In this document: positions 1 to 64,000 of the stretch, in pieces | Numbering within the stretch: the first letter of the stretch is position 1 | Layout of the letters: each line of letters opens with the position of its first letter | From: Bugula neritina | Taxonomy: Eukaryota > Animalia > Bryozoa | DNA: 64,000 nt | Direction: 5' to 3' | Assembly: GCA_964035545.1 (NCBI GenBank) | Contig: OZ037766.1 | Span: 13,010,722 to 13,074,721, forward strand | The notes under the pieces: generated by a model | Seen by the model: only the letters and a program-made list of their open reading frames with translations | The model's database searches: none | What the model was told of the DNA's origin: nothing | Program-made: the position numbers and the translations under genes

Positions 1-316
1 GTGAACAAAAATGGAATTATTTTATGACTTTAAAAGTTCTTTGGCAATAATGGTTTCTAGCAATGATGAACGTATTATAACAGTGAAGAGCATACATTAC
101 TATCAACTGTCCCAAAATAAATAACAAACATATAAGAAGTCTTAGATATAAACAAACATTTTAGTGAGTTCAACAAGGTCCTTGTCATCACAATCAGTAT
201 TTCACCTACATATAGCATCCTTTTTCATATAACTATGAATAGTAACCTATATATCTGTGGTTCAGAGCAATATAGAATATGCACAATCACAGAGACAACA
301 TTTATTTAACTAACAG

Positions 317-1579
317 TTATTTAGTTTTTAAAGCATCTTCTAGGGTAGCTTTATCAAATCTGTGCTTCATCAATAATTTGCCATTGAAATGCACAACGGG
401 TATTTCGTATCTGTATCTTGCCTTCCAGAACTTATTTTCAGCAAGAGAAATGTCAATCTCTTTATAATCAACCTACAGTATTTAAGCATTCCAGTAAATA
501 AATTACATTCTGTGCCCATAATACATGAAATCTGTTGCAAACACCCTATATCAAAACGTGGAAAGATATTTGATTTCATCACTCAACAGTATCTACTTCA
601 CAACTTTTTCAAACATTACCAGACATTCTCATAGTAAAACACTGACTGTGCATTAAATAAAGGTAACAAGATTAGGATATCATTCTTGTATTTTAGCTAT
701 TAATAAAGTGCATAGCAATTAAACTGAGCTAAACTGAAGTTTCAAATAGAGTGATTTGTACAGCTAAACTTAATATTAAAATATTTATCTACAGTCATCT
801 ACCATCAATTACAATCCACTTGAACCAACTATAAAAAGGTATTTTCAAACCTACTATTCGTTAGTACCATTACAAAGCTCAGATTAACCTGTTGCAAACT
901 CACTACTAATTTTAGTTCCATAATTGGTGTGTAAATATTATTCCCACTATTACTGAACACTTGATAATGGGCATGTGAAAACATGAATGCACTTTCCATT
1001 TAGAATATTTTAAAACATGAATGTATTTGTTTTTTCTGTATATTTTAAAACTTGGCAACTTATGGTCAGCTTCTTTGAGACAAGTTTTAAAGTGCAGTAA
1101 AAGTTTAATTGGCATGATATTAAATGGGCCGCTGACCCCCCCCCCCTTGCTAACAGCAAAAATTATATGGGCATAATTTTGAAACTTGACACCACAAGTT
1201 ACTTTTAAACAATGATTTAAATTTAAGCATAAATCTTTAGTTGAAGTTTAAACAACTTTTCCACACCATGATTGTTGAAAAAATCCTAGCAAGTGAAGCA
1301 TTTCATTACTAGCTTGGCAAGAAATTAATCCTGCAGTATGCACTTTTACAGTAGGAAACAAATTTGTAACCTATTCAAACATACTTGATTTAAAACACTT
1401 ACTGCGGATTTATATGGCTCAATAGCTTCTTTCATTTCATCACACAAAGAGCATTCCCCTGATTTTGTAAACAATGTAAGAGATGGTCTAACATTATCAC
1501 AGGCTGTAGAAGACTGCCGGCACATACTCATACCTTTACAAACAAGTCTGCTAACCCGAAGACCACCAGCAGCATTCAT
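317..1579 (-). CDS. Glutaredoxin-like protein, C5orf63/YDR286C family; coding exons 1579-1403 and 472-317
   Basis: Spliced translation MNAAGG...PSLTLFTKSGECSLCDEMKEAIEPYKSA|VDYKEIDISLAENKFWKARYRYEIPVVHFNGKLLMKHRFDKATLEDALKTK*. It has a CxxC and the IPVVHFNG motif. GT-AG intron (gtaagt donor at 1402, tgtag acceptor at 473). An acceptor at 1586 implies upstream non-coding exon(s). Confidence 0.85.
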
Positions 1580-2387
1580 GTTTTCCTGTCAATGCAATAA
1601 GAAAAACAATGATAGCATAACAACAGACAATACAACATAGCATGCAAGTACAATAAGGAAATCTAAATACTCTTAGCCTCACCTGAAAAGTGTTGAGGCA
1701 TTAACCTTTTTATTTGTAGTTAATTGGAGCTAATTTATTAGCATTTTTGAATAACATATTTCATTATGTCAAAGACCATAAAATTGACTATCAGAAAATT
1801 TTCTGCAAACTAAATTTTGACTGATATTTACAGTCTGATATCCATGCTAATGACACACTTGAAGTATATAATAAATATTTTTTCAAACACAATATTATGT
1901 TCTTTCTATGACTGAAATCAAAGAGAAAAAAATGATGAATAGTCATGGTGACAAACAGCCATTGGTATTAAACTTGTATTTGAAACTTGACTACCACTTT
2001 ATTGATCCAGTTCGAAAACAAAAGAATTTAGGTACCTATATATAACTCTACTTTTTCTCCCTAGTTCTCTACAGCATTTACTTACCGTGTTACCAGATAA
2101 GGTCTTTTTCTGTGAAAGGTCACTCTTCTCTAATATTTTTCTTCATGGAGAGCATGCAGAAAGCATTGTGCTTCCAGAATTAAACCTATAAAGAAATAAT
2201 AACTCCGCCTTGCTTACTTTCATCAGCCAAAATCTTTTTGAACTTGCATCACTAAAATCTAGGAAAAAAATTACTGGATGACATTACTACACAAAATTAT
2301 AGAAAATTTGGCCTGCAATAGCATTCTATTTTGTCCTTGTGATGAGATGATTAACAACCAGTCAAACACAACTATGGTCACTAGATC

Positions 2388-2894
2388 AGTTTTATCCTAG
2401 ATGGACACTTCCCAGTTAGACGCTATTTTTTATTTTGGTGCAATTACATATAGTAACATACCTATATAAATGTTGCATTGATTACTAAATAGCTATAGCT
2501 TATAATAACTATCATAGCTAATATAAATTATCTGGAATAATATTCCAATTTTTATGGATATGTGTATGGAAAAAAGCAGTTATACATTAATAATAGATAT
2601 ATCATCTTCAATGAACACTTATTAACAAAATATCTTTTCAAACAACAAGAAGTATAGAAAATGCAAAATGAAGAAGTTAATGCAGATCAAAGGAATTTTT
2701 TATGTGCTAAATAACAAGCAATTGATCTAAGTTTATTTAAATCTATATAATTTATATATTTCAATAATATTTAAATAAAATGCACATAGAATATATATTG
2801 TACCAAAATAAATAAATAGTGTCTAACTGGGAAGCGTCCAAGTGGGAAATTTAGTCTAGCGTCTAATTGGGAAGTGTCCATCTGGGATGACACC
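2388..2894. mobile_element. Non-autonomous DNA transposon (Merlin-like MITE)
   Basis: ~37-bp TIRs: agttttatcctagatggacacttcccagttagacgct / agcgtctaattgggaagtgtccatctgggatgacacc. The 8-bp flanks actagatc and accagagc each differ by one base from the empty LINE site actagagc. GG..CC ends with an 8-bp TSD fit the Merlin superfamily. Confidence 0.75.
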
Positions 2895-3071
2895 ACCAGA
2901 GCTGAAGACAGTTGTTGTTGACATCAATATCTGCAAAGACGAGTGCTTACTGCTTACCACAAGTCACCACAGTTTTCTTCCTCAAACAATAAGAGATTTG
3001 AGAATAAATACTTTAAATAACAAATCAGGATAAGCTATGTGATGATTCACCATCATACCCACTGCAAGTGT

Positions 3072-3541
3072 GGTTTCATCCCACTTGGACGATTTTTTAA
3101 TTTTGGTACAATATATATAGTAATATACAAATATAACTGTTGCATTTACTGCTAACATGAAATAAGCTACCAAGCCAGCTATTTGCTTTAACTCCATACT
3201 AATTTAGCTAGAGTTTATTTTATTCAGAATAACAGATAACAGAATAAAATGCACAAATGCATTTCATGGTATATCACATACTGCTATATTACAACTTTTT
3301 CTTATTATATTTTGTCTATCTTTTACCGATAAGTTTAAGGTTTGTGCAAGATGGCTTCTTATAGAAGCATTGTTACTGTAAGTGGCTTACTGGTAGCTTC
3401 TTTGCTTTTTATTATGTGCTGAATAATAGCATAAAATACATATATTACACTAAAATCTATAAATATTGTCCAACTGGAAATCGTCTAACTGAGAAATATT
3501 GCAAATCTTCTCACTGGAAATCGTCTAAGTGGGATGACACC
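3072..3541. mobile_element. Non-autonomous DNA transposon (Merlin-like MITE), related family
   Basis: TIRs ggtttcatcccacttggacgattt / aaatcgtctaagtgggatgacacc, with a perfect 8-bp TSD gcaagtgt at 3064-3071 and 3542-3549. Confidence 0.85.
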
Positions 3542-3664
3542 GCAAGTGTAACCCACTGTTAAAGCTAATGTTATGAATGAGGCATTTAATTTTATGATTT
3601 CACTTAAAAAGTTTCATTTTGTAATAACTAGAAGTAAATGTTCTATCGAAACAGATTGAGTACT

Positions 3665-3998
3665 AAGACTTGTACATGTTAATGTTATTGCTATCATTAT
3701 GATTATCATTATGATTGTGGCTGCCAAAGATAAGTAAACTAAAAAAGTGTCATTTTCAGACTAAACATAAACTTTACCTTAAAGTTGAACTTGAACACAA
3801 TGATAATGTTAATCATAATGATAACGATAATCATAACTCGTAAGGATAAAGTTAAACTAAAACATCCTCATCAGACTTAGTCGTTATCCTATTTTTTATA
3901 AAATGGAACTATCATTATCACTATGATTAATATTATAAATATTGTAATTTATAATTATTAATAATAATAATATTATCATTATAATTATGATTATCAAT
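3665..3998. repeat. Degenerate hexamer-periodic (TNANWN)n tract
   Basis: Runs such as tcatta tgatta tcatta tgattg and tgataa tgttaa tcataa tgataa cgataa tcataa. Confidence 0.7.
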
Positions 3999-6900
3999 CA
4001 AATACTGAGAGAACAGGGTATTTGCTGCAGACTTGATGAGAGCAAAGAAATCCGAAATCAACAATTCCAGCTGAGGAAAGAAGTTAACAGGCTTAGAGAG
4101 GAAAATGCCTCTATGGCATATCGAGTGAGAGACATGCAGATGCAAGAAAAGCAAGCCTCGGGGGAATGGAAAGTGATGAAACAAGTCCAACAAAAGAAAG
4201 TGACGGAATGCTGAAAGTATTCCTTGCCAACACTAGATCTGTTAAAGGTAAAACCACTGAACTGCAATTTCTCACTACAGATTATGACATAATTTGTCTC
4301 ACTGAAACACGCCTAGATGACACAATACCTAATAGCAGTATTCTACCAATCAAGAACAAAACAGTATTTTGTCGTGATTCCAACATTTGTAGAAGTGGAG
4401 TTATGATGGCTGTGTGCGATATTTTAAATCCCAAACTAGTGGATCTTAGTGAGTATAGGGAAGAGGTGGTAGCAGTGAAAATTCAACCACGAATGGTCAT
4501 CTGCTGCTACTACAGACCTTATGTGCATCTCTCCAACACAGAGGTTATAAATGATATTTTGGATTACTTACAAAGAGAGTATCAGAGGCACACTATTTTG
4601 TTTGTTGGTGATATGAACTTTCCAGGGATTGACTGGAATACAGGAGCAGTAAAGCCCTTGACCCCATACAAAAGAATTCATCAGAATTTTCTTAATGTGC
4701 TAAATAGCCACAGAATGACTCAACTGGTAAAAGGATCAACACACCTTCTTGGTAATACACTGGACTTAATTTGCACCAATCAGCCAAACGTTATATGTGA
4801 CACTAAGATCATAAGCCCAGGTCTTAGTGATCATTCATTGATCATTGCTCATCTCCAAAGCGCAACCACCGCTACCCTGAGGAAACCACAAACTTTCAGG
4901 CTGTACAAGAAAGCCAATCAGTAAGCATTTCAGAAAGATATGCGAAAGACATCAGATGCATTAGCAGTTATGGAAGACCCAGAGGAAATGTGGAATCTCT
5001 TCACGGAAAACTTACAGAGAAATATTGAACAGCACGTCCCAATCAAAAAGCTGAAATCACCCCACCCCTCTGTCCCAGAATGGTTCAATAAACAAGCTAT
5101 GAAAATCAAAGAAAGCGTGCGGAAGGCACATAGGCGAACCAAAGTCAGCTCAAATAGCTTTGATCGTGAACAGTACAAAAAACTGAGATGAGACGGGAAG
5201 AAGGAGCTGGAAGCAATATGAAAAACCTTCTACACAAACAGAATATATTGTCCACTAAAAAGAGGGAACTCTAAGCCTTTCTTCAAACTGCTTAAAGCAG
5301 ACAAAAACAAACAAGAGCAATTGGTACTGAAGGACGAACAAAATATAGTGACCGGAGATCCTGTCCAATGCGCTGAGTTGTTGAACACTTTCTTCCAGAG
5401 TCAGTTCCAGCTGGGCTTCTTGGCAGAGGACTTCTTAAGGATCGAAACCGATGCCCAAGATTCTATTGATGTTACACCAAAAGGGGTTGCCAAACTAATC
5501 CAAAATTTGCCAAATGGAAAATCGCCAGGACCTGATGGAATTCGAAAGCCTGACTTGCTCATAGATTTGGAGGGTACTGCAAGATGTCTTGCTATGATCT
5601 ACAAAAGTTCCTTAAACACAGGTAGACTGCCATAACAGTAGAAACTTGCAAATGTCACACCAATACATAAAGGCGGGGACAGTGAATCTCCAAACAACTT
5701 TAGGCCCGTATCCCTGACAAGTATTCCTTGTAAAATGATGGAGCACATCGTGCTGCATCACCTCAATGAAAAGCTTGACAGTGTGCTTTATCATCGACAG
5801 CATGGTTTCAAGAGAGGACCGTCCTGCCAAACTCAACTGTGTGTTACCTACCACAACCTAGTAAAAGCAGCTGATGAGGGTCATACTACCCATGCAGTAG
5901 TTATGGATTTCAAAAAGGCTTTTGACAAGATACCTCACCTTATGTTACTCCAAAAATTGCAAGAGATATCGGGTATAAATGGATACATCCTTAACTGGAT
6001 ACTCGATTTTCTTTCCGACCGACAGCAGTCTGTTGTACTTAGAAGGGCAAGCTCAAAAGTGCCAAGTAACCTTAGGAGTGCCGCAGGGCTCTGTGCTAGG
6101 ACCAACTCTGTTTTTGTGCTATATAAATGATCTTCCGGATTTGTTGTCATGTAAAGTTAGCCTCTATGCTGATGACACCCTACTTTACCAAATTGTGAAC
6201 ACCATTAAGGATGCAGAACTATTCCAAACTAACAATAACGCTGTATATGAGTGGTCTATAATATGGAAAATGCCCTTCAATGAAAAGAAATGCCAAGCAA
6301 TTAATTTTGGTAAAGTAACCCCCATATCACACTACAAACTCGGTACCACATGCCTTGCGTGGGCAAAAAGCACTAAATACATTGGGGTAACCATCCAGTC
6401 AGACCTGAGATTTGATCAGTATATAAATAAGAAGTGTACCAAGTCCCGGAAAAGTCTTGGCGGTATCAAGCACTTGATGTATGATGCCCCAAAAGATGCT
6501 AAGCTATTGGCTTATACAAGTCTATGTAGGCCTATACTCGATTATGCAAATGTGGTTTGGGATCCTGCGGCTAGAAGTAAGGTGCATGATATAGAGCTGG
6601 TCCAGAACAGCGCCATACGGTTCATAAGCAATATGAGGTGAGGGATGAGTTAGGACTCCGGTCGCTGGAAGACAGACGAAAAAATCATCGACTGTGTTTA
6701 CTGACCCGAATTCTTCAAAATGAGGATCAACACCGATCTCTATCCAGAGTCTATGACGAGATTATTGAAGACAGGGAGCTTGTAACTGTAACCACTCGAG
6801 CGGCTGCCAGAGGAGAGCTTGTCTCTATATCATCTAGGAAAAACATATTCCACACTAGTTTTCTGCCACGAACAATTCGTGAAATTCGTGGAGAGTATGA

Positions 6901-7051
6901 TAACTAATTACAAAACGGCAAATGCTGCAACAAGTGCTAACCCTGGTCTAAGACTAAGTCTAATGTAAGTTGTAACTAGAGGCTTCCCTATAGACTCTCC
7001 AGTTGCTGCGGAAGTCCTACCTCAACTGAGGTAATAATAAACTGAGGTAAT
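3999..7051 (+). mobile_element. 5'-truncated, inactivated CR1/L2-group LINE (ORF1 tail, APE-RT ORF2 pseudogene 4166-6907, 3'UTR and tail)
   Basis: APE motifs LTET, GDMNFP and SDH; RT motifs QHGF, DFKKAFD, GVPQGSVLGP and YADD. In-frame stops at 4922, 5189, 5633 and 5639, a frameshift near 6045 and a deletion near 6635. Tail is actgaggtaat x2. Possible TSD tatcaat (3992-3998 / 7054-7060). Confidence 0.95.
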
Positions 7052-7183
7052 GATATCAATATGAATATGGATATTGTATCAAATTCAATAAATATAATAT
7101 TAATAAATTACAAATATAATATCATTATCATTATGATTATGATTCATGAATATGATCCTCGCAATTCAAAAGTTATAAACTAT

Positions 7184-10100
7184 CTCACTCTGTACTCACT
7201 CTGTGTCGATAGAACATTTAGATATCACAAAAATGTGTAAGTTAAATGCCTCGTTTATAACAGTGTGTTACAGTGGGTAGGCAGTGAATCAGCATATCAC
7301 TGATTTTTTAATTATTCATGAATATTTATTCTCAAATCCCGTATTGTTCGGGGAAGGAAGCTGTTGTGATAGACACTGGTCTTTGCAGATATTGATGTTA
7401 ACTGTCCTCTGCTCGCAGCTCTAGTGGTCATGGTTGTATTTAATCGGTTGTTGACGATCTCATCATAATTAGAAGATAAAGTATTATCGCTGGTTTCATT
7501 TTCTAGAATTTTGTGTAGTAATGTCATTCGATGGTTTCGTCTTCTGGATTCTAGTGGTGCCAGTTCAAGAAGATTTCTGGCTTCAGTGACACTTTCTCGT
7601 CCTTTAACAGTACTTATGAAGCGGACAGCCTTCCGTTGGACACTTTCTATGAATTCAATGGTCTGTTTACTGGTGGGATCCCATAGAGTGTCCCCATACT
7701 CCAGTACGGTCGACACAGGCTAGTGTATGCCAATAATCGGCTTTTGGTAGGTGCAGAATGTAGTGTGTATTTAATAGCCCCAAGAATGTTGGTTGCTTTG
7801 CTGGTTTTTTGAGCGATGTGTTGGTCAAACTTTAGATCTTGCTGGAGTGTGATACCAAGATAGCGAGTCTGGTCTGTCCAAGGTATGTCAGCATCACCTA
7901 GTTTATACGCGGGTGTTTGGCTTCTTTTGTTGAATGCTAATGCATGGCATTTGGATGCGTTAAATGGCATTTTCCATTTCTGCGACCATGCTTGTACAGC
8001 ATCAATGTTTTTTTGAAATTTTACCGATTCCTCGTAGCAGTTGACTTCCTGGTATAAGAGGGTATCATCTGCATAAAGGCTAACGTTACAAGTTACTACA
8101 TCTGGTAGATCGTTGATATATACAAGGAAGAGTGTAGGCCCTAAAACTGAACCTTGAGGTACTCCGGATGTCACATCGCACACACTCGACATTTGATTCT
8201 TTAGGACTACTCTCTGTTTTCGCCCTGTCAGAAAGTCTTGAATCCAGTTTAAAAGGGAGGGGTCTATATCAGGAATAGCTCTCAGTTTCTGCAGTAGCAA
8301 GCTATGTGGTACTTTGTCAAAAGCCTTTTTAAAGTCTAAGATAAGGGCATGTGTAATTTTGTTCTGTTCCATTGATTTAGCCAAATCATGGTAAGTGGCA
8401 CATAGTTGGGTCTCGCAGGACATACCTCTCCGGAACCCATGTTGCCGATGGTGAAGGAAGATATCCAGTTTTTTGTTGAGGTGATGAAGGACAATATGTT
8501 CAAGAATCTTACATGGTATTGATGTTAGGGAAATAGGCCTGTAATTGAACACTTGGTTAGCCTCTCCTCCTTTGTGAATTGGGGTCACATTTGCCAGTTT
8601 CCATTGGTCAGACAATCGGCCATATTTTATGGAGGCTCGATATATGTGGCTGAGACACTCAGCGGTGGTATGTATATCTATCATGAGGTCTGGTTTCCGG
8701 ATCCCATCCGGTCCTGGAGACTTACCATTTCCTAGTGAGATAATCAGCTTAGCAACACCATCTTCCGATATCTCTATTTTTTCATCAGGAGACTCCAATG
8801 GCGGGATACCATCAATACAGTGATCTTGACAAAATTGCTGCTGAAAGAAATTGTTCAACATGTTTGCACACTCACTGGGGTCATCCGAGGATTGGCCGTT
8901 TGTTTGGAGGCTCATTGGTGGAGGACACTGCATTCTTGTGTTTCTCAGGTGACGGTAGAAGGGCTTCGAGTTTCCTCGTGCGAGTGGGCCACATATTTTA
9001 TCCACAAGGAAATTAGTTTTCATCCGCCGAACCTCTTTTTTGGTCGTCCTCCGCTCTTGCTTATATTTTTTTAGGAAAAAGGAATCCCCAGTTTGTTTAT
9101 ATTTCTTATATGTTCTTCTTTGTTTAGAGACAAGTTTTTCAGCTGCTTTACCAAACCACTCAGGTTGACTGGTCTTTTTGCGATTAAGCTCTTTTGTAGG
9201 AACACAATCCTCTATGTTTGCCTGTAGTTGACTGGTGAAGAACAACCACATTTTGTTTGGATCCTCCATCCCTGCCAAGTTTTCACTGAGTTTCTGCATA
9301 CGCTCACAAAAGGTCTCTTCATCAGCCTCTTTGTATCGTTTCACAATGAATTTAGTGCTAGCTTTGTGCCGCTGGACCACAGGCTTTAATGTGCAACTTA
9401 CAATGTAGTGATCACTTAAGCCAGGTTGAATGATGTCAGTATCCAAGACGTAGCCATGTGTATTAATGCAGATGAGGTCTAATGTGTTTCCCTTGACATG
9501 AGTTGGCTCCAAAACCATCTGGCTCAGCATAAATTCATCCAGGATATTGATAAACTCCCTGTGAATGTGCTTGTGTTGGCATTCAGGTTTCACTAGTTTT
9601 TGTTTCCAATCAATACCTGGGAGGTTGAAGTCCCCAGTCAGGATCAGCACATGGCTAGGGAATTTGCTTGTTATGTTCTCAAGGATGGTGTGTAGTTTGT
9701 TCATATTCCTTAGGTGTACATAAGGTCTATAGAGACAGCAGATGATGGTTTGCGGTTCCATTGCTACAACTAATACTTCCTCTTTGAGGTCGTCAATGTT
9801 TATTTTCATTGGTTTCAGGTCACGATCCAAGGCAAGTAGTACTCCTCCTCCATGTAGGGTTCTGTCTCTTCTAAATACTTTCTTGCTTGGGTCTTCAATG
9901 ATGCAACAGTCCGGAACTGTTTCATCTAAGTGGGTTTCAGTTAAGCAGATAATGTTATATTTATTTGTTAAGGCAGTTATTTCAGCAGTTTTGCCTTTGG
10001 CTGATCTAGTATTTGCGAGAAAAAGTTTTAGCATGTTGTCTCCTTTGTTTGAATGAGAGCAGGGTTCAGCGGGCGCCATTCCCCCGATTGGAGTCGCTCT

Positions 10101-10262
10101 TCCATCCCAACTCTGGTTTCCCGGGTTCTGATGCGGTACTGTCTGTTTGCATTTGCGTCATCTTCTTTAAGTCTGCGAATTTGATCACGAAGTTGAAATT
10201 CTTTATCGCGCATCTCTTTACTGGTATCAAGCTTACAGAAAACTCCTGTAGTCCTTGTATCC
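7184..10262 (-). mobile_element. 5'-truncated CR1/L2-group LINE with near-intact ORF2 (10079-7312, one frameshift near 7705)
   Basis: An 810-aa ORF with APE and RT (YADD) continues in the 7312-7716 ORF to SFLPRTIRD. ORF1 tail GVFCKLDTSKE..QSGEWRP is present. Tail is acagagtgag x2. Confidence 0.95.
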
Positions 10263-10369
10263 TATCAATATGAATAATAAAAATATGATATCAATCATCC
10301 AAGGATCACGATTGCTTTATAATTATTTCCTAATTGAGAAAAAATTAATATTTTAGTTTAGTGGAAGGT

Positions 10370-10900
10370 AACCGACTAACTGGGTACAGTCAAAGAGTTA
10401 AGTTCAACAGTCAAAGGGTTAATACTAACAGATCACGCCGTTCTCCGAAACACTAACTTTAATCTGATTCCTGCTGAAACGAGTTGGCGGTCACTCATTG
10501 AATTGGTTGGGCGGGCTCGAGTTTGGTGTTGGGACTTGGTGTTCGGACCATCGAACTCAATAATATTCCAGCTCAGTGGTTCGGACAATAATATCTATAC
10601 AAATCTGCACACATTCATACCAGCTAGGTGCTGGTTTTAGCGTTATTTAATTTATCCAATTTGGGACCCCTCAGAGACCACCATCGTTGTGCTGCTTCAA
10701 GCTATTTTAAAAAACCTCAAGCTGAATAATTATAATATTAAAGCCTCTGCAAGGTGAAGGGCAACATAAATCTCGCGTTTACATTTATTATTATTGCCCT
10801 TGTCGAAAGTTCAACAGCCGTGGATAGAGTAGTGACAACTGCCCCTAAATCATGATTCAATACTTGGCTCAGTACACAGTTTTAGCTGTATGCCCAAGTA
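10370..10900. promoter_or_regulatory. Probable bidirectional promoter and first non-coding exons of C5orf63-like (-) and NAT9 (+)
   Basis: Local CpG/GC enrichment; attgg (CCAAT) and gggcgg (GC box) at ~10502-10515. Candidate donors: minus-strand gttagt at 10380 and plus-strand gtaaat at 10898. The region lies between divergent genes. Confidence 0.5.
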
Positions 10901-10959
10901 AATGAAATAGCAATAAATTTTCATCATTTATAGCAGTTATCTGCTTTAGCTTATCACCA

Positions 10960-11830
10960 ACTTCAAGTGATCACTATAAGTATAAGTATAAACCATTACT
11001 GATTACCATGTCATACTGAATCTGATAATCATAGTGATACTCAGTCTCATACTGATACTGATGCCGATGGGCTCAGGCTGTGATAGTGATGCTCGTAAGC
11101 TTTTCATTTTAGTTTTAAACATTAAGTTTAAGTGATTGTCATTATAATAATCAAATTGCGATTATGACTATCATTATCATAAAGTGATTATCTTTACGAC
11201 TATTACTATTACTATTAGTAATAGTATTACTATTAGTATAAGTATTAGTATTAATATTATCATTGATGATTGAATTTGATTATTGTGTTTATTACTAATA
11301 CTAATAGTAATACTATTAGTATTAGTATTACTACAGTATTAGTTATAACTTCAAGTCTAATATTACTATTACTAATAGTAATACTAATAGTAATAGACAT
11401 ACTGATAGTAAAATACTAACATAAACAGTAATACCTAATAATCATAATGATGCTAATAGTAATACTAATAGTTATACCCATAGGCCATAGGCATAGTGTC
11501 AGATTCAAATTACACTTAATAATATGTCTTATTATTATTACTATTAGTCTTAGACAGTTAAACTCAATGTTATTACTTACAGTTATAGATATTACTCTCA
11601 CTAAAAGTAAATTAAAATTGCTAAAGCATAGAGGTATTATTATTAGTATTACTATTAGTATTATTATAACTTTGTAAGTAAAGCTAAAACCAAGAATGGT
11701 AGCTAAATAACTAATTTACTAAGTTAAAGTTATTTAGTAAGAGTAAGCATTACAGATTACTATTGGTATTAGTATTACATTTAATGATTTATTTAGTTAC
11801 TAACTAATACTACTAGTATTAGTATTAGTA
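10960..11830. repeat. Degenerate hexamer-periodic (TNANWN)n tract in NAT9 5' intron
   Basis: tgatac tcagtc tcatac tgatac tgatgc; taatac taatag taatac; ttagta ttagta ttacta. Confidence 0.8.
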
Positions 11831-12685
11831 GTATTACTTTAATTAATATGATTCTTGCTTTAGTTTATACAATAGCATAAACTGAAAAAAGTTTTGTGGA
11901 AATCCTTGACACTCACAGTGACACCTATTATCACTCAAGACGGTTTTGTTATTTGATGTTTGGGTACACTGTGCTGTGCATCTGGGTATTGGCAATTAGT
12001 TTATTGGTAATCGTCAGCTATTTCAATGTTATGTTTCTCAAGCTTAAAGGTGTTATAAAAGTTTATAAAGCAGCTCTCGTAGATATGAGGATGTGTTGCT
12101 CTACAGTTTACAGTCAGTAATTCTTTAGCGTAGCTCTGTTGCAATAGTCTGAAGAAGCAGCACTGAAGGCAAATATGGTGTTTGCAGCTAAAGTTTCGGT
12201 TTTGTTATCCTTATTCTTTGCCAGCCAAACTTGTTCAATATGCCCTTATAGGGGCATATTGAGCTTTTTTTTTATAGAAAAATAGTACCAGTGTACCCCA
12301 TGCTTGTCTGTTTTCTTGTCTAAGTGCGATTTTTATTATTCTGCTTTTGACAATTGAGTTAATAAAAATACTGTGCCGATGAGCGCAATTCATAAATCAA
12401 GTCAAATTTCTGTGGATATAGAAAAATGGTTAATTTAAAAATAACTATATGATCACAGTTGCACATATTATTCTTTTTGCATTTGAATTATTGCCGATGC
12501 AATCTTGTGTTTCGCATAGAAGCCAAGGTTTAAGTTAAAATTAGTAGATGGCAGAGCTTGTGTACTTAAACTATTATACAAGGTATTTTCACCTCTTTGA
12601 TTTTGGCAAGTTTATTAAAAAGGTACCTAGTTAGACTTGCTACATTGACTACTGCATTTACAGTGAGCTGGTTGATGAAAAAGCA

Positions 12686-15153
12686 ATGAAGACAAATGAG
12701 AATCAAGCAATTTGCTTGCCAAGATGTATTCTTGTTCCCTATCATGAAAAGCATGTTTTAAAGTAAGTTTGTAAGTTGATCATTTGCATAATGTAGACAA
12801 TATTTTTTTCATTCATTTCCAATTTTTTTTCCTATAGATACAACCATGCCATGAGTTATTTGGATTACATACTTTTTGAGATAGGGTTTTAACTTGTTTT
12901 GTTATTAGAAAATGTAGTAATTTTTTGATAATGTTCTATGTAGATATCATGAATGGATGAAGTCAGAAGAACTGCAAGTATTGACTGCATCTGAGCCATT
13001 GAGTTTAGAAGAGGAATATCAAATGCAAATTTCTTGGTATGAGGATGATAAAAGTGAGCCATTGGCTATTTGTATTTTAGAAAGCTGAATTCATTAAACG
13101 ACAAAGCTAATCTTAAGTTTTATAATGTAGAGAAACAATTTATTGTATCAGTTAGCACTTTATTCTTAATATTTGAATATGTGTGGAAATTCCCATATAT
13201 AGCAATTTATTTACCACCCATTTTATTCTGTTATTATAGAATAAGTTTCATGTAAATTATTAACACGAGTTGATCTAGCTATGCGATAGCTGATATACTG
13301 AAATCTTGATTGGAGCAATTGAAGCTAGAACCGTAAATCTTTTGCAAAGTTCAATAGCATTTTTAATTACTTAAATTTATATGTAGTCTTTAGTAATAAA
13401 AACAGTTTGTCCTATAGCTTTATATTGATCTGAGCACTAATTGAAGCTATTTAATTTAAGGCCGTCTCCTAAAATCATTGACTTTATGTGCTCAAGTAAT
13501 TGACTACTTAACTTGCAAAGATTGATTCATTTATTGTATATATTATAAGTTAAAGAAACAAATATTGAAATGGTGCTCTTTCGGCTACCGAAATGGCAAA
13601 TCATTTGCTTTGTGTCTAGATTATATTGTCTTTAATGATTCACTTTTTAAACCAAAGTTTGACTTGACATATTTTTTACAAAGCTTAAATATTTATAAAA
13701 GCAATATGTTTAAAGTTTATATATGCCATTTTACTTTTGATAGATATTAGTGGTTACATCTACTCTTGAACTTTGAATGTCTGATGTAGAGTGTACATTC
13801 ATAATTTTGGATAAAGATTTAATCAAAGCCTCTCCTGAAGACGAAATACGTGCTATGGTTGGGGACGTTAACTTGTTTTTTAATGACTTAGACAACATTC
13901 ATTGTGCAGAGCTGGAAATTATGGTAGCAGGTAATACTAACCTACATGTTTATACTAAAAATTAGAATAGCTTGCAAATAATAAAACATTAGAATGTTGT
14001 TAAAAGTATGCAGCTGGCCTCAAAGTCAACAACATTCTAATATTTAAAACTGGATTAAAAGCAATGAAATTAGGAGTTGTCTATTCTTCTACAGTAAATT
14101 TGGGCTACATTTAAAAATTAATTTTAGAAATGGGTGCACGTGGTAAAGGAATTGGAAAACAAGCTACTTTAGCTATGATGAATTACGGAGTTTTGACTCT
14201 CGGAGTGGACACATTTATTGTGAAGATCGGTTATCAAAATACCCCTAGTATTGAACTTTTTAAAAAGTTAGGGTTTCAAGAGGCATGTATTATAATTATC
14301 ACAAGTTTAACAATTGTTGTGAGAATAAAATTCATTTGCATAAATCTTATTTTTCTGAATTATTTTATTTACCTGAAAAGGCATTTGTACTTAAGAGATG
14401 ACTAGAGATATTTTGCAAAAACTTCTGATATGTAAAAAAGAACATGGGATAATAATTCTGCGGATCTCTGCATCATCAGCACAACTGCTCATACTTCATC
14501 AAGCACATGCTTCTAGCATTCCTCAACAATAATAAGAAGTATCAACGTCCTATTTGGAACAGCTGGCATGCTTTTAGTTAAATTGATCTTTGCTACTACC
14601 TGCATCCTGCAACGTTTTCTCTATATTTCTGGCTGGAGTGCTTTAATCTATAATGAGCATTCTTCAGCCTTATGTTTATATTATACGGTAGTTGATCAAC
14701 ACTTGTTTTTATGTTGTATGTGCACAAACTGCTCCTCTGAACTAAGTGGGAACAACTCCCATATCAATTCATTTTTCTCTATGTGAAGCTGAAGAATTGA
14801 AAACATTTTTCTATCATCTTTTCTAATTGATATATCTTGCTGGGTTTTACAATCAGAGATATGTCAATACAGCTGATTCTAGGGCTCTAGTTTGTAAGCG
14901 TTGTAGTTGTATCAATTTGCTGTAATCCTACTGCAGGTTATAAGAGCTAAAACAATGTGGAAGCTAATTACATTTATAATTTGCCTAATGAACCTATTAC
15001 CATCTGATGTTGCAGATCAGCAGAAGTGAAGCATTCCAAGAGATAACATTTCAGCTATCAATCACAGAAGATAAAAAACTTGATATACAGTCATCTCTGG
15101 AAGAGTACAGTGTCTGTGAATATAGTAGTTTGCAGTCAGTTGTATGTAAATAA
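12686..15153 (+). CDS. NAT9: N-acetyltransferase 9 (GNAT); exons 12686-12762, 12944-13053, 13790-13930, 14128-14282, 15016-15153
   Basis: [99 protein letters not shown]. Splice phases are consistent. Confidence 0.93.
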
Positions 15154-16206
15154 TTATTTCCTTTCAACAGCTTTTCTTCTCTGCTAGTATGAAAAGTTTG
15201 TATTTAATCGTCTATACAAATGTTGGTATGAGAATTAAGCGCCATTGGTGCTATTTATTCCCAGCAAGATGTCGGGAGCCCTGTTCAACTGATGTACTAC
15301 TAATCTAATTTTTCGGGAAATGACTCTCACTGTATGAAGTTGCAAAACTCAATGTATAGGCGTATTACCTATCAACACATTTGTCTGACATAGCTTTAAT
15401 GTCACACATTCACGCTATTGTAGCTTATAAAGTGTAATATTTTGAATCATGGTATTAATTATGTCAATATCTTGGTCATACGCATTTCTATTGAGAATAA
15501 TTTTACTAACTCACATAATGAACTGATGTCATTATTCAACAACTTAGATAAACTCTGACTATTTAAAGTTAGTATGGATTTTTTTAATTTTTTGCATCAT
15601 TTTCTGTAATAAATCACTGTTATTTTGAGTTTGCACATGTGTAGTCAATTTTGTGGGTTTATTTCTGAGTACAACCCTTAGCAGTCTAAGCTTAATCAAT
15701 AGACAAAAATAATAGTTTCTTATGTGAGCAAATAAAGAAGTATCGCAATTAGTACTAATCAATATTTTCAATGTGTAATTATAAATACAGACTGTGAATA
15801 ATGCTGTTGATTTGTTGCAGAAGATGAGCCGACTCCAGTAAGCTTATAATTGTAGCCTGGAGCTAGTAGAATATACATTGTATTGATGGCAAATATAGCC
15901 ACCACCCAACACTATCATGTCCTGTTACAGGGCAACAGCCTTGATAACCACTATACACTGTTTCAAGAAGATGGAACAAAATATACATGTATTACATATA
16001 TACAAAACATATAATTATAAAAGAGGTTCTCTTGCCCTATCACAATTTTCATACAGCAGCAGAAAACTGATTAACTAATTTATATCATCAGTAGACTGAG
16101 CACAAAAAGGCATGGCATGCCAATTCCACAAGCCATCTATATATGTATGTATATACAAGCATTTACAACATCTAAATAAATTAAATTACAAGTCAGTTTG
16201 GTAGCA

Positions 16207-19200
16207 TCAATATCCTGAAGACTCCAAGTCACTTGCAATAGGAAATGGCGTATATTGACAATCTGTGTCTTCCTCATCAGTGGTAACATGATTCACGAGA
16301 TGTGACAGCGCATCATTTATGGCATCAGCTGCATGAAACAACTCTTGAAACTGGCGTTTAGTTCTACTATTGTAGCCGGATGATGAAGTTGAGGAAACTG
16401 AATGCTGAGGTGTAAGTTTAGGTGATGCATTCACAGAGCCACTAGAATGAAGCCTTTCACGTTTAGGAGTAAATGGTGATTTATATTGCTTCTGAATGGA
16501 ATTATTAGGATGATACAGGGGTGATGAGTGCACTAGTCCATTAGAATTGTCTCTGGACTTTAGCAAACCCATTAATCTTTCTAGCTGATCCATTAAATCT
16601 TTGCGCCCATCTTGGAGTTTGTTCATTCGCCCCTCAAGTTCACCTTTATGTTGTTTAAGCATTTGTAACTCAAAAATCAAATTGGAGTTTCCGTAAGAAG
16701 CATCTTCTGCTTGCTTCAAATGACTGATTTGTTCCATTATTTGTCTATTACTCGCTTCTAACTCATCAATTAAATTTTGATGCACTTTAAATTCTGCACA
16801 CTGCTGTAAGGAGTCTATGCTGCCCTCACAAGAACTATTGCCATTCACAAGATCCACCTCACATAGTTTACCTTCATAACTAAACAATTTGGCAGCATAC
16901 CTTGCAATAAGATTATGCTCATCATCAATTCGAGGGGCTTCCATGATTTCACACTACAATTTAACAGTACCACATCACTTCACAAGGGTCATTTCCAGCT
17001 TACTGCAATGAAAAATATATTGAACATATAATCAAGACTGTTGTACTATCCTATATACTTGAGCAGTTAAAAAACTAACAAGAAGCAAAAAAATGTTTCA
17101 TAGCACAACTTAATAAAAGGTGCTGAGTTGCTTCAATCCAATTGAATGCCTGAATATTAGATATGAAACTACATTTATCATATTCCTTACAGCTAAAATT
17201 TTGCATAAAAGTTGTGAAATAGAGCAAGCAATATTGAGATTTCTTATCTAGTTTTAAACAGTTGACACATCAAAATTGAAAAAAACAGGCTTATCAATAG
17301 AGCGATTAGATCAACAGCTAATAACCTACAGTATTCCTGTTTACTAATCATTAGAGAAACTTAGGAGGAACCTTAAAACAGTTGTTCTTATCTATAACAT
17401 GATTGACCAAAAGGGAGTAGCTATGATCTAGCGATAAGAGTGCTGGCCTAGTTTGATACACATGCTAAATCATGAGCTCAAGGCCATTGACAACGTCATT
17501 TCGGGCACCCAGTTATAATGACCCCTGTGGTACAAGCAAAGCTCTCAAACATTGTTGCCAGCATAGTGAGAGGCACAGCCCTTGTGCCACTTGAAAAATC
17601 TTAGCAACAGAGGTTTACAGGGATGGAGACTTTAAACAGAACTGAATAAATCCTAACTTCATTATTATACCATTTTTTTACATCAACTGAAAAAAAAATA
17701 ACTGGTGTTGTCAAACTATTCTAGTTTCCTAAGGCTACAGTAAACAACACAAAAACAACTTGATATAATTTCAAAAAATGAAATATTCATTAGTGTATAT
17801 TATAATATTATTATGTTACGATCAACTTTTCTGCTGAACTCATAGTATGTTCAAAATTTTTAGCAAGATAATGCAACTGAAGTGGTAGTATACCGATTGA
17901 GGCAAAATATGACCTAATTAATGAAAATATCGTATTTTTGTATGTGTATGAGACCATCCATCGGTATACTACCACTTCAATTGCATTATCTTGCTAGAAA
18001 TTTTGAACATTTCAGTGAAGCTAATAAACACCGAATGAGAATAGCAAGGAATATACTTGTAGTTAAGGCTAGTATGATTAAATGTATTTATATAAATTAA
18101 ACTGTTAATTAAACTGAAATATTGGTCATGTGTACATTTGGCGTATAAATTTTGAGCACGAAATCTGCAAAGGGATAGTATCTAAAATTGACATACTTTT
18201 TCATATGAAATTTTAATGGTAAATTTCTTTAGGTAGCAGAAGGTATTTTAGATGCTTTCCTGTTTTTATCGCTATCTTTTAAAAACTTTTTACATATCAA
18301 GCTGCTCATTATTTTCACATGATTTTAATTTTTTTACTGCTCATGCTGATACATGAGTGCCCTGATTCTCTCATTTAGTATTTTATGTCTTTTTGCTTTA
18401 ATTGTTACACTTTTTGGTCAAACACAACCTTTGCACAGTTGCTACACTACACCTGAATTTACAAATGTATTGTTGATCATTTTGACAAATAATTGTTATA
18501 CTGATAGACCTTCAAGTATCAAAATGTAAAGCAAACGCGTTCTGCAAGTTCATTCTCTGAAATCTGATTATATAATCTTATTCAGCAAAATAAAAGATAA
18601 AAAGCATAGGTTTTAAAATCAAACCATTTATAAAGTCTCAATCACCCAATAATATTCTACATTATTACACAAATTATATTTATCGCACTAAGTTACAATC
18701 AGATATCAGCAGGAGCTTTCTACCTCAAAACTGATACAATTATATTTGGCGAACTAATTCTAGGCTCCAAAGACTGAGCCGTCGATTACATCTGTTTATT
18801 GTTTTTTGCTCGCACAGTTTTCATAATACCAGAAGCTTATGTCAAAAAGATTTGCTTTGCATTTGTTCAAGATTGTTTCCACTACAAATTTTATTATCCA
18901 TATTACATCTAAAAGACAAATAAAGCAGTTACATCTCTTTTGATACTGAAAATTAGCTATATTGCCTGCCCATACTACACGTAATTTCCAACATGCAAGT
19001 CTAAAGATTTTCAACTTTTCCTAACTAATTCCATTGTTCAAATAATCAAAACAGCAACGCTAACTGCATGAAAGAGATTGAAAAGACAAAAATATGTATA
19101 ACAAAACTAAATTCTACTAGCTCTACCACAAGCATAATATTGTGCAAATTGCTTTGCTGCATTTCGAATTTTGGATTGACAATTCAGATTCTTATATATA

Positions 19201-20335
19201 ATTATATGCCTATGGGAATGGTAATCAGACATTATCATTATGATTATCATTTATTACTAGATAAAAATCATTACTATAAACATGATTATAACTATTAACT
19301 ATAAATCATTAATTTTCATTATGATTATAATAAGTAATACTTATAGTATAAGTTATACTAATAGTAATAGTTATAGACACAGTGATAGCTACTGATAGTG
19401 TTATACTGATAAACCATTATAATAATCTTAGTTATAGCATTGGTAGAAGTTAGAGTTTTAGTTATAATTATAGTTATACTTTAAGTTTAAGGTCTTGAGT
19501 TCAACTTAAACTTATAAGTTATACTTATACTTAAACTTTAAGTTAGGCTAATCTTATACTTATAGCAACTTATACTAATACTTAACAGCTAAAAGTTAAA
19601 GTTAATTCTATACTTAATCTTATAGTTAATGATAACGTAATCATAATGTTAATCACTTCAAGTTATTGTTAATGTTATACTTATGTTATAGTTATATTCC
19701 TAGTCATATTCATATACTATAAGTACACCTGGGGCTAGTCCTATGAGTCATACTGTATGAGTATCAGTAGGCCTATGTCAGTATGTGCTGTAGTAATATT
19801 AATACACTACAGTAAATATATATTAAATTAAAATATTTAGTCATAATCAGATACTATTACTATTAGGAATACTAATAGTAATACTAATAGTAATACAGTA
19901 TTAGTATTAGTATTATTACTATTACTATTAGTAATACTAATACTATACTAAATCTAATACTAGTAGTAACACTAACTGTAAGAGTATTACTATTAGTATT
20001 AGTATTACTATTAGTATTACTATTAAGTATTAGTATAAGTATTACTATTAGTATCATATTTAGATTCACAATTATAATATTTAACGCTATTTAAAATCGT
20101 TGGTGTAATTAGAAATAGTTGAATACTGAAGTTGTTAGTGCTCGGTAGTGAGTGGATTCATTTAGTACGCAGGCTTTTGATTGTTTTGAAGTTTACACTC
20201 AGTGTGAGTATGAGTTAGCACCTGCCACTTTCGATTGGTTACAGCATCAGCATGTTCAATGAAAGGCTTCGTTTCCTCAGAGTTATCCCGTTTAAGTCGC
20301 CGTGTACACTGGTTAAGATACAGCGATTCCAACAT
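16207..20335 (-). CDS. Dystrobrevin C-terminal-like coiled-coil protein; main exon 16953-16207, putative first coding exon 20335-20222
   Basis: DDEHNLIARYAAKL, ELEASNRQIMEQI, ELQMLKQHKGELEGRMNKLQDGRKDLMDQLERLMGLLK and ELFHAADAINDALSHLV match dystrobrevin C-terminal motifs. There is an acceptor at 16954. The upstream exon joins in phase 0 but is less certain. Confidence 0.75.
17413..17620 (+). mobile_element. Possible degenerate tRNA-derived SINE
   Basis: A-box-like tgatctagcgataaga and B-box-like gagctcaaggcc sit in a GC-richer island. The evidence is weak. Confidence 0.25.
17847..18010. repeat. Inverted repeat / MITE-like foldback (~50-bp arms, ~65-bp spacer)
   Basis: atgttcaaaatttttagcaagataatgcaactgaagtggtagtataccgat ... 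atcggtatactaccacttcaattgcattatcttgctagaaattttgaacat. Confidence 0.85.
19200..20075. repeat. Degenerate hexamer-periodic (TNANWN)n tract in first intron of the dystrobrevin-like gene
   Basis: ttatac ttatac ttaaac; ttaatc ttatag ttaatg; taatac taatag taatac; ttagta ttacta ttagta. Confidence 0.8.
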
Positions 20336-20520
20336 GTTTATTTTTCTTCGTGTTGGAAAATTACTTCTATGCGTTAGTGACACGTACGTAGTAAACAAGC
20401 AAGACTAAGTATATCAATATGGTTATATAATAACTATCAGTTTCCTAAAGTCTAATTAGTACTGTCAGTTTGATTAAACCTTAATTGTGTTGTTTGCAAT
20501 AAATAACTCTAAGCCGTAAG
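20336..20520. promoter_or_regulatory. Probable bidirectional promoter of dystrobrevin-like (-) and DERL1 (+)
   Basis: CpG-containing island between divergent genes. Candidate DERL1 non-coding exon-1 donor gtaagc at 20516; acceptor at 26411 just before the ATG. Confidence 0.45.
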
Positions 20521-20559
20521 CGAGATTTAATTGAGTTTGACTATCTTATTCTTTATGGA

Positions 20560-20700
20560 CCATCACACTGAATCTGATCACAGTGTGAGTGACAGACTGA
20601 GACACTGACAGTCACAGTGACACTCGCACACTCACAGTGACACTGAGTTTGACAGTGACTGTGAGTGATCACTCATCACTGATCAGTAATGATTGATTGA
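20560..20700. repeat. (TNANWN)n tract, left flank of full-length LINE
   Basis: tgacag ac tgagac ac tgacag tcacag tgacac; tcacag tgacac tgagtt tgacag tgactg tgagtg. Confidence 0.75.
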
Positions 20701-21103
20701 TTTCCGGTTTCGATAATGGAGAACGCCAAATTTTAAACTTTCAAACAATTTAACGTAATTTCAAAATTAGGTCGCTTATAGTAATACTAGTAGAGGCAGG
20801 GGTGTGCTCATTAATTTTTACTCAAACCCTAGTCTATTGTGAGTCAGTAATAAACACAGAATTTAGTACCCATCGAAGAGATTCAACCTGAACTTCCGAC
20901 TGACTATCAGTATCACTCCATTATAAATTTTTAGTGCCGCCTAGTTGATAGTATATATTTTTAGTTAGTAAACGCAGTAGTACTATTAGTAATACTGTAT
21001 TAATAGTAGATGTAATACTAATATATATTTTTTTATAACGATAATCACTTATCATATTGACAACTACCAGTAGTTGCATAAAAGTAATTTAATAAATAAA
21101 GGA

Positions 21104-22049
21104 ATGCCATCTAAGAGCAAAGATAAGTGCGCCTATTGCAACCTGAAGGCTGATGAGCAAAAATGTCATGTGATGATACGCTGTGATTGCTGTGAGGCAT
21201 GGTATCACAGCCAATGTCAGGACCTCACCAAATATGAGGCAAATCTCATCTCTAGCGCAGAAGGGAAAGGAGTAAGATGGTTCTGCACTAAATGCATACC
21301 GGAACTGGTAATTAATGCAGACTCTCAAGACCAAACTAAAGCTAAAACTTCAATTACCGAACTAAAAGAAAAGCTGGAAGAAATGAATCTGTTAACAATG
21401 AACAAACTTAACGATATTGACCGAGCTGTTAAAGGCATGCAACTCACGTATGCTGATACACTAAAGAGTAACAATGAGAACATAAAGTCCCTAGAAGATC
21501 AATGTTCCAAGCTTGTTGAGCAAAGTACGGTGCAAATGAATAAGGCTGTTGAAGTAAACATAAATGCTGAGAAGTTGATGCAGAAAAGTAATGAAATAAG
21601 TGAGGCAGATGCCAGAAAATGTAATGCTATTCTATATGGTGTGCCGGAGGGAGATGAAATACCGGTACTAGAGCAGGTCGAAAAATTCATGAGAGAAGAA
21701 AGATTCAAAAACCTTGACAAACCTCATGCAGCCTTAAGACTCGGGAAAAAAAAGTGCGGAAACCGCTAGACCCATAAAAGTTGTCTTTGAGACTATCCAA
21801 TCTAAATGGGCCTTCATAAAGAGGGTGAACTCTTGGGGACTTAAAGGTGACAAAGTCTTCTGCAAGCTAGATGCCAGCAAGGAAATCCGCAACCAAGAGT
21901 TCGCCCTCCGTGAGTGTGTGCGTGGACTGAAAAGTGACAACCCTGGATCTGCATACAGAATAAGGAATCTGCAAATTGAATGTCAGCAACCCTCGGGGGA
22001 ATGGAAGCGTCTGACGCCGGCATTAAACAGTGTAGTGAGAGCCCACTAG
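21104..22049 (+). CDS. LINE ORF1p (PHD finger, coiled coil, C-terminal domain), split by one extra A in the A8 run at 21746-21753
   Basis: CAYC..CDCCEAWYHSQC..WFCTKC is a PHD finger, followed by NAILYGVPE and RLGKK. Removing one A restores RLGKKSAETARPIKVVF..VFCKLDASKEIR..SGEWKR. Confidence 0.88.
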
Positions 22050-24766
22050 CCTTATTTTTGGCAAACTCCAGGTCTGTTAAGGGGAAAACGGCCGAAGTTC
22101 AATTCATTACATCTGAATATGATATAGTTTGTTTAGTAGAAACACATATTGATGACACTATAAACAACTGTGACATTCTCTCTAGCCAAAGCAAGACCAT
22201 ATTTAGATGGGATCGTAATATTCATGGTGGCGGGGTCCTTATAGCAGCAGCGAATTCGCTTCAGCCAACTAAAGTTGAACTAGACACTTTGGGCGAAGAA
22301 ATGGTTGTAGTACAGATCAAACATAGCATTATAATATGCTGCTACTATAGACCAAACATATCAATGCTAAACATGGCAGCTTTGAGAAATGTCATTGAAC
22401 ACATCACCAACAAATACCATCATCATTCCATCATTCTTGTTGGTGACTTTAACCTTCCTGAAATAGACTGGGAAACCAGAAAACTAAAATATGGTGCAAA
22501 ATTCAAGTCTGTACACTTGGACTTTCTCACCATGTTATTTGAAAACAGGATGCAACAACTTGTTACGCAACCCACTCATATTCACGGTAATATCCTGGAT
22601 TTAATCTGTACCAATAACACAGCGTTAGTCACAGATATTGATATAATATCTCCGGGTCTCAGTGATCACTACATCGTCACTGCAGTGCTTACCTGCCATA
22701 GACCAAATCTCTTAAAAACACAACCGAAAACAATTAAACTATACAAAAATGCAAATATAACTGGTTTCAGAGACAGTATGCAAACTGTCTGTAACAAACT
22801 TAAGGACATGTCAGACCCGGACAACATGTGGCTCCTTTTTAGAGAAGGTCTTGCGCAGGCTTGCAAAGATCACATTCCTACAAAAGTTTTAAAATCAAAA
22901 AACTCTCGCTGGCCTGTTTGGTTTGATAAGGAGGCAAAGAAGCTTGCTCAAAAGCAAAGAAAAACTTGGTTTAAGTATAAAAAAACAAGGGATGTGTTTT
23001 TCTTGGAGAAGTATAAAACAGAGCGAAAATCTTGCAAAAAATTGCTTCGTCACAAAAAGAGGAACTATGTAGTTGAGAAGGTATGTAAACCATTAGAGAG
23101 GGGAAATTCCAAGCCTTTTTTCAAACACCTGAGGCAAAAAACTGGTCAAGATAATATTTCCATGTCTCTTACTGACCCTGATACTAATCAACTAACTGAC
23201 AACTCACTGAGATGCGCTGAAATCCTGAACAGTTATTTTTATAGTCAGTTCTGCCAAGATCACCAGGTGTCACAATATCCAAATTATAGCAGTGATACTC
23301 ATAACATATGCATATCCATCAAGGGGCTTGAGTCACTTATTAGAGGATTGGCAAATGGTAAATCACCGGGGCCAGACGGCATAAGAAAACCAGACCTATT
23401 AGTTGATACTGAAATAAATGCCACTTGTCTTCAGCACATATACCATGCCTCACTTAAATCTGGAAAACTACCAAGAGATTGGAAACTTGCTAATGTAACC
23501 CCAATACATAAAGGAGGAAGCAAGGAATCACCACAGAATTATAGGCCTATCTCTCTCACAAGCATTCCGTGCAAAATGCTTGAGCACATAATCCTGCACT
23601 ACCTGAATGCAACCCTTGACAATATACTTCACAACAGGCAGCATGGTTTTCGGAAGGGAATGTCATGCGATACTCAGCTGTGCTCAACATACCATGACAT
23701 TGCCAAAGCGCACGACCAATCACAAGACACACATGCAATTGTTCTAGACTTTAAACAAGCATTTGACAAAGTCCCCCATTCCCTACTGCTACTGAAACTA
23801 CGTCGCATTCCAGAAGTTAACCCACAGATTATAAATTGGATTCAAGATTTCATCACCAACAGAAAACAGAGAGTTGTAATTAAAGGCTCATGCTCAACTG
23901 AGCTCCCAGTAACATCGGGCGTCCCCCAAGGATCTGTACTAGGACCCACACTATTCTTGGTTTATATTAACGATTTACCAAGTTGTGTCAATTGTTGTGT
24001 CAGTCTTTATGCAGATGACACCCTGTTGTACCAAAGAGTAAACTCAGAAGCAGATGCTGCAGACTTCCAGGTCAATATCGATGCAGTATATAACTGGTCC
24101 CAACAGTGGAAGATGCCTTTTAATGAAAGTAAATGCCATGCTATATCATTTGGTCGCCAAACAAGCCTTCCATCTTATAAGCTTGGGAGTACACCTGTCC
24201 AATGGACTGAAGAGACCAAGTATCTCGGTGTGACCATGCAGAGTAATCTAAAATTTGACCAACACATTGTGCTGAAATCACAAAAAGCTAGCAGAGTCCT
24301 AGGAGCAATCAAGTTTGCTCTCCATGATGCTCCAAAAAATGGCAAACTCTTGGCTTACACCAGCCTCTGCCGTCCATTGTTGGAGTATGCAGATACCCTC
24401 TGGGATCCTTATTTAAAAACCACCATACATAATATAGAAATGGTTCAGAATCGTGCTGTGAGGTTCATATCAGGTCTCAAGGGGCGAGAGAGTGTTAGTG
24501 ACGCTCGATGCGAACTGGGTCTACTACCATTGCAAACGAGGCGTAAAAATCATAGGCTCACACTATTGACACGTATTCTACAGTCTGAAGCCACGCACAG
24601 TACACTTTCATCAGACTATGATGAGGTTGTGGAAAATCGCTCTCTCATGTCCGTAGCTACGAGATCAGCAACCCAAGGTTTACCCAACTCCATTTCTTCT
24701 CACTCTAGCTGTTACCACCAAAGTTTCTTACCAAGAACGATACGCGACATGAGAGGATTTACCTAG
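22001..24766 (+). CDS. LINE ORF2p: AP-like endonuclease and reverse transcriptase, intact
   Basis: Uninterrupted ORF with LVETH, GDFNLP, SDH, NYRPISLTS, QHGF, DFKQAFDKV, GVPQGSVLGP, YADD, YLGV and SFLPRTIRD. The ATG at 22001 is conserved in the other copies. Confidence 0.97.
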   Translation: MEASDAGIKQCSESPLALFLANSRSVKGKTAEVQFITSEYDIVCLVETHIDDTINNCDILSSQSKTIFRWDRNIHGGGVLIAAANSLQPTKVELDTLGEEMVVVQIKHSIIICCYYRPNISMLNMAALRNVIEHITNKYHHHSIILVGDFNLPEIDWETRKLKYGAKFKSVHLDFLTMLFENRMQQLVTQPTHIHGNILDLICTNNTALVTDIDIISPGLSDHYIVTAVLTCHRPNLLKTQPKTIKLYKNANITGFRDSMQTVCNKLKDMSDPDNMWLLFREGLAQACKDHIPTKVLKSKNSRWPVWFDKEAKKLAQKQRKTWFKYKKTRDVFFLEKYKTERKSCKKLLRHKKRNYVVEKVCKPLERGNSKPFFKHLRQKTGQDNISMSLTDPDTNQLTDNSLRCAEILNSYFYSQFCQDHQVSQYPNYSSDTHNICISIKGLESLIRGLANGKSPGPDGIRKPDLLVDTEINATCLQHIYHASLKSGKLPRDWKLANVTPIHKGGSKESPQNYRPISLTSIPCKMLEHIILHYLNATLDNILHNRQHGFRKGMSCDTQLCSTYHDIAKAHDQSQDTHAIVLDFKQAFDKVPHSLLLLKLRRIPEVNPQIINWIQDFITNRKQRVVIKGSCSTELPVTSGVPQGSVLGPTLFLVYINDLPSCVNCCVSLYADDTLLYQRVNSEADAADFQVNIDAVYNWSQQWKMPFNESKCHAISFGRQTSLPSYKLGSTPVQWTEETKYLGVTMQSNLKFDQHIVLKSQKASRVLGAIKFALHDAPKNGKLLAYTSLCRPLLEYADTLWDPYLKTTIHNIEMVQNRAVRFISGLKGRESVSDARCELGLLPLQTRRKNHRLTLLTRILQSEATHSTLSSDYDEVVENRSLMSVATRSATQGLPNSISSHSSCYHQSFLPRTIRDMRGFT

Positions 24767-24940
24767 CTTACCTATCAATTTTCTTTTTAAATATCACTAT
24801 CTAAATTGAATAATATCAGCGGTAATGCGGAAGCACTAAAAAAAAAAACGGAACACTCACTGTCACACACATGAGGCGCTCTACTAACGTCATATGATGG
24901 TCAAGAGCGTTCTACCTCATCAGAGGTAATCAGAGGTAAT

Positions 24941-25360
24941 TATCATGCGTCACCGCGACTGAGTCTGATGACTGATACTGATAGTCATCACTCATCTAGT
25001 ATCGGTATCAGTATCACTCATGAGTCATAACTGAGTTCAAGTCTTGAGAGTTATGACTTAGTCTTATGAGTTATGAGACTGAGTTAGACTTAGAATATAA
25101 CTATAAGTATCAGTATAATCATTGTGTTTTTCATTATGATTATGTTTATGACGTTGATCAAGATCATAGTTATTAAATTTAATTATTGTTGATGTTAATA
25201 ATTATAATAAATATAATAATATTAGTAATTTTTACTATTAGTAATACTAATACAAATAGTAATACTAATAGTTGTACTTATACTTATAGTAAAACTGAAT
25301 ACTTATTCTCATAGTCATAGTAGCCTAACTCACTTAGTCAGTCATATCTGGTAATACGCA
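24941..25360. repeat. (TNANWN)n tract, right flank of LINE, DERL1 5' intron
   Basis: tgagtc tga tgac tgatac tgatag; tgagac tgag ttagac ttagaa; taatac taatac aaatag taatac taatag. Confidence 0.78.
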
Positions 25361-26434
25361 ACACTAACAGTAATACGAATGGTGCAAAATTCCAGCGTGC
25401 CTCTTGTAGTTGTGCTGTTTTTGTTTAGATTTATCATACATTGTGATTGGAATAAATTAATTGTAGTATGCAGCTAAGTTAGTTTTTAGGTTTTTTAATT
25501 AAATGTGTTGAATATGTTTTAGCACTTTGCAGTTTGCAGGGGATGCTTGTCAATCAAATGGGGTGATAATTGATCTGTTGATAGCAAATTAGACATAACA
25601 ATACTATTTCTAACACTAATAGAATTGTTATTAGTAAAAGTTATAATTATTGTAATAGTATTAGTTAATCACTTAAACTGGTCAAGTTAATGTCATTCAT
25701 TAAATTTAGTTGGTTAGGTATTAATATATTAATGATAATATAAAATAATTTCACTTATTACCAAGTTTAAGTTATAAATATTTGTTTCATTAATTGTAAT
25801 GTCAATACATTGCTCTCTCATTTTATTACAATGCTAGCGTGTGGTTTGGACATGCACATTTTTATTTTGAGTGATTGGTATATATGATTGTGATAATGGT
25901 GAATCTGTAATTTAAAACTGTTTGGTCATTTGATTTTAACCCATCAAGGTTAGCTTTGTAATTTATATGTTTTTTTCTCCAATGCCAATTGCTATAAATA
26001 GTAAAGCTAGAATTTTAATTGAGCAATTCTAATTGTAGACCTTAATTTGAGTTTTCAAATTTTTTTTCAAATTTGCAACTCTGTGCCAGTCTGGGGGTTT
26101 TTTCGAAATTTTGGAAATTTAGTGTGATTCGAAAAAGAAAACCGTTGAATCAATTCAATGCTTCAGTTCTATAAAGTCAATTGTAGAAATTTTTGCAATT
26201 GTAAGTACTTAACTTGAAGTCAATGTGACAGCATTAGTAGCAAATAGCAGTGCTAACTATGGATTTTAATTTTTCTCACTCGCTTTTGACTTGAATGTTG
26301 CATTCTGCAAAAGATATAACTTTTTCAAATTAATATTCAGTTCTTAGCTAGCACAGGGCTGTTCATGAAACAATACTTTGGTTTTTGTATCTTTTGAAGT
26401 TTATTTTGTAGATTTCTTCTGATGATCTTTAAAT

Positions 26435-28982
26435 ATGTCGGGGAATGACATTGGACTATGGTTTCGTAGTATTCCTGACATAACTCGCTACTGGTTTGCT
26501 GGCTCTATCATTTTTCCTCTGGCAGGACGCTTTGGCATACTCAACTATTTTGATATGATATTAGACTATGCATTTATAAGCAGATTTCAGGTATTGAAAA
26601 TATTTTTTTTAAAATGCATGCACTTTTTTTTGGTAATTTTAACTAATTCAGTGTATTTTATTCAGTTTTTAATACAATCAAAGCCAAATCTATCACATAA
26701 GCTTTTCTTTTGTAATAGTAATTGATTTTTTAAAATAAAAATATGCATTAGTTGTGAATCGTTTTTTATAAATAATACATTTACATGCTTATTTACACAT
26801 ACATGATGCGTACATACATAAACTCAAACTGTATACTCCAACTGTTAGATGCGTGTATACATTAATGAAAATAATTGAAAAATTATAGAACAAAAATATA
26901 CGCCTTTGTCAAATAGAAATATATTTATATTTTCAGATATGGAGGCCATTCACCTGTTTACTCTACTATCCTATTACCCCAGCTACCGGATTCCACTATC
27001 TCATAATGCTGTACTTTCTTTATTCATATTCAAGTAGGCTTGAATCAGGTTGGTGGTCAAATTTGATAAAACTGAGGTTAAAATGCTTTAAATATTATTT
27101 TTGAGAATACAAAAGATATGCTAAAATTAATTTAATAGTTTTCATTTAAAAACTATCACACAGCTTCAGGAGTTAAAAAATTATAATATAAGTTTGTTTA
27201 GTTTTGGTTTTACTAATATTGCCAGAGACGAGTTAGTCAAGTTGCATGTTTATAATACTAAATTGAAGACTGCTTAGGCTACAGGTTAAAGTAACCTACC
27301 CTAAGGTTATGCTATATAACCAATTCTTTTTGGTGGCTTAATTGTGTCTTGTATGGGAAAAATAATTTTCAAAAGCTTGGTGGCATCTGGTTTGACGTAG
27401 CGCTAACTAAAACTGTTGAATGTTTGCAGTCTATTATAGTCTGTGGCTATTAGTTCTGTTAATTGTAGATATCTATATTTCTTACTGGAGATATCAAATA
27501 GTTTGTTACGTAAAAGACTATTGTCAACTTTACTGTCGGTGTTTTGTAAAATAAAATTTTGTAAAATAAAAGTTTTACGTCATATGTGTCACACTCCTCT
27601 GTCAACAGAGTGTACTATTATGCTATAATGTTTGCTATAAGTATACATGGTGCCAATGTGTATATTATACAAACCCAACACTTTGCTAAAGTATTATGTG
27701 TTTTGTGCGTTTTTGTAGGGTTATTCGCAGGCAAACCTGCAGATTATCTGTTTCTGGTAATATTCAACTGGTTGGCACTGATCGTAGTCTGCTTATTTCT
27801 TGGCTTTCCTCTTCTATTTGACCCGATGGTTATGTCAGTTTTATACATCTGGTGTCAACTAAACAGAGATAATATTGTCAGCTTTTGGTTCGGAACGCAA
27901 TTTAAGGTAAACAGGTATTCTCTTTCAATTATTGTTTACAGTACAATTAAGTTTGCATATTCACTCATATAACAACACAAATTTGGAATACAATTTTCAA
28001 TATAATCCATGTTATTTATTATGCCACTTGGTGAACATTTAAGATTGTCTGAATTTGTTCAAATATATATCATTTTTGTGTAAGCTCTTTTTTAAAGTCA
28101 AACTATTTATTAGCTTTACACTATCTATTCTGAGAATTATACATGTTATGTTGTATATTTTAGGCGATGTATTTACCTTGGGTTTTACTTGCTTTCAATC
28201 TAATTATAAGAGGAGGGTAAGCAAAATATATCTTCCTTCTTGATTATGATTGCCTATAATGTAAAAAAACAACCAAAGTTAATTTTAACCTAGGCAATAT
28301 ATGTAGTCTCAAATCTCCATGAAACAATATTGTTTTACTTTACTAAAATATTAAACTTTTTACTGAAATATAATGCTATTGAATAAAAAAGTTGTTTGAG
28401 TTCATAAAACTTCCCTAAAAGTACCTGCAATTTCAATTTAAACGAACAATATATTAGCTATTTTATACAAATGAGCTATATGTTTACTAGTTGACTTGTT
28501 TTGGGTAGCGGAAATATTGTTATAATACTTATATTTCTTGTATTGTATATTGTAGAGGATTCTCTGAGCTGCTGGGTATTCTAGTCGGGCATTTATACTT
28601 CTTCCTTATGTTCAAGTACCCTCAAGACTTTGGTGGCAGGACTTTGATTAGTACGCCCAGCTTTTTGTAAGTTCAACTTTACAAAAGTTCATGAAGCTGG
28701 CTGTCAATTGGGTTTAGTTTAGCGGAAAACTTCTTATAATTCTAGGATGTGAATTTCTTTGAGGACAGGAATAAATATAGTGAAGAATATACATTATATA
28801 ATAAAAAAAGTGTTAACCTAAGTTGTATTGCTTTCTTTGACAGCTATAACTTTCTGCCAAATCACAGAGGAGTGATGAGTGGTTTTGGATCTGCACCGCC
28901 AACTCGACAGCCTGCTGCTCGTGCAAACCAGCAGGGGGGTGCACACAGATGGGGTCAAGGGAATGTGCTAGGTGGCCAATAA
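26435..28982 (+). CDS. DERL1: Derlin-1; exons 26435-26590, 26937-27048, 27719-27906, 28164-28216, 28556-28666, 28844-28982
   Basis: MSGNDIGLWFRSIPDITRYWF..FQIWRP..GFHYLIMLYFLYSYSSRLE..KPADYLF..VSFWFGTQFKAMYLPWVL..GILVGHLYFFLMFKYPQDFGG..HRWGQGNVLGG (SHP box). All introns are GT-AG and in phase. Confidence 0.96.
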
Positions 28983-29794
28983 GCACGGCTTACCTGCTAG
29001 AAAATTTAACTCTTATAATCATGATGTAAAAAGCCTTTATTTCTCTCTAATATTATAAATATCAATTTTAACTGAAACATTTAAATTGATACAAAAATTT
29101 AAAGAAATCGAAATAATTTGGTGAAATGAGTTTGTCTCTGTTGTAATTATTTATTTCTATGTGCATTCATACTTGTGATTTGAATGCTGTTTTATTATAG
29201 GCAGAAAATCGTTAAATGTTACTTTGACTTCTATGGTATTGTATAAAGAGGATGTAATATATCTGCTTTTTTGTTCATATAGATTGTTATAAATAAACGT
29301 CTGGTAAATGTATGCATTGGTGTGGCCTAGTATGATTTAAAAACAGCCCTAAGACTTAATGTTGACCAATTCTGTATTACTTCATTGTAAATGGTTAAAC
29401 GTAAATGTGTTACTATTGTAAAAAACATGCCCATGCAAGGTGTATTTGATACATGCAAAAACTGTGTATAAATTATGTTATGAGTGGTAAATTGGGCCAT
29501 TACAATCAGTCACTCGATACCTGTAAATTATAAAATAATTATATAGCAAAAATGTTGTCTTACATGACTTGGGAATTGGGATAATAGCTCATAACATATT
29601 TTGGGTCTATCATTTACTCAATGGTGCATATCAAAATGGAGGTTGAATTTGTTGTAAGAGAAGGCAACTCTGCAATCACATTTTGTTGGCTAAAATAAAG
29701 AAGACTTTGTTTCTGGATGCTATTTAACCCTTCGGATGCATCTACAGACCCCCAAAGAATAGTGCTTGTGTCTGGTAGATTAACAACTATAAAT

Positions 29795-36335
<6,541 letters not shown>

Positions 36336-38136
36336 TGGCTTACTCTCTGCTCCCTAGTTTCAGGTACAGTTGCATTGTCTAAGATTTTCTAGTATTCTAG
36401 TAATAGTAACACTGCGCATATATTTAGTCTACAGTCAAATAAGCAAAAATAAAGAAATTTTCAGGTTTTGAAGTAATATTCAGTATTTATTTTGATTTGA
36501 ACGTTTATTTTAGAAATTGCTCAACTCAATGGCAATGTTCCAGCTTGTTATAACATATTTGTATTCTTAAACTGTGGAGTACTAAAAATTGTTTGCAGAG
36601 TCACTAGGTCTTTGCTTCAAGAATAATTTCGTAATGGTAGTGCAGTTTTTTCTGGTGTCTAGAGAACTACTGGTCATACAATGAATAATCTTTCATTGTT
36701 TACCAAGTTTAGTGTATTAATTCAGCTTGCCCCTGACTGCATAGTATTTGCAGTTTGTATCTTTTGATAGATTGCATGTAATATAAAAGCTATAATTGAT
36801 GTGCACAATTATGTTTAGTCTACCTAATATACAGTGTAATTAGTATGTATGAGCAGGTCAAAGATATTAATGAATTTTTGTGCTATATGCAAAGTCCTAA
36901 CTCTAAGTTGAGTACCCTTGCTTTAATTTTCTCTGCTGTGAAACGTTAATCTGCATAAATATGTCATTTATAAATATATTTGTTAGATATTTCTTGAAAA
37001 TAGCCTAAGCTCTTTCTGTTCTACAGGAACTACCAGAAAGGCTGTGAGATTAAATTGCTGGTGATTGAAAACTCAAGGATCTACTGGGTATTTAGGGTTC
37101 TCCTATTATTTTATTGGTAATTAATAGATTAACAATAATTATAGAAGGCAAGGCATCCAAGGACTATGATTATTGGGCTGTTGTAGTAATATTTTCACAG
37201 GTCAGGAGCAGTTGTTAGGGTGAATGTTAGGTTAGACTGCCTAATGTATGAAATTAACTAACAAATTTATAGCTGAGCCCCAAATTATATATAGTATCTT
37301 AGAGACTTGTTAGAAATTGTTGGCTAATTATAATGATTAGTTACATTGTTAGTATGGTCATGATGGGGTTCAAAAGTTTAACTAAGTTATCACTGTTTAG
37401 ATTTTAATATAATGTTTTAAGATATTATGTTAAAATCTCTTTCTTATGCCAAATGTGTAAATTAGATTTATAAATTCAGTAAGGTTTTAGTTCTATACTG
37501 AAATTTTCTAAAAAAGCTAGCAAACATATTTTGATGCTGTAATTTTTTCAATTTGTGCTTGAAAATTAAATGAGTGATAAAATAGTATTAATCTATTTTT
37601 AGTATCATTTTTTGCCGTTATTAGAGATCAGTATTGCTCTTAGGTTCATACAATTTTGAGTTAAAAAACTGGAATTATAATTTTGAACTTAGATGAATAT
37701 GCAATCTAAGTTGTTTAAGTTCTCTATCATTGACTACTAACAGCAAGTTGTATTGAAGTTGAGAAGATATATATGCACAATCATATATTTGTTTTATTAC
37801 TCTGCCGTTGGAAGCTGCCAACACGAATAATCATCATATCTGATTAGGTTATTTGTACTAGTAGGGAATAAAGAGCATCTACTGTTTCAATCTTCGAGTA
37901 CATCTATATTTAAAACCTCATCTTGAAATTAATCAGTTTTTCATAAAGAAGGACATAAATCGTAGAATATATGCGTGTATGTCACAGTCTCAAAATATAA
38001 TAATAAAATTAATACTTGAGTGCTAGTTAAAGATAAATAACAAGTGTTGCGTCATGCAATATCACTCGTAGGCTGTACCAGAATACTAATTACCAATAAC
38101 TTATAAGAAATGTCAAGATCTCAGCTACAGATTATA

Positions 38137-39360
38137 TTACGAAGTGTATTCTGGAGAGAGTGAACGCTGAAGTAAATGTTGTGAGACATCTCTGCCAGCT
38201 GGCAAGTTTTCTTTTATTGGTAGAAGAAAGTGGTGAGGCTCAGCGTGCTGCTTTTCCACGGCCATATTTTTTAGCTCAATCATTGATGTCGAAGGACTAC
38301 TTGGACTGGGTGGTGACTTGGCAGACATCCTGTTACGATTCATCTGGTTATTTCTTTCCTGATGACTGGTCAAAGTTCTGGTTTTACATTTACAACAAAA
38401 GGCTAAAAATTTTCTCCAAATTTTCCTAAAGTGACAGTTAAAGTTTTCATTCATCCAGCCATACAGAAATGGGTTATAAATAACTGAGCTCATAGCCAAT
38501 ATGTGCATAAATAAAAAAATCATCAAAAAATTTTCTTCTGGTATTAGATTTAATTCAGCTGTAGTAAATATCAAATCTATTGGCAGCCAACAGACAATAA
38601 AGGTCACGATCATAGCGATGAGCATTCGGTTTATACGGCGGTTTCGTTGCACATCTTGTTTTTCTTTTTGAACATCCATGTTGTTGCAAAACTTTTTCTT
38701 CATTCGTCGGTTTAATCGTATTGAAATAGTTGCGTAACAAACAGTGATGATAGCTGATGGAATGACCATGCGTAACACAAATATTGACCACCCATACATA
38801 CTTGCCGCCTTGGTGGTTGGCCATGACTCATTGCAGGCGTATCTCACAGGTTCACCACCTGATTCTTGATGTTTGGTGAAGACTCCAATTGGGACTGCTG
38901 CCGTCGATGCCAGAATCCATATAAATCCAATAATTAACAGTTGCATCTTGCCAGACATCCTTTTTGCGTGCGGGTATACGATGACAAGATACCTGTCTAT
39001 TGCTATGACAACTGAGGTCAAGGTTGATACAAACACACTGATTACTAGAATTACTGGAACCAACTTGCACATGGCCTTTCCAAACATCCATGATTTGGTG
39101 AGGGCTTGGATTGGTGTAAAGGGAATAGCAAACAGGCAGATCAGTAAATCACTAGCACTAAGACATGCTATGAAATTGTTGGTGATGGTTTGCATGGACT
39201 TGTGGCTAATTACTACATACAGTACCAAAACATTTCCAAAAACACCAATGATGAATATCAGGCTGTAGAGTACCAACATCAAAGTAACTACTGCAGGCTG
39301 GCGCTGTAATAATCCGGAAGTCGTTTCTTCGAGTAGTGGATAGCTTTCTGTTACGTTCAT
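38137..39360 (-). CDS. Class A neuropeptide GPCR, NPY/prolactin-releasing peptide/sNPF receptor-like; intronless CDS
   Basis: 407 aa with 7 hydrophobic segments and the motifs GNVLV, LSASD, PFTP, WMFG..CK, IAIDRY, CWLP and YNPFLYGWMNENF. Confidence 0.92.
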   Translation of the reverse strand: MNVTESYPLLEETTSGLLQRQPAVVTLMLVLYSLIFIIGVFGNVLVLYVVISHKSMQTITNNFIACLSASDLLICLFAIPFTPIQALTKSWMFGKAMCKLVPVILVISVFVSTLTSVVIAIDRYLVIVYPHAKRMSGKMQLLIIGFIWILASTAAVPIGVFTKHQESGGEPVRYACNESWPTTKAASMYGWSIFVLRMVIPSAIITVCYATISIRLNRRMKKKFCNNMDVQKEKQDVQRNRRINRMLIAMIVTFIVCWLPIDLIFTTAELNLIPEENFLMIFLFMHILAMSSVIYNPFLYGWMNENFNCHFRKIWRKFLAFCCKCKTRTLTSHQERNNQMNRNRMSAKSPPSPSSPSTSMIELKNMAVEKQHAEPHHFLLPIKENLPAGRDVSQHLLQRSLSPEYTS

Positions 39361-42300
39361 GGCAGAAGTATTTTTATCACAAAGTCTACAATCAATCGGT
39401 AAAATACTTGCAAGTGTAATGTCTATACAACATGACTATCCCATGTCAACACTTGAGTAACACTATACTTAACACATCACACCAGCAAGTTGTTCTCTTG
39501 ATGAATAATTTATGTCATTTTCCCTTAGCAGAACTATTATTTCAAATGACTGAGTATTTGCTTGTCATTTGCTGATTCCAAGTATAGTTTAATCAAAGTG
39601 CAAGCTCATGTATATTTTACATGCATCAAGTATGACTTTTAAATCAATATCCATGGTTAGTAGCTGGCAAGCTAATAATGAAGAAAATATATTGTTAATT
39701 TGTGGTCAAATGTTGTATGGGACTAAATTTACTCTAAGTGACTAAAAAATAACTTTGGTAGACACTAGACTTAATGGAAAATAGCTTCGAGGTGCAGATT
39801 TAGTTTTACCCACTCATTTATCAACGTATAACCAAGGTTAATTTTGATAACCATAATATAATTTCATAAATGTACTAGTTAGCAGTTACAATATTTTTAA
39901 ACCATATAACATTCAACCAATGTTTGTAATAATTAAAGAGAAACAATATAATATATTACAAACACATTATGTAAATAAAACAATTACTTACTATTACAAC
40001 TGATGCAACTTATAAGGTGTACAGTGCACGACGAAGTAAACTATCCTGCTTAGATATCAAACTATTTTTCTGCTAATGCTGCCCATTTTTACCAGATTGT
40101 AGCTGATTTAGTTTTTATAAATGTTTACTTTCAAATAACTACTAAGCTAGTGCTGGCATGCTATCACTACTCACTAGAAAATGTGTCTAAGAATCTATCA
40201 GCCTACAGTAAATATTAAACTCCCAAAACAGCATAATATTATATGCCTGTTACTACTAGAATACTTTGTATTTGCGTTATATGGAAAGTGCTTATTATAA
40301 TTCTTTATTAGTTTAGAATCGCTCAAAATTGATAGCAATTGTTTTCTAGAAACCTACTTAATTTTTGACAATGGTTAAGCAACTACTGTCATCAAAGTTC
40401 TTATGATAGAATTTCAGGTCCCCCAAAACAACCAAAACAGCTAAAAAGCTAATCATACAGATGATTAATACTTTTTGAAAAAAGTTGCCTCACAATAATT
40501 AATAAGTCAATAACTACTGTTGAGACATCTAATATGTATTTCATAGATTTATTTTTCATTTATCCTACCAAGTAATAACAACAAATATGTTTTATTGGTG
40601 GCTCCATTATAAAAGCTAAACTGCTAGCATAAACTTAAAATATTGAAACTTGATAACTAATGTTTTTGGACACAAATTTACCTGAAGCAAATAAATCCAA
40701 AGATGGAGCACTCCGGCACAAGCTGTCTTATCAACAACAACCGTTCATTTAAGAAGCAATCATTCAGTTTATGATATAACGCAAACTCTCATAGTAAAAA
40801 TCAATAAAAATAGTAATTGGTGTGCATGTCAGAAAGGTAAGAAGAAAATTATTAGTTTCTGAGTATTTAGACCAACAAATTTAATTGCTCAGAATTCTTT
40901 AAAAAAATAATAACAGCTCATAACGCAACAGGAGCTGTATGTGATATGATGAGCTAGCTGTTATTGTTCAAACATTGAATACCTCTATATATAGTATTAT
41001 AATAATCATTATACATGGTTTGTGCAGGTGCAATCTTGGATAATAAGATCAATCAACCTAATGCACTTCTCACAGACTGCTAGGAAATCTTCACAAACTG
41101 TTTAACAGTAATGAAATATTTGCTTCATGGCAAGAAGGTAGTTGAAAAACTGAACAACATATTTACAGACGAAACTTTTGATAATTTTCACTTATTTTAC
41201 ACCAATATTACATTGAAATCTACTTATATACCTTGTCCACACTCACTGCGGAAAGCTGATATCAAACACTCTTTCACTATAAATTGGTATATGCTTAGCA
41301 CTTGACAAAGATTACCTTATCAGTGCAGTGCAATATAAATACGACTATATGCATCTATATTAAAAAAGTAAAATTCTATATAATTTTATTTGTCAAATAG
41401 ATGACTAATTTATATGCTGCCATAGTTATATACTTTATTAGCTTTATTTCTATAATAAACAAAGGTGATTTTACTTTGTTCTGGTGCATTGTTGGTGAGA
41501 ATGCAGCTGCGGTGCAAGTAAAGATGATCTACAAAGTTTTTTAAAGACCATCTGACTGCTACAGAATTCACTTGATCAAATGATCAAGATACCCAAACTT
41601 ACTACAATATATAACAAAATGGTGTGTGTGTTGTGTGTGTGTAAGTATAGTCCCATAGCCCAATATGAATTGATGCAATATTATTATAACAGAAAATAAT
41701 GAAGATATCAAAGTTATCAAGCAGACAATTTCATTCTTGCAAATGTATATATTATACACTCTAAATAAAACAATGATCAGTAAATGTTTAAAAATATGCC
41801 ATTGTGTAAACTGTAAACATCATTACAGCAGTGGTGTTTTTGCACACCTGAACACATAAATTCCTTTAAAAACTAAAGTGCTTCATACTATGCACTTCGT
41901 ACACACACAACATTGCCATCATGCAATAACTCTTCCTTGAGCAATAAGTAAAATTTATAAACTTGTAGCTTGTGTTCTTATATGTGTCCTTAATGCATGC
42001 ATGTATTTTCAATATACAATGCAATAGATATCCATGTAGTTTATAAGGAGTACTATATTTGCAGCTCTATAACATTATTATCGAAATTTCATAATTAAAT
42101 GCAAAAATAAGCGCATAACGTCTCCACATAAATATGATTTTCTATGAGATGATCTAGTCTTATGGAAACAGAAGGATCCATTAAGCAGCATGCTGACATC
42201 ATATTATTCAGTCAATGACTTTATTATTGATCTTGTTTAAATTATAAAATTTATTCAATTCATGGTATTGTGTACACTCGACAAATAATATCCCCTCTTA

Positions 42301-42380
42301 GAGTTGAAGAAACATTCTATAAAAAGAGAGACAGTTCATAGAACGCAAACTAAATGTCAATCTGAACTATTTTTCCAGTA

Positions 42381-45347
42381 CTAATGATCACATTCTTTGT
42401 AAAACCTAAGTCCACAATATCCACAGGTGTGATTCCCAGGTTGGTCCTAAAATAAAAAAAAAACAATTTATAAAATTATTCAGTTTCTAAATGTCTAAAA
42501 TTAGCAGTGATTGAACTCTGTTTGATTATAACCTAGACATTTTGACTAGTCAATAACACATTATGATTATACTGCTCCTACAAATCTTAAAAATTTGAAA
42601 AAGCAAAACTACTTTTAACCTTTTAATGCCATTTATTCAAATGCACAAGCCTACTACACTGACAATTTAGCAATTGTTTTAAAAAGTATATAATAAAATT
42701 TTCATCTCAAAAATAGGCTTAACCAATGAAACAGACGACAAATCAACACTATAATCTAATATCAAAAATGTTTAAAATCAGATAGAATAACTTGACAACA
42801 TTGTGTAAAACTCTAACAATGTGTTTCCTTGGTTTTTACAAGTTTGGTAAAATGTACACTTTTATTGCTTGGTATAATACCATTAGCATATAGAGATGAT
42901 ACTTTGAACCATCCTGCTTAGCTTACTACTGCCCATGCAGTGTATACAATGAATAATGATGTAAAAGTAACGAAAATGAAACAGATAAGCATTGGGAAAT
43001 TTTTAGTTTTTCAAAAAGCACTTTTACGGAAAAAATAAAAATGGATAGTTGAAAAGTTTTAAGCGAAAAGCAATCTATAAAATCAAAAATACTGACCAAA
43101 GAAAAATTACTACACAAGAAACATGTATATTTGGCAGGATATAAATAGTGGCAGTTGTAATTGTGGCGATAACAGTAGGATTAGTAGTGGCTACAGTAAC
43201 AGCGAAGAAGAGTTATCAGCACATTTCACACAAGAGGAAACAACTCCAGTCAAATTATTTTAAAATTTTTCAAGTCTTTGAAAATTGAACTGAAACGCAT
43301 TAAAGGATTGCTCAATCTTAGTTTATTACAATCACATTATAATTATGAACTATAATCTAATGTGTATGCAAACAATTGTGACGTTGCAAAGGGATATGTG
43401 CCTAGAAAACAGCTTTTCAAAATTCCAATTTTGAGGGAGGTAAAATTTTCAGCCATGAAAAAGAATATGCTGCACGTGCTAACTATAACGCTAGTATTCA
43501 AGGTTGCTGAGCACAACATCAACCAATAACGCTCAAGCAGTTACAGTGCGTTATATAGGTCAGCTTTGGTGTGCCCGTAACATTGCACAATCTGACCTAG
43601 TTTAGATCGATCGCAGGCATTCATCCTAAAGAATGCATGTTTTTGCAATGTTTTTTTTATGTTTACAAGCAAAATATGGCCTAATGTTATCACATACATG
43701 TTATTTAAAATGTCAAAAAACTATAGATTGAGATAATTCACATTTGCACTTCTATAAATATATACAAATTACGAGCTGAAAGATCACATCTCACAGTCAT
43801 ATTTCTATAGTTATTCATTTGTATAGTCACGTGACCAGCAGGAATTCTGGCGCTGTTACGTCACATTTCCCAGCTCATTTCAAAATCGGCGTTTTGGCTG
43901 TTACCAATCTACACCCTCAACTTCAACTAACTTTTTCTACCTTTGGTCAAATGCTTTTTGTCAATGCACGCTTAGAAAAACACAATATTATGTGTGTTTG
44001 ACCTAAATGGCCATTTATTAGACAACATAGAGCAATCCTTTAAACCTACAAATGTTTCCATCCTTTCGCAGTATTACTAATAATGCCTTAGAAATATGTA
44101 CATTGACAAAAATTAGGTATGAAATAATGCAAATTGTCTTAAACTAATTGCTGATAAACTCACCAAGTTTATGTAGACCTTTGGATGTCCTAATGGTCCA
44201 CCACCACCATCACATGACACTACACGGCTGGTACTACCAACAGGAGCAACAGTAGCTATAAGATCAATAGCGAATCGACTGTTAACTTGCTTCTCTCTGT
44301 CCACAAATCGAACTAATCGCTTGTCATCGTCTTTCCATTGCTGTAATATGTTAATATATTCTGTGACGTAAATGAAAAGTTCGCAACAATATATTAACTG
44401 GTATGCTTGAAATTTAAATATGATCATGAGTCTTTTTGAGTTAGATTTCAATCAGAAAATCAGATCTTCTTTAAAAAAGTATAAATTGTAGCATACAAGT
44501 AATAAGCAAAGCTAGAATAAACACTCAATTGCTACAGTGAGTGAGTGTGAGTGTTAGTGTGAGAGTGTAAGTGAGTGTGAGCAAAAATAGTCATAGTTAT
44601 TGAATTGATTAAAATAACAAAATTAGTTTTTTGCTTTAAACTAAAACTGTTAAATATTTTAGAGGAAAGACAGGCCTGTGTTTGAACACTTAACACATTA
44701 ATTTGCCTAGCCGTGTGAAGTAGCCCTCTGTCCCAGAGCTAACAAGACAATTTCAACATTTACTATAAAACTAAATAAGCGAAGTCTGTACTTTTCATTT
44801 TGAATTTTAACCTGGTCAAACTTCAAACACATTTGGTTTGACATCCCATAAGGCATAAGTCAGTCAAAACATACCAGACACAGTCAAACTATTAAAGCAC
44901 CTTCACAAAATTTAGCAGGTTGTTTCAAGCAAAGAGAATCAATTTAAAGTACATGTCTGTAAGCGTTTATGACTGGGAATCAGCTGACAACATGACCTAG
45001 CTCAGAACAAAAATACCAACAGCAACAAAAAGTATGAATAACCATCACCATGTATTATGTTTAATTTTATCATTATCATTATGATTAATATTATTATTAT
45101 CCTTATCAGCTTATGCGATTTAATCATTTGATTTATGAATAATGATACTCATGTTTATACTTATATTTATAGATAATAGTCACCACAAACTAACAACTAC
45201 GTTAAGTACCTGGCCAGTGTGTGTTTGTTTATCTTGCGGTGCTGACAGATAAATATTTATATTGGTTGAGAAATATCTTCCAGTTTTACAAGTACTTGGT
45301 AGAGTTCGTTCAATACAAGAAGTGCACAATTTTAGCAAGGCAGCCAT
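42381..45347 (-). CDS. NDUFS6: NADH:ubiquinone oxidoreductase subunit S6; exons 45347-45210, 44340-44164, 42446-42381
   Basis: THTGQ|[49 protein letters not shown]|[15 protein letters not shown] (zf-CHCC). Confidence 0.96.
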
Positions 45348-45743
45348 AGTGATACTGGTAGCGATAATCGTCAATTTAGAGACAAATTTTGACAAGTAGT
45401 ATTGCAACTTGTAATAAACCTAAAATAATTAGTTATACTTGATGTTAAATCCACTGAAATATAAATTTATATTCCAGTGGCTTAATCTACTAACACTTAT
45501 AGTTATTTTCGACAATTGGCGATAACTTTAATAATATGCCGGAAACTTCACGGGTGTTTACCTTCACGGAATGAGTGCAGCAACTTAGACCAATCACAAT
45601 GCAGTATTCAACTTCTTGTCAAATCAAAAGCTTGAAGTGGTTCCAATACTTTACTTCTGTCTGCTAGGTATAGCTATATACACTTCTGATTCCTGACTAT
45701 GTTTTCTTAGGAACACCTACTAAGAATCAACTCTACTAGAAGC
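45348..45743. promoter_or_regulatory. Bidirectional promoter NDUFS6/RRS1
   Basis: The two ATGs are only 396 bp apart, head-to-head. ETS-like ccggaa at ~45539, ccaat at ~45590 and ~45643, and local CpGs. Confidence 0.75.
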
Positions 45744-48700
45744 ATGGCCGAAGTTCAAATAGACACAGCTGAAATTCTAAGAAATGTTACAGAAAAAGAT
45801 TCTTTGTTTAAAACAACAGTTGTCTCTAAAGAAATAAACCTTATATTAGACTTGGGGAATCTACTAGCTGTTGACGAAAATGTATTAAAGGATAAACAAA
45901 TAAGGTAAACACTAACAACCAACAGTAATAAAAATATTTAATTTGCTGAAATAAAATGAAAATTAAAATATCAAATTCAATAAATGTATCATTATTATTC
46001 GTATTTATATTATAAAATTGAGTTAAACTAATAATTATAGTTAATAAGATAAAAAAATTCACTTTAATTTATTTTTAATTCAATAACAAACAAAAAATAA
46101 ATACAATTGAATAATTATAAAATTATAAATCAACTTCAATGAATTCGGTAACGAAAATAAATCTAATATTAAATTATTTCACTTTATATACTTATAAATA
46201 TATAATATAGTTTGATAGTATTAGTTATAGTAATGATAACTATTATAATAATAATTATAATAATATAATAATATTAATTGTTAATATTGTAATGATTTTT
46301 AATAGTTGTCGTCATTATGTTCTGAAAGTTCTAGTAATTATTATTATATCGCGTCATTATCATAATTGATTTGGTGTAACTTTTTGAATGCTGTTAAATG
46401 TTGTAATTATAGCTAAGCTCTTAGCGTAGTGAATAGCGTAATGATTGTGAATTGTCCTTCCTACTTTTGTGTGCTTTTATAAAATACTGTAATAGTTTTT
46501 GTTGAGTTGTATTCTCCCCCCCCCCACTTTTTTGTAATAATCTTTAATAAGTTGTGTGAGCCGAAGTTCAGAACCTAGGAGCTCGATTTCGGAAAGGCCT
46601 CTCCGATTTCAGACAGATCCTTTTAATTTCAGCGCCTGAAACTCCGAATTTCAGAAGCCCTAAGTGGGGGAAAACTTGTTGGTATATAAGTGGGAGAGTT
46701 TCCAGTGCTAAGTCAGTCTAACACTGGAGCTCAACCAAAACTCATATATAGAAGAAATAAAGACACACATTATCTGGACTCAAGAAAACTTTTATTTGAT
46801 TAACATAGTATAAGGCATGCAGACTGCTTAGTCTATTTCATAATAATTCCCCCCCCCCCTTTACCACGATAATATATTCAGTTTAAATTTCTCATTAATT
46901 ATAATTAAATTTAACATTGTTAGTCTTATAGTTATACTTACAGACTTATGAGTGATTTATACTAATAGTAATAGTTCTAGTTTTACTTTTATTATTAGTA
47001 AGTCTAATACTAATAGTCATATTCATATTGTTATTAACTATAAATATAACTTAGTTATATCAAAGTAAAAATTATGCTTCAACTTATACTTATAGTAATA
47101 CTAATGATAATAAATATATATATATGTATATAATTATAAGTTAATACTGTTATTATATTATAACTATACGTATGACTATAAATTAAGTATACTATTAATA
47201 TATCTACAGCTATAAGTATAAGTGTATAAGTATACTATTAGTATTGCTATTACTAAATACTAATACTGCAAGTGTAAGTCTTAAGACTATGATATGCACA
47301 TACTGTTGCTATTACTTATTGTTATATTATAGTTATATTAGTTAAAATAACTTTTAAGAATAAGTTATAACTTGAATTAAGCTGTGCTATTACAGTATCA
47401 CTATTACTATCAGAGATAACAAACTATTGTAGTACTGTTACACATTATTTTAATAATCATAAATAATTTTATAATGAATATTTTCATGTTGATTATAAAG
47501 TTTTTTCTTTCTTGAACTAAACTGGGCTTGGGGACCACACTCCATTTGGGCCAGGGTCCGTGCCAGTTCCACCACTAGTTCTTATTGCTAATTCAATGCA
47601 AAGCTAGAATGACTCAGCTTGACTCAGCTATATAGCAGGCTACTGTTGGCCATTAAGCTGTTGCATTAGAGAATAGCCTTTATTTAAGCTATTTATAGCA
47701 AGCCAATGACAAATACAATTAGTAATCAATATTCTAATAGGCATAGACCCACAAGGTTGGTTGGTAGTGGTTGGTAAACCATTGGTTACTGATTGATTCC
47801 TGGATATACGTTGGAAATAAAGATGAAATCCAACCTGGCCTAGTATTTTATTCAGTGGTAAATGAGTATCAGACTCTACTTATGCACCACAATTGGTCCT
47901 AAATCTTGAGAACGTGAAGTGAAAACTTCATATTGATTATTATGCATTACGTTTATTATTTATTACTATTTGCATTGCCTAAGGCTAAAGACTTATTTCA
48001 GTATCTGCCTAAATATCCTAAGACTGATGATTTATTCATTTAGTTTACTATTTTGTTTTAGTGCAAAGAATAACTCAACTTATTTATTGAATTTAAACCG
48101 TGAAAATGTACAGATCTTGTTGAACAGTATATGGGAGGTGAGGATCATTCAGTTATTTTATAAAGCAGCACATTACAGTGTTGTACTCACTTGAGATAAC
48201 CATAAAAGGTGTTAAATCAAATCATAGTAACATTTTAATACTTGTTCTTACTTGTTAATAGCTGTTTATGTTTACTGTTGTGATTTTTATAGAATTCGTT
48301 GACTTATGAGTATAGATTACTAAAGCTTTTGTCTAGCTTACAGTAACCAATAAAACACATATATATAATATGTTGATGTTGTTTTATGCACTCTTCTGTA
48401 GCAAGATAAGGAGCAGAAGAAACAACTACATATTGTGGTTGTTGTTGGTGTATAATATACGTAAATGTAATGTTTTATATTAGAAATTGTCCTGTTTTTT
48501 AGCTGCCATCAGAAAGAGTGGAAGATGCTATCTTAGTTCCTCTTCCTCCACCTACTACTGAAATTCCACGTGAAAAGCCTGTAAGCTGTGCGATAAAATC
48601 ACACCAAATCTCTACTAATTTAACTGTCATTATCTACAGTTTCCAAACTGTTTAATATTTATAATGCATACAACTGGTTTTTATTTGTATTGACTCACTA

Positions 48701-51470
48701 CTTCATACTAATGCTGAATTTTATTTTGAGGTTTTTAACTGCAATATTCTACTTTTTAATTCAATGACCAATGACTTCCGCAGCTTCCCAAAGCAAAGAA
48801 AGAAACAAAGTGGGAAGCATATGCTAAACTGAAAGGCATAAAAAGTAAGAAAAAGGAGAAGTTGGTGTGGGATAAAACTCATCAGGTGAGGAATCAGAAT
48901 TTTTAGCTCATAATGTCTATTGTTGATATTGTGTGTCAGTTGGAAGTTTGTATATAAAGGCTTCTGTGATTTGTACAATGAGCATGTTGTCTATCTTTAT
49001 TTATCCAGTTATGCAGTACATTTAATACCAGAAATGACTGGTATATTCAAAACATCAATGCACAGTTTCTGAATATCACAAAACATGAATTATTGCATAA
49101 AATTTATAATAGAATACCGATAATTTTCCAGCAAAATAAATATTCGCAATGTTTGTTACATCTGTTCAAGTTTTATGTTGATGGTTCGAAATTACTTTTT
49201 GATAATACATTGATTACAGGAATACAGACCTGCGTGGGGGTACAAGAGAGCTAATGATGAAACGAAGGATTGGATGATAGAAGTCCCTGCTAATGCCGGT
49301 AACAACCACGATAATAAAAACTTGTTGTATAATATTGAGATGAAGCAATGACATAATTCTCTTTGGCTATCCTATACATAGCAATAAGAGTAGGAAAATT
49401 TGTTTGGTGTGGCTTTTAGAATTGTCTTATCACTGAACTTTGACTAGAAACACTGGAAGCAAAAGTCTAAACTTTCTGTTATTTAGAAAGCTTAATTTTT
49501 ATCTAGTGGCAGTGACCATTTAACCACTCAACAAGTTGTAGATGTTTACTTTTGTATAGTAATGGAAGTTGGGCTGCGATTGTTGGTGACTATATGGATG
49601 TGAATATATGGCACTCCAAGGGTTATCCAAGTTTAACATCTTAAATCATCAACAATGTTTTGTGTGTGGTAGAATGTCTTATAATTATTTATAGATATGG
49701 ATAATTTATATTTGACTCTTTTTCAACAAAAAATTGTTTTCTAGGAACTTAGTCTTATTTGTAGATCCATTTGAAGATCAGTATGCTAAGAGAAAAGAAG
49801 TTAAATCTGAAAGAGTAGCGAAAAACGAATATCAACGCCTAAGGAATATAGCTAAAAACACAAGAGGGAAAGGTATTGGATGATGCATAAAAGTTATTAA
49901 AACAATGATGAATTAGTTTTCGAACTTGGGGAATTGGGTGGTTTTAATAGTGCTAACCTTTTTTATGATATGATATATTTATAGTTTAAATGTTTTACAT
50001 CTTAATTTCAATATCTAAATTCTATAAAAAATATTGTCAAACAATTGTTTTGCTCATATTCGTTCAACTAATGCTTATATACAGGCATAAACTTAGTAGT
50101 ACAGACAGCTTTGGGTTTTAGAAGCTTAACTCATGGTGTATAGCTGTTCTCTCTGTCTTGTAGTTCCAACTGCAGACTTGGCACCAAGTTTGAAGCCTTC
50201 AAAAGAGCAAGTAAATCTAGCTCTATCCGTTGCTAAAACCTCCACAGCTTCAGTCGGAAAGTTCACTAAAGCACTTCCCAGGGAAAATGAAGTTAAAAAG
50301 CCTAAAGGCAAAAAGAGAAAGGTAATGTTATCATACTACTTTCTCTACCACCATATAGCAACTAGAACAAGTCTCATTTATGTTACTCAGTTTTGTCAAT
50401 ATTGTTCAACTGTGCATTGATTAAGTTTCCCACCGTTTTTATTTAGTTTGAGTCTAATACTGGCTCCTTATCAGAGGAGAAAGAAAGACAACTCGGTGTT
50501 TTGAACATGATGAAAAATAAGCAGCCCCGTTTGAACACTAATGTGGCGATTAAGCAGAACAGGAAAGAAGAAATAGAGCAACGAAGGTTTGTTATTCAAG
50601 TCAAATAGAAGCTACATAAACAGTAAAATGTTTGAAAAAAAATCAATGGTACTCATTCTTCCATAGTGTGTTAGCCAATGATGAAATACTGTTGTATTTC
50701 CATTTACCAAGTTTAAATTAAATACGAAATGTTCCTTTTGACATTGTAAAATCCAACTCAGTATTAATTGGTATTTAATGAAAACTTGGACACATTCCCC
50801 AAAATACATTTTCACTAATGCAATGAATGCTGTTTTTCTATTGCCAAGTAGTTGAATTGAAACTATTACATTTAATTCTTCAGCGTATTTAACTTTTATG
50901 TAATTGAGCATATGATGTATTCAATTTTCATATTTTTAATGTTTTAACTTTGTTTGCATGAAGATTACCAATAATTATCTATATGCATCTTCTCTAAAAC
51001 TTAACAGAAACTAATGCAAATGAACTCTAGCTAAATAATACATTTGAATTGCTCTATGGCTATGTTCAACACTTTATTAACCAATTTGTTTATTACAAAC
51101 TTGGTATTTATTTAGTGATCAATAATTTGAAAATCCACAAACTCGTTTATAACCATAAGAAAATTTGTTCATGCCATGTTTTTACAGTTTTCCAAATAAT
51201 CAGCTAGAGACTGGATGATGATTTAAACTGCTATCTGTAAAGTAGGGTTCCAAGTATTTGTTCCCCACCAAGAGAAATAATATTATCTCGGCTTCTATGA
51301 ATAAAAGTTCAGAATTTCAGGAATTTTTTTGCATTTGTGGTTTTTTCAGGTCACAAATTGGTGATGGAAAACCTATGTCAAAAAAGCTAGCTAGAAAACA
51401 AGCCGCTATCATATCAGGAAAGAAAAGTAAAGCATTCAAGGGAGGGCAAAGAAAGAAGGGAAGAAAATAG
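45744..51470 (+). CDS. RRS1: Ribosome biogenesis regulatory protein; exons 45744-45904, 48062-48137, 48503-48580, 48784-48885, 49220-49298, 49765-49872, 50164-50321, 50447-50586, 51350-51470
   Basis: DLGNLLAVDEN, RENVQILLNSIWELP, LPPPTTEIPREKPLPKAKKETKWEAYAKLKGI, PAWGYKRAND..DWMIEVP, ERVAKNEYQRLRNI and STASVGKF, with a basic C-terminus. Confidence 0.95.
45910..47480. repeat. AT-rich/(TNANWN)n tract in RRS1 intron 1, interrupted by a GC-richer insert at ~46500-46870
   Basis: ttagtc ttatag ttatac ttacag; taatac taatag tcatat tcatat; taagta taagtg ta taagta; ttatat tatag ttatat. Confidence 0.7.
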
Positions 51471-51705
51471 TTTTTGAATCAACTGCCATTCAGCAATTAA
51501 AAGCAGTCAGCTTTTTATTAACTTCATGTATATCAATTGCATAAATGAGTAAAAATAAATAAAACACAAAATAATACTTGTCTAGTATAATTTAGAATGT
51601 CGTCATAAAAACAAACATTAGTTTAATGTAAAAATATTACATTAAACTATTCCAAGAATAGTTCCAATAATCATTAGTTTCATGTCATTGAGAAATAAAT
51701 AAATT

Positions 51706-54700
51706 TTATGTCCTAGTACCATTCTCCGTTAGTTCTGGAAACAGTTGACAGACTATAGTATCCAGTAAGATATACACCAACTGAAACAAACGCGTAAAAA
51801 TTAATTTGCAAATGAAAAAATTAAAAGCAGCATCAACAATTAAATTCGATATATATTTAAACAGAATATGGTTGGAATTTGATGTCATCAGTACCGGCTT
51901 CTAATGAAATTTATTGAGAATCATCTCTTTTTATACACGTTTCAGCAACAGTCAGATAAACTAAATTATTGGTACTAAAAATTTGCTATAAGCAATTTTT
52001 TAGTATAGAAATTAAATGTCTAATTTGAAAAATATTTAATCAAGAAGCCAAAGTACAAAAATCAATAGGCAAAGTGACCAATATTTTTTGCTTCTTCTTA
52101 TTGGCTATGATATAACATGTTGACAGTTTCGTTTTGATGTGCTAACAGAGTTGGTGAAAAATTGAAACTCGAGTGAAATGTTTTTGTGACAAGATCAAGC
52201 ATATTTCATTTGTGATTCTTTAAATTTAGTAAACCACTCAATTTAATTGAACAGAAATTATAACCAAGAATAAAGCAGTTCAAGCAGTAAATAAATTAAA
52301 AATTATCTTGGTTAGGTAAAAATTTGGTTGTTCGAGTTCAAGGTTGTGTTCTTTTGCAATAATCTATCGCTACAGTGTTTCACGCATCAACTTTGAATAA
52401 TTTGATAGGGAGTAAAAATGTTGTTTATATGATCTGAAGTTTGTTCAATATTTTGTCCCAATGATTTAATCTCAAACTGTTGTTTCAGGTTTAATTACCA
52501 AGAAAACATCAGCGCATTATAATTTGAATAAAATATAATGATTAAAATTAGAACTTTCATGTATACTTTTTTACCTGCTTGTTGAGTTTAGGGTGTTGAA
52601 GAACCTCGAACATTTCTTCTAATGACGCATCAAACGAATCTTCCCCAAATAATTTCCTAAATGCACCTGTAAGCATCTCATAAGTCATAATATAAACACA
52701 AACATCTTCGATTTTCAGAAGATAGGTCTACTAAAACTGTTCAAAGGATTATCTTGTCGAACATTAGCGAGCTTGGCATGGGGAGCTTAGCATTGGAAAT
52801 ATACATGTATCGATAGTAATATTTTACCAGGAGGAAAATTTTTGAGATCACTCAGTGCTTGAATTTTTCGCTGTTCTTTTTGCTCAAGAGTTCGTGTTGA
52901 CCCATCGCCATAAAACAAGTTATCTACACAAGAAATATTGAAACAATATATTATATGTATTATTCAAGATATGCCTACTAGCCAACAGGCGTAAAGTTGC
53001 GTTTATACCTCTGCTGAAAAAAGTACCGAGTTTCAGTTAACGCTTGTCCGAGTACCTCTTTATAGTCAAACTGAAAATCGTTGAAATCATATCGATGCGG
53101 AAGCTTACTATCTAAAAGCGAAATCTGACCCGCCTAATCGCTATTAGATGCCCTTTGAAAACATCAAAAAAATAGTAAAGTTGACAGCATAAAAGCGATA
53201 ATTGAGAAGGCATAGGCGATATAATTATTAACATATAAGTACATCATCTAATTGCCAAAGTCCTAATTAAATAACGATGTTTACAAGGAGTTATTACTCC
53301 TTTTGAGTACCATTTTGAACTCGGCCGATCAAGTTATTACAGTACAAACATTTTGACGAGTGGCTTTTACAATGCAATGCATATCAGAGAAATTTCAACT
53401 CAGCCAAATTGCATTTCTGACTGAAAATCGTGAAGGTATAAACGCAATTTAAGACTCAACAATAGGTGATGCAGTCAATGCCAAGAAAATTATATTCACT
53501 GAAACAAAACAAACAAAAACAAAGCAGAAACCATAAGAAGGAAATGGTCACCTCTTAACAGGTTTATAAGACCTTCAATGCGATGTTCTTCTTGTACTTG
53601 GCCTAATTTTACACCAATATACCAAGTTATAAATGTATCCATCCATGACTTTCCAACCAGGACTAAAGTTGAGAGAATCCAATGAAGAGTTTTAGGTATC
53701 ACGAGTACTTCTTCAGCTAAAATGCAGAAAAGGATATGCGAACAACTTCACTATGATAGTAATCAAATATTTGATAACTAGATAATATGTAGTATAGCAA
53801 CACATTTAAACTGAAAAAATCGAGGGAGCTTAAAAATTAAAAAACAACCATTTGCAAATATCATAAAAAGATAAATTTATGATTACCAATTCGTATAACA
53901 CAGTCCACCAAAGAGACCGGCTGGGTAGAGCTTTCAGCAGAGTGATCAGTGATACAAGAACCTGCTGTCAGCAAGTGATTGTTTGGTTCAACAGCCACTC
54001 CATTACTAGGTTGACGAATGTGACTTTTCTGATATAAAGGATTGTGTAGCTAAATAAATTATAAACACAAATATAAAGGTCTGCTTCACAGAAGTAAATT
54101 TATAAATGAAATGGTGTAAACAATTATAAACAAACAAAAAAGTAAACATGTTTATAAATATAAATGCAAAAGTAGAGATATGTATTAAAAATATAAACGA
54201 ATACAACTATATATTACAAGTATAGATGGAAAACTATTGCTATGGGTTACAAGACAGCAGAAATAGCTCAATGCATGTGGAAGTTTTCCTTTAATGAGCG
54301 TGCCTAATTCAATCATAGGAAACACTATTGGCTTAAAACCATTTGATTCTGCTCCGATATAAAATATTTAGATTTCTTTATGGTTGATACGCATATGGTT
54401 GTTTTTAGTTTGTTTTTAAATGCCAAAGACATCTTACATCATAAATTCATGTATGTAACCATAATGAAAAATTATATATTTTATGTGTGCGCACCATTAA
54501 TACTCACATGTCTAACTATAAATGGAGATTTCTCCAATCTTTCTTGGCTAAGTTTAGCTGCTTGACCCAAATCGGGACGCGGCGTTTTGTCTACTGTTGA
54601 ATGTTGCAAAGTTTTCATAAAACTTTTGAGATTTTGGCCTTTTTCCTTGACTAATTTTCCAGGGACGGATTTGAGTACACTCTCTGAAAAAAATAATTGA

Positions 54701-57700
54701 ATTCAAGTAAGCTAATGCTACAAGTTTCCAATGACACAAGTAAATGATTTTCCTGTTAAAAGACAGTATCTACTAATTCAATACTAACACGTGACATTTG
54801 ATAAAACATCCTCAACTTTTTTTGCAAATAAAACACAGATACACATGTTTTTAGGTGTGTGGTATGTGAAATGTGTCTTCCATTAGTTTAATCCATTGCA
54901 CTCACCTATTCCTATATCAAATATACTGCTTATAGAAAAATCTCCAATTGTCAGGAAATTATATAACAATTCACTGTTCCTAAGATCAGTAATGTTCAGC
55001 AAATTCTACAACAAAGAAACATGAATATACATGATTATATTTAAATTAGAATCCAAAACATGTAAAACATAGGAGACCTGGGTTGTAGCCTCAAGCTAGT
55101 TTAATATAAAAAACATTATTTAAGCTATGCTTTACTACGAGAATGTAACTGCATTAATCGCATGGTCTCAGAAAGCTTAAACAATCCTACAAAGAGTCAT
55201 CTGCTTTATACTCCGAGAAGACAACTCACACATTGCAAGTTGACTGTATAAAACTACCTGACATTTTTTAATCTAAAAGATTTATAATATATACCTTTCA
55301 AATATCTTATCACTGATAAAAATTAGTACTTGAAACACGTACATAAGAGCATACAAGTTTGTATACACTGTGAAAAACCAAACAGTGTTTGCATAAAAAG
55401 ACAAGCTTAAATTAGGCCACAATTAAAAGACAAAAATTAGATTGTATTTATATATTAAACAGCTATAAGCAGCCCACAAATACCTTGAGATAAGCTTCAA
55501 AACTTGGCCTAACTTTGTCTAAATACTCATGGTCTGTAGATTTGGGCCTTCTAAGAGGAGGGAGTTGTACATTAAGTTTATCGCCGTGAAATTGCTTAAG
55601 CTTCTGTTCAAGGTTATAAAAATCATTATATGTTCTGAACACTGAGCACCCAGTACGAATTCTAGGACCAACGTCAGGTTCCCCTGAAACAGAAATGTTT
55701 TTTTCTTCGATCAAAAGCTATACGAAAATAACCCATTGTAAAGCTAGTCACTGAAAAAAAAGTCAACCTACTATGTCTGCAGTAACAATTGGTGGCAAAC
55801 CTTTTACGTTGTTAAACTTGCTGAATTCAGGCCTTCATCACGCAAGATGATATATTACTGAGCTTAATGTTAGGGAAAGCTCAACATAGATTGGACATTG
55901 AAATGTAGAGATAAAGCAACTTGGTAAATTTTAACAAAACACCATAACTAGTATTGCCAAGAGTTCAAGTGTAATTGAAGTTAATTTTAGTTCCTAGCTC
56001 AACTGATACAAGAACCATACCAATAGCATTAGCAACAGTGTTCTTGTATACTTTCACTTGAAAGAAGTTGCTAGGTTTATCTGCAGTTCCATTGGGGTCC
56101 AGCTGAATAGATATGCTTGGTATTTCAACCATCCAATCATTGAGATCATGCAATTCTTCCAAAACTGACTCATCCACCACATCTTCATCGTGCAAACTTA
56201 CACCGTCCTAAGATATATATATCTGGCTTGAGTTTACAAACCTTTTAAATATGCTTTATTAAAAATAAAAGTTTCTACTACTGTTAAAATGTAGACTATG
56301 GTTCTCTGTTCTGTGCTGATAAGGGAACAAATTCCAAAACAGCTGCTGTACACAGATTGTGCGCAGATTGTGCACAGATTGTGCACGTGTGCGCGGGTGT
56401 GCGCGCACGTGTGTGTGTGTGTGTGTGTTAATCCTATAACATTTTTAACAATATACTGCTAAAGAAACAGCCATAAAAATATTCAAGCTCAGCGCAACAA
56501 CTAAACAACAAAGGGCTGAATTACCGGCGTAGGTGGGCCTGATGCAAGGTCCAGGTCCTTCAGACTGTTGCAAGAGCTACTACGAGCTCCAAGTTTTTCT
56601 CCCTTGAAAGAACCTCGTATTTTGGCAGACAAACTAAAACTCTTACGCTCACCTTTGGAAGCTCTAAAATTGTGAAATTACAGAAAATCTTCACCAGCTA
56701 CGTCATTTTGAAAATTTAACACAATTGCCCAAAGATTTTTATTAAAAGATTTAAATCACATTCTTCAGACATTGCAAAATAGTAAAAAAATGGAGGCATA
56801 GAATGAGTGAAAACCAGCTACACAAATTATAATTATGATTTGCTGTAAAAAGTAGCAATGAAATCATTTACTGGGCTGCTTTTCCATTAGATAAGATGAT
56901 GTTGCTCATTTGTCATCTTATGCCAAAACAATAAACATCAGAATGCCACAGATACATCATTCCATCAAAAAAACAGGAGATTAAATAATGTAAGAGATAG
57001 ATGCTTTGTGTAGTATTGTGCCATAGAAAGCAAACTGACATTTTATCAATCAACTGGTGCCAATTTTTCCTAATTTGATTCCTAGTGTGTTCTGAGCACT
57101 AGCCAAAAAGTTTGCTTTTACACAAAACTTTGCTTAATATGCTATGATTAAAAATAATGGCTGTAATCCAACCTTAAAAACGTTTCCAGTTTGGCATCTT
57201 TCTCTCCATACAGATGCGTGAAATACTAAAAAGTAATATAATAAATATATTATATAACTCGCATACAAATACAATTTGCAGCTTTCAGCAACCAAATATC
57301 TTATCAACTTTAAAAAATTGTGAAACAATCAATTGTATTGGAGAAATAAAAATGCCGACATAACATTGGGGTAGAAAAACTAACCTGACTGCTGTGTAAT
57401 AACATAGGTAAGTAGTAAGACTCCATGAGATTGTAAAGGTAGTCATACGTCCTGTAACACCAACATATCACCAGCTACATATTTATTCAGGTATTGTAAA
57501 ACGTATATAAAATTTAGCTGGAATACTCAATTTACAGGATCGATGTGATGATATATACATGACTAGGTCTTGCAAGATGTTTATTCCTAGCAATCAAATG
57601 ACTTTTAGCATATAAATCGCTGAACAGAAATGACATCTGCCTATCTCAACTAATATAACTAGAGAGAAACACACCTGGCTAAAAATTCACCATTAGTCTC

Positions 57701-60700
57701 TAGATCTTCTACAGCTTGCATACCACCTTCAGACACTGCAACAAAAACTAACTCAACAACCAAACAAACAAAATAAACATAAACATAGTGATAGCTCATG
57801 TGCAAGAAGAAGAAATCTTTAATTATTGTGTTAATGAGGCATATAGAAAATATTGAAATCATATACATATGCTATTTAATATTGTGAGAAGGCTTGGGAA
57901 ACAGATCAGCTAGATATTTACTACACTAAGGAGTAAAGAACGTTGAATGCAAGTAGTGATGGTGCGGAAGTTATACATAAAGTGAGAAAATCAATTAGTA
58001 AAATCTCGTGCAAAACATATTAACTAGAGCACTGTTCTTTACAGAAATATATGGCATTAATGAGTAAATGTTCTGAAGCTTTTAATGGTATTGGTATAGC
58101 AGGTATAAAGTTAAATTACACAAGTAGTAGAATCCAAATAAAGGGTACTCCTGCAATACACTGAACTGTAATACATCAAGGTATTGTCATGTCAAAGTTA
58201 TTGTCAGGAAAGTTCAGGATAGCTAATTTCAGCTAAGATTGGGCATCGAAATTTTAAGATAACAGCATGCAACTAAACAAGCGCATTTTAAATTGTAAAT
58301 CTATCAAAAAGCTACTACTGCTTTTAGCTGTGGATTGACAATACCAAGCAATTATTGATATCAGTTAATCATTAAATTGTGTGGTTTTTTTAGTTTAATC
58401 AATATTAGTGATCAATATTTTATGCAAACTAACCAGTAGTCATGTATAGTTGTGCTGCAAAACAATGTGATGGACTCATCAAATAAATTTAACGAGGCAG
58501 AATTTCCCCGAGACTACTCACTGATATATTCTAATGAAAAGAATGATCTGCATACACTAGTTACAATTCACAGTAGTGGCTATGCCCTATTTACAATATT
58601 TGCTGCCATGCTGAACAAGAATTCTAAAATCTATCTGAACAATAATGCCGATAGAATTACAATGTGCAAATATTTCAATTGACCGATTTGTTTACTGATA
58701 ACAAAACAATGCAGTTCAAGCTCCTCTCTAATTACCAACTAAATTGTTTAACATATTCAAGTAGAAAATTAATCCAACTCTGCACCACCATACACACAGG
58801 GACACTGAACCAGCTAGTAAGAGTGAGTCACAAGAGAGGAGCATACATTGCTTAAACTGAGAGAGCAGATCTGTGCCCAGGTCTACATAATCATATGCAT
58901 CGTCTTTACAGAAGTTATTGTACATCTGAATTGCATCGTCCTGGAGTTTTTCTCTATCGGCTGCCGGCAGCAACAGCTTCTTTTTAAAATGGTCTGAAAT
59001 AAAACACACCATTTGGTTGTAACTCAAGAAAATGGCAGCTTTTTAGCAGGTGATAACTCATTAATTATGACTTTGCTATAGCATTACTGAAGTTAAGATA
59101 TATATAGGCTCCTATTAACAGTGTGATCATAAAAGTCAACAATTTAAAAACTCTTAAATATATTAGGTATGCTCAGTGAAAATTCACAGTTGAAAAATCT
59201 CATTTTTGCCAAATTGAACGAATAACTAATACACATTGCAGGGCATGTTTTGAGACATTTATTCAAAAGAGACTGAGTAAACTATACTTGACTTTCCCAG
59301 GTTTTATAAATTACCATTGGTTTCTGCTCAAAATAAAATTAATAAACTTTTAACGTTCAATTAAATTCTATGCCCTCAAGCTGAAAATATCATGCTGACG
59401 TATTAAGCCATTCTTGCAGAGTAAACATTACTCAGATGTTGATTACAATTTGTAATAACTACCATACAATAACTGTACCTAATGTTAAAAAGAATTGAAG
59501 AAACTTCAAACCGCCATTTTTCTTCATGACATCAATAAAACACGCCAAGAGTGACTGGTCTGATACTACTTTTCCTAAATCATGGTGATGAATCTACAAG
59601 TAATAACATAGCAATAACTAATTCACTTAATTATACGGTAGCGAAACTGCACCCCTGCCTCGTTATATTCATCTCCATATTCCTGCTGTTATGTCCATGA
59701 AGGACTCTCGACTGAAACATACTACAGCAATACAATATGCTAGGTATATGCATACAAACTTAAAAATCATGAAGTCCGATATTCTAGACCACCGAGTGTT
59801 ACTCCACACATTGACACTTGAAAAAATATTTATTGTAATTGAAAAAGTAAAGGTTACAATTTTACAAATCAATCAGCTAAGTACCAACTGATTCAACATG
59901 TACTGTTATTAATGTTACTCATAACTTACAGGTTGAAATGAGGAATTAGGTGAAGAAAATGAAGCTAAGATTTCCACTTTTTCCGTGGGCGGATCCGGAT
60001 TGACTGGTGCCGGAGTCTCATCAAAGAATATGACTAGAAGATTGTTTACTGTATCTGGATCAGCGATCTTATCAGCAACAGGAAGTAAAACTACGCCTGC
60101 TAAGAGTTCTTCTAACAGCAGCCGCAACGACCTACACCAAGAAGACTGTTAGTCGACTACACAGCTTACAATATAGGGGCTCAATATTATTAAAACACAG
60201 GCTATGGATTTACCAACTGTACAGTTTTTCAAATTGAAAAAGAAGTAGCAGAAAAGAATAAAATTACATTATGCATATAAGAGGCAGATTTTTCCGCTAC
60301 CCGAACAGGACAAAGCGGAGATAGGTGAGAATATAAGAGGCAGATCTTCTGTACACACAAACCATGAATATTATATATATATTTGTTAACATTACCTGCA
60401 ATGCTGCACATTTTCAGGGAGTATATACGGGAAGAGATTGTTAACCAACTGTTTGAGGTACAGGAATTCATCTTCTCTGTTATACAAACTTCTATGGACG
60501 CGAGTTCTGTGTAACCTTATTCTGTCCCCATTAAACCTGCCAACTAAAAGTACAAGTCCATAGAGCATACATTAACTGAAAAAAATCTTTCTTTTGAATA
60601 ATGCTTATCACAATTTTATTATACAAACATAAAAATGAACAAAATTCATGAAATATTATAGTCAAATGAATTTTTGTGAGCTTGTACGACAAATCGATAA

Positions 60701-63352
60701 AAACAGGAAAACAACTCCAATATTCTCCGACTGATCATTACCTTTTCTATATGAATGAACATGTTGCACCAGGTGTGTCACCACATCTGGTGCAAGTCTA
60801 GTTGATATAAATTCAGCCAAATCCACCTGGAAACAGAGAATATTGATATAAAACATTTAGCACATGAAATATAAACTTGTATAAATATAACATGTGATAT
60901 AAAACAATCCACATTTAATGCAACACTGCTTATTAAAATTGTCGACTACTATTACAGTACCAAGTTTGAAGGTTATGCATGCCCTTAATAAAAAACAAAA
61001 TGTTAAATAATTGAGAAATGTTGGCAAAGTTCCATATTTGAGTGCTGTAAGCAAAGATTCTGACAACTGAAAAATATTTATAACATAGAATAAACTGGTA
61101 CCTTTTGCACCCGAATCAGCAATTTACAGACCAGGAATCGTAATGCTACACGAAGTTCGTCCACAACATCTTCCTCTTGAGTTATTTTTCTATGAAATAT
61201 TGGATATTGGTAACTATTAGAGTAAGAAAATTGCAGAAAAATGATCAAAAGTAACCCTTAGAAACATCGACTCAAAAACTTTACCATAACAGTTGTATTT
61301 TGCACCACAAGTTGTTATTAACAACTGTAGTGGTCAATTTCACATGATGTGTGTTACATTAATTATATCATAGGCGGTTATGTAAAGATTTTTAATTAAA
61401 TACTAGATAAATAATTTATAACTAATGCCAGCATTTTGCACCTCTCTTTAGGTTTTTTCACTTCCATGCTATAAAGTTATCAGATATAAAACTTGTGAAA
61501 ACGGCATCAGTATTAATTTATGGCCTTTATAGGTCCACAGATATAACACATGGTTATGGAAACAATACGCTTGAATGTCTATGATTATATAATAAACTTA
61601 CGTATACCAAGTGTAGACAAATCTATTGAGGACGTGACAAAGAAGCTAAAATGATAGAAAAACGAAGTGTCATTATAAAGTCAAGAATATGTGTAAATAT
61701 TGCACACAAAAATGAGAAATAAGTTCCTTTAGGTAAAAAGAATACTGTTTAGCTATGATTTAGAGATAGCAGTAATAAATTCTAATTCTCAACAGAGAAG
61801 AGTAGCACAGAATTTAGGAAAGTTTACAAAAAATACAAGGACATGTTATTAAACCATTACCACTGACAACTATTAGATGTATGTACAAGATAAAATAGGT
61901 GAACAGGTGAATAGAAAAGGGTGTTATCAGCCAGACACAATGATATCAAGGCAGTACCATGTTTACTCTTTACATTTCTATACAGTATACTTCTCAACTA
62001 GCTGCTAGTGAAACTGAGTGAGAGTGAGAGGGTGAGAGAGTTAGACTGAGTGAGAGTGAGCTAGTGAGACTAAGTAGACTAGTGAGAGTGAGTAAGAGTG
62101 ATACTGAGTGAACTAGCAAAAGCGAGCTAGTGAGAGTTAGACTAAAAGAGATAGTGAGACTGAGCGAGATTAAGGTAGTGAAACTAATAGAAAATGAGAG
62201 AAACATTATATAAGCAAAACTGTCCACTATCTAGACTCTAGAACCTAGAGCTATCACAGTATGATACCACTACCACTTCGTACAAGTCAATAACAGTGCC
62301 AAAGGTCATATGGAAACTACAGCGTGTCATAATGATAATCTATATGAGGTAAAAATATCTCATTTATCTGAAGGTATCTGAATGACTAGTATGTGTGATA
62401 TCTACTCACATCAGTCAGGGCTGCGTCAACTTTCTTTGGGACTGTTAGATTGTTCCAGGGTTGAAATGCATCTGTACTGGCTTGAGTTCTAGAAGCAGAT
62501 ATGAGTATTGATCACAAGACTGACTTCCTTTTAAACATGTATCCAGATTTCAAAAAAGTCCACAGGAGGAAAACTTCCATTATGAAAGCAGTTAGTAAAA
62601 TGATATTAGGGACCAGTGATGAGCTGGTATTCATGCAGATAATACAGTCAAAGCGATTGACTGAGAAGCGCTATAGATGCAAGAATATTGGTGAAATTAT
62701 ACAATTTTCAAATATGTCAGGATATTATTAAATTTCAATAAAACGACCACATCCTATGTTTGTTCAGAAATACCATGTCCCTAATGACAGCAGATGTAAC
62801 TAGCTATTACTATGTTTAAAATACAACTAAGAGGCCAGCTTGCATCAACTAAACTAAAGATTTGACTAATTGAAACTACGGTTAAAATTAGTAGCTGAAA
62901 CTACAACTTTAACAAAATCAATTTCTATCAAAATATGGGCAGCAGAATGTCTCATCTTAGCTTTAGAGTTTAAATACTAAATGAAAACTACTTCAAAAAA
63001 ACTCATTCAAATAACTGCTGCTAGAAATAAGGGGCAAAAACCTGTGCGTCTTAGTTCACAGTGAGTGGGTGGTAAGAATGGTTGACTAATTATTCTCTCA
63101 AATATCTTGCCACATAAAAAACAAGTTGAAGTCACATAATACGATACACCTCTGCATATGCAAAACGTTGATCTAGCACGCTAACTGTGAATAGCCCACA
63201 GACTACGTGCTACAGATGATGGTAGCATATGTAAGCATAACTCTAAGAGTGGCAACTTGCCAAACTTACACATGTAGATGGCAACCTGACTTCTTACAAG
63301 CTATGCACACCTCTCCACTCTCCTTTGCCTTGCTGGCTGTGTCTGGGACACT
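51706..63352 (-). CDS. SNX14: Sorting nexin-14-like (PXA, RGS, PX, PXC/Nexin_C); more than 15 exons, 5' end not resolved
   Basis: Exon translations in order: EVCIACKKSGCHLH, FQPWNNLTVPKKVDAALTD, VLNRFVYTWY, VDELRVALRF, LLLEELLAGVVLLPVADKIADPDTVNNLL, LKFLQFFL (RGS), SVFRTYNDFYNLEQKLKQFHG (PX), SELLYNFL, EVLQHPKLNKQ|LVYILLDTIVCQLFPEL. Confidence 0.9.
52995..53448. mobile_element. MITE, Kolobok-like
   Basis: TIRs agttgcgtttatacct / aggtataaacgcaat. Flanks gtaa / ttaa resemble a TTAA TSD, and the element starts with AG. Confidence 0.6.
56348..56428. repeat. (gcacagattgt)x3 followed by alternating purine-pyrimidine/(GT)n microsatellite
   Basis: cacagattgtgcgcagattgtgcacagattgtgcacgtgtgcgcgggtgtgcgcgcacgtgtgtgt... 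Confidence 0.85.
60290..60330. mobile_element. 41-bp insertion with 15-bp direct repeats (short dispersed repeat, copy B)
   Basis: Flanked by atataagaggcagat at 60275-60289 and 60331-60345. The same core is at 33903-33939. Confidence 0.7.
61995..62270. repeat. (TNANWN)n tract in an SNX14 intron
   Basis: tgagtg agag tgagag; ttagac tgag tgagag tgagct ag tgagac taagta; tgagag ttagac taaaag. Confidence 0.75.
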
Positions 63353-63534
63353 CTGAAAAATGATCTCATAGTATAATGTGTATACTTACTAGCAAGGGTT
63401 ATTGATAAAGGGATGATTAGAGATGGGTAGAGCAATCTAAGTTGTTCAGGCCTTGGCAAAACCTTTCTAGAATTGTAATTTGTAATTTTATTGCTTTGAG
63501 TATTGCAGTAAAGCAAATAACGAACTATCCAGCT

Positions 63535-63700
63535 GTAGCACACAATATACAGTAGCACAGTATATACAGTAGCACAGTATATACAGTAGCATATTATATA
63601 CAGTAGCACATTATGTACAGTAGCATATTATATACAGTAGCACACAATATACAGCAGCACACAATATACAGTAGCACACTATATACAGCAGCACATTAGG
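63535..63700. repeat. 17-bp minisatellite, about 9-10 copies (tacagtagcacantata)
   Basis: Tandem units tacagtagcacagtata / tacagtagcatattata / tacagcagcacacaata. Confidence 0.9.
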
Positions 63701-64000
63701 CTATATACATAGCAATCTGTGTGAAATCTATTCCTTTTATTACTCATAAAGCAGAATCAAATACGAATCTGAACTTCCAATAGTTGGTCAAAGTCAATTT
63801 TGTATGCAGAGACAGTATAGGCATATAATTGATATTTATGAACACATTTTAGTTTTAGACTAATAGCATAACTTTAAACTAATTTAAATGGCACTTTTGA
63901 TATTTTGGCTAAAAAACAGCTCAATTAAAAAATTCAAGTATGATGTCATCAAAAGCCATTGTTTTATAACTAATGCTATGAATTTGAATAATATGATGAA

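Follow-up and report, generated by a model that had tools for sequence, protein, structure and literature searches.

Waldo, Mino, Kibi, Koshi and Dong are LINEs that insert specifically into microsatellites. Yeast Ty1 and Ty3 and the Dictyostelium TRE elements occupy a 'safe harbour' near Pol III genes, which they find by protein–protein tethering to transcription factors. Kojima and colleagues described Togen, on (TG)n, and some HERO families as microsatellite-specific LINEs as well (PMC4640811). The CR1/L2 lineages, in which a PHD finger is widespread in ORF1, are generally held to have relaxed target choice (PMC4120745). Their 3′ UTR contains a hairpin and then, in place of poly(A), a tail of short tandem repeats (PMC4316615). 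Here, we analyzed a 64-kb stretch of DNA (the window; all positions are those of the whole stretch) in which LINEs of this type lie in or beside six-base-periodic tracts. Genome-wide, these elements are inserted in such tracts at 4 to 10 times the rate expected by chance or shown by an unrelated transposon, and the association is not a local coincidence. It is a preference, graded by subfamily, and not strict site specificity.

LINE copies in the window and their element type

The window contains three LINE copies with APE and RT domains and one LINE remnant. Copy 3 (20702–24939, + strand) is full length, its 5′ end having been set by two further full-length copies. It encodes an ORF1 with a putative PHD finger (21074–21769, + strand) and a 928-aa ORF2 with APE and RT domains (21980–24766, + strand). 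Its 3′ region comprises a hairpin (24875–24911), a second, small hairpin (24913–24928), and a tail of two units of TCAGAGGTAA (24920–24939). Copy 1 (3999–7055, + strand) is 5′-truncated in ORF1, its ORF2 is split over several frames, and it ends in two units of AACTGAGGTAATAATA (7024–7055). In copy 2 (7184–10262, − strand), a frameshift comes after an 810-aa ORF2, and the 5′ end falls in ORF1 at the equivalent of L018:2567. Its tail consists of two units of ACAGAGTGAGT (7184–7204), and it is flanked by a possible 5-bp target duplication, CTATC. The remnant (2222–3663, + strand) retains a C-terminal residue of ORF2 and a copy-2-like 3′ UTR, and two hAT-like MITEs lie inside it (2389–2893 and 3069–3544; TIR pairs I2 and I4, with matched TIR ends). 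Compared segment by segment with the ORF2 of copy 3, the LINE ORF2s of the window show 46–62% amino-acid identity. Because the subfamilies are this diverged, the copies represent independent insertions, as a first-pass annotation of the window had held. The same annotation had reported no LINE in the remaining ~40 kb of the window, and a tblastn search indeed detected no further ORF2 fragments there. The LINE copies take up just ~3 distinct tract sites.

The ORF2 of copy 3 matches the Pfam families RVT_1 (E = 1.2e-39) and Exo_endo_phos_2 (E = 5e-13), and that of L018 contains the same two domains, with the AP-type endonuclease at the N terminus and the RT in the center. Poly(A) is absent from the 3′ ends, which carry one to three units of TCAGAGGTAA, ACAGAGTGAGT or ACTGAGGTAATAA(T), with unit lengths of 10–16 nt and not 6 nt. 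A hairpin occupies the same 3′ place in all three subfamilies, with differing stem sequences; the hairpin energies do not reach significance by themselves (z = −1.9, +0.6, and −1.1). Strong 5′ truncation is evident among the copies. Judged from these sequence features, the elements are CR1/L2-type non-LTR retrotransposons, a designation used at that level only and without clade placement by RT phylogeny. They resemble the LINEs of the CR1/L2 lineage (Jockey superfamily) in the APE and RT domains of ORF2, the putative PHD finger of ORF1, and the heavy 5′ truncation, and their 3′ UTR architecture is like that of chicken CR1, in which a 3′ hairpin is combined with an octamer microsatellite tail. 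Known ORF1 types of these lineages have a PHD finger, in some cases together with a coiled coil or RRM.

Periodic tracts, LINE junctions and a putative empty allele

Tracts were mapped by lag-6 periodicity at 3645–4018, 7078–7156, 11002–11870, 19305–20092, 20576–20675, 25072–25666, and a few more positions, amounting to 4.95% of the window. Their density (188 per Mb) is in line with that of the genome (227 per Mb). The tract at 3645–4018, which extends from the 3′ end of the remnant to the 5′ end of copy 1, shows a lag-6 excess of 0.48 and 0.36 in the two LINE flanks that it forms, and the tail of the remnant merges directly into it. A short tract piece (7056–7183; mask 7078–7156) separates the 3′ ends of copies 1 and 2. 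Beside the remnant and copies 1 and 2, the tracts belong to the ATCATT/ATGATT kind and not to the ACT/AGT kind. Two ACT/AGT hexamer tracts, at 11002–11870 and 19305–20092, are LINE-free. Copy 3 is preceded by a GC-richer phased tract (20576–20701) and followed by a flanking tract (24940–25666) that begins with a GC-richer phased portion and continues as the TACTAA type. CpG-rich, putative promoter-like segments are located at 10300–10700, with up to 11 CpG per 200 nt, and at 20151–20450, between two tract regions.

The first-pass annotation had placed all four LINE copies in or against tracts. This placement agrees with the junctions: at six of seven, a tract-positive 60-nt window lies no more than 120 nt away, in a window of which tracts make up ~5%. 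The directly adjacent 60 nt are tract-positive at only two of the seven junctions. The one junction that lacks a tract-positive window within 120 nt is at the 5′ flank of copy 2 (10263–10322), where only a short period-6-like piece precedes the CpG-rich segment. In a public run, one contig connects position 20693 with 24939, and its depth of 66 is about half the local depth of ~134, with SNP alleles at 67.7. This joint looks like the empty allele of copy 3, in which the tract is continuous and the final 8 nt of the 5′ flank, TGATTGAT, are missing. For copy 3, it supports the earlier proposal that removal of the LINE restores a continuous tract. Since the empty allele already holds the continuous tract, the tract is older than copy 3. 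Tract-to-tract read joints with sides of 21–23 nt were taken as repeat cross-matches and rejected as alleles.

The converse order of events, in which LINEs make or lengthen the tracts, had been raised in the first-pass annotation for repeated nicking and abortive target-primed reverse transcription. With tail expansion as a further route, it is hardly credible in light of these data. LINE tails do blend into tracts, and the GC-richer tract variants at 20576–20675, 44530–44609, and 62001–62116 resemble the GAGTGAG tail. However, the 216-Mb genome contains 49,008 matches to a six-triplet phased tract motif as opposed to ~1,300 LINE candidates, and most tracts in the window are without a LINE. 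Moreover, the tail units repeat at 10–16 nt instead of 6 nt, the 5′ side of the insertions has tract as well, and the empty allele of copy 3 carries the tract.

Tract association across the genome

In a strict test, a 3′ junction was scored positive when three phased ACT/AGT or TCA/TGA triplets started within 30 nt of it. This was the case for 11 of 26 junctions in the copy-2-like subfamily (42%), 16 of 42 in the copy-1-like subfamily (38%), and 4 of 26 in the copy-3-like subfamily (15%), compared with 10 of 226 ends of an unrelated hAT-like MITE (4.4%) and 3.9% of random window positions. Relative to the MITE, the copy-2-like subfamily was enriched for the ACT/AGT motif alone (MITE, 8/226; Fisher p = 6.9e-8), while enrichment for either motif gave p = 1.5e-8 for copy-1-like and p = 0.044 for copy-3-like junctions. 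A broader criterion, which required a phased ACT/AGT count of at least 4 or a lag-6 excess of at least 0.25 in 60 nt (background 5.3%), was satisfied by 14 of 26 copy-2-like 3′ flanks (binomial p = 8e-12) and 4 of 16 copy-3-like 3′ flanks (p = 0.009). The sample is small, consisting of 42 fetched junctions and pattern counts of tail-plus-motif matches, and no second control transposon family was repeated often enough within the fetched DNA. AT-richness alone was rejected as an explanation, as the GC-matched expectation was 1.4 against 11 observed, a count reached in 0 of 200,000 simulations. Segmental duplication of a LINE with its flank was also rejected: the flanks resemble one another only at the 68–84% usual for tracts, and are therefore not duplications. 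Tract sequence is present on both sides of L042 (a 62-nt LINE fragment within a long tract), L020, and L035, and also of L005 and L022, which in addition show target duplications (CTGTTA and about TACTAGTAGTA, respectively). The comparison proposed in the first-pass annotation, that of genomic copies with random sites and another TE family, thus yields tract-enriched flanks. Its notion of tract targeting holds as a genome-wide association relative to random positions, GC-matched sites, and the MITE, and is narrowed to a preference: occupancy is far from near-exclusive at the three subfamily rates given above and does not exceed 54% under the broader criterion, and 45–85% of copies do not lie in a tract itself.

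Such an association could also arise by selection only, with random insertion, purging of copies outside tracts, and survivors left in a tolerated 'safe harbour'. The small size of the genome (216 Mb), the resemblance of the tracts to non-coding spacer DNA, and the presence of older copies in tracts are compatible with this possibility. However, the effect is strongest in the youngest copies, namely 9 of 17 copy-2-like copies with UTR identity of at least 95% and six of the eight most similar copies. In addition, copy 3, which is still polymorphic, already lies within a tract, the MITE ends occur in tracts at the null rate, and insertion less than 1 kb from a promoter has no obvious safety advantage over insertion into intergenic DNA. 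We thus regard selection only as quite improbable. In our inference, the preference is exerted during integration and is for the most part local. Tract positivity decreases from 0.43 at the junction to ~0.1 past 480 nt. In the copy-3-like subfamily, five of the eight 60-nt bins up to 480 nt have a positivity of 0.19–0.44 and three have 0.12, and the copies are near tracts more often than inside them. This pattern suggests a counterpoint to a purely local preference, since positivity near rather than in tracts fits a regional cue better.

A chromatin tether could provide a cue of this type. The PHD finger of ORF1 would read H3K4me3 on the first nucleosomes behind promoters, where the tracts would lie, and the DNA sequence would be irrelevant. 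PHD-type ORF1 has 71 matches in the genome and, in every subfamily checked, lies upstream of the matches to the ORF2 C terminus at a distance of ~2.7–3.4 kb; L018 is without the PHD merely through 5′ truncation. A phmmer comparison with solved PHD fingers gave E = 9e-7, with the full Cys4-His-Cys3 spacing. The nearest solved fingers, those of Pps, BPTF, CFP1, DIDO1, PHF2/8, TAF3, and MLL1, are H3K4me3 readers, and the ORF1 PHD retains the Trp of their xWYH motif. The tether would also be consistent with the elevated positivity over ~0.5 kb around the junctions, including those of copy-3-like copies outside tracts, and with CpG-rich 200-nt windows that lie no farther than 1.4 kb from the 3′ junction in 18 of 42 flanks, against a window background of 14.7% (15 of 42 once three flanks next to other LINE coding sequence are set aside). 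However, this CpG proxy is not significant relative to the far flanks of the same loci (6/19), and the subfamilies, despite having PHD-type ORF1 in common, differ nearly threefold in tract adjacency (42% and 38% versus 15%). Furthermore, the Pfam score of the PHD (22.2 bits) is under the 24-bit cut-off, and no functional study of LINE PHD domains has been reported (PMC4120745). As a full account of the preference, the tether is possible but rather unlikely.

Tail sequences, mechanism and known systems

The tails end variably in GAGTGAG, GAGTGAGTA, GAGTGAGTAC, and GGTAAT or GGTAATAAACT, each of which passes straight into tract units. At 15 junctions, the offset from the last GGT of the tail to the first phased ACT/AGT, modulo 6, ranges from 0 to 4 with no dominant value, and the phases of the copy-2-like junctions are spread likewise. 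Neither a fixed hexamer phase nor a nick-site motif was found at the junctions, and the position of insertion within the repeat unit is not fixed. Subfamilies with more tract-like tails are more often in tracts. The log2 enrichment of tail 5-mers in tracts (+0.66, −0.12, and −0.49 for the whole tail; +1.69, +0.89, and −0.40 for the last 8 nt) ranks the subfamilies as junction adjacency does, in a correlation across n = 3 subfamilies. For two of the three subfamilies, tracts are enriched in the k-mers of the tail, with a tail period of 10–16 nt versus 6 nt in the target.

The reading that we favor, and hold to be probable though well short of certain, is preferential target-primed insertion into existing tract DNA, aided by annealing between tail and target. 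The targets would be pre-existing, six-base-periodic AT-rich tracts, phased as ACT/AGT or, less often, TCA/TGA. The endonuclease may nick the tracts, in which TA steps are abundant, and the exposed tract strand could then anneal to the final bases of the LINE RNA tail, whose ends, ...GAGTA(C) or ...GGTAAT(AA), resemble the tract units TAGTAA and AGTAAT. Annealing of this kind would allow reverse transcription to start at variable points of the tail, and thus without a fixed hexamer phase. The spread of the phase offset between tail and tract, with no defined nick site, stands as a counterpoint to this reading. Structure-specific insertion at the apexes of hairpins or cruciforms, which would be plentiful in mixed ACT and AGT tracts, is highly improbable. 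Although L006 lies between perfect inverted copies of its own flank, the base pairs bridging the junction average 6.7 in 30 reconstructed target sites versus 6.4 in the background (Mann–Whitney p = 0.68), and apex targeting was rejected as a general rule.

Tail annealing and chromatin reading may also be combined in a two-layer homing process. The PHD-type ORF1 would tether the element to H3K4me3 nucleosomes behind promoters, the drifted, tract-mimicking tails of the subfamilies would set the precision, and the LINE family would have co-evolved with the tracts as a class of sequence peculiar to this genome. We consider this combination unlikely; if true, a CR1/L2-type LINE would home by means of chromatin plus microhomology. 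The subfamily-graded preference offers a natural system for separating the shares of endonuclease, tail–target annealing, and chromatin reader in target choice. The tracts tolerate 4-kb insertions, one of which is still segregating, and this tolerance therefore places limits on the putative roles of tracts beside promoters.

The LINEs described here resemble Ty1, Ty3, and TRE in that their insertions crowd a narrow zone beside transcription starts and spare coding sequence, with the proximity to Pol II promoters being putative here; unlike in those systems, a protein tether is only hypothetical. With the microsatellite-specific LINEs, whose 3′ ends match the target repeat, they share a multicopy simple-sequence target. 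Those LINEs insert near-exclusively into one exact repeat at a fixed position of the unit, and many encode an endonuclease of the restriction-like type or are members of other APE clades. In contrast, the present LINEs use a degenerate phased tract at 15–42% occupancy and in free phase. In contrast to the relaxed target choice generally ascribed to CR1/L2 elements, 38–42% of the 3′ junctions of two subfamilies fall directly in degenerate six-base-periodic tracts of one class. These LINEs are thus a new, CR1/L2-type variant among repeat-targeting LINEs, with a degenerate tract as the target.

LINE copies and period-6 tracts in the window

The window spans G000:C2:13010722-13074721 of an assembly comprising 216 Mb at ~31% GC. 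ORF scans, Pfam and tblastn established four LINE elements in the window: copy 1 (3999–7055, + strand), whose ORF2 is broken; copy 2 (7184–10262, − strand); copy 3 (20702–24939, + strand), with an ORF1 of 231 aa containing a PHD finger and an ORF2 of 928 aa containing AP-endonuclease and reverse-transcriptase domains; and a remnant (2222–3663) split by two hAT-like MITEs. The first-pass annotation had reported no further LINE in the remaining ~40 kb, and tblastn detects no other ORF2 fragment there. A poly(A) end is absent from all copies in the window. Their 3′ ends instead carry a short tandem unit (AACTGAGGTAATAATA, ACAGAGTGAGT or TCAGAGGTAA) present one to three times, preceded by a hairpin whose position is shared by the three subfamilies (copy-1-like, copy-2-like and copy-3-like) and whose stem sequence differs among them. 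A 3′ hairpin with a tandem-repeat tail lacking poly(A) is the CR1/L2 architecture (PMC4316615; PMC4120745), and the LINEs are provisionally classed as CR1/L2-type by their architecture.

Several structural details of these elements were also observed. The 5′ starts of three independent copies from two subfamilies (window 10262, window 3999 and the fetched locus position L019:2978, equivalent to L018:2567–2588) almost coincide inside ORF1; this shared point could be a 5′ truncation hotspot or an internal start yielding ORF2-only copies. The copy-3-like 3′ UTR in L001–L017 carries an internal A-run ~75–100 nt past the ORF2 stop, which measures about 8 to 23 nt depending on the copy and is interrupted in some. 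At L016 (G000:C1:12951426-12961425), the LINE 5′ flank resembles the pol gene of another retroelement, and an ORF1 with a PHD region at 6342–6940, only 25–36% identical to that of copy 3, indicates another LINE family nested nearby.

Period-6 tracts, AT-rich DNA with phased ACT/AGT or, less often, TCA/TGA triplets, make up 4.95% of the window in a lag-6 autocorrelation map. The earlier claim that all four LINEs sit in or abut tracts holds for six of the seven junctions, each with a tract-positive 60-nt window at most 120 nt away, but not for the 5′ flank of copy 2, where no such window lies within 120 nt. Because the four elements sit at about three separate tract sites, the window by itself is suggestive of an association, short of decisive. 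GC-richer tract variants (20576–20675, 44530–44609 and 62001–62116), with GAGTGAG/CAGTGAC units, resemble the copy-2-like tail and are rich in GTGAGT words, which are 5′ splice site look-alikes. CpG-rich segments at 10.3–10.7 kb and 20.15–20.45 kb are each flanked by tract on both sides, in a bidirectional-promoter-like arrangement. Host gene pieces comprise a GNAT acetyltransferase exon (14130–14290, +; Pfam), a coiled-coil exon without a Pfam match (16207–16944, −) and, by eye only, a Derlin-like ORF (27586–27972, +) and a 407-aa ORF resembling a seven-transmembrane receptor (38137–39360, −).

Association of LINE 3′ junctions with tracts across the genome

An ORF2 C-terminus query against the genome yielded 1,338 candidates, of which 132 were scored matches. 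Seventeen copy-3-like and three copy-2-like loci were fetched at 10 kb per locus, together with 27 loci of about 3.1 kb apiece around copy-2-like 3′ ends; dropping duplicates and the window's own copies left 42 independent 3′ junctions. A 60-nt flank was scored positive if four or more of its ACT/AGT triplets shared a hexamer phase or its lag-6 excess was at least 0.25; by this measure, 5.3% of non-LINE window sequence is positive. This background is representative: a motif of six phased ACT/AGT triplets has 49,008 matches across the genome and 12 within the window, densities of 227 and 188 per Mb, respectively. Positive scores were obtained for 14/26 copy-2-like flanks (p=8e-12) and 4/16 copy-3-like flanks (p=0.009); positivity was 0.43 at the junction itself and dropped to about 0.1 farther out than 480 nt. 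With GC-matched sampling, 11 copy-2-like flanks were phased-triplet-positive against 1.4 expected, a number reached in 0 of 200,000 simulations. Similarity among the flanks reaches only the 68–84% level and is spread over many registers, a pattern typical of tracts, which marks the insertions as independent events.

A strict test required three phased triplets beginning at most 30 nt from the element's end. The control was one family, the unrelated hAT-like MITE, whose ~0.5 kb copies lie at 2389–2893 and 3069–3544 inside the remnant; its TIRs terminate ...GTCYANNTGGGATGAMACC, and an 8-bp duplication, GCAAGTGT, accompanies the second copy. For tracts, the flanks of its 226 TIR ends genome-wide match the null rate: eight ends were positive with the ACT/AGT motif and four with TCA/TGA, giving 10 distinct ends (4.4%), compared with 3.9% at random window positions. 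The genome contains 77 tails matching CTACCTCANNNGAGGTAA, and the matches listed were assigned by hand to copy-1-like or copy-3-like. The tract enrichment anticipated in the first-pass annotation was borne out, with 15–42% of LINE junctions positive by subfamily: 11/26 copy-2-like junctions (42%, p=7e-8) and, among the matches listed, 16/42 copy-1-like tails (38%, Fisher versus MITE p=1.5e-8) and 4/26 copy-3-like tails (15%, Fisher versus MITE p=0.044). Among copy-2-like copies with UTR identity of 95% or more, 9/17 were positive. The association is therefore real, LINE-specific relative to one control family, graded by subfamily and strongest among young copies.

Order of tract and LINE

Loci with both LINE ends located are often bordered by tract at either end. 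Short target duplications can be seen at L005 (CTGTTA), L022 (about TACTAGTAGTA), L020, L035 and L042, the last a 62-nt LINE fragment within a long tract. In one public run, which may derive from the assembly's own sample, a contig joins 20693 directly to 24939, omitting copy 3 and 8 nt. Its depth is 66, against about 134 locally and 67.7 for heterozygous SNP alleles. We read this contig as a segregating empty allele of copy 3, whose sequence is one continuous phased tract; although the shorter side of the joint spans only 24 nt, its position agrees with the two ends of the LINE. The contig supports the suggestion that removing a LINE restores a continuous tract, in the case of copy 3. The 8 extra nt of the filled allele (TGATTGAT, 20694–20701) at the 5′ junction resemble a slipped copy of the adjoining ATGAT, and no clear target duplication was seen at the copy 3 junctions (20694–20701 and 24939). 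The alternative that LINE nicking or abortive TPRT helps build tracts is ruled out by the tract-continuous empty allele, tail periods of 10–16 nt and the far greater number of tracts than of LINEs.

A probable integration preference and comparison with known LINEs

The LINE tails end variably (GAGTGAG, GAGTGAGTA, GAGTGAGTAC, GGTAAT or GGTAATAAACT) and are followed directly by tract units. The tail-to-tract phase offset takes many values; therefore, there is no fixed nick position within the hexamer. Enrichment of tail 5-mers in tract DNA is highest for copy-2-like, followed by copy-1-like and then copy-3-like; this ranking equals that of junction adjacency, which is only suggestive with three subfamilies. 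Given the variable ends, unfixed phase and 5-mer ranking, we favor a model in which integration itself would prefer tract DNA and the nicked strand of the tract would anneal to the LINE tail, the annealing being the probable subfamily-specific component. At L006 (G000:C1:35113919-35123918), a 5′-truncated copy-3-like LINE (3435–5677) lies at the center of a palindrome, with inverted copies of the same sequence on both flanks; insertion at palindrome apices, suggested by this locus, is not general among the insertions.

A regional, chromatin-level component may also contribute to LINE placement. In every subfamily checked, ORF2 is preceded by a PHD-type ORF1, whose PHD finger has H3K4me3 readers as its closest solved relatives. 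Copy-3-like copies are near tracts more often than in them, and CpG-rich windows lie at most 1.4 kb from 15–18 of 42 flanks, compared with 14.7% of the window background; however, they also occur at 6/19 far flanks.

CR1/L2 ORF1s commonly contain PHD fingers, whose function there has yet to be studied (PMC4120745), and LINEs that target repeats are well known (PMC4640811). The family here fails tests of strict target specificity, because its tract occupancy is partial and its insertion position is not fixed. We class it as a LINE of CR1/L2 type whose preference for region or sequence is strong.

What the first reader, a model, noticed from the sequence alone, without database searches (positions are those of the whole stretch)
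10960..47480. Promoter-flanking 6-bp-periodic (T-N-A-N-W-N)n tracts mark first introns of housekeeping genes
Seen: tracts of 0.15-1.5 kb keep T, A and A/T at hexamer positions 1, 3 and 5 while positions 2, 4 and 6 vary (tgatac, tcagtc, taatag, ttaaag, tgacac, ttagta, tgagag). Simple slippage of one unit should not give this, and the pattern is its own reverse complement. The tracts start just after first-exon donors: FDX2 (donor 29997, tract 30000-30650), RRS1 (45905 onward), NDUFS6 (45180-45040, 44600-44520), dystrobrevin-like (20215-20190, 20075-19200), DERL1 (20560-20700 plus 24941-25360), NAT9 (10960-11830) and C5orf63-like (10360-10262, 7183-7051, 3998-3665). All three bidirectional promoters are bracketed on both sides, while the unidirectional FDX2 promoter has a tract only downstream. 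I saw none in most internal introns or around the GPCR. Inference: this is either a lineage-specific chromatin or promoter-licensing element (conceptually like the 10-bp PATCs of C. elegans, but with a different period and grammar), an array for a polymerising DNA-binding protein or DNA-modifying enzyme, or the scar of a TSS-coupled template-switch or insertion process. I do not recognise a described equivalent.
Basis: partly seen in the sequence, partly recalled or inferred. Interest (0 to 1): 0.9.

Follow-up and report, generated by a model that had tools for sequence, protein, structure and literature searches.

The report
Flip-lattice hexamer repeats behind gene starts
In the bryozoan Bugula neritina, about the first 1.4 kb of non-coding DNA behind many gene starts is filled with six-base repeats in which the middle letter of A-N-T triplets keeps swapping to its complement; ordinary repeat decay does not explain this rule, I found no description of it, and no function is shown.

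Summary
Hexamer-periodic tracts cover 6.5% of the window, against 0.013% in a Markov null. After three LINE insertions are excised, 93% of tract bases lie within 1.5 kb sense-downstream of seven first-exon donors (0 of 5,000 circular shifts reach this).

New here: neighbouring units differ mainly by complement swaps (C<>G and A<>T, 55-64% of differences). These swaps occur only where the two flanking bases are complementary. Genome-wide there are 14,046 five-unit A-S-T arrays. Only 865 arrays have A-S-A, and the listed ones are nearly all pure ordinary microsatellites. Arrays with all-C or all-G centres are about four times rarer than a coin toss predicts.

The tracts are not carried by transposons, show no strand skew and tolerate large insertions. 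They also lie more often upstream than downstream of 21 Ras-family N-terminal exons.

Best reading (confidence 0.4): a footprint of local unit duplication on a self-complementary lattice, confined near active promoters. Function is not excluded.

The scan has flagged the same class on at least eight other pieces of this genome. I found no published description. Three of the seven first exons are inferred without RNA evidence.

The parts
3632..4003 (.). hexamer tract (T-S-A type, TATCAT/TATGAT); distal part of the tract left of promoter 10361-10959, separated from it by two LINEs
4046..7016 (+). non-LTR retrotransposon (APE endonuclease + RT) inserted in the tract; boundaries approximate
   Evidence: Pfam; 3' end read
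7017..7181 (.). hexamer tract remnant between two tail-to-tail LINEs
7315..10261 (-). second non-LTR retrotransposon (APE + RT), about 66% identical to the others; boundaries approximate
10262..10360 (.). short tract next to the promoter, on the C5orf63-like side
10361..10959 (.). tract-free, CpG-richer block, inferred to be the bidirectional promoter with non-coding first exons of the C5orf63-like gene (-) and NAT9 (+)
   Evidence: inferred, no RNA evidence
10960..11860 (.). hexamer tract on the NAT9 side (TGATAC type, then ACTATT/AGTATT type)
20216..20336 (-). coding first exon (ATG to GT donor) of that gene; family not confirmed
   Evidence: ORF, sequence; Pfam blank
20558..20700 (.). G/C-rich lattice (TGACAG/TCACAG type) at the inferred DERL1 first-exon donor
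21051..24940 (+). third non-LTR retrotransposon (PHD-finger ORF1, APE + RT) splitting the DERL1 tract; the 3' end is a stem-loop plus 10-bp repeat, not the hexamer; boundaries approximate
24941..25376 (.). continuation of the DERL1 tract after the LINE
25587..25667 (.). last piece of the DERL1 tract, beyond a roughly 200-bp MITE-like insert (25376-25586)
29795..29997 (+). FDX2 coding first exon (presequence-like N-terminus, GT donor at 29998)
   Evidence: Fer2 exon further downstream
29998..30660 (.). hexamer tract starting at the FDX2 donor; the AGT of the donor GTAAGT is the first lattice core
44523..44606 (.). GTGAGT-type tract in NDUFS6 intron 1
45016..45205 (.). TTATCA-type tract starting about 30 bp behind the NDUFS6 exon-1 donor
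45211..45346 (-). NDUFS6 coding first exon (mitochondrial presequence)
   Evidence: zf-CHCC exon
45347..45736 (.). 390-bp head-to-head promoter between the NDUFS6 and RRS1 start codons, free of tract
45737..45905 (+). RRS1 coding first exon
   Evidence: RRS1 Pfam match on a later exon
46200..47460 (.). RRS1 first-intron tract, interrupted by a high-copy repeat at about 46290-46860
62002..62223 (.).

Best explanation
The tracts belong to a genome-wide class of simple-sequence DNA. Each hexamer is built from two A-N-T triplets (A-S-T then A-W-T, or the T-S-A variant). This lattice reads the same on both strands.

Arrays grow by copying a unit from its neighbour. Wherever a base sits between two mutually complementary neighbours, its base pair is re-set to either orientation (C<>G or A<>T). 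As a result, G/C-versus-A/T identity and the flanking A and T are kept while the letter itself flips.

I infer that the flips arise because the lattice can pair with its own complement. This could be a fold-back or cruciform, or an inverted-register heteroduplex during repair or replication. Mismatches then occur only at the triplet centres, and correction or a template switch flips them.

I also infer that the process runs, or its products are tolerated, only in about the first 1.4 kb of unconstrained DNA behind promoters active in the germ line. Possible causes are unwinding, negative supercoiling or breaks there. On this reading the tracts are a mutational footprint of gene starts, much as CpG islands are a footprint of germline promoter state, and not a sequence-specific code.

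Shown: the lattice, the flip rule, the depletion of homogeneous arrays, the abundance, the 5' location in this window and the 5' bias at Ras genes.

Inferred: self-pairing as the cause of flips, and the reason for the promoter link.
For: 1. Differences between adjacent units with identical +/-2 context are C<>G 33-37% and A<>T 22-27%, with transitions only 22-30%. This holds in the window and separately in 33 other loci of the genome.

2. The flips need complementary flanks. G/C centres flip at 0.45 (A_T context, n=341) and 0.42 (T_A, n=128), against 0/17 (A_A) and 1/33 (T_T). A/T centres flip at 0.22-0.23 against 0.03-0.06, which is a control within the same lattice. One complementary flank pair is enough.

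3. Genome-wide there are 14,046 (ASTWWW)4AST arrays and 1,305 of the T-S-A type, against 680+185 (ASAWWW)4ASA arrays. Nearly all of the 100 listed A-S-A matches are pure (ACATAT)n or (AGATAT)n. (ASTNWN)4AST gives 25,437 matches where base composition predicts about 3.

4. The centre letters are more mixed than a coin toss. The expectation is 439 per configuration. All-C arrays number 97 and all-G 128. Mixed configurations number 407-792. The T-S-A controls of the same calls also show all-C/all-G rarest (8 and 9 against about 41) and most mixed configurations in excess.

5. A simulation in which a new unit copies its neighbour and flips the centre 70-80% of the time reproduces the all-C depletion and the general excess of mixed configurations.

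6. Motif classes that differ only by the flipped letter are equally abundant: 283/248, 151/134 and 125/113.

7. Flips of S and W are not positively linked (odds ratio 0.69), so whole units are not inverted. Eleven-nt odd palindromes are modestly in excess (z=3.4).

8. There is no strand skew in 9 of 12 tracts.

9. Location: 92.6% of tract bases lie in 19.4% of the sequence. Occupancy is about 0.5 for 800 bp and about 0 beyond 1.5 kb. At Ras N-terminal exons, coverage is 10.6% upstream and 3.1% downstream (12 loci against 3, Wilcoxon p=0.012).

10. Large LINE and MITE-like insertions sit inside tracts. This argues against a need for an intact array.
Against: - Long palindromes (arms of 8 or more) are not in excess over a flip-randomised null, so there is no direct sign of large hairpins.
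- The only polymorphism data are ordinary. X1 differs from the assembly with 71% transitions and 4% C<>G over 5.9 kb. None of the 7 listed differences inside tracts is a flip. Flipping is therefore either tied to unit birth or old. The tracts covered by X1 are not clean A-S-T arrays, and the sample is small.
- A/T centres flip half as often as G/C centres, which the model does not predict without an extra assumption.
- The flip-copy simulation over-predicts strict alternation and under-predicts CGGCG.
- The 5' link rests on one window and one gene family. Six random 10-kb regions already carry 5.1% tract.
- Nothing tested here excludes a function.
Confidence: 0.4

Rival explanations
1. The tracts are a functional promoter-proximal element. 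The A-S-T/A-W-T lattice would be kept by selection as a binding array for a protein that reads A-S-T every 6 bp, or as DNA with special mechanics that sets nucleosomes behind the start site. The C/G choice would be neutral.
For: - A and T next to the G/C position are about 80% conserved, and that position stays G/C at 80% in a 67% A+T genome.
- Placement behind first-exon donors of all seven multi-exon genes whose 5' end lies in the window is regular, and tracts are absent at the single-exon GPCR.
- There are tens of thousands of arrays.
Against: - Point mutation plus selection cannot randomise C/G, the rarest substitution class, while leaving the unselected positions of neighbouring units still alike.
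- All-C and all-G arrays are depleted below a coin toss, which neutrality at that letter does not predict.
- A 3.9-kb LINE moves 430 bp of the DERL1 tract away from its promoter without apparent harm.
- Unit types differ widely between tracts.
Confidence: 0.2
2. The tracts are scars of repeated insertion and excision of cut-and-paste transposons that prefer promoter-proximal DNA. Each cycle would leave a target-site duplication plus a footprint. Hairpin or mismatch resolution of the footprint gives either the base or its complement.
For: - From established knowledge: hAT-type and Tc1/mariner excision footprints keep the duplicated target and can carry a complemented central base, and many DNA transposons favour 5' ends of genes.
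- The lattice contains TA and T-N-A target-like words.
- Units look like copies of their neighbours.
- Mobile elements do land in these tracts.
Against: - Tract flanks share no termini or family, and a shared 19-mer occurs only 4 times in the genome.
- No DNA transposon was seen in or beside any tract of the window.
- General 2-3-bp inversions or palindromic additions are not in excess.
- No known target-duplication length gives 6 bp with a flip at the centre of a triplet.
Confidence: 0.12
3. The tracts are ordinary hexanucleotide microsatellites of several A+T-rich motifs. They have decayed and sit in first introns because those are long, neutral and A+T-rich.
For: - TRF calls them as period-6 arrays of 65-84% match.
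- 6- and 8-bp length differences exist between haplotypes.
- Short tandem repeats are known to be enriched near promoters in other animals (PMC3566118, PMC10027321).
Against: - The difference spectrum is complement-dominated and not transition-dominated.
- Flips depend on flank symmetry.
- Nearly all listed A-S-A arrays of the same genome are pure, while A-S-T arrays are mixed and 16 times more common.
- Homogeneous arrays are four times rarer than a coin toss predicts.
- Internal introns of similar composition have none.
Confidence: 0.06
4. A transcription-coupled cytosine deaminase (AID/APOBEC-like), followed by base excision and REV1 bypass, toggles C to G at A-C-T and T-C-A. The symmetric flanks regenerate the target on the other strand after each hit.
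For: - From established knowledge: C>G at T-C-A is the APOBEC/REV1 outcome, and hypermutation by AID is confined to 1.5-2 kb behind a start site, much like the roughly 1.4-kb zone here.
- AID/APOBEC-like genes exist in invertebrates, including lophophorates.
Against: - It does not explain A<>T flips under the same flank rule.
- No strand skew is seen, although such enzymes hit the non-template strand.
- C>T should be at least as common as C>G, but C<>T differences are 3-4 times rarer in the window and about half as common elsewhere.
- The polymorphism spectrum is ordinary.
Confidence: 0.06
5. The tracts are a sequencing or assembly artefact of low-complexity DNA.
For: None beyond the general difficulty of assembling simple repeats.
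Against: - A contig of another run, about 2% diverged, carries the same tracts.
- The grammar is too specific for an artefact, and the same tracts recur across chromosomes.
Confidence: 0.01

Closest known systems
Hexanucleotide microsatellites and cryptically simple sequence
   Same: Head-to-tail 6-bp units, local similarity of neighbours, patchwork of motif variants, length differences between haplotypes, and enrichment near promoters as reported for short tandem repeats in other animals.
   Different: Neighbouring units differ mainly by complement swaps restricted to symmetric flanks. Pure arrays are rarer than chance. The companion A-S-A arrays of the same genome behave as normal pure microsatellites.
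PATCs (periodic A(n)/T(n) clusters) of Caenorhabditis elegans
   Same: Non-coding, periodic, A+T-rich DNA in introns, tied to a class of genes rather than to a sequence family; a possible germline link.
   Different: Period 6, not 10. The lattice is A-N-T triplets and not A/T runs. The tracts are confined to about 1.4 kb behind the first exon and do not spread through introns. No silencing-protection evidence exists here.
Quasi-palindrome template-switch mutagenesis and palindromic AT-rich repeats
   Same: Changes that turn a base into the complement of its mirror partner, with unchanged flanks, in self-complementary A+T-rich DNA. This is the mechanism I infer.
   Different: No long inverted repeats are in excess here. 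The events are single triplet centres in a tandem lattice. No rearrangements were seen.
Immunoglobulin switch regions and the somatic-hypermutation zone
   Same: Repetitive intronic DNA just behind a promoter and first exon, rich in strand-symmetric hot-spot words, with a change zone limited to 1-2 kb from the start site.
   Different: No G-rich non-template strand, no AGCT words and no strand bias. The tracts are germline and genome-wide, not locus-specific.
CpG islands as footprints of germline promoter state
   Same: A sequence-composition feature at promoters that may be produced by a mutational regime and not by selection on the sequence itself.
   Different: The grammar and the process are entirely different. 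The tracts lie beside the promoter, not over it.

Membership tests
Microsatellite (short tandem repeat, 1-6 bp unit) | Head-to-tail repeats of a 1-6-bp unit | tested here: met
   TRF gives period-6 arrays of up to 34 copies. Lag-6 identity in tracts is 0.54, against a window-wide 0.28 at neighbouring lags.
Microsatellite (short tandem repeat, 1-6 bp unit) | Arrays of one motif that decay by the genome's ordinary point-mutation spectrum | tested here: not met
   Complement swaps make up 55-64% of unit differences, while haplotype differences in the same region are 71% transitions. All-C and all-G five-unit arrays number 97 and 128 against 439 expected from a coin toss.
Microsatellite (short tandem repeat, 1-6 bp unit) | Length polymorphism in whole units | tested here: inconclusive
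   One 6-bp and one 8-bp deletion lie in tracts of the X1 contig. There are too few events to judge.
PATC (C. elegans periodic A/T clusters) | About 10-bp periodicity of A(n)/T(n) runs | tested here: not met
   Identity at lags 10 and 11 is at background (0.285, 0.280), while lags 6, 12 and 18 are raised. The EM lattice has period 6.
Palindromic AT-rich repeat / cruciform-forming inverted repeat | Long inverted-repeat arms in excess | tested here: not met
   Arms of 8 or more: 34 observed against 33.8 in the flip-randomised null. Only arms of 5 or more are modestly raised, 250 against 208 (z=3.4).
Transposon-borne satellite or MITE | Conserved termini or flanks shared between copies | tested here: not met
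   109 tract flanks share no family, apart from one small element inserted inside tracts. The candidate core 19-mer occurs 4 times in the genome.
AID/switch-region-like target | Strand-biased composition (G-rich non-template strand) and WRCY/AGCT words | tested here: not met
   GC skew is within +/-0.11 in 9 of 12 oriented tracts, and AGT roughly equals ACT.
Transposon excision footprints (hairpin type) | Target-site duplication with complemented bases next to the excision point, with an element family present | not testable with these tools
   Duplication boundaries cannot be defined inside a tandem array. No DNA transposon was seen in the window. A genome-wide transposon census was not possible.

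The most novel reading that the evidence does not exclude
Bryozoan germline promoters impose a previously unknown, strand-symmetric mutational regime on the first kilobase or so of adjacent DNA. Six-base units are duplicated and the central base pair of A-N-T triplets is flipped. The regime has written roughly 5% of the genome (tens of thousands of arrays) and now marks gene starts in the raw sequence. Alternatively, the same lattice is a new kind of promoter-proximal chromatin code.
Probability: 0.35. Interest if true: 0.85.

Novelty: new variant of a known kind. Interest (0 to 1): 0.78.

Why it matters
If the flip rule reflects a real DNA transaction, it is a new mutational signature that can be read directly from a genome. 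It changes a base pair to its complement only between complementary neighbours, and it is coupled to unit duplication. It would bear on how simple repeats are born, on template switching and mismatch correction in self-complementary DNA, and on what happens to DNA beside active promoters in the germ line.

In practice, the tracts may mark gene starts without RNA data in this lineage. They make up an estimated 5-7% of a 216-Mb genome that annotation pipelines would mask as 'simple repeat'. They are also preferred or tolerated landing sites for LINEs and a MITE-like element.

If the tracts turn out to be functional instead, they would be a promoter-side sequence code with no known counterpart.

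Tried and rejected
- **Transposon core.** A 19-mer shared by two tracts (near 11098 and 30636) looked like a mobile-element core, but it occurs only 4 times in the genome.
- **Transposon-borne arrays.** Flanks are unrelated between loci.
- **LINE 3' tails as the source.** The LINE ends are a stem-loop plus a 10-16-bp repeat, and the hexamer lattice resumes after them. The LINEs are therefore insertions into tracts.
- **Whole-unit inversion.** S and W flips are not positively linked. General 2-3-bp inversions are not in excess either.
- **Long hairpins.** No excess of long palindromes.
- **Pure coin toss for the C/G letter.** Rejected by the configuration counts.
- **CpG peaks as an annotation-free promoter proxy.** LINEs and exons peak as well.
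- **RNA evidence for start sites.** No RNA run was listed. The laid runs are contigs and gave no splice or start information.
- **Genome sampling.** I worked with 190 kb fetched in smaller requests.
- **Spliced gene models.** Exons were searched one by one by reference.
- **Literature.** Seven searches found no description, and two bryozoan genome papers do not mention repeats of this kind.

Full report
**Source and genes**

The window is G000:C2:13010722-13074721 of a 216,009,554-base assembly with nine chromosome-sized contigs. This matches the published Bugula neritina genome note of 216.00 Mb and 9 pseudomolecules (PMC11480708). Two runs labelled symbiont metagenome also hold small parts of the stretch.

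Exon-by-exon Pfam searches, made by reference with no joined model, support these genes:
- a glutaredoxin-like gene (minus strand, 1349-1588);
- a GNAT acetyltransferase, NAT9-like (plus);
- DER1, with its ATG exon near 26435 (plus);
- a 2Fe-2S ferredoxin, FDX2-like (plus);
- a single-exon rhodopsin-type GPCR (minus, 38140-39435);
- the zf-CHCC protein NDUFS6 (minus);
- RRS1 (plus);
- a PXA-PX sorting-nexin-like gene (minus);
- three APE+RT non-LTR retrotransposons.

'Dystrobrevin-like' was not confirmed.

Coding first exons with a start codon and a GT donor can be read directly for four genes:
- FDX2 (29795-29997);
- NDUFS6 (45346-45211);
- RRS1 (45737-45905);
- the unnamed minus-strand gene (20336-20216).

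The NDUFS6 and RRS1 start codons lie head to head, 390 bp apart. The first exons of NAT9, DERL1 and the glutaredoxin-like gene would be non-coding and are only inferred. The one reads call returned contigs, not RNA reads.

Yes. The period-6 signal is visible by eye, and TRF lists period-6, -12 and -18 arrays at the stated places.

A caller that knows nothing of the motif covers 6.5% of the window, against 0.013% of ten 3rd-order Markov simulations. It measures the excess of identity at lag 6 over lags 4, 5, 7 and 8.

EM from random starts converges twice on A(.79)-[C .37/G .43]-T(.82)-a-W-t. For hexamers with three G/C the figures are 42% and 9%.

A 2,517-nt contig of run X1, about 2% diverged from the assembly, spans 44040-46326 with its tracts, so they are not an assembly artefact.

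**Where the tracts lie**

All three LINEs sit inside tracts. Their 3' ends are a stem-loop plus a 10-16-bp repeat, after which the hexamer lattice resumes.

With the LINEs excised, 92.6% of tract bases fall within 1.5 kb sense-downstream of the seven first-exon donors. Those zones make up 19.4% of the sequence. None of 5,000 circular shifts exceeds 46.7%.

Tract occupancy is about 0.5 over the first 800 bp, 0.3 up to 1.2 kb and essentially zero beyond 1.5 kb. The feature is therefore better described by distance from the gene start than by 'first intron'.

In three to five of six cases the lattice begins within six bases of the donor. At FDX2 and DERL1, the AGT of GTRAGT is the first lattice core. 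The donor may simply be drawn from the lattice.

No tract was called in internal introns or around the GPCR, apart from two roughly 78-bp calls. A further tract at 62002-62223 lies 5' of the sorting-nexin-like gene.

Three of the seven donors were placed partly by where tracts begin, so the window test is not fully independent. The four coding first exons show the same picture.

**A test outside the window**

I located N-terminal exons of Ras-family genes on the chromosomes and fetched 21 oriented 6-kb loci.
- Tract coverage is 10.6% in the 3 kb upstream and 3.1% in the 3 kb downstream.
- 15 loci have a tract upstream and 5 have one downstream.
- The paired comparison is 12 against 3 with 6 ties (Wilcoxon p=0.012, sign test p=0.035).

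Six regions at fixed, arbitrary coordinates carry 5.1%. The 5' bias therefore holds for an unrelated gene set, but modestly. The class may occupy about 5-7% of the genome, which is a rough figure from 274 kb.

**The grammar**

Adjacent units were compared at lag 6, requiring identical +/-2 context. Their differences are C<>G 33-37%, A<>T 22-27% and transitions 22-30%. This holds in the window and separately in the other loci. Haplotype differences in the same region are 71% transitions and 4% C<>G.

The swaps obey a simple rule: a base is replaced by its complement only if its two neighbours are complementary to each other.

| Centre | Flanks A_T | Flanks T_A | Flanks A_A | Flanks T_T |
|---|---|---|---|---|
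| G/C, flip rate | 0.45 | 0.42 | 0/17 | 1/33 |
| A/T, flip rate | 0.23 | 0.22 | 0.06 | 0.03 |

The A/T row is a control within the same lattice. One complementary flank pair is enough.

This rule explains the EM profile. A and T beside the G/C position can never flip, the centre letters can, and G/C-versus-A/T identity is preserved.

Motif classes that differ only by the flipped letter are equally common. S and W flips are not positively linked (odds ratio 0.69) and are independent within units, so whole units are not being inverted. General 2-3-bp inversions are not in excess.

**Genome-wide controls**

| Pattern | Matches per strand |
|---|---|
| (ASTNWN)4AST | 25,437 (about 3 expected from base composition) |
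| (ASTWWW)4AST | 14,046 |
| (TSAWWW)4TSA | 1,305 |
| (ASAWWW)4ASA | 680 forward, 185 reverse |

Nearly all of the 100 listed A-S-A matches are pure (ACATAT)n or (AGATAT)n without C/G mixing. Ordinary microsatellites therefore exist in this genome and behave normally. Only the symmetric-flank lattice is mixed and hugely amplified.

Among the 14,046 arrays a coin toss predicts 439 per C/G configuration. The observed counts are:

| Configuration and its strand partner | Counts |
|---|---|
| CCCCC / GGGGG | 97 / 128 |
| CCCGG / CCGGG | 407 / 412 |
| CCGCC / GGCGG | 517 / 513 |
| CCGCG / CGCGG | 638 / 606 |
| CGGCG / CGCCG | 777 / 792 |
| CGCGC / GCGCG | 562 / 589 |

The T-S-A controls of the same calls show the same extremes: all-C/all-G rarest (8 and 9 against about 41) and most mixed configurations in excess, though the intermediate order differs. 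The letter is therefore not a coin toss. Homogeneous runs are about four times depleted, and runs of one or two are favoured.

A simulation in which each new unit copies a neighbour and flips the centre 70-80% of the time reproduces the depletion and the excess of mixed configurations. It over-predicts strict alternation.

**Mechanism**

Shown:
- a self-complementary lattice;
- unit-wise similarity between neighbours;
- flips restricted to symmetric contexts;
- avoidance of homogeneous arrays;
- no strand skew in 9 of 12 tracts;
- no shared flanks or termini;
- tolerance of large insertions.

Inferred: the lattice pairs with its own complement, either in a fold-back or in an inverted register during repair or replication. 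In that pairing only the triplet centres can mismatch. Correction or a short template switch then sets a centre to the complement of its partner.

This accounts for the flank rule, for the drive away from all-C arrays, and for the modest excess of 11-nt odd palindromes (z=3.4).

Against it:
- long palindromes are not in excess;
- A/T centres flip half as often as G/C centres;
- no flip is seen among the few polymorphisms in tracts, which points to flips at unit birth or to old events.

Why the process is confined beside promoters is unknown. Unwinding and negative supercoiling behind polymerase, or promoter-centred breaks, are plausible but untested.

**Rivals**

- A selected chromatin or protein-binding lattice is not excluded. 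However, point mutation plus selection cannot randomise the rarest substitution class while neighbouring units stay alike elsewhere, and a 3.9-kb LINE splits one tract without apparent harm.
- Transposon excision footprints fit the idea of 'copy plus complemented base' but have no supporting element or termini.
- A deaminase toggle does not explain A<>T flips or the lack of strand bias.
- Ordinary decayed microsatellites are contradicted.

**Comparison and novelty**

The closest known kinds are:
- hexanucleotide microsatellites (same architecture, different dynamics);
- C. elegans PATCs (same idea of periodic intronic DNA tied to a gene class, but the 10-bp period was tested and not met);
- quasi-palindrome template switching (the inferred mechanism);
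- switch regions and the hypermutation zone (same position relative to a promoter, but no strand bias here).

Searches of 8.4 million papers and preprints, and a term search of two bryozoan genome papers, found no description.

The scan had already noted this class on at least eight other pieces of the same genome. I took the organism name and the 'flip' lead from those notes and tested both here.

- the flank rule with its within-lattice control;
- the A-S-A control;
- the configuration counts showing that the letter is not a coin toss;
- the 1.4-kb limit;
- the oriented Ras test.

**Limits**

- There is no RNA evidence for start sites.
- Only 274 kb of the genome was examined directly.
- Pattern matches overlap and cluster, so the counts are not independent events.

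Noticed in passing
window 4046-7016 (+), 7315-10261 (-), 21051-24940 (+): Three copies of one non-LTR retrotransposon family, about 66% identical to each other, carry APE + RT, and the third has a PHD-finger ORF1. All three are inserted inside hexamer tracts. Their 3' ends are a stem-loop (TACCTCA...TGAGGTA) plus a 10-16-bp tandem repeat. The family may target the lattice or promoter-proximal DNA.
   Followed up: partly
window 25376-25586; L038 about 1912-2073; L041 about 5640-5740: A MITE-like element of about 200 bp lies inside tracts at three unrelated loci. The copies are 78% and 96% identical over 65-99 bp.
   Followed up: no
G000 small contigs (C101, C110, C66, C160, C230 and others); loci L001-L010: These contigs hold intron-less, full-length Ras-family genes with many in-frame TAA/TAG and hardly any TGA. 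This looks like a ciliate-type genetic code, so the contigs are probably from an associated protist and not from the bryozoan.
   Followed up: no
window about 46290-46860: A high-copy repeat with C(9-10) runs interrupts the RRS1 tract. Summed contig depth there reaches 5,700-30,000 in all four runs.
   Followed up: no
window 11098-11116 and 30636-30654: A 19-mer (AGCTTTTCATTTT, two free bases, TTTT) within a roughly 50-bp similarity occurs only 4 times in the genome. Two of these are in tracts of this window, 19.5 kb apart. This is unexplained.
   Followed up: yes
window 63535-63695: A 17-bp tandem repeat of 9.5 copies with 89% match, unrelated to the hexamer lattice.
   Followed up: no
window 62002-62223 and 44523-44606: Two G/C-richer tracts (GAGTGA and GTGAGT types) are strongly strand-skewed, with GC skew about -0.6 on the sense strand, unlike the symmetric A+T-rich tracts. 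They may be a different subclass.
   Followed up: partly
window 43900-49800, runs X2, X3 and X5: Runs of the same organism label, and of a 2016 symbiont metagenome, hold exon and promoter pieces at only 90-95% identity. This fits the known cryptic sibling species of B. neritina.
   Followed up: no
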